Below the pieces are notes generated by a model, which saw only the letters and a list, made by a program, of their open reading frames with translations, was not told the origin of the DNA and ran no database searches. DNA of 63,630 nucleotides, the filler included, from Octopus bimaculoides (lineage: Eukaryota): NCBI RefSeq assembly GCF_001194135.2. It is 6 parts of 5 records of this genome, joined end to end, with 100 filler letters (N's around TTAATTAATTAA, not from the genome) between each part and the next. Parts side by side here need not be neighbours in the genome. Positions count along the whole stretch, not along the records: positions 1 to 23,076 come from NC_068983.1; positions 23,177 to 25,051 come from NW_026336463.1; positions 25,152 to 27,492 come from NC_068995.1; positions 27,593 to 40,396 come from NC_068983.1; positions 40,497 to 45,592 come from NC_069008.1; positions 45,693 to 63,630 come from NC_068993.1. One strand, written 5' to 3'. The translations under genes and the position numbers were made by a program. Shown here in pieces: positions 1-63,630 of the stretch (position 1 is its first letter; each line of letters starts with the position of its first letter).

Positions 1-47
1 ATATATATAAATTGTAAATGCAAAAATAAAAACAAAACACAAAGGAT

Positions 48-127
48 TCTGCGGTACACGTGTTTCAAGCTTTATAGTTGTTACATCAGTGTATAATTGA
101 CAGTATAAAGCTATCTTCAGCCGCAAA
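48..127 (-). ncRNA. Type I hammerhead ribozyme motif (Penelope-like-element type)
   Basis: Minus strand reads TTTGCGG-CTGAAGA-T-AGCTTTATA-(27 nt)-TATAAAGCT-T-GAAA-CACGTG-T-A-CCGCAGA. Stem I is 7 bp (one G.U). Core CUGAAGA and GAAA are intact. Stem II is a U.U mismatch plus 9 perfect bp. Stem III is the palindrome ACACGTGT. The GUA triplet predicts cleavage between 55 and 54. Confidence 0.8.
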
Positions 128-559
128 TGTATTCTCTCCCACGAATTATATCACATAGAAGTTAAAGGAGGAAACATATATATCTTTACAAACACACACA
201 CACACATACACAACATCTATTCATCTATCTTTCTCTGTATCTATATTTACAACCACATACATATATTCATAGATACACACTCATACACATATGCACACTA
301 AGCCTAATATTTTACGAAATAACAACAAACAGGCACAAGGTTTTATATTTCGAGAGAATAGTCAAATCAGTCGACACAAGGATCTAAAAGGTATGTGTTT
401 CCTGACCCCTATATGAATGAAATACATTAAATCTTGTATTCATATTCTACTTTCAATCATTCAGAAACCTCGTATCGAAAGATGTCGATAACACTTTGAC
501 TACTTGATTGATTTTGCAAGGGCATAAGATATATAAAAGGTGTGTAACTTAGTCAGAAC

Positions 560-1270
560 TAACTGCCCCATGGTATCATTGTTTAACGCATGAAGTTTCT
601 CTTGCCAATACTTACCAAATAGATGCATGAACGCATATACATACATACATTCGACCAGCACAAAAAATTTCATATTAACAGCGGTAGAGAACGCCTCTAC
701 CTAAGACGGAATCTAGGAGGCAGAGGCTTAACATCAATCCAGACTGCCTTCGAATGTCATATACCCCTTCGGCAACATCTTTTTACCACCAAGTGTCGAA
801 GAGCATCCCTAGATCAAGTTGGCATACACGAGATAGATAATATCATGAGATTTTGAAAGAAGCTACTCGAACAAAATTCTTGATAACCTTGAATACATGC
901 TTAATAACGTCGCATGACACAACTGCAACATATCAGATGAAAGAATGAGCGGATAACATCAGAAGACCAAGTATAGATATGTTAGCAGAAAGCTCCGGGA
1001 TGATAGTAACGTTGATAATCAAAGCAATCTATCAAGGACCTGGTTACTAGCTCTCACTTTGAAGGGTATGGGTTCACAATCCAGGAACAGGAAATCTCAA
1101 CCAAATACTGATTCACAAGAGGGACAGAAACGCAGAAAAAAACACCAAAATGTGATAACCGTTGCAATCTTTGTAAAGTTAACACCGATGATATCACCCA
1201 TAAGCAGCTGTTCAAATATGTCATCACAGAATTAGCAACCTATACAAAAGCATAAACTTGAGTACTAAAC
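560..1270 (+). mobile_element. Degenerate R4/Dong-like (RLE-type) non-LTR retrotransposon, post-RT and CCHC region
   Basis: Translations FHINSGRERLYLRRNLGGRGLTSIQTAFEC, IQEQEISTKY and KCDNRCNLCKVNTDDITH match motifs typical of R4-clade ORFs. Stops and frameshifts are present. Confidence 0.7.
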
Positions 1271-1450
1271 ATTTACAGAGTACGGCAGTATCGGCGAAAG
1301 TTTCGGAGTGCAACTTCAAATCATTTGAGCGTTAGTAAGTGCTTCCTATATTGGGAGTCTTGGGATTTCATCTCTTTACTGTATGTATGTATTATGCATA
1401 TATGCATGTATGTAGGCATGTATGCTTGTATGTATATGTATACACATAAT

Positions 1451-1817
1451 CTTTTATCTTTTATTTGCTTCAGCCATTAGACAGCAGTCATGCTGGGACA
1501 CCGACTTGAGGGATTTTAGTCGGGCAAATTGTCCCCAGGACTAATTATTTTAGAGTTAGTACTTATTTTATCGTGCTCTTTTGCAGAAACACTAAGTTAT
1601 TTGAACGTAAACACACCAACAGCAGTTAGTAAGCGGTGGGGAAGGGACAAAAACAGACACAAAGACAAACACACACACGCACACACACATACACACATAT
1701 GTACTTCTTTCAGTTTCCGTCATACAAAGCCACCTACAAGGTACCATGCAGTGAGACTGAGTCCAGAAACGTGTGGATGGGAAGCAAGCTTCTTACAACA
1801 CAGCCACTCCTGCACCT
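1451..1817 (-). mobile_element. tRNA-derived SINE family A (internal CA/TA microsatellite), diverged full-length copy
   Basis: Homologous along its length to the copies at 21802-22224, 41718-42106 and 48361-48831. Confidence 0.85.
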
Positions 1818-2074
1818 TCGAAAAACATGGAACTCTTCACGAATTTGCGTGTCATCCTTGTACATATGCTGCTTCAGCCATGCAACTACACACGTGCTTT
1901 CCTTGAACTATTTTGTCCTTCTCTCTGGACCTTTCGTCTTCCCTCATTTTGACGAAATATTATGCCCGAAACGTCACACACCCTCTTTTCCTCCATCCGA
2001 AAGTGAGCGATAACCTAATACATTCACTGTGTACCTCGTATTGATTTTTGTTGACTGTTTATTTTTCAATTTAC

Positions 2075-2095
2075 ACACACACACACACACACACA

Positions 2096-2166
<71 letters not shown>

Positions 2167-2193
2167 GTATATATGTATGTATGTATATATGTA

Positions 2194-2282
<89 letters not shown>
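2075..2282. repeat. Compound microsatellite (CA)n-(TATC)n-(TATG)n-(TG)n
   Basis: Read directly from the sequence. Confidence 0.95.
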
Positions 2283-4595
2283 TTCTGCCAAAACATTTTT
2301 AAAGGTATGGTAATCTGAATGAATGCTAGTCATCAATTCGATCAATTGAAGCTAAACAATGTAAAGAAAAAATTGCTCGTAATTTAATAACATTTTGTAG
2401 CAGATTTTAAGATATTATCATATTCACCACTTTGTCGGACCGTGTCTGCCTTCATGTTAATGAAGATATTAAAAATAACAATTTTCTCATATCGATTACA
2501 GTGCCACTAACAGAATGTTAGGCTTTGATAATTGCGATCTTATCAACGAATAGAAAAGTTATCTCTACTTCAAACACATGGACGTTTGATCATTTTTATG
2601 AGTTAAAAAATATACTTTAATTGAATTTCCTACTATATAAGCATCAACTTCAGGACCCACGCAAGCTTTGGTATATAATATCTGATCTTTTCGTAACATC
2701 ACATTCAAAATCACAAGTTTTTCTAAAAAAATGTATGGTTTAATTAAGTTTATGACATATACATATATATATNNNNNNNNNNNNNNNNNNNNNNNNNNNN
2801 NNNNNNNNNNNNNNNNNNNNNNNNNNNNNNNNNNNNNNNNNNNNNNNNNNNNNNNNNNNNNNNNNNNNNNNNNNNNNNNNNNNNNNNNNNNNNNNNNNNN
2901 NNNNNNNNNNNNNNNNNNNNNNNNNNNNNNNNNNNNNNNNNNNNNNNNNNNNNNNNNNNNNNNNNNNNNNNNNNNNNNNNNNNNNNNNNNNNNNNNNNNN
3001 NNNNNNNNNNNNNNNNNNNNNNNNNNNNNNNNNNNNNNNNNNNNNNNNNNNNNNNNNNNNNNNNNNNNNNNNNNNNNNNNNNNNNNNNNNNNNNNNNNNN
3101 NNNNNNNNNNNNNNNNNNNNNNNNNNNNNNNNNNNNNNNNNNNNNNNNNNNNNNNNNNNNNNNNNNNNNNNNNNNNNNNNNNNNNNNNNNNNNNNNNNNN
3201 NNNNNNNNNNNNNNNNNNNNNNNNNNNNNNNNNNNNNNNNNNNNNNNNNNNNNNNNNNNNNNNNNNNNNNNNNNNNNATATATATATATATATATATATA
3301 TATACACTAAAATTCCAATAATATAGGCAGCAGCTTCATGACCCAATCAAGCTTTAGTGTATAATATTGGGACTTTGATCATTCAGGTGACATTTTTTCG
3401 GTATTTCACTTTTTATTTGATATACCATCAAGCATGCTCGTTTGTGGTTATTCTCTTCAAATGCAAGTTTTTAAACGTCATTCTGTTAGTGCATTTTTTT
3501 TTATTTATTGTCACATTTTCGCTTTTAATTTGAATATTTATCGGTTCATTTTTCAGTATTGGCCTATATCATTATTAAATTGCTTTTTTCACTAAATCGT
3601 TATGCAACAGCTGTTTGAGGGACATGTTATTTAGTGTCTCCAAATTATGATAGGCCGTTGTAGTATCCTCTTTAATTGTAATACATGTTATATGTCATTC
3701 CTTTACTATTTGTTAGGTTCTTTATTTTACCTGGCCAGTCTAATTTGCTTTTCTGTTGGGGTTGATATAATCACCGTGTCACCAAATTTATCTACACTCC
3801 TTTTAAACAATATTCTCAATTTAAAAGTCAAATATTCTAATGTTTGCAACGTGTTAGCTTCTAATTTCCTCTATTGAGCAAATATTCTAACTGGATAATT
3901 AGTCAATATTTTTCTGTAAAGTACAAGTGCATGTTCCAGAAACATTTATGTAAAAAGTTGCCCAGTTTATATTTCTACATATATAATACTATCTTAGAAA
4001 GAGTCCAAGGACATTATTACAGATTTGTCCTGGAACTATTTAGTAATTTAAGATTAAACTTATAAGCAGTTACATTCGCATGTTTAATGCGAATATATGC
4101 TGAAAAATAGAAATCCGAGCTTAATTCACAGACTTTCGGTAGCCAGGGAATAAATTTAAATCAGCTCATTTCTACTATTGGTAAAATTTTCGTATATGTC
4201 CGTGTAATGGCAGCAGTTTGTTATTGTCTTGTTCGCCTTCATCCAGTTTCTTGTCGTTCGTGGAAAGAAATCTTTTGTGTTTTCAATACTAGTAATTATC
4301 ATTTTTATGCATATATGAATGTATGTACACATGAATAAATGTATGTTAGGTGTTTGTTAGTGCTACTGGTAACATGCAATCCGGCAACCATACCAAGCCT
4401 GCTTGGTAAGGAGGACGGTTTTTTGTTTGGCATCCAGTAAAATGGAAAATAAAGGACAGATGAACTCAGCAGTCATCGACCATCCAGTAGCTGGAAGTGT
4501 GAGACACCTGACCACTGGGAATAAAGGACCCTTAGTTATCTCCATACTGCACTTGTGTTGTGAATTGTTTTGATATAACCTCGATATATATACAT

Positions 4596-6830
4596 TTTCA
4601 GAAACAAAGTTTACTGATGATGGCCAGTTAGAAGAGAGTATGGTTACACCTTATTTTACAAGGGAGGATCAAATTGCGTCGAGAAACTAATGTTGGTTTC
4701 GCTGTTAAAACGCATTTAGTGCAGCATTTGACTCTTGGTTTATCTTGTGAGTTTTGTCGGTGTGATTGTTGTTTGTAGTTGCCAGCCGATGTGACGTGAA
4801 AATGATTGAGTTGCTGAATGAAAATGTATTTTGAGGGCCACGTGAAGAAATAAGGGACAATAACTACGAATAGTTAACAGATTTCATCTGTGTTGGTCTT
4901 TTACAATTACTAACAGCGATAATTACATACTGGGGGTAACATACTGCCAAGAGTTTACAACAAGCTTACTGATTTAGCAATCATTGGCTGGCCTATCACA
5001 CATGGAAACTAATTGTGCTACATTCGTGACGAAGGAAGATTTTGTCTACTATCAGCTAGGTGTATGAATTGGCTGAATGTGGCAAGAATGGAGAAACAAC
5101 GTAGAGCAGCCTCAACATTCTGTAATTACCGCAAAAACCGCTTTTTTATGGAGCACAAAGAGAAAATTCTAGAAGATTGAATCATACGAATGCTTAATGC
5201 TGATTGTTTGCTTAATAAACCGACCGCATAAAACTACTGTGGTTTCATCGTGATATCTGATCGGCTACCTAGCAGTTCAGTTTCGAATTACCGCTACACT
5301 CTGAATGATGCTTCAGTTACAACTTTACCCAAAGCAATTAATGAAAAAGACATTCTGAAAAGTGTTGATAAGAAAAACGAACCTATATTTCTGGGAGACA
5401 TAAATTCCCGTTTTGTATGTGAATCTGAACTTTGAAGTAGCAAGGGAAGTCAGGCAATGGGGAAACTCAACGTAAATGGGGATGGGGTTCTCCTATTACA
5501 GCTATGTCAGGAATTAGACTTAATTATAACCAATACTTGGTTCAACCAAAAGGATATTTATAAGGCTTCTTGGAAGCATCCACGTTCAGGACTTCAGAAC
5601 ATTCTCGATTATATAACAGTCTGTAGAAAAGATCTGTTAGAAGGAAAATCCTATCTGGTACATGCAGTCCATAAAAAGCTGCGCTGTGGCAGCACGAAAG
5701 CACGTAAATGGATTCATGATTCAAAATGAAACTGCCCTTAAAAGCTTAGGCAATAACACAAAACAGTACAAGTGGTCGATAGTGATTCATTTGTAAATTT
5801 TACTGCTTTCACTACGTTGGTATTCATTGATGGAAGACGAAAGACTTTTGACTGACTGCTCTGTTGTTCTATACCGGGCCGTGATAACCTGGAGAAAGAT
5901 CTTGAAAGCGTGAAAGGCAAAGGTCTAGGGAGAGTTGTGGATGACAGAAAACCCACTAAATTCAGACATTTTCAGACAAATGATATTCAAAATCACTCTA
6001 CCACCAGTTGCGTGTAGTCAATAGCCTACCATCATCCATCTTTTCACTTCTAAGTGCGAGGAATGGTGATGAGCAGCAACGCAAGCAAGGCGAAATCTAT
6101 GTCAGGTGGTGGCAGCGTTTTAGGGATAGTCTTGAACTGTGAGGTTGCAGTAAGTCCTGTTATCACGGATACTTGTGATTCACAGGCTTGATTCTCCACC
6201 AACTAATGATAAAATAATGGTTGCTGTAAAATGGATGGATATCGGGAAGACACTTGGGAATGTTGGTGTTGTTACTGATGAAATACTGGTACGTTCATCT
6301 ATAATATGTCACACAGTGTGCACGAAATGTAAATTCCCACAAGAGCAGAGAAATGCCATTCTTGTTTCTTTGTAGAAAGAATTCACAGACATATGTAATA
6401 ACTACGTGTAACCAGTTAGTGACAAAATATTTTCAAGGATTCTTCTCAATCGTATACTAGATCCTGTTGTGCCAGAATTCTTCACACACACACACACATA
6501 CATGCAAGCATATATATGTATGTGCACGAAGGTGTACGCACACATACCCATACACACACATATGTCTGTATTCGTATATTTTCAGAGGGCAGCTCGACAA
6601 AGTAAATACCACAGAAGATGACGTTAGACATGGATAGAAGACTCAGAGGATGACAATTGACACTAAGTGCTGACAAAAGAAGCAGCAGATGTTTTCGTTG
6701 GTGATGGTTGAAGTAGTGAAGATGATGAAAACAGTATCCATTGTCCAATATACCCATATTCCCTTGTATACTCTGATCACCCGAGGAGCGGATGTCCAGC
6801 AATAAGACGAGCTCAGAGAACAATATCCGG
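4596..6830 (+). mobile_element. Fragmented RTE-clade LINE relic (APE endonuclease and RT N-terminus)
   Basis: Peptides IFLGDINSR, GKLNVNGDGVLLLQLCQELDLIITNTWFNQKDIYKASWKHPRSGLQNILDYI, LDSPPTNDKIMVAVKWMDIGKTLG and KIFSRILLNRIL match RTE APE/RT motifs. The relic is interrupted by insertions, stops and a microsatellite. Confidence 0.8.
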
Positions 6831-8798
6831 AAGCAATATCAACCGAAATTAGGCTCATTCTTGAACCCGATTTGTTATAACTTTGTTACAGCTTTTAAGC
6901 TGAATAAAGATGACCCAACTGTTGACACATTCTTACCTTCGTCTATAATACACCCCACCTCAAAAATCCCACAGCAACCGCCACTACCATCATATCAATC
7001 TCACGTTATTTATCATAGGTAAATGATATTTGAAATTAACGGCATCAACATTTTAATGTTTACATATTATCATATGAAATGATATAAAATATTTAGATGT
7101 ATTACGTAGCTATATGGTGTTGACAGTGTTTTCTGAGATTTTGCTATAAATTATCATATACATCATAGAATGCAAATATTTCTAATACCATTCAAGGATA
7201 TAATATTAAAAGATCGGTTTAAATGGACACTCTCCGCCTATTAATACAGTTTAATGAGGTTCCACTATATGCATACGTGAAAAATACTTCCATACAAATA
7301 GAAACGTACACACACACACACACACATGTATGTGTGTGTGTGTATGCGCGCGCATGTATATGTGTTTATGGCCCCCTCTGGAAACTAATCGAAAAGTTTT
7401 ATAATACGCTACTGTAAGTGAAAGATTTGTAAGTGAAAGAAAAAGGCAGCATGTGTTTCATGTATACAGTATGTGAGACCTATCCACAAACCCACATATT
7501 ATTTTGTTTGATCTTATGTATTTGCCACTTTTCTTCTCTTTATTACTAACTAATAATGAGGTAGTGTTTTTCTCCCCACCTCTTCCATTGCTTCAAAGAA
7601 ACAGCGAGGCTTTATATCTGAGGAAGAAAGAGAAAGCAAGAAACAAGAGGTTTTAAAAGTTTCAGAAAGTAAAATAGAACTACAATAATGCTTTCATTAT
7701 TGAATATACATTACTTTCCTTCTTACAAGGCATACAATTATTTTCAATACATTTTAGAGTTTAGTGCTTCATTCAAAGAGGAATCTTCAAAGTAGAAAAA
7801 CTTAATGTAAACACTGATTTAAATGATACATGTACATTTGTATGTAAGTATGCCAGCGCGTATATATGTGTATATATATATATGTGTATATATATATATA
7901 TACATGTATGTATGTATATATATATANNNNNNNNNNNNNNNNNNNNNNNNNNNNNNNNNNNNNNNNNNNNNNNNNNNNNNNNNNNNNNNNNNNNNNNNNN
8001 NNNNNNNNNNNNNNNNNNNNNNNNNNNNNNNNNNNNNNNNNNNNNNNNNNNNNNNNNNNNNNNNNNNNNNNNNNNNNNNNNNNNNNNNNNNNNNNNNNNN
8101 NNNNNNNNNNNNNNNNNNNNNNNNNNNNNNNNNNNNNNNNNNNNNNNNNNNNNNNNNNNNNNNNNNNNNNNNNNNNNNNNNNNNNNNNNNNNNNNNNNNN
8201 NNNNNNNNNNNNNNNNNNNNNNNNNNNNNNNNNNNNNNNNNNNNNNNNNNNNNNNNNNNNNNNNNNNNNNNNNNNNNNNNNNNNNNNNNNNNNNNNNNNN
8301 NNNNNNNNNNNNNNNNNNNNNNNNNNNTGTATATATATATATGTGTATATATATATATATACATGTATGTATGTATATGTGTGTGCGTGTGTGTATACAT
8401 CCACACGCACTTCAGTGTTTACATTTGTGTGAATGCCATAACAGATAAAATATAATATACACCGAACACTAATACATTATTATTTTAGTAAAAAGTCGCA
8501 TATAATAGCCCTTGTACACAAATATTGTTTTGTAAATACGTTGTTTGCATTAGTAATAACATCTTTAGGTTCAAAGAAACAAATTCTAACAAAACGCTAC
8601 GTAAGTCTCTTCTCTGGCAAATTGTTTTTCCACTCGCATAGAAATTAATCTGCAAAATTCTGAAGTTCTTTACATGACCTCCCGGCTCTTTGAAGTCACT
8701 GACAAATGCCACTAGGTCTTTTTGTCATCTGCTTCCTTTTCAGAAAGAAATTTTAAGAAAAATCAAGGAAGTATTGTGTATGACAATGCATAGTATTC

Positions 8799-8838
<40 letters not shown>

Positions 8839-8952
8839 GAGTGAGGGTATGCATTATAGCTTGTCATAGTATCTGATTTATATTAGTTGATTTATTAGTA
8901 TTTATTAATTATTTATATGTTTAATTTCATTGGCGTTTAAAATCTGTTTCTG

Positions 8953-9193
8953 ATATATATATGTATGAGCGTGTGCATGTTTGTGTGTCTGTGTTTGTCC
9001 CCCCCCCCAATATCGCTTGACAACCGATGCTGGTGTGTTTAGGTCCCCGTAACTTAGCGGTTCGGCAAAAAAAGACCGATAGAATAAGTACTAGGCTTCC
9101 AAAGAATAAGTCCTGGGGTCGATTTGCTCGACTAAAGGTGGTGTTCCAGCATGGCCACAGTCAAATGACTGAAACAAGTAAAAAAGTAAAAGA
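8953..9193 (+). mobile_element. SINE family A, 3' half
   Basis: Contains ATCGCTTGACAACCGATGCTGG...CCTGGGGTCGATTTGCTCGACTAAAGG...GACTGAAACAAGTAAAA, shared with other copies. Confidence 0.9.
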
Positions 9194-9312
9194 GGATACA
9201 GGGATTTTAAATGTATTTTCCTAATAAGGTTTTACCGATAAAGGTTTTTTCATACTGAACTACTTGGCAAAATTGTTAATTTTATTACTAATTGACGATT
9301 CCCTGCCCTATA

Positions 9313-9361
<49 letters not shown>

Positions 9362-9367
<6 letters not shown>

Positions 9368-9530
9368 GGCGGGCTTCTTTCAGTTTCCGTCTACCAAATC
9401 CACTCACAAGGCTTTGGTCGGCCCGAGGCTATAGTAGAAGACACTTGCCCAAGGCGCCACGCAGTGGGACTGAACCCGGAACCATGTGGTTGATAAGCAA
9501 GCTACTTACCACACAGCCACTCCTGCGCCT
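9362..9530 (-). mobile_element. SINE family A, 5' half with tRNA-like head
   Basis: Minus-strand head AGGCGCAGGAGTGGCTGTGTGGTAAG...GGGTTCAGTCCC carries A-box and B-box-like motifs. The copy abuts a (TA)n tract. Confidence 0.9.
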
Positions 9531-10498
9531 ATATTTCTATTTGTTATTACTTGTTACTTGTATTAAAAATAATAAATATCTCAATTATTATGTATACTTT
9601 ACAAAATAATTAGAAATTTAAAAATAGGTTATAAAAATGATAGTAGTACATAATTAGTTAGTACAATCAATAGAATAATACACTTATATACTACAGTAAA
9701 ATCTATCTTGAACAACAAACTCAGTAAAATTTGTTTGAAATTTAGCCTATAGTCTTCATATTTTTAGTCTCGAGCCAGTGCTTATTTTTTCCATAATGAA
9801 TTTGCCTACCATATACACTAATCTACTTTAGCTATATTGGTACTTCTGGCTCTCATTTTTTAAGCATTCTAGTGTGTCAATATTTTAACAAAATGATGGT
9901 ACCTTATTTAATTATAATGTTACTTTGTAAATTAAAATCAAATAATTTTAATATTCAAATTTTATCCTTAGCTTCAATACCTTGAGTAAAATTTTCTTGT
10001 TCTGTACTTTACCAGATGTAATAAGAAGTCCTGAACTTTTGGAAGTGTAATAACTTGTCCTGTAGTTTCCCAGGTTTACAATGTTAAGAATATTATTTCT
10101 CTTGCTCGCATTTTTCCATTTAATCCATGTTTTTTCCAGGCTATGCTATTATGTTGGTAAATAATATGTCAAATGTATAGAACTATAGTATCACCTTCAA
10201 ATTTGACAAACTAAAACTCATAACTTTTTTCTTTTAAAACTTCATTGCATGAGATTGATACCATGAAATTCCACGAATTGAGCACTTTCATTTAAGTTTA
10301 ATTTATATATAGTTTGTTTTTAAAATAAAAAAAAGTTAATTATACTTAACGCCAATTTTTTGCCTTATTTTATTTTTTCATGATATTTTACCTCACAACT
10401 TTTTGGTATACATTTTTGTTGCATGGGAATAAAACTATGAAATTCTTCATGCTTTCTTCTATCATTGAAACTAAGATAAATATATTTTGCGTTTAAAA

Positions 10499-10654
10499 TA
10501 TACGACGGGATTCTTTCAGTTTCCGTCTATCAAATTTTTGGTCGGACCGAGGCTATAGTAGAAGACACTTGCCCAAGGTGCCACGCAGTGGGACTGAACC
10601 AAGAACCATGTGGTTGGTAAGCAAGTTACTTACCACACAGTCACTGCTATGCCT
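10499..10654 (-). mobile_element. SINE family A, 5' half
   Basis: Near-identical to 9362-9530 apart from a short internal deletion. Confidence 0.88.
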
Positions 10655-11836
10655 ATGTATGTATATATATATAATATTACAAAATATATAGTTTTAGGGA
10701 AAATAACCAAGTTTCAAGAACTCATCGATGAAAATCCACTATCACATATAGAAGAATTAATAATTAAAAGCACAAATATATAATATTACATTTATATATN
10801 NNNNNNNNNNNNNNNNNNNNNNNNNNNNNNNNNNNNNNNNNNNNNNNNNNNNNNNNNNNNNNNNNNNNNNNNNNNNNNNNNNNNNNNNNNNNNNNNNNNN
10901 NNNNNNNNNNNNNNNNNNNNNNNNNNNNNNNNNNNNNNNNNNNNNNNNNNNNNNNNNNNNNNNNNNNTATATAACTGACTGCATAAATGATACAGTAGTC
11001 ATTCTGAAAATTACTATTAGTCCAAGCAATCCAACATTACAAGAACACACTGAATAACCAACATGTAAATTATAATATATTGCGAATAAATTCCAACTGT
11101 AGACTACATGAAGATATAGAAAGCATTCTAAAGCAAATCACGAAATTCATTTCATGAAACGATAAAAGGAAGCTAATAATATAGTCCAAAAGTACTAAAA
11201 TTAAACACTTTCTCCTGAACCACACATGCCAATCGGTCATAAACTTTTGAGTGATGTGTAATATCGATTTTAAATGCAAACGTAATAAAATTCTTAACTG
11301 TATCTGTGATATTGGTCATACAAGTACAGCACTCGCCTAGCGGATAACTATGCATTTAAAAAAAAGGAGATATTACAATGCTTCAGCACACAACACAAAG
11401 CACATCCACAGCAGAAAACATTAATAATAATGTGTCCACACTCAGCAGAATTACACATTAAATATAAACGATTAATTTTGGAAGCAAAACTGGAAGAGCA
11501 GCACTGTATTCAAGTAAATGCCATAACAAACAATACACAGACGCAATCAAGAATAAACCACGTAGTGATGATGTAACTGTCAAGATTCAAATTCTGGTGG
11601 TAATGTTTACACTAATTGCATCAATGTCAGTAAGAGGTGGTGACAAAGTCAAGCTTCACTTTATCCTGCTGATGAGACTGTGAAGTTCTGGAAAATTTGA
11701 TGGTAAATTTAGCAATTTCAAACAAACTACAAGCATCTCAGGAATATATGAAATTTAGTACAGTTATAACATGTTAAAAAAAGCCTATTCCTAGTATATA
11801 TGTGTTATACTATCGCTCTCTCTCTCTCTCTCTCTG

Positions 11837-11897
<61 letters not shown>

Positions 11898-11907
11898 CAT
11901 AAGGGTG

Positions 11908-12020
11908 GTTAGCAATTTTTCAACTGAGTGGCAAAAATATATACGTCCCTAAAGCGACTGAATAGCCCTCAGTCGCTTTAGTGATATATGTTTTTGCCTA
12001 TCGATTGAAAAATTGCTAAC
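11908..12020. repeat. 113-bp imperfect palindrome (MITE-like hairpin)
   Basis: Paired arms GTTAGCAATTTTTCAA/TTGAAAAATTGCTAAC, GGCAAAAA/TTTTTGCC and CTAAAGCGACTGA/TCAGTCGCTTTAG, with a 7-nt loop. Confidence 0.85.
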
Positions 12021-12243
12021 AAGCTACTCTTATTATTCATAATTTACACATTTACCATTTATGAAATCAGCGTATGATTTCTACGGTGATCTTAACTGAC
12101 AAGACGAGTTGAGCTTAACTCAACGCGCCGGTAAGAGCCACTGGCTAGCATTAATGTATAATGTAAATGTGAAATCACTGGTGCATATATTTGTTTATAT
12201 ATATGAAAATATATATAATTATATATATGTATGTATGTATATA

Positions 12244-13065
12244 TCAGGGGTACTGAAAACTGATATCGTATTTTGTGTGTGTCGGCACTCCGTCGCTTAC
12301 GACGTTGAGGGTTCCAGTTGATCCGTTCAACGGAACAGCCTGCTCGTGAAATTAACGTGCAAGTGGCTGAGCACTCCACAGACACGTGTACCCTTAACGT
12401 AGTTCTCGGGGATATTCAGCGTGACACAGAGTGTGACAAGGCTGATCCTTTGAATTACAGGCACAACAGAAACAGGAAGTATGTGTGAGAGAAAGTTGTG
12501 GTGAAAGAGTACAGCAAGGTTCACCACCATCCCCTGCCGGAGCCTCGTGGAGCCTCGTGGAGCTTTAAGTGTTTTCGCTCAATAAACACGCACAACGCCC
12601 GGTCTGGGAATCGAAACCGCGATCCTATAACCGCGATCCTATGACCGCGAGTCTGCTGCCCTAACCACTAGGCCATTGCGCCTCCACCGTATTTTGTGTA
12701 ATGAGTTCAAATCAGCATAAAACATATCATAAATATATTTATTCATTGAAAATCGCCGTCGTTAGCAATAATATTTTCGTACTTTGAAATCAGTTTGATT
12801 CCTCAGACAAAAATGAAATCAGATTCTTTAGAAGAGAAAATATTCAGTCAAGTAGACTGAATGAGTGAAAATCTGATAGGTCTGGCAAGTAGTGAGTGTT
12901 AGGTAGAACTTCCCAGTTTAATGAATACGTCCTTTTTTGTGTGATCTTCATTGAATGTGGCCTGGCATTATAATGTCGCAAGATGACATTCTTTCTGTTG
13001 TGCCCTCTTCTCTTCTCTATACACTTTCCCCAATTTGCTTGAAATAATCGTGCACAATGGATCAA
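12244..13065 (-). mobile_element. Mariner (DD34D-type) transposase relic, C-terminal part and probable terminus
   Basis: RKNVILRHYNARPHSMKITQKRTYSLNWEVLPNTHYLPDLSDFHSF resembles the mariner HHDNARPH...WEVLPHPPYSPDL motif. A TIR-like TA-TCAGGGGTACTGAAAA lies at about 12242. Confidence 0.8.
12279..12687 (-). mobile_element. SINE family C, full length with 12-bp TSD, nested in the mariner relic
   Basis: Flanked by the direct repeat CGTATTTTGTGT (12267-12278 and 12688-12699). tRNA-like head lies on the minus strand. Homologous to 27593-27957. Confidence 0.9.
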
Positions 13066-13229
13066 GGTTAATTAATCGCCCGGGGAAATCTTTGAAATTT
13101 TGACGCATGTCATCTTGAGGTATGATGTCAGACAATTTGCTTGAAAATATATTTCTTTTCAATAAAGTTTAATATTTTCATTTAAAGGTATATGTCAGTG
13201 ACGCATGTGCGTATCACGACATACACATA

Positions 13230-13444
13230 CTAGGGGTTGCTGAAAACGTCCTAACTTTGGTACAAGAATATACAGGAGGTTCAGTTAATAATGATTTTAT
13301 TCAAGATATTCCCCACTCAGATATACACACCTACTGCAGTAGTCCTTTGGTTTTTCTAAGCCCTGCAAAAGAACTCGGAAATTTGGGCCTGCAACCAGGC
13401 CTTTCGCGACACATTTAAAGCCAGGAACTTTTCAGCAACTCTCG
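13230..13444. mobile_element. Mariner-derived MITE
   Basis: Imperfect TIRs CTAGGGGTTGCTGAAAACGTCCTAACTTT and AAAGCCAGGAACTTTTCAGCAACTCTCG, with TA on both sides. Confidence 0.75.
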
Positions 13445-13784
13445 TAATACATACATGCATGCATACATACATACATACATACATACATACATACATACAT
13501 ACATACATACAAACACGCACAGATATACATGTATGCATACTTACACATAACAAAAAGACAATTTAATCAGAACTACTGAAGGTATCATTTCTTTTTTTAT
13601 ACACAAATGTGCCTGGATTTTCCTATGAAAAGTATAAAATATTGCTTATCCTGTTTTTATTTTTCCTCTAGTGTGTCGTGTTGCCTCTCAGATTGCATTC
13701 GTTTATAACTCCATCATTTCTGACTAATTTTCTGATTATTATCGATATAATTCTCTATACCATTCCAACCAAGAATTTCTGTAC

Positions 13785-13828
<44 letters not shown>

Positions 13829-14057
13829 CTTTCTATATATGCCAAGGCATAGATGCATACATCCATACACACACAAATATAAATATACATATATAGATAG
13901 ATAGATATAGTCTACATTTCCATTAAGATCAGCAAAAATAATACTCCAACAACCAGTGGGAGATAAATATTAGTTAATGGATACAGTATACAATTATGGG
14001 ATCCTAACAGTTTCAGGAATTGGAAATGTATTCTAGGCAAAGTTGAGTGATACGCCG

Positions 14058-14258
14058 TGTGTCTCCAAGCAATCCCTACGCTCTGAGCGCATGGTCTATA
14101 AAATTTAGAAATCAGGACGCTAGAACAAGAGAAATCACGAGAAAAAGAACGAGAAAGGAAAGCGAGAAGAAAGTGGATACTTTTCTCTTGTTCTAGCGTT
14201 CTGAAGTGTAAACTGTATAAATCATGTGCTCAGAGCCTACAGTCTGAATGGAGACACA
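14058..14258. repeat. Degenerate nested inverted repeat (fold-back/MITE-like)
   Basis: Three paired blocks: 10/10 (14058-14067 vs 14249-14258), 12/13 (14081-14093 vs 14223-14235) and 22/23 (14112-14134 vs 14182-14204). Confidence 0.75.
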
Positions 14259-15119
14259 ATTAAAACTTACCTAGACTATATCTCCAATGCATGAAACTAC
14301 TAGTAGCTCGTAACTGTATACCGTGTACTTACATTAAATAATATACACATATACACTAAGATACTCATACACGTTTTATGTCTATATAAATGTATATGTA
14401 TACATACACATACATGTAAACATACATATATGCATACATTTAAAAACAACGAAAATAGTATCTGAATGTCTGAAGATAAATGTTTAGGAAGATCTATTTT
14501 ACTCATGTTGTTTCATGTTAAGTTAGTTACACAACAATACCAAAGATGACAATAGCAATAAATGTCTCATTCCTTAATTTGTTTTTCTTCAAATATTTAT
14601 TCATTGTTATGAGTTTTCGTTTTCATTCTGACATAATACGTACTAACAATGGTAAAATGTGTTGCTACCTTGTTAAGCCAGCTGATGACATGTAGCACTG
14701 TGATAATAGACATTTGCATGGAGCCAACATTTCTCATTGTTCATTAGAAAATGAAATATATTCCTACTTTTGTGTCGAACGTATGATAAGCGTCATAGAC
14801 TTAACAGAAATATGCAATTATAAGACAAAAATTCCAAATACATTATAATTATGGTTGGATAGATTAAAATGTACAATACTGACAGGAGAAATCATAACAC
14901 AAATATAGTCAGAATATTCCTCAATATAGTAATCAAGGATATNNNNNNNNNNNNNNNNNNNNNNNNNNNNNNNNNNNNNNNNNNNNNNNNNNNNNNNNNN
15001 NNNNNNNNNNNNNNNNNNNNNNNNNNNNNNNNNNNNNNNNNNNNNNNNNNNNNNNNNNNNNNNNNNNNNNNNNNNNNNNNNNNNNNNNNNNNNNNNNNNN
15101 NNNNNNNNNNNNNNNNNNN

Positions 15120-15170
<51 letters not shown>

Positions 15171-17369
15171 CACACACATACATATTTATATGCATATATA
15201 TAAATATAAATATAACTAATATATTTGTATGTATGCATGTATGTAAGTATGTATGCACATGTATGTATAAGTGTGTGTGCATATCTATATTTATATTTGT
15301 GTTTTGTGCAAGTGTATGCAAGCGCTTATTTACATTTCCTATTGTGATAATTTTTGACCAGAAAATATGATATTCTAAAAGTTACTTAGTCACACGTATA
15401 TCCATATGAGTTAGGCATTTTCAAAAGTAAGAGTTTCAGTGGTTAAAATATTGTCATCAGCAACGACTCGCATGATTTTACACAAGTTTGATTCAATTAA
15501 CGATTAAAGTAAATTTTTAAGTGTAATAAAATTGTGCAAAATCGTCGTGTTTTTTTTTTCTTTTCTCTTCTTCTTTTTAAATGCTTCTGTGGTTGGATTA
15601 CTGTAGGAGATAAAGGCAGGCGACATTCTAATTTCACATCTAAAACAATTATAAAGTAAAAGCTCAAAATCTATATAGTGAGGTGTGGAAATATTAATAA
15701 ACTTGCTAAAACATGCTGCACGCAAATACAATGTTTGGGATTATTTGATAAATTGCATGGTGGGGTTGTGTGAATTTATTACTTTTTCGAAGAGTATTAA
15801 CTGCGTGAAAATCGAATGGGATTGGAAACCATTTAGCAATCTCTACACGTCGGGAGTGTCACTCTTAGGACAGGTTATAGAATAGTTTGACACGGCAAGT
15901 TGCTGTCAGGAATGAGGAATCTACCATTTTGGGTCTTGACCGTCATTTTGCAAAACGGAAAATAAAGCTATTATCGTTAGGTCCTTGGGAACATATAATA
16001 TATTGTTCTCTATTGCTCACTACCTTACTGTGTTATAATGTACATTTATCTTCAATGAACGCATTAAGATATACGGCAGCTGCCATTTTCCCTTAGAAAT
16101 CCTACAACATAGATTTATATCCCAATCACACAACGAATTCCTTGTGCGTGTTTTAATTAGCTCTAATGCTTGTAACTCAATATCATTGATAGAAATAAAT
16201 GGGATTGTGTTGGATTTCACCGTATTCCGAATACTGACACTCGTCCTAATACAGTAATGTTGAGAAATTCAAAAAGTGCCATTGAATATTCTTTGTTCAA
16301 GATATTTATCTACCAAAAGAAAACGAAGTTAAGTTGTTGATGTGGCAGATACTAAGTTATAACCTTTTGTTTACTGAAATTAAATCCCAGCACCCAAATT
16401 GATTTTGTTGTTCATAGGATTGATAAAATAGTATCAGTCGATTACAATTAATTACTTTATATACAATTAATTAAGTCATCTTCGATCTTCCCAAAGAACT
16501 TGTGTTCTTAGGTCACATTTAAAAATTATAATTTTCAGTAGTTTTTGCTCGACAACATTAATAAAGCATATCTATGATAGAAGGCATTCCAGCTGTGATC
16601 ATATCGTTTTTCTAGGCATAAATGCTTAAATGGAGAGAAATTCGAGACATTAATGAAAAGAATATTACCTTTAAATCTAAAATTCATTATCATTAATCAT
16701 GCTGCTTTTACTAGATTTTCTTTAATATTGATTTTAAGGTGGTTAATGAGAAATATAAGGCTGCAAATGATACGTAATACATTGTGCTCTATGCAAAACT
16801 ACTTTGGGTGGAGGCAATTCAGAAAGGTGAACTGGTAAACGGGGTAATACGAGAAAAAATAAACGCAAGCAGTATGGATCTAGGATATAAAAATACATTA
16901 CTTAACGTTTCCTGTCTTTTCGTAAGAAGATCAGACATAGGAGGAAGATGTGACCTCTATTTTTAGAAAGTAGAAAGACCAATGAGAGTCCCATGTATTG
17001 GCTTGTTATTCACCAACGTTTCTGTAGAATGGTGGACCTTTGCTTGTTATCTCTCTGTGTTGAAATAATAGTAACATACGTGAGCTTATCTATTTGACAG
17101 TACACTTCCCATTCATATATACCTGAACACAGGAATCAGTCAGTCAGACTCTATCTAATTACTCGACTTGTGCAAAAAAGCAGCAGATAAATGTTCTTGA
17201 AACTGCTTTTTTTATTATCTTTAAAAACCGAACAGATTTAATAATGTACTTTTAGATATACAATTACATAAAAAACAACCTGTATTGTTTTGTTTTTCTT
17301 TTTTTTGCTCATACCTCTGCTAGCGTTGATCATAGGTCTTCTCTACCACGGAAAACTGGAAAATAATCA

Positions 17370-17511
17370 ATAATAACAACAACAGTTACAAAACCATCAG
17401 CAACAACATCAGAAACAACAATAACAATAACAAAACCACTCGGAAAAAGAACAACAATAGTAAAAACAACAGCAACAATCATAACAACAACAACAACAAC
17501 AACAACAACAA
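17370..17511. repeat. Degenerate (AAC)n microsatellite
   Basis: Read directly from the sequence. Confidence 0.85.
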
Positions 17512-18280
17512 TAAGTTAATATGATATTACATAAAGTGGTTAGTATTAGTCAGAAAGGAATAATTACCATTTTGCCAATGCTTCAAATTTCTTGGCATTG
17601 TTCTCCTGCTGTTTCCAAACTTATCGCAAGTTTCCTGTTCAGCTAACAATCATTTCCCCATAAGTTATAGCTTGTTCTACATTTTGTTAATACCCCGCCA
17701 GCACTCAAAGATATTACATGAAACTTTTTAGTTTGTTTCTGATAGTTTACGAAAGAGCTGACCTGGAACTCATTATTCTTCTATGTTTCTGTCAATTAAA
17801 TTACGGTGGCTCCTGTTATGCATGGGATACAGTAATTTCTTACAATTTCCATCACCCTAAACTGCAGTCTTTCTGTCTCTGACATTTAAACTTTTTCGCG
17901 TTCTATAAATATTTGTCATTTATTCATTATTTTGTTAATTAATTCAAATATAAATTAGTTTTCCACTTTATTCTTACTGATAAGATGAAAATAAAAGTGA
18001 AATCATTCCAACAGTCACATGGAAACGCATATAAAAAGATAACTTGATGCACATACATCTACACTCTCACAAACACACATATCGACACACTCTTACAAGT
18101 ACACTCACGTATACAAACATTCACATGTACATACTCTCACATACACACACTCTCACATACTCTCACTCAACTAAAGAATGCTTTCTCAGTCATTTCACCT
18201 TAACTACTTCACTGAATCATATGATATTCAACACGCTTCAGTATCAGCGATTCATATACAAACTGATACTTGCTGATTAC

Positions 18281-18368
18281 ACTCCTACATTTCCCGAACT
18301 ACTTACACACAACCCCTCTAACTCACTCTTACATTTCCCGAACTAATTACACACAACCCCTCTAACTC
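18281..18368. repeat. 44-bp tandem duplication (2 copies, 2 mismatches)
   Basis: ACTCCTACATTTCCCGAACTACTTACACACAACCCCTCTAACTC is followed by a near-identical copy. Confidence 0.9.
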
Positions 18369-18467
18369 ATTAACTCGGTTTATAACCAAAGAGTGCAGTG
18401 ATTCGGCACCTAGATCTTGTCGAATTATTTCGATAACCTACAAAAATAAATCATGATTTCTATTACA

Positions 18468-18721
18468 CGCAAGCGTGCCCGAGTGGTAAGAAACTTGCTT
18501 CTCAACCACATGGTTCCGGGTTCAGTCCCACTGCGTGTCACCTTGGGCAAGCGTCTTTTACTATAGCCACGAGCTGACCAAATACTTATGCGTGGATTTG
18601 GTAGACGAAAACTGTAAGAAAGAGGCCTGTCATATATACAGATGTGTGTGTGTGTGTTTGCTCCCCACCACCATCGCTTGACAACCGATGTTGATGTGCT
18701 TACGTCTCTGTAACTTAGCTT
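18468..18721 (+). mobile_element. SINE family A, 3'-truncated
   Basis: Head, microsatellite and start of the 3' half are present. The copy ends where the Gypsy gag relic begins. Confidence 0.85.
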
Positions 18722-18799
18722 TGGTTCTCTGCAATCTCATGCAAGGTGGTGAACCTGGCACTTACAGCACTGGCCTTTACATGCGTTACGGAGGCTCTT

Positions 18800-19290
18800 C
18801 TCTCCTCGTCATTTGTCGATCGCTTCCTCACGCTGTAGGCTTCCACTGTTGCCAGCACCACATTATCCCGCCCAGCATTTTACATCGACTCACGCGCTTG
18901 AGAGCGATGAATTCGCTCATAGAGATTTTGTCGTTGCCTGGCAACTGTTGCAGCCGCACCGATATCTCGTCGGGGAAATTATTCACGAAATCTAGCCACA
19001 CTGCCTTATCCAGGCTTCCGCCTGTAAATCCAGAGAATAAGACCGACCTCCAAATTTCTGCCCATATACATGTCCACTTGCACTCCATTCACTTTGCGTG
19101 TAGCCCTTCTGTAAACGTTTCCTTTAGGCGCCTTTCGAACCTCTCCACATCCAGATGGGCCGCTTCAACCATTTCGAGGTACAACGCCAACGCATTTTCC
19201 TACTAATACATTGACATGAAACCTGCCACATCTTCAATGCCTTAAAGCTTGGCCATCACCTTGATCTTCCGAATTCGGAAAAGGGGTAAA
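18800..19290 (-). mobile_element. Ty3/Gypsy gag relic
   Basis: Frameshifted translation RKIKVMAKL*GIEDVAGF..ENALALYLEM..QVDMY..SGFTGGSLDKAVWLDFVNNFPDEISVRLQQLP resembles gag proteins of invertebrate Gypsy elements (recognised from memory). Confidence 0.65.
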
Positions 19291-19700
19291 AAGTACTCAA
19301 TGGCCGAAATAGCTTGTCGTTTTGGGAATAAACGTAGCTCACCTACTTCGTGAGTTCTATCTTAACGTCTATCTATTCAAGAAGGGATATATCCGTAAGT
19401 ATCCAACTTGCCTTAACCTCTGTCGAGAATCAAACGGAAAATTGCCTGAGTTCATACGACCACCACATCCGGCCCGAGCTACAGATTCGAAGCAAAAGAC
19501 ACTCTTTACGGTCTTGTTCCCAGCTTGAAAAATGGTTATACAAATAAATGTTTCGGCCAGGAAACACTGGTTACCTGTATTTCACATACCAAAATACATG
19601 CTTGCTTAACGTTATCTTTACAGAAATTTTAGCCAGCACAGATGTTTTTCCTACAACATTTCGTATTGAGACGTCAGATGTAAACAAACAAAAAATGGGC

Positions 19701-19755
19701 AATGAGCGTATATGCCATATTTCGTGGGGTTTTGCCCCTTCATCAGTACCCATCT
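19701..19755 (-). ncRNA. Degenerate hammerhead motif (Penelope-like terminus)
   Basis: AGATGGGTA-CTGATGA-AGGGGCAAAACCCCAC-GAAA-TATGGCATA-T-A-CGCTCATT. The core is intact; stem I relies on wobble pairs and stem II is misregistered. Confidence 0.45.
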
Positions 19756-19879
19756 AACCCACTCTTGCCTCCGAACACGTTGCTTATATAGCCACCGCAT
19801 ACAGCAGTGTTAAGTTATTGGCTATACCAATTTACATATCAAACGCATTCTTGGGGCTGTTATGTAAATATTAATGACT

Positions 19880-20063
19880 TGTAGGCACGTGGTATTCTCT
19901 CTCTCAACGACAACAGCTTTTTCTCCTCATTTATTCTCTCTTAAATATACGTTGCTGCAGGGGTTATCTCACCTTTTGATTTTTCTCTTTCTTCCCGCCC
20001 TTTACAAAGATATTGTTACGGACAGACAGACGGAGATCAGTAATATATGATGTATTTTCTACA
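19880..20063 (-). mobile_element. Candidate LTR upstream of the Gypsy gag relic
   Basis: TGTAG...CTACA termini and AATAAA on the minus strand, about 600 bp 5' of gag. No clear PBS or second LTR; the inner boundary could instead be 19863. Confidence 0.4.
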
Positions 20064-21801
20064 GGGTCACTTAACTTGCAAGAAAAATCAGCGAGATCTA
20101 TCTCGAATTGAATACTATCATTTTAGTATCACCTTAAAAAATAAACAATTAAATAAATAATTAAGAACGGGATGACCACAAATAGAATACTTTGATCATA
20201 AGTTCTATTTTAAAACCAAACCTGATTGACCCCAATGAAAATATCACGAATTTGAATTCAGATTTGGATTTTGTCATCATCTCACCCGATGCTGCAAACC
20301 CATCAATATTAATTTATTTAGTAATTATAAATAATTGTGGTTAAGGTGTGTTAAATAAACTTGATTGCAATCTATATTTAGGTACGTATGTATCATTTAC
20401 ATATGAATGCAAACACGCATGCATCTGTATATGCATTTGTGTGTTTGTGTGTATGTGTATGTGTACAAACATACATACACACATGCATACATACTTACAT
20501 ATATATATAAACTTGATTGCATTTTATATATATATATATAAATTTGATTGCATTTTATATTTAGGTATGAATGTATATATGTATTATGTATTTATGCATG
20601 CAAGGACGTATGTATGCATATATTTATAAATGTGACTTGCTACATTTGCGTGTGTGAACGTGCGTGCATTTATTCGTAGGTGTGTGCATGGATTCTAAAT
20701 TTACGACTGAAATAATATGAAAGGGAAAGATGAAATGAAGTGCAATTGTTAGATTAAAGTTCATTGAAGAATGAAGAAAATGGAAGTCTCTTTGACATTT
20801 CAGGCTTGATTTTCATCTATATGTTAAGTAGACAGATGAAAGAAATTTGAAGTAAGGAATAAAATACTGGTGCAACGAAGAAATGCATACAAACACACGC
20901 ATGCGTGCACACGCAAAAATACACACACACACACAGAGTAGAAATTAATTAGAAGTAATTGTGCTATCGTTTCTTCCTTAATGTATATACAGATATAAAA
21001 TGTCTTCAAGTTTTCCTAAGGAAATAAAATGCAATTCTGCTTTTAATTGTTTTTCACGTCACTGTCTTTGTTTGAAAGAGAATGTTCACTGTCTTTTATA
21101 GACCATTGATTGTCAGTTGGTAAGTCATCAACATCATAGAGCAAGTGAAATCTTTAGCTGAGCTAAAATTGTAAGTTTACGAATTGTGTTTTTCAAGAAT
21201 TTCGCATCGGTTTCAGTGAAATATGTTTATGCTTGTTTGCGTCTGTATATTATAATGTGTGGGTTTACGATCGTTTGAGTACATCTGAACGCATGTAAAT
21301 ATTGACCAGGACATATAAAATATTTACACGTAGAGATATATAAGTTAATATATGCATCAATACACACCATACACTCGCATGCACACATGCACAACCATAA
21401 TACACACCATGCAAATACGTACGCGCAAGCGCACGCTATCACACACGAACACACGAACACACACACACACAAACACACATGCACACACGCTCAAGAACAT
21501 AGAAAATACACTTACAGTTATAAACAAGTAGTAAAAGAGGTAAAAGAGAAAGAAAAATGAGATAGGAACAATCGCAAAGAAATCTCTTTTCCTCGAACCT
21601 TTGTGAAGGGGAAAAATAAATAGAGAAAAAACAGCATGGCTACAGTCAGAATGATTGAAAGAAGTAAAGGAATTGAAGAATAGAAATACAGAAAATACAA
21701 GAGAAATACTTGAGAGTAACGCTTTCATCCTACGCCATGGGGACTTATCGAGAAGAAATCTTTTTTATTTTGGTCACATTGTTTTACTTTGAGCAGAATT
21801 A

Positions 21802-22000
21802 CTCTTTTACTTGTTTCAGTCATTTGACTGTAGCCATGCTGGAGCACCGCCTTTAGTCGAGCAAATCAACCACAGGACCTATTCTTTGTGAGCCTAGTAC
21901 TTATTATATCGGTCTCTTTTGCCGAACCGCTTGGTTACGAGGACGTAAACACACTAGCATCGGTTGTCAAGTGATGTTGGGAGGGACAAACACAGACACA

Positions 22001-22060
<60 letters not shown>

Positions 22061-22224
22061 CGACGGGCTTCTTTCAGTTTCCGTCTACCAAATCCACTCA
22101 CAAGGCTTTGGTCGGCCCGAGGCTATAGTAGAAGACACTTGCCCAAGGTGCCACGCAGTGGGACTGAACCCAGAACCATGTGGTTCGTAAGCAAGCTACT
22201 TACCACACAGCAACTCCTACGCCT
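21802..22224 (-). mobile_element. SINE family A, full length
   Basis: Complete head, internal (TA)n/(CA)n tract and 3' half. Confidence 0.92.
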
Positions 22225-22725
22225 ATTATTTAGTTTTGGAGAAAAAGTTTTATGAAATGTCTCCCCACTTCTAAACGATATATTGAAACTTTCATTGTAC
22301 ATCCTCCGGAAAATTCTACGATTTTTTGTCTTATCTGCATATAAATAAACTATATTTCCATTAACTTTGACTTTTCTCATTAATAAACATACTACTCACA
22401 ACACGACCAAGAACTTTTAGTTTTGCATACATATATATGATGCTGTATGCTTGAATTTGTTGTCTTTTGTTTCGCAATCTCGGCTATTTGATAAGGATCC
22501 CAGTCGCATATTGGGTGTTATTTTGTGTGGCCTCAGCTCGATCTTGCTGATGAGTGAAACGAGAAGACAGAAACATGACGAGCTCCAACGGAGGGAATGT
22601 CACTGTAATTCAAAGGTATAACATTTTCACGTTATATCCTTTGTGAGCATTCCACAGACACTCTCAAAATGTCGAGTTATTACCACCTTTTAATACAGTA
22701 CATGCACTCGCACACATACACATGC

Positions 22726-22956
22726 GGCGGCGAACTGGCAGAAACGTTAGCACGCCGGGCGAAATGCTTAGCGGTATTTCGTCTGCCGCTACGTTCTGAG
22801 TTCAAATTCCGCCGAGGTCGACTTTGCCTTTCATCCTTTCGGGGTCGATCAAATAAGTACCAGTTACGCACTGGGGTCGGTATAATCGACTTAATCCGTT
22901 TGTCTGTCCTTGTTTGTCCCCTCTGTGTGTAGCCCCTTGTGGGTAGTAAAGAAATA
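22726..22956 (+). mobile_element. tRNA-derived SINE family B, full length
   Basis: GGCGGCGAACTGGCAGAAACG (A-box-like), GAGTTCAAATTCC (B box), then GTCGACTTTGCCTTTCATCCTTTCGGGGTCGAT. The latter resembles the Meta-SINE central domain as I recall it (unverified). Confidence 0.92.
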
Positions 22957-23020
22957 ACACATACAAATACAGTTAAAATTTATTTCTCTGCAAATTATTC
23001 CCTTCAAAGAAAAAAGAAAG

Positions 23021-23076
23021 TCCCAACCACATGGTTCTGGGTTCAATCAAAATGCGTGGCACCTTGGGGAAGTGTC
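23021..23076 (+). mobile_element. SINE family A head fragment running into a gap
   Basis: CCCAACCACATGGTTCTGGGTTCA...GCGTGGCACCTTGGG. Confidence 0.75.
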
Positions 23077-25151
23077 NNNNNNNNNNNNNNNNNNNNNNNN
23101 NNNNNNNNNNNNNNNNNNNNTTAATTAATTAANNNNNNNNNNNNNNNNNNNNNNNNNNNNNNNNNNNNNNNNNNNNAAAAATATCAATGTGTAGCTAGTA
23201 GATAAAGATTAAAGTTCTTGGCAAATTACATCATCAATTGAGGCTATTTTCAATCCAAAATACTTTTTGAAAGCAAGTATGAATAATTTGCATGTTATGC
23301 TTAAGAAGTTACTTTTACCTTTGTATTAACGTTCTTTTAGTCAGACGCAAAAAATTACGAGTGCTATAACTGATGTATAATATTCTAACCAATCTATCTT
23401 TAATGCATATTAACCCACACTCCTCATTTAAGGACAGTTGTATTNNNNNNNNNNNNNNNNNNNNNNNNNNNNNNNNNNNNNNNNNNNNNNNNNNNNNNNN
23501 NNNNNNNNNNNNNNNNNNNNNNNNNNNNNNNNNNNNNNNNNNNNNNNNNNNNNNNNNNNNNNNNNNNNNNNNNNNNNNNNNNNNNNNNNNNNNNNNNNNN
23601 NNNNNNNNNNNNNNNNNNNNNNNNNNNNNNNNNNNNNNNNNNNNNNNNNNNNNNNNNNNNNNNNNNNNNNNNNNNNNNNNNNNNNNNNNNNNNNNNNNNN
23701 NNNNNNNNNNNNNNNNNNNNNNNNNNNNNNNNNNNNNNNNNNNNNNNNNNNNNNNNNNNNNNNNNNNNNNNNNNNNNNNNNNNNNNNNNNNNNNNNNNNN
23801 NNNNNNNNNNNNNNNNNNNNNNNNNNNNNNNNNNNNNNNNNNNNNNNNNNNNNNNNNNNNNNNNNNNNNNNNNNNNNNNNNNNNNNNNNNNNNNNNNNNN
23901 NNNNNNNNNNNNNNNNNNNNNNNNNNNNNNNNNNNNNNNNNNNNNNNNNNNNNNNNNNNNNNNNNNNNNNNNNNNNNNNNNNNNNNNNNNNNNNNNNNNN
24001 NNNNNNNNNNNNNNNNNNNNNNNNNNNNNNNNNNNNNNNNNNNNNNNNNNNNNNNNNNNNNNNNNNNNNNNNNNNNNNNNNNNNNNNNNNNNNNNNNNNN
24101 NNNNNNNNNNNNNNNNNNNNNNNNNNNNNNNNNNNNNNNNNNNNNNNNNNTTAAAGGTCTATATTACCAGTCGTTTTATAACATGTCATTTCAAATTAAC
24201 AGCTGTTCTGGTATGCAATACTTTCACGTGCTCCAGATCATGAATTATTAACAATGCAAATTAAAATGTTCAGGGAAGTTCTTCAGTTTCATAACTTCCT
24301 GCACAATACAACTATAATGTGTTCTTATAAAGTATATCCTTTTCAAAGAAATGAAATAGTTCAATTGGAAGTGATATACTAATGATTCAAACCCGTTGTT
24401 GAAGTAATTTTGTATATTAAGGTAGCAAACCTCAACCTAATTTATCATCAACTTAATGCCATAGAATGCACATTAATTTTACAACTGATTGGTAACACTC
24501 TTACAAACTAAGGTGAGGTGGTTGTGACTTAGACTGCAGAGTAGATGTTAACTTGGTTTTTCTAAGAGTTTCAAATACCAGCACTATCAGGTACTGTAAG
24601 GTTTACGTAAAAAATAGTATATAATTTTAATAATATTAAGTGATAATAGTTTAGTCGTTAGAGGCCATGAAATGGCAGTCTATATGTTGATGTTTTTATC
24701 TTTATCGTCAACAGTTTCATACTATCTAGCGAATACATTATATGATTTAGTTCATTTAGATGTAAAATGATACCTTCAAGTTGTGTTGGTTGTTACATGA
24801 GCTTGAGTAAAGGTATTAAACGTGCTTTTCCAGAGGTCACCTAAAATGTTAAATTTATCGAAGATCTTGTTAATAGAAAATCATACTGAAGTTCCAAAGC
24901 CAGGATTTTGCATATTTTCGTATAAATATATTTTAATGTAATATAAGAATCATTTGTATTTTCTTTTATCATTTAGTCCCACCTATCATCGATCCAGTTT
25001 TCTTAAAACCAGGTAAGTTTTCACCATATGAATCTCTGGTGTTTTCCTTTTNNNNNNNNNNNNNNNNNNNNNNNNNNNNNNNNNNNNNNNNNNNNTTAAT
25101 TAATTAANNNNNNNNNNNNNNNNNNNNNNNNNNNNNNNNNNNNNNNNNNNN

Positions 25152-25243
<92 letters not shown>

Positions 25244-26362
25244 TGGCTGTATTTCACTTGAGTTTTAATTATAATTTAAATGAATGAATAATTAATTTGC
25301 TACGTAATTGCTTGACTTTGTGAAAGTACTTTCATCCCAGCCTTTGACCTTATCGATGGCGTTGTGTGCCCCCTACATGTTCTCCGCGCTATCTCATCCA
25401 TGTGTGCCTGTAAATGTATATACATCCATGCACAGACATACATATACATGCACATACGTAGTACATAAGAACATACACACATACATATACACACACACGC
25501 ATTCATATACGTACACACATACACTAGATATTATGCAAAACTAGAAATAGCCCTTCAAGACAATTCATTTCGTTGCCAGAGAAATAGGAAAGATAAGGAG
25601 AGGGAATTATGGAAAATCTTAAAAGAATATTACAATATAAGGTTAACGTCCGCGTTTCTTTTTCTTAAGAGCCATTGTTGCATCTGGCGGCATCAGAATT
25701 TTTAGTCCTTCCGTTTATTGTGGTTGTTGATGCTTTGAGACATGAGAACACACAGACATATGGATTCAATTATATACACACGCGCACGAGCATGTATGTG
25801 TATATATATATACACAGTTTCAATTATAGTTTATATATANNNNNNNNNNNNNNNNNNNNNNNNNNNNNNNNNNNNNNNNNNNNNNNNNNNNNNNNNNNNN
25901 NNNNNNNNNNNNNNNNNNNNNNNNNNNNNNNNNNNNNNNNNNNNNNNNNNNNNNNNNNNNNNNNNNNNNNNNATATATATATAACACGTTCGAGCGTAAA
26001 CACACATTAATTTATACACAAACATAGAAACACGTACAATTATACATACAAACACGTTTGTGTGGATGTATACGCTTATTCAGAAATGCTTTTACACAAC
26101 CGAATTCTCTCGCGCTCTCGCGTACACACACACGCACACACACACATTCTGTCAAAGAAGATGATGGCTGTTTGGGGGAAAAAAAATTCAATCAATTATT
26201 AAAATCCGGAACGATCTCTGCCGATAGTCGAATATTTTCCGTCTCGTATTCTCCTCAATGTCCTTCAAACGGTGAGAGTTTCATGAACCAAATACGTTAG
26301 TTACATTGACTTGTTCTATATTGTTTCAAATTTTAGCAGAATACCAACAATTTTAGGAAGAA

Positions 26363-26530
26363 GTCAATTACTTCAACCTCGGTACTGGACTGGTACTTTA
26401 TTTAATCGCCCCGTAAAGACGAAAGGTAAAGTTGACCTCGGCAAGATATGAACTCAGGACGTAAAGAGCCGGAAGAAATCTCGCTAAGCGCTTTGTTCGG
26501 CGCGCTAGCCATTCTGGCTGCTCGCCGCCC
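26363..26530 (-). mobile_element. SINE family B, diverged
   Basis: The reverse complement aligns by eye to 22726-22880. Confidence 0.75.
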
Positions 26531-52978: not shown

Positions 52979-54471
52979 TTAGGATGGTGGAGTGTCAGAG
53001 AAGAGGCCTCACTCAAATTTCGTCTAGGAGCCAATGGTCATGGCTAATTCACCAAGTAGGAGGATAGCCTGTCCAACTTGCATTTGGCCAGTGTGAGCGG
53101 TGCTCCGACAATAAATGTAGGTAAGCGGTGCACCCTGCATGAAGTGCAATATATTGCATATATACATATTACTTCTGAATGGAATGAAATATATCTATCT
53201 ATCTGTCGAGATGGGAGGATCAATATGCATTATCTACTATTAGTTAAATTTTACTCTTAATTCACCTGAAGAAAATGGGCTTTTTTGTACATGATGTAAT
53301 TATTTTGTTCATCAATGAAGAACACGTCTGAAACAGCTGCTATGTAATGCGGTGGAATCATAATTGAGTGCCTATTAAAAGTATCTGGAGTCTTCATTTA
53401 GAATTTTGTTGATGTCTGTGTGACTAGGAATATAGTATAGAAATGCAACTCACATTTATATGAAGGAATCTATGGTAAAAATGGTTTCGCTTTACAGCAT
53501 TTCACTTTAAGTTGCATTTTCCAAGAACCTATCAATGACGTTAAATGAGAACTGACTGTAAATATACTGTAAGGTGGACAATTTACGGCTAGTTTGCTGG
53601 GATTGTTTCCCTTTGCCAAATCATTTTGAAAGTACGAAGTATCTTAAAGCTGAAGTTCATGAATTTCTAACTACATTATTTTAAAATAGCATTAGTTAAA
53701 AGTAGTGAAGCAGGGAAGAAAAGGTCGCTCGTATCATGGATGTTAGTCGATCGAAAAGGGGTGAATTAGCAGGGTTCCATGGAAGGTTACGGTCCTACTA
53801 CTGCAATGTTTCGTTATTGGAGAAATCTGGGAATTGCTAAAAGAGCTAAAAAGCACACAAAAAAAGATGGTTGGTGTTCAGACAAGAGAGAAAGATAACT
53901 CTCTCTGTCTGTCTGTCTCTCAATATATATATATAGATAGATATATAACACGCTTCTGCGCATGTCCACTCCACACACGCGCACATCGGCAACATTCGTC
54001 AATTTCTTGAAAATGGGGTCATAACCCCGAAATATTGAATACAAGATATTTGTTTTCTTGTCATTTACTCCGCATTGTTTTGGCCTTACGATCTTTTATA
54101 CATTATATATATATATAGATAGATATATAACACGCTTCTGCGCATGTCCACTCCACACACGCNNNNNNNNNNNNNNNNNNNNNNNNNNNNNNNNNNNNNN
54201 NNNNNNNNNNNNNNNNNNNNNNNNNNNNNNNNNNNNNNNNNNNNNNNNNNNNNNNNNNNNNNNNNNNNNNNNNNNNNNNNNNNNNNNNNNNNNNNNNNNN
54301 NNNNNNNNNNNNNNNNNNNNNNNNNNNNNNNNNNNNNNNNNNNNNNNNNNNNNNNNNNNNNNNNNNNNNNNNNNNNNNNNNNNNNNNNNNNNNNNNNNNN
54401 NNNNNNNNNNNNNNNNNNNNNNNNNNNNNNNNNNNNNNNNNNNNNNNNNNNNNNNNNNNNNNNNNNNNNNN

Positions 54472-54640
54472 CCTTAGTAATCACCATTAAACTCGTATAA
54501 CTCTTTACGAATGCTCTGCACTGTACTCAGATTGACGCCCGAACACTCTGAAATGTTCGTATTGGAGCCTCCAGCATGAATGCCAAAGAGTACAGCACAT
54601 CATTTCTAAATTTCTGGCAGACTGAATTGCGTCATGGTGC
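54472..54640 (-). mobile_element. Tc1/mariner-superfamily transposase N-terminal relic
   Basis: MTQFSLPEI*K*CAVLFGIHAGGSNTNISECSGVNLSTVQSIRKELYEFNGDY gives a helix-turn-helix-like pattern (IS..GVNL.TVQ.IRK), with stops. Confidence 0.6.
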
Positions 54641-55945
54641 TGTTTTTCTCACAGTGCCCAACTAATCCTACTATACTGTATAGTCAAGAAAATCAAAAAC
54701 AAAGAATGTGCATGCACGAAATTAAAAATATGAAATTGCGACAAGTTACCCATTATTCCATGTGCCGCATGTCAGATGACGAAATGATCGCAGAGCAACG
54801 TGAAATGAAGTGCTTTGCTCGAGAAAACAACGCAAAGCCCGGTCTGTGAATCGAACCCACGATCTCGCAATTGTGAGTGCAACACCTTAAGCACTGAGTC
54901 ATGCGCATTTACACACACACACACTAATCTGCTATATATAGTTTTTAACAGCAAAATACAACACAAAACTTCACACACAAATATATTAAGCTCCGTGGAA
55001 AGATACCAGACGACTGTCTGATTGCTCAAAGAAACTCGTATCTTGCAGTTAAACATCGCAATTTCACATTCTCATGAACGCAGCATCATTCACATGATGT
55101 TTATCTGGTATAAAGCGACAATAAGTCACACACTAACAAACACTTCATGACTAAGATAAGACTGCGAAAGACGAGGAATGTCAACGGACCAAGAAACTTT
55201 ATTGTTTTAAGCAAAATATAAAAGATTGATAACACACAAAAGACATAGCACACAAAGACAAAACACAAACCACTCATATGTCAATTCCATTTCGTCTATT
55301 ATCTTTCTCCTGTCTTACACGAGAAAAACATGAAAGGTCAAGAGATTCATGGTATGGAACTGTTCTTTTATTTTCAGACTTTAGAGAGCTGTTTGTCTGC
55401 AGAGCCAATTACAATTTTGAGTGTTCACAACAAAGTTGTAAACTCTGTAATAATTTCTAAATCGGCCAGACTGTCACGCCTCATAACCGAAGATTAACCA
55501 TGCACTTACAAGACGGATAAACAATAATAGATTGGGGGTAGGGAAAGAGCTGTATCCTAAATATACAACAGAGGCCCATCTCCATCACCAACACTACTAG
55601 CCATTGTAAAGTTCTACACGTGATGGGGCTGCTTTGGAATTTAACGACAATTGTGCAGCTGATTATATATTTTGTGTTCGACTTTGTGTCGCAGTATTCC
55701 AAAAATCCAGCTTGTTGGAGTGTTCTAAGAGGTACTACAGTTGTCAAGAACTCAACTGTCAGTTAAATACATTTTGAAATCTGATGATTACCACGAACGT
55801 ATGAAAATGTTAATTGAACTTTATGAACATTACAAAATATTTTTTTAATGTTAAAATACCATAACAGAAAACGTGAAAACCAAACCATGATATAACTTTA
55901 TTCAACTGATATATTATTCTATACACATTCACACAAATTCGGAAA

Positions 55946-55970
55946 TATATATATATATATATGTGTGTGT

Positions 55971-56002
<32 letters not shown>

Positions 56003-56212
56003 TTATGTATGTGTTTGAGTTCCATCACCGCTTGACAGCCAGTGTGTGTTTGTTTACGTCCCCGTAATTTAGCAGTTCTGCAAAAGAGACTGATAGAATA
56101 AGTACCAGAACTTTAAAATATATAAAAAAAAGTATTGGGGTCAATTTGTTCCCTTTGAAGGGTTTAAGTCGAACATGGCTCAGGCCAATCGCTGAAACAT
56201 AAAATATAAAAG
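55946..56212 (+). mobile_element. SINE family A, 3' half, diverged
   Basis: CACCGCTTGACAGCCAGTG...GATAGAATAAGTACCAG. Confidence 0.75.
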
Positions 56213-56799
56213 AATTCTATTATTTTCTCCGAACATGAATCCTGTTTCTAGTGAACGTAAGAGCTTGAAAAATGCACATATACTTGAGTTTTCTTAAAAG
56301 TAAAAAATCCGATTCTTACCATGTAAAGCTCTATCCTAAAAGAGCTGAACCTTCGGAAATTATTGAATAAAATACAATCCCGCATAAAAATATACACACA
56401 TCACCGTCTTCAGCATTTATATATTTCAATATGAATATTTTATATCATCACATGTCATTTCGATAGACCATGTCTATATTTTATTATTTTGTTAGCATGA
56501 AAAATTGAATTTACTAATTTTTTTTCTTTTATATTAAGAAACTTGATAGAATCTTGTAGGTAGAAATACTCGTATATATATTCACAGTTGCGAAATTTTT
56601 GTGGCCATCATTACTATAAATGCCTCTTTCAGAATTTTATTGCGAAATTTCATAGGCAGTTTGGTCGAATGGTAAAAAAATTTCCGTCTAGCTTGCATGA
56701 AATTTTATGTAATTGTCATTTCAGATTTCGTATCAACCCATAAATAGTGTGGGTAGACGGAAAAAGGGTATGGAAAAGGGATGGATTGTGCCTATAATT

Positions 56800-56945
56800 C
56801 AAAAGGTACAACCTCATCACATGTGACGCTGATTCTGCTTTAGAATTAGGTCAGGGCACACATGTCTGCAGTGTACTCAGCCACTACTCGTTAATTCAAG
56901 GGCAGATTATTTAGTTGATCAATCAATTGAATCCTTGCCGTCAAA
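56800..56945 (+). mobile_element. Diverged SINE family C-like fragment
   Basis: GGGCACACATGTCTGCAGTGTACTCAGCCACTACTCGTTAATT resembles the family C body. Confidence 0.55.
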
Positions 56946-57440
56946 CAACAGAGGTCCACCTCTATCACCAACACTACCAGCCATTGTAAAGTTCTACACG
57001 TGAATGAGGCTGCTTTGGAATTTAACGACAATTGTGCAGCTGATTATTTTTTTTTGTGTTTGACTCTGTGTCACAGTAATGTCACTGAAAATGCCCAAGT
57101 ACGAATGCATAATCTTATGCTCTGACGGGGTCCAAAAACAAGACAAAACAAAGCAAAACAAAAAACGAAAGAATAAAACATGGTTCATGCCCAGCGAAAG
57201 GTAACGGAATACACATTTATTTATCTATTCATTTTAATACATATCTCTTATGTTTCCATGCGTCATTCGTTAGAATATGATTTTATTAGATATTTATGTA
57301 CAATACACACGCACGCACATACACACACACACGATCAAAACCTTTTATTTTTACGTTGCTCCAATCCATTCAGTTATAAATGAGTATACCTTGCGACGGA
57401 CTGGCGTTTCGTTCAGGCATAATATAACAATCTCGGCCAC

Positions 57441-57479
<39 letters not shown>

Positions 57480-57482
<3 letters not shown>

Positions 57483-57640
57483 AGTTTTTATGTTTAGTTA
57501 TAATAAAAACAATAAACTTATTATTCTTTAACAAGAATAACATTGACACTGACTTTAACGTTTCGGTTAGCTTAGCCATCATCACAGATGATGGTTTATC
57601 TACCCGAAACTTCGAAGTCACAGTCAATGCTATTCTTGTG

Positions 57641-57691
<51 letters not shown>

Positions 57692-57849
57692 AGTTTTTAT
57701 GTTTAGTTATAATAAAAACAATAAACTTATTATTCTTTAACAAGAATAACATTGACACTGACTTTAACGTTTCGGTTAGCTTAGCCATCATCACAGATGA
57801 TGGTTTATCTACCCGAAACTTCGAAGTCACAGTCAATGCTATTCTTGTG

Positions 57850-57851
<2 letters not shown>
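57480..57851. repeat. Exact tandem duplication (163-bp unique unit, 209-bp period) between (TA)n tracts; each unit holds a 107-bp palindrome
   Basis: Units 57480-57642 and 57689-57851 are identical. Palindromes lie at 57532-57638 and 57741-57847, with loop ACA. Confidence 0.93.
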
Positions 57852-57888
<37 letters not shown>

Positions 57889-60765
57889 TCTCTGGTTAAA
57901 TGGATGAGGGAAAAATATTCAATACATGATGTAAAGTATATTCATTGCAGTGTATTCATTGAAGTTTCTGAGTCACTCACACACACATGCACACGCACAC
58001 ACACACACACACAGAAATATGAAGCGCCCTTGCACACAAACTTTTATACGCATTCAGACATCACTCATTTAACTAGATACATTCAGTGAAAGAGCGCAAA
58101 GATCTATTAATTTTTGATTGATTTATTGTTGTCTTCTGACTAACCATATTAGAATGCACAATATTGCTCAGTAACCTAGACAACTTCCTACAATAAACAC
58201 TCACGCCAGCAGTTCGTTCATTTACAATTAATAGTACATTTTCTAGTGAAGAATATAAGATATTCAACGAATCTCTGCTATAGTCTACATTATCTGAAAT
58301 AGATGTTTCTTCGCACTTTTTCCTTCCGCTGTATCCATATTTAAGTTTGTTAGTCTCTTGTTTCAATAACCAGTTATGGTCATCGTATTAACGTCCTTGT
58401 ATCGTTTTGATTTTTAAAAATATCTTTGGGAAAGACACTTCTATGTTACTCTGTTCAGTTAGAACAGAAAGAGAGAGAGAGAGGGAGGCGAGAAATGCCA
58501 AAGGAAATTGGTGGAAAAAGAAAAGTCGAGTAACTAGAGGAGAGCAAGAAGAAGAGTGGGGGAAAAGAAAAGACCAAGAGAGAAAGGGAGAAATACAAGA
58601 AAGAAAGGAGTTTATAATCTATATATATATATATATAATTTGGGTGCTTACGCCAAATACATAGCATTTTTATATCTTAAAGCTGTGATATCGCATTGGT
58701 AAGATCCTTTTCAAATATCTTTTTTTTTTATTACGTTCCTGTAACATTTTTTGAACAAATCCAGGGTCAATGAAACATTTAAATACAAGATAACGATTAT
58801 TTTTCATGTATCATGGCCCGTGTTTTATTTTATAAGTCAATTTTCGCCCACTTAAAAATTTGCTGATATCAAGAAACAATNNNNNNNNNNNNNNNNNNNN
58901 NNNNNNNNNNNNNNNNNNNNNNNNNNNNNNNNNNNNNNNNNNNNNNNNNNNNNNNNNNNNNNNNNNNNNNNNNNNNNNNNNNNNNNNNNNNNNNNNNNNN
59001 NNCAAATGTTTCAGCCATTATTTTTTAAGCATTGGGATGTCATATATATATATATATATATATATATACACTCTCAAAGAAGAAGAGATGGAGAGATGGC
59101 TGTGTGACGTGGCAGAGTTTATTTATATGTAATGTCTCCGTGTGAATTTGTATGTGTGTATGTGAGTGTGTGCCCGTCAATGAATATAGCAAGTGAATGT
59201 GAGGCAGGTCCAAAAGAACTTATTGACAATTTATGTCTGCCAGTCAAGGTGACCTGTCCTTTTATAAAATGTCTGACTTTGATAACATTTAGTACATCAT
59301 TTATATATTCAGATGAAAATATTTCCATTTCATTGGTCACCTTCTGCAGCAACCCGTACAGTTCCAACAATATGTCGATCCTTCGCTAACATCTCTCCTT
59401 CGGTTTATTACAACAGTGAGTATATATGTATATATCTCGTCGTTTTTTTTTTCCTCCACCTTCTCTCCATTTTGTTGAATTTGGTTTGCGTGAAAATGAG
59501 TTCAATAATCAGAGATTATCTCTATAGTTGGTTGATAGTCAAAAACTGATGTATAATATAATCCTCTTTGTTTCTTACACAACTGATTGCCAGACATAAA
59601 CCAAATGTGTATGTATCTTACTGTCTGCTTCGTAATATGCTAGTTTTGTACTCTGAGTAACTATTGCGTGTCTCTTATAGCAATTGAATTAAATTGAATT
59701 AACAGAAGTAGTTCTGGTGGCAATTATACGTATACATATACACAAACAAACAAATATATATATATATATAAATATATAATTATATACACATATATAAATA
59801 TATATATATNNNNNNNNNNNNNNNNNNNNNNNNNNNNNNNNNNNNNNNNNNNNNNNNNNNNNNNNNNNNNNNNNNNNNNNNNNNNNNNNNNNNNNNNNNN
59901 NNNNNNNNNNNNNNNNNNNNNNNNNNNNNNNNNNNNNNNNNNNNNNNNNNNNNNNNNNNNNNNNNNNNNNNNNNNNNNNNNNNNNNNNNNNNNNNNNNNN
60001 NNNNNNNNNNNNNNNNNNNNNNNNNNNNNNNNNNNNNNNNNNNNNNNNNNNNNNNNNNNNNNNNNNNNNNNNNNNNNNNNNNNNNNNNNNNNNNNNNNNN
60101 NNNNNNNNNNNNNNNNNNNNNNNNNNNNNNNNNNNNNNNNNNNNNNNNNNNNNNNNNNNNNNNNNNNNNNNNNNNNNNNNNNNNNNNNNNNNNNNNNNNN
60201 NNNNNNNNNNNNNNNNNNNNNNNNNNNNNNNNNNNNNNNNNNNNNNNNNNNNNNNNNNNNNNNNNNNNNNNNNNNNNNNNNNNNNNNNNNNNNNNNNNNN
60301 NNNNNNNNNNNNNNNNNNNNNNNNNNNNNNNNNNNNNNNNNNNNNNNNNNNNNNNNNNNNNNNNNNNNNNNNNNNNNNNNNNNNNNNNNNNNNNNNNNNN
60401 NNNNNNNNNNNNNNNNNNNNNNNNNNNNNNNNNNNNNNNNNNNNNNNNNNNNNNNNNNNNNNNNNNNNNNNNNNNNNNNNNNNNNNNNNNNNNNNNNNNN
60501 NNNNNNNNNNNNNNNNNNNNNNNNNNNNNNNNNNNNNNNNNNNNNNNNNNNNNNNNNNNNNNNNNNNNNNNNNNNNNNNNNNNNNNNNNNNNNNNNNNNN
60601 NNNNNNNNNNNNNNNNNNNNNNNNNNNNNNNNNNNNNNNNNNNNNNNNNNNNNNNNNNNNNNNNNNNNNNNNNNNNNNNNNNNNNNNNNNNNNNNNNNNN
60701 NNNNNNNNNNNNNNNNNNNNNNNNNNNNNNNNNNNNNNNNNNNNNNNNNNNNNNNNNNNNNNNNN

Positions 60766-60780
60766 TATTATTATTATTAC

Positions 60781-60857
<77 letters not shown>
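60766..60857. repeat. (TAT)n microsatellite
   Basis: Read directly; a second tract lies at 61072-61139. Confidence 0.95.
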
Positions 60858-60858
<1 letters not shown>

Positions 60859-61071
60859 GGCGGCGAGCTGGCAGAATCGTTAGCACATCAGGCGAAATGT
60901 TTAGTGGTATTTCGTCTGTCGTTAGTTCTGAGTTCAGATTCCACTGAGGTCGACTTTGCCTTTCATCCTTTCGGGGTCGATAAAATTAGTACCAGTTGCG
61001 TACTGGGGTAGATCTAATCGACTGACCCCCCTCCCACCAAAATTTCAGGCCTAGTGCCTATAGTAGAAAGG
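60858..61071 (+). mobile_element. SINE family B variant (alternative 3' tail) embedded in (TAT)n
   Basis: Same head and core as 22726 but with tail CCCACCAAAATTTCAGGCCTAGTGCCTATAGTAGAAAGG. (TAT)n lies on both sides. Confidence 0.92.
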
Positions 61072-61139
<68 letters not shown>

Positions 61140-61369
61140 GTGTGAAATTCTTTAACTGGGAATCGAACTTGGATTGCGGACTCGGCTTATAACAACTTGG
61201 TAACAACTGTAGAATTCACTTCAAAGTAAGAGTTAAGTGAGTTGAACAAGGAAACAACACTGCGTTTGATTCGAACAGAGGCGTTTAATCTCATTTATGA
61301 AACAACCATGAGGCGTGTGTTTGTATGTGTGAGAGCAACGTGTTATACACCCAATATTAAATGACATGT

Positions 61370-61620
61370 TTAACCGCGCCTCGTGGACATAATTGTAAAG
61401 GCTTTGCCGCAGAGAATGGTCGATGACACTCGCTGCAACAGCCACCCCATCTCGCGGGGATCGTTTCTCAGTTGGGCTGCAGTTATCTAGATTTTGCGGA
61501 GGCGATCGGCAGTGCAGGATCCAAGGAAACCAGAGGTCTCGGCGGCGAAAGGCTCAAACTGATAGTCAGGTTCCTGTATTTGTTAATCTTTCTCTACTCT
61601 GCGTTAAAGTAATCGATCAC
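61370..61620 (-). mobile_element. CRE-like non-LTR retrotransposon, C-terminal restriction-like endonuclease relic
   Basis: AE*RKINKYRNL, then a frameshift, then YQFEPFAAETSGFLG..LRKI*..NDPREMGWLLQRVSSTILCGKAFTIMS. This matches the AE.RK..KY / F.P.A.ET.G / DPRE..L.QR.S...GNA motif series. Confidence 0.7.
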
Positions 61621-62168
61621 TAAATTCTGATACACATCAATAATGATTACAATCCTTCTTTTACGCTGCATTGTATGACTGGTACTTCTGTTCTCACCGT
61701 TGAGGAATATAAAACCCCAAGCCAGCTATGGCAAAATTTCGACTCACAACAACGAAGATCAAAACATCCGAATTAGAAACTTTTCCTCTAATTATATGAC
61801 AATTGAATCGGATTTACCTTTACGTGACACCAATTGTTATTTAGTTATCTTAGACCAAGGTCTACGGTTAAAAGCATTCCAGCCGTAACTATTCCGTCTT
61901 TTAAATCAGGCACATTATATGAAGGACCACATTACCTAATGTGTCCTAAGCCGATTGGGCGTGATTTGAGTTAAATTTAGCTGCTATAGCTACCAGATCA
62001 ATGGACCACACAGGGGCTTCTTCGTTGGCTCGAAACGCATGATATGGCATAAAAGGGGCATTGAAATCAGGGTCTCAGTTTCTGCTAGCCATGATTTCAC
62101 CCGTTAGCCCACTGCAATTGACAGCGCTGAATGAAACGCAACAAGTTCAATAAGAAATGTCTACTTAC

Positions 62169-62303
62169 ACCAAAGAATGTTCATTTAATGGTTTCATACC
62201 ATCTTTAATAAGCAAACAATTTCGCTGGTCGTTACGGCAATCACAGACACATTCGAGACCATTTCGAACTTTCTGGAACGGATGTGGACATTCTTTCCGA
62301 CAC
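62169..62303 (-). CDS. Internal coding exon (135 nt, phase 2-2), Cys-rich; likely C-terminal region of a PDGF/VEGF-family (PVF) growth factor
   Basis: Acceptor tttttttctatttcaaaataccag and donor gtaagt flank an open frame (R)CRKECPHPFQKVRNGLECVCDCRNDQRNCLLIKDGMKPLNEHSL(V). The C-x3-CP-x-PF..C-x-CDC-x6-C-x2-IK-x-G-x3-L spacing is as I recall for lophotrochozoan PVF C-termini. The family call needs BLAST confirmation. Confidence 0.7.
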
Positions 62304-63585
62304 CTGGTATTTTGAAATAGAAAAAAATATATATATATATATATATATACATGGATGTATGCATTTATATATACATATAATTTGTATATGTATATGTATG
62401 TATGTATATAATTACACACACGCGCTCGCGCGTCAAGCTATCAATTTCATAAGAGGGTGGAAACATATAATACATGCAACAATAAAACGCCGATAAGAAA
62501 TTCATGCGGTGAGAGGAGATGGAAAGCTTGGTAAGTAGTCTTATATATCTGTCAAACTAACATTCATAGTTAAGTTTGCGTTTAACATATTTACTACACG
62601 GAACAAAAAAAAAAAAAAGAAACGCAAACGAGAAATAAATGTATGATGAAACAAAGGTACATAAGTATTTTTACATATTAGACAACAATTTCATAAGTTA
62701 GTATGTCTATATTCAATACAGGGAATGTTTAGAAAGTCATTTAGGAACAACCAAGCAGTGAGGGATAAAACAGTATTAGAGAGTCGAGAACAGTAGATAC
62801 TCCGAAATTTTCTATTTGAAATGGGAAATCTTTCCCGAAATTTTTTAAGATTATTAAACAACCTTTGTAAGGAAATGCAAAATCTGCTCTCATTGTTTTA
62901 TTCTATTGACTTCACTTTACATGTTTTGCTTAAGTTCTCACATGCATTGCATAAAGTTTTTTTTTTCCACAGTTAATATTAATATTAATTTCAAATCGTT
63001 TTTTTGGCAAATACAGTGGACAACTCTTTATATGATTTGGTATTATTTTGATTTTAACCATGTCTGATGAAGAGATAGGTTGATTACTATTTAAATATAC
63101 ATAAATTTCTATTTGTTGGTGTAGGAAAACAGAATTGTACTCCTTCTTTTCAAATACTCTAAACACAACGTATCAGAATTCCACACCTTCCTCCTCATCA
63201 GTAGAATTTGTCTTAATATTTTGTGAAGAATATAACACACAAACATGTCATACCGACGGAGGAGAAGTTAACTCATTGTGGTCGATCATTTAATTAAATT
63301 TATTATTTGTTTTCTTTTTGGCCTTGCTTTAATTTACTCTGGTTTTCGGATGACATCGTAGTTGTGATTCTGGTTAAATGGGGTAGAAGTAACGGTGGAC
63401 ATGTTCATGGGTAGGAGACATTTTAGCACAGGTGTTTTAACGCTGCTGATTCAACGTTGATTATTTGATATCATACATTTTCTCTTCTCTTTATCTCTGT
63501 GTTTATATGTGAGAGTACATTTCTCTTTACGTATATGAGGAGGTAGAAAATATTTATGTCAGTCGGATCCATTTAACAAATTGTG

Positions 63586-63630
<45 letters not shown>

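What the first reader, a model, noticed from the sequence alone, without database searches (positions are those of the whole stretch)
48..57851. System-level: a population of hammerhead-bearing mini-elements, including palindromic double-ribozyme units, with no autonomous partner in the window
Seen: four motifs with intact cores and plausible helices (48-127, 33231-33302, 33342-33413, 40097-40185) and at least seven degenerate ones (19701-19755, 35958-35994, 43794-43830, and both arms of each palindrome at 57532 and 57741). Two unrelated palindromes share one design: two hammerhead cores back to back, each facing outward. No Penelope RT or GIY-YIG ORF is recognisable nearby. Known: minimal type I hammerheads mark Penelope-like element pseudo-LTRs and metazoan retrozymes, and Penelope insertions often carry inverted pLTRs. 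Inference: this genome may host non-autonomous ribozyme hairpin elements, transcribable from either strand and released by self-cleavage. I am not aware of such a class being described in cephalopods, but I cannot search the literature here.
Basis: partly seen in the sequence, partly recalled or inferred. Interest (0 to 1): 0.85.

Follow-up and report, generated by a model that had tools for sequence, protein, structure and literature searches.

The report
Head-to-head Penelope retrotransposon ends with hammerheads
The hammerhead-ribozyme motifs are real, but they are likely the broken-off ends of Penelope-type jumping genes, and the palindromes are likely two such ends inserted back to back, a known by-product rather than a new self-releasing RNA element.

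Summary
The motifs are real: five score far above shuffled sequence (5 vs 0.005 per shuffle), and a further degenerate one lies at 33073-33160. The seven 'degenerate' motifs are only four insertions; the 57532 and 57741 palindromes are one 164-bp unit duplicated letter for letter.

The reading as self-releasing double-ribozyme units is not supported. Each strand carries one sense ribozyme, so it cannot be cut at both ends. In the whole hairpin that ribozyme is predicted to be fully buried (-193 vs -106 kcal/mol), and both 57532 arms lack stem I.

Sequencing data show a very high-copy family whose 14 visible inverted junctions all differ and lie at about single-copy depth. It has two alternative 3' ends, and its RNA reads show no end pile-up.

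Sitting in (TA)n, head-to-head 5'-truncated arms and a one-sided tail are the published signature of Penelope-like elements. Craig 2021 lists an octopus Hydra-clade element with a similar hammerhead and a Repbase element with hammerheads on both strands. No ORF partner was proven, and the host was not confirmed. Verdict: new families of a known kind.

The parts
10..127 (-). 3' end of a likely Penelope-like element: type I hammerhead 48-127 (intact core, U-U at base of stem II, GUA site at 55) plus U-rich 3' stretch running into (TA)n at 1-9
   Evidence: (score 37, best)
19640..19860 (-). Fragment of a repeat carrying a hammerhead (core 19746-19740, site about 19709); another copy of the same element is translated in database protein P0006
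   Evidence: (score 22)
32600..33072 (+). Moderately repeated body upstream of the 33073 hammerhead; depth rises toward the 3' end; possibly a decayed endonuclease end (by eye only, searches blank)
   Evidence: tables 2 and 8; blank or inconclusive
33073..33191 (+).
   Evidence: tables 3 and 7
33192..33205 (.). (TA)n target shared by the 33073 element and the left arm of the palindrome
33211..33320 (-). Left arm of palindrome 1: tail-less 5'-truncated copy with hammerhead 33231-33302 (site 33242; stem I weakened by two private changes)
33324..33433 (+). Right arm of palindrome 1 with hammerhead 33342-33413 (core 33352, GAAACTCGGAG, GUU site 33402)
33434..33502 (+). One-sided tail (about 64 bp) of the right arm, followed by (TA)n; other copies end either at about 33433-33440 or about 33488-33502
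   Evidence: table 7
35897..36085 (-). Copy of a second family, minimal hammerhead (core 35989-35983 with 2 mismatches, unpaired A, 4-bp stem II, no loop III), without the tail
40060..40185 (-). Hammerhead 40097-40185 (intact core, U-U at base of long stem II, GUA site 40102) plus 3' stretch running into TA/CA repeats
43705..43880 (-). Second copy of the 35897 family (core 43825-43819 with 2 mismatches) with a tail of about 32 bp (43705-43736) running into (TA)n
57480..57643 (.). Palindrome 2: one-sided tail 57480-57526 (about 48 bp) plus arms 57527-57643 joined at the CUGAUGA cores; no 5' strand of stem I in either arm; (TA)n on both sides
57689..57852 (.). Letter-identical duplicate of 57480-57643 (209-bp period): recent local duplication or assembly artefact, not an independent insertion
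13967..14344 (.). Possible third, older head-to-head pair (72% arms, asymmetric centre, GAAAC in both arms, no recognisable CUGANGA); not established
   Evidence: not scored

Best explanation
The window holds real type I hammerhead motifs, most lying 30-100 bases upstream of a (TA)n run; they are likely the 3' ends of Penelope-like retrotransposons (the 33211 family likely Hydra clade), and each palindrome is likely one insertion of two 5'-truncated copies joined head to head. Inferred mechanism: the RT/GIY-YIG protein of an autonomous element elsewhere in the genome nicks (TA)n on both strands. It starts reverse transcription at one of two sites downstream of the ribozyme (giving the tail-less and tailed ends) and copies the uncleaved RNA back through the ribozyme. 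It stops early at variable points, and the two short cDNAs are joined at their 5' ends, or one primes the other by fold-back. The arms then decay neutrally. The palindrome is a by-product that is predicted not to fold its ribozyme and would not release itself.
For: Shown: 5 motifs above shuffles. (TA)4 lies 20-110 nt downstream of 8 of 10 sites (6 of 8 insertions) against a background of 0.08 (p about 6e-6). One-sided tails of about 64, 48 and 32 bp. Two alternative 3' ends in other copies (table 7). 14 distinct left-arm-to-right-arm joints in run X1, each in 1-2 contigs at depth 32-80 against single-copy depth 39; 0 of 14 keep two whole ribozymes, 10 keep one, 4 none. Loose ends show the family continues upstream of this junction (45 contigs X1, 47 X14, 48 reads X22). 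Depth falls toward the 5' end. All 9 arm differences are transitions, and two break left-arm stem I against the majority letter. Predicted: whole hairpin -193.1 vs -105.6 kcal/mol with the ribozyme forced; P(stem I pair) about 1e-57 vs 0.48 for the arm alone. Published: inverted 5'-truncated copy and one-sided 30-40 bp tail (PMC8557442); head-to-head palindromic junctions (PMC3846280); dual opposite-strand min-HHRs 100-700 bp apart (PMC4209133); both-strand nicking and two internal RT starts (PMC11167929); Hydra-clade table with (TA)n targets, U-U stem II bases, GUU sites, GAAACTCGGAG in Hydra-2_aMil, and Penelope-13_HM listed with a hammerhead on both strands.
Against: No RT or GIY-YIG remnant was proven next to any motif, so membership rests on nucleotide architecture. 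No Rfam hammerhead hit. Only 15 of 136 joints and 12 of 46 between-letter rows were shown. Joint sides in table 5 are 21-28 letters, which the tool flags as weak, and two joints (33209, 33211) have almost no left arm. Copies sharing this locus's junction exactly would not appear as joints. Loose-end consensus upstream of 33324 agrees only 0.52-0.66, which also fits a short element whose 5' end is near there. The 5' fall in depth could partly reflect divergence below the 80% cut-off. Two tails are longer than the published 30-40 bp. The 35897 and 43737 copies stop at the same 5' point (the second 10 bp from a gap). Only one of the two palindromes was laid on reads.
Confidence: 0.8

Rival explanations
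1. The masters of these families are short non-autonomous PLE derivatives (SINE-like, about 200 nt, one ribozyme) mobilised in trans; the palindromes are still head-to-head by-products of the same PLE machinery.
For: Very high depth confined to about 130 bp. Weak upstream consensus (0.52-0.66). Two copies of the 35897 family share a 5' end. No ORF found. Non-autonomous PLE derivatives are described (10.64898/2026.07.22.740005; MRC1 passage).
Against: Similar upstream letters recur in three runs' loose ends at 33324. The 33073 element has a repeated body at least 470 bp long with a 3'-rising depth profile. Junctions fall at many points inside the ribozyme.
Confidence: 0.25
2. One reading: the palindrome is itself the mobile unit, transcribed from either strand and released by self-cleavage.
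For: Two unrelated short palindromes of the same design in 63 kb; near-symmetric arms in both; palindrome 1 keeps both cores intact; family-like RNA reads lie on both strands.
Against: One sense ribozyme per strand. Ribozyme fold predicted absent in the hairpin. 57532 arms lack stem I. 14 of 14 visible junctions differ. No RNA end pile-up (table 6; weak, about 6% of two ordinary RNA-seq runs). Only 6 of 749 and 2 of 764 laid reads are >=99% alike, and 90-92% run on into unlike sequence.
Confidence: 0.07
3. Classical non-LTR retrozymes (head-to-tail arrays giving circular RNAs).
For: Type I hammerheads with short palindromic stem III; a U-U stem II base is also reported in axolotl HHR_Amex2 (PMC7229834).
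Against: No head-to-tail array with a ribozyme per unit in the window. The only tandem (209 bp) is an exact duplicate with no complete ribozyme.
Confidence: 0.05
4. Chance motifs inside MITE-like hairpins or assembly artefacts.
For: No Rfam hit; gappy assembly; the 57532/57741 duplicate may be an artefact; another hairpin (11908-12020) has no core.
Against: 5 vs 0.005 per shuffle. Palindrome arms differ by 8% and 22%, which mis-assembly does not give. The family is seen in two organisms' contigs.
Confidence: 0.02

Closest known systems
Hydra-clade Penelope-like elements (Craig et al. 2021, PMC8557442), incl. Hydra-1_Obim, Hydra-2_Amil, Penelope-13_HM
   Same: Sense hammerhead near the 3' end; (TA)n target; CTGAAGA-G/T cores; U-U at the base of stem II; stem III of the ACTC-N-GAGT type (Hydra-2_aMil has the same GAAACTCGGAG as 33391-33401); GUU/GUA sites. 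Penelope-13_HM has a 5'-truncated inverted copy with a hammerhead listed on each strand.
   Different: None of the window families matched a listed consensus beyond that 11-mer (6 motifs searched, 2 more gave no relevant hit). Arms here are 58-110 bp, not 966. No ORF seen, so clade assignment is by ribozyme style only.
Canonical inverted-pLTR structure of EN+ PLEs (Arkhipova 2013 PMC3846280; Craig 2021 Fig. 2; Frangieh 2024 PMC11167929)
   Same: Head-to-head inverted copies with a palindrome at the junction; optional tail on one end; AT-rich target; two RT start sites explain the tail.
   Different: Here both arms are cut so short that only the ribozyme and tail remain; tails of about 48 and 64 bp exceed the usual 30-40; no TSD can be read in (TA)n.
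[quoted passage not shown]
   Same: The 35958/43794 family fits the min-HHR (unpaired base after A9, G10.1-C11.1, no loop III); mostly solo motifs from truncated PLEs; dual motifs on opposite strands 100-700 bp apart in Schistosoma.
   Different: Cores here are 60 bp or 0 bp apart; the 48, 33073 and 40097 motifs have long AT-rich stem II.
Non-LTR retrozymes (PMC7229834; 10.64898/2026.07.22.740005)
   Same: Protein-free PLE-derived sequences with type I hammerheads in animals.
   Different: Retrozymes are head-to-tail tandems giving circular RNA; these are solo or head-to-head.

Membership tests
Type I hammerhead ribozyme | CUGANGA and GAAA cores, NUH site, stems I-III | tested here: met
   5 motifs; not met by the 6 degenerate ones as they stand
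Type I hammerhead ribozyme | Match to an Rfam hammerhead model | tested here: not met
   (150 of 184 rows seen)
Type I hammerhead ribozyme | Self-cleavage | not testable with these tools
   needs in vitro assay; no RNA end pile-up is weak
EN+ Penelope-like element | RT plus GIY-YIG ORF in the full element | tested here: inconclusive
   none found in the window; no genome held; truncated copies would lack it
EN+ Penelope-like element | Sense hammerhead close to the 3' end | tested here: met
   site 30-100 nt before (TA)n in 8 of 10 sites
EN+ Penelope-like element | Inverted 5'-truncated copy joined head to head | tested here: met
   both palindromes; 14 further junctions
EN+ Penelope-like element | Optional tail at one end only | tested here: met
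   about 64, 48 and 32 bp; two 3' ends in other copies; two are longer than the published 30-40 bp
EN+ Penelope-like element | Variable 5' truncation among copies | tested here: met
   33211 family only: joints and depth profile
EN+ Penelope-like element | Target-site duplication | not testable with these tools
   insertions lie in (TA)n
Hydra clade | (TA)n targeting and Hydra-style hammerhead | tested here: met
   comparison with the published table is by eye, and (TA)n targeting is not unique to Hydra
Hydra clade | RWK and DKT motifs, CxCX5C linker, no CCHH | not testable with these tools
   no ORF available
Non-LTR retrozyme | Head-to-tail tandem with a complete ribozyme in each unit | tested here: not met
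   window only
Non-LTR retrozyme | Abundant circular RNA | not testable with these tools
   only ordinary RNA-seq laid
Proposed unit-length double-ribozyme hairpin element | Recurrent fixed junction and length among copies | tested here: not met
   14 of 14 visible junctions differ; copies identical to this junction would be invisible
Proposed unit-length double-ribozyme hairpin element | Two cleavable sites on one transcript | tested here: not met
   one sense motif per strand; fold predicted absent

The most novel reading that the evidence does not exclude
A subfamily of these palindromes has become a unit-length, non-autonomous hairpin element. A read-through transcript from either strand ends in a valid PLE 3' end, so the PLE protein can copy the whole hairpin to new (TA)n sites: a bidirectional, MITE-like retroelement whose ribozyme is switched off by its own antisense arm. 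Copies with this locus's exact junction would be invisible in the joint table, so this is not excluded.
Probability: 0.08. Interest if true: 0.65.

Novelty: new member of a known kind. Interest (0 to 1): 0.25.

Why it matters
As found, it adds unnamed hammerhead-bearing PLE families to an animal genome where they are very abundant: about 8 insertions in 56 kb of called sequence, and roughly 10^4 copies of one family by summed depth, a rough figure. The practical value is as material for an open question: how PLE head-to-head inversions form (two-strand target priming versus fold-back self-priming). Thousands of very short inverted copies, each with its own junction, could map where reverse transcription stops relative to the ribozyme; the 57532 pair stops exactly at the core. 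They also form long dsRNA hairpins that could be RNA-editing substrates; no excess of A>G or T>C places over DNA was seen.

Tried and rejected
No whole genome is held, so no genome-wide count was possible.

Rfam gave only microsatellite- and hairpin-driven miRNA hits and a weak U6 fragment.

Search for an ORF partner:
- Pfam on 300 of 396 frames and on 24 read-through frames: no RT or GIY-YIG.
- Word searches with P0002, P0006 residues 1-42 among longer proteins and 32451-32798: blank.
- HMMER with 19737-20099 gave 2 hits: P0005, a repetitive protein rejected as spurious, and P0006, an unnamed translation of another copy of the repeat.
- Codon test of 26 majority differences did not single out a frame.
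- The protein-atlas look-alike search was not obtained, so that route is open.

DNA scans:
- An idealised compact double-core pattern in metagenomes gave 2 loci; the one read (L001) is not a true palindrome, rejected as chance.
- The family 21-mer had 0 hits in prokaryote genomes and viral contigs.

Other blanks and rejections:
- No RNA holder was listed; this is no evidence either way.
- Earlier findings: none returned.
- A SINE motif search to confirm the host was blank.
- Hairpin 11908-12020 rejected (no core). The motif near 32360-32440 was too decayed to call.
Full report
Context. The window is AT-rich (31% GC over all positions), microsatellite-rich animal DNA with 7,249 N. No genome is held. 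Sequencing runs name the host only as 'organism A'. The octopus literature below bears on novelty only if that guess is right, while the structural argument does not depend on it.

1. The observation. A strict type I descriptor finds 48-127(-) and 40097-40185(-), against 0.05 per shuffle in 100 shuffles. A graded descriptor, allowing unpaired bases at the foot of stem II and written after I had seen the motifs, scores five at 22-37: those two, both arms of the 33211 palindrome and 19709-19746. The null is 0.005 per shuffle in 200 shuffles. The other 6 of the 11 named motifs fall below 14. 35958 and 43794 are two copies of one family (89% over 124 bp) with two core mismatches each; their alignment reads as the minimal hammerhead of Cervera and de la Pena. 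The 57532 arms start at the core itself and lack the 5' strand of stem I. 57480-57643 and 57689-57852 are identical over 164 bp, so that palindrome is one insertion. Rfam lists no hammerhead.

2. Anatomy. For 8 of 10 sites (6 of 8 insertions) a (TA)4 run begins 20-110 nt downstream of the cleavage site, against 0.08 for random positions. Both palindromes read (TA)n - arm - inverted arm - extra stretch - (TA)n, the extra stretch on one side only: about 64 bp at 33434-33502 and about 48 bp at 57480-57526. The 43737 copy has about 32 bp that the 35897 copy lacks. The nine differences between the 33211 arms are all transitions. Against the majority letters, at least five are private to the left arm and two to the right, and two of the left-arm ones break stem I pairs. 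This fits neutral decay from identical arms.

3. Other copies (stretch 32600-33502, 80% likeness, 4 runs). Contigs with no differences have depth 38.9 and 38.7. Summed depth reaches 898,000 and 843,000 at 33375-33436, 222,000 at 33344-33374 and 93,000 at the centre, with 129,000-281,000 on the left arm; organism B shows the same profile at about half the depth. The tool warns that this is no copy number; it suggests the order of 10^4 copies, falling toward the 5' end. Loose ends show two 3' ends (about 33433-33440 then TA, and about 33488-33502) and show that the family continues upstream of 33324 (45 contigs in X1, 47 in X14, 48 reads in X22; agreement 0.52-0.66).

Of the 15 of 136 joints and 12 of 46 between-letter rows shown, 14 distinct ones run from the left arm to the right arm, all in X1. 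I left out rows outside the palindrome, within one arm, going back, or duplicated. Each lies in 1-2 contigs at depth 32-80, and no two share both ends. Mapped to family coordinates, ignoring the letters between, 0 of 14 keep two whole ribozymes, 10 keep one and 4 none. Limits: sides are 21-28 letters where given, two joints have almost no left arm, and copies with exactly this junction or with two longer arms cannot appear as joints.

RNA: 749 of 12.9 million and 764 of 12.0 million reads were laid, only 6 and 2 of them >=99% alike. Both directions are about equal (strandedness not known), 90-92% run on into unlike sequence, and no place has many ends. This looks like passive transcription of many copies inside longer RNAs; about 6% of each run was read, and such libraries miss small or circular RNA.

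4. Mechanism. Shown: each strand of a palindrome has one sense ribozyme, in its 3' arm, so self-cleavage could cut once and not release a unit. Predicted: the whole 33205-33502 transcript folds at -193.1 kcal/mol as a hairpin against -105.6 with the ribozyme forced; the arm alone costs only 5 kcal/mol. The first stem I pair has probability about 1e-57 in the whole and 0.48 in the arm alone. Inferred from the literature: a PLE protein nicks both strands of AT-rich DNA and starts reverse transcription at two internal sites downstream of the ribozyme on uncleaved RNA, which yields the optional tail (PMC11167929). Early stops give short 5'-truncated copies, and two of them joined 5' to 5' give an outward-facing pair. 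Fold-back self-priming is the alternative proposed in PMC3846280; I cannot separate the two.

5. Partner. No RT or GIY-YIG was found in the window by Pfam or by protein searches. By eye, frames upstream of the 19746 and 33078 cores resemble decayed endonuclease ends; that resemblance is recalled and was not confirmed. P0006 shows that 19640-19860 is a repeat whose other copy spans the same core. Absence of a partner in 63 kb is expected: the O. vulgaris annotation lists 31 recently active PLE families with 336 insertions genome-wide (PMC13282606).

6. Comparison and novelty. Craig 2021 describes the inverted 5'-truncated copy and the one-sided 30-40 bp tail. Its supplement lists Hydra-1_Obim (O. 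bimaculoides, 2,507 bp, (TA)n, canonical hammerhead), Hydra-clade motifs with U-U stem II bases and GUU sites, Hydra-2_aMil with the same GAAACTCGGAG as 33391-33401, and Penelope-13_HM with a hammerhead on both strands. Cervera 2014 reports dual motifs on opposite strands 100-700 bp apart. So the design and its presence in octopus are in print; these particular families were not found in that supplement. A unit-length palindromic double-hammerhead class did not appear in the listings; Repbase and Dfam could not be searched.

Papers seen: PMC4209133 parts 1-2 of 4; PMC11167929 parts 1-2 of 4; 10.64898/2026.07.22.740005 parts 1-3 of 5 (supplements closed; invertebrate tables there may bear); PMC8557442 passages, section 11, supplement part 2 of 59 and searches; PMC13282606 part 1 of 3 and passages (supplement listed, not read); passages only of PMC3846280, PMC7229834, PMC8967140, PMC6431247 and PMC6765202. 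Lunse 2017 was seen only as a citation.

Verdict: real motifs, known design, new unnamed families; interest 0.25. The novel reading (a subfamily moving as a whole hairpin) has probability about 0.08.

Noticed in passing
   Followed up: yes
32600-33072: Moderately repeated body with 3'-rising depth, colinear with the 33073 hammerhead in other copies; + frames near 32630-32800 resemble a decayed GIY-YIG C-terminus by eye (recalled); searches blank.
   Followed up: partly
13967-14344: 72% inverted repeat with asymmetric purine-rich centre and GAAAC in both arms; possibly an older head-to-head PLE pair.
   Followed up: partly
35673-35898 / 36554-36779: 98.7% inverted repeat of 226 bp starting at a gap edge and abutting the 35897 PLE fragment; artefact or inversion, unexplained. 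An 11-bp direct repeat lies at about 36079 and 36489.
   Followed up: no
11908-12020: Hairpin of about 113 bp (80%) beside (CA)n/(TA)n with no hammerhead core; MITE-like.
   Followed up: partly
32360-32440 (-): GAAAC-containing stretch that might be a very decayed hammerhead; not scorable.
   Followed up: partly
1821-1871 (-): U6 snRNA fragment (Rfam 32.4 bits, below the gathering score of 44) beside a SINE-like repeat.
   Followed up: no
9367-9540, 10498-10664, 18468-18638, 22056-22231, 33874-34028, 41942-42119, 48366-48525; 22726-22971, 26361-26532, 41545-41713, 42554-42802, 60856-61023: Abundant dispersed repeat families of SINE size.
   Followed up: no
623-856, 5436-5729, 12844-13071, 18700-19200: Frames that look like LINE, LINE endonuclease, mariner and gypsy-gag remnants (recalled; no Pfam hit).
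   Followed up: no
23077-23176, 25052-25151, 27493-27592, 40397-40496, 45593-45692: Gaps written as N44-TTAATTAATTAA-N44: an assembly linker, not biology.
   Followed up: no
53948-53980 / 54130-54162; 57444-57885: Exact short duplications beside a gap or between microsatellites, probably assembly artefacts.
   Followed up: no
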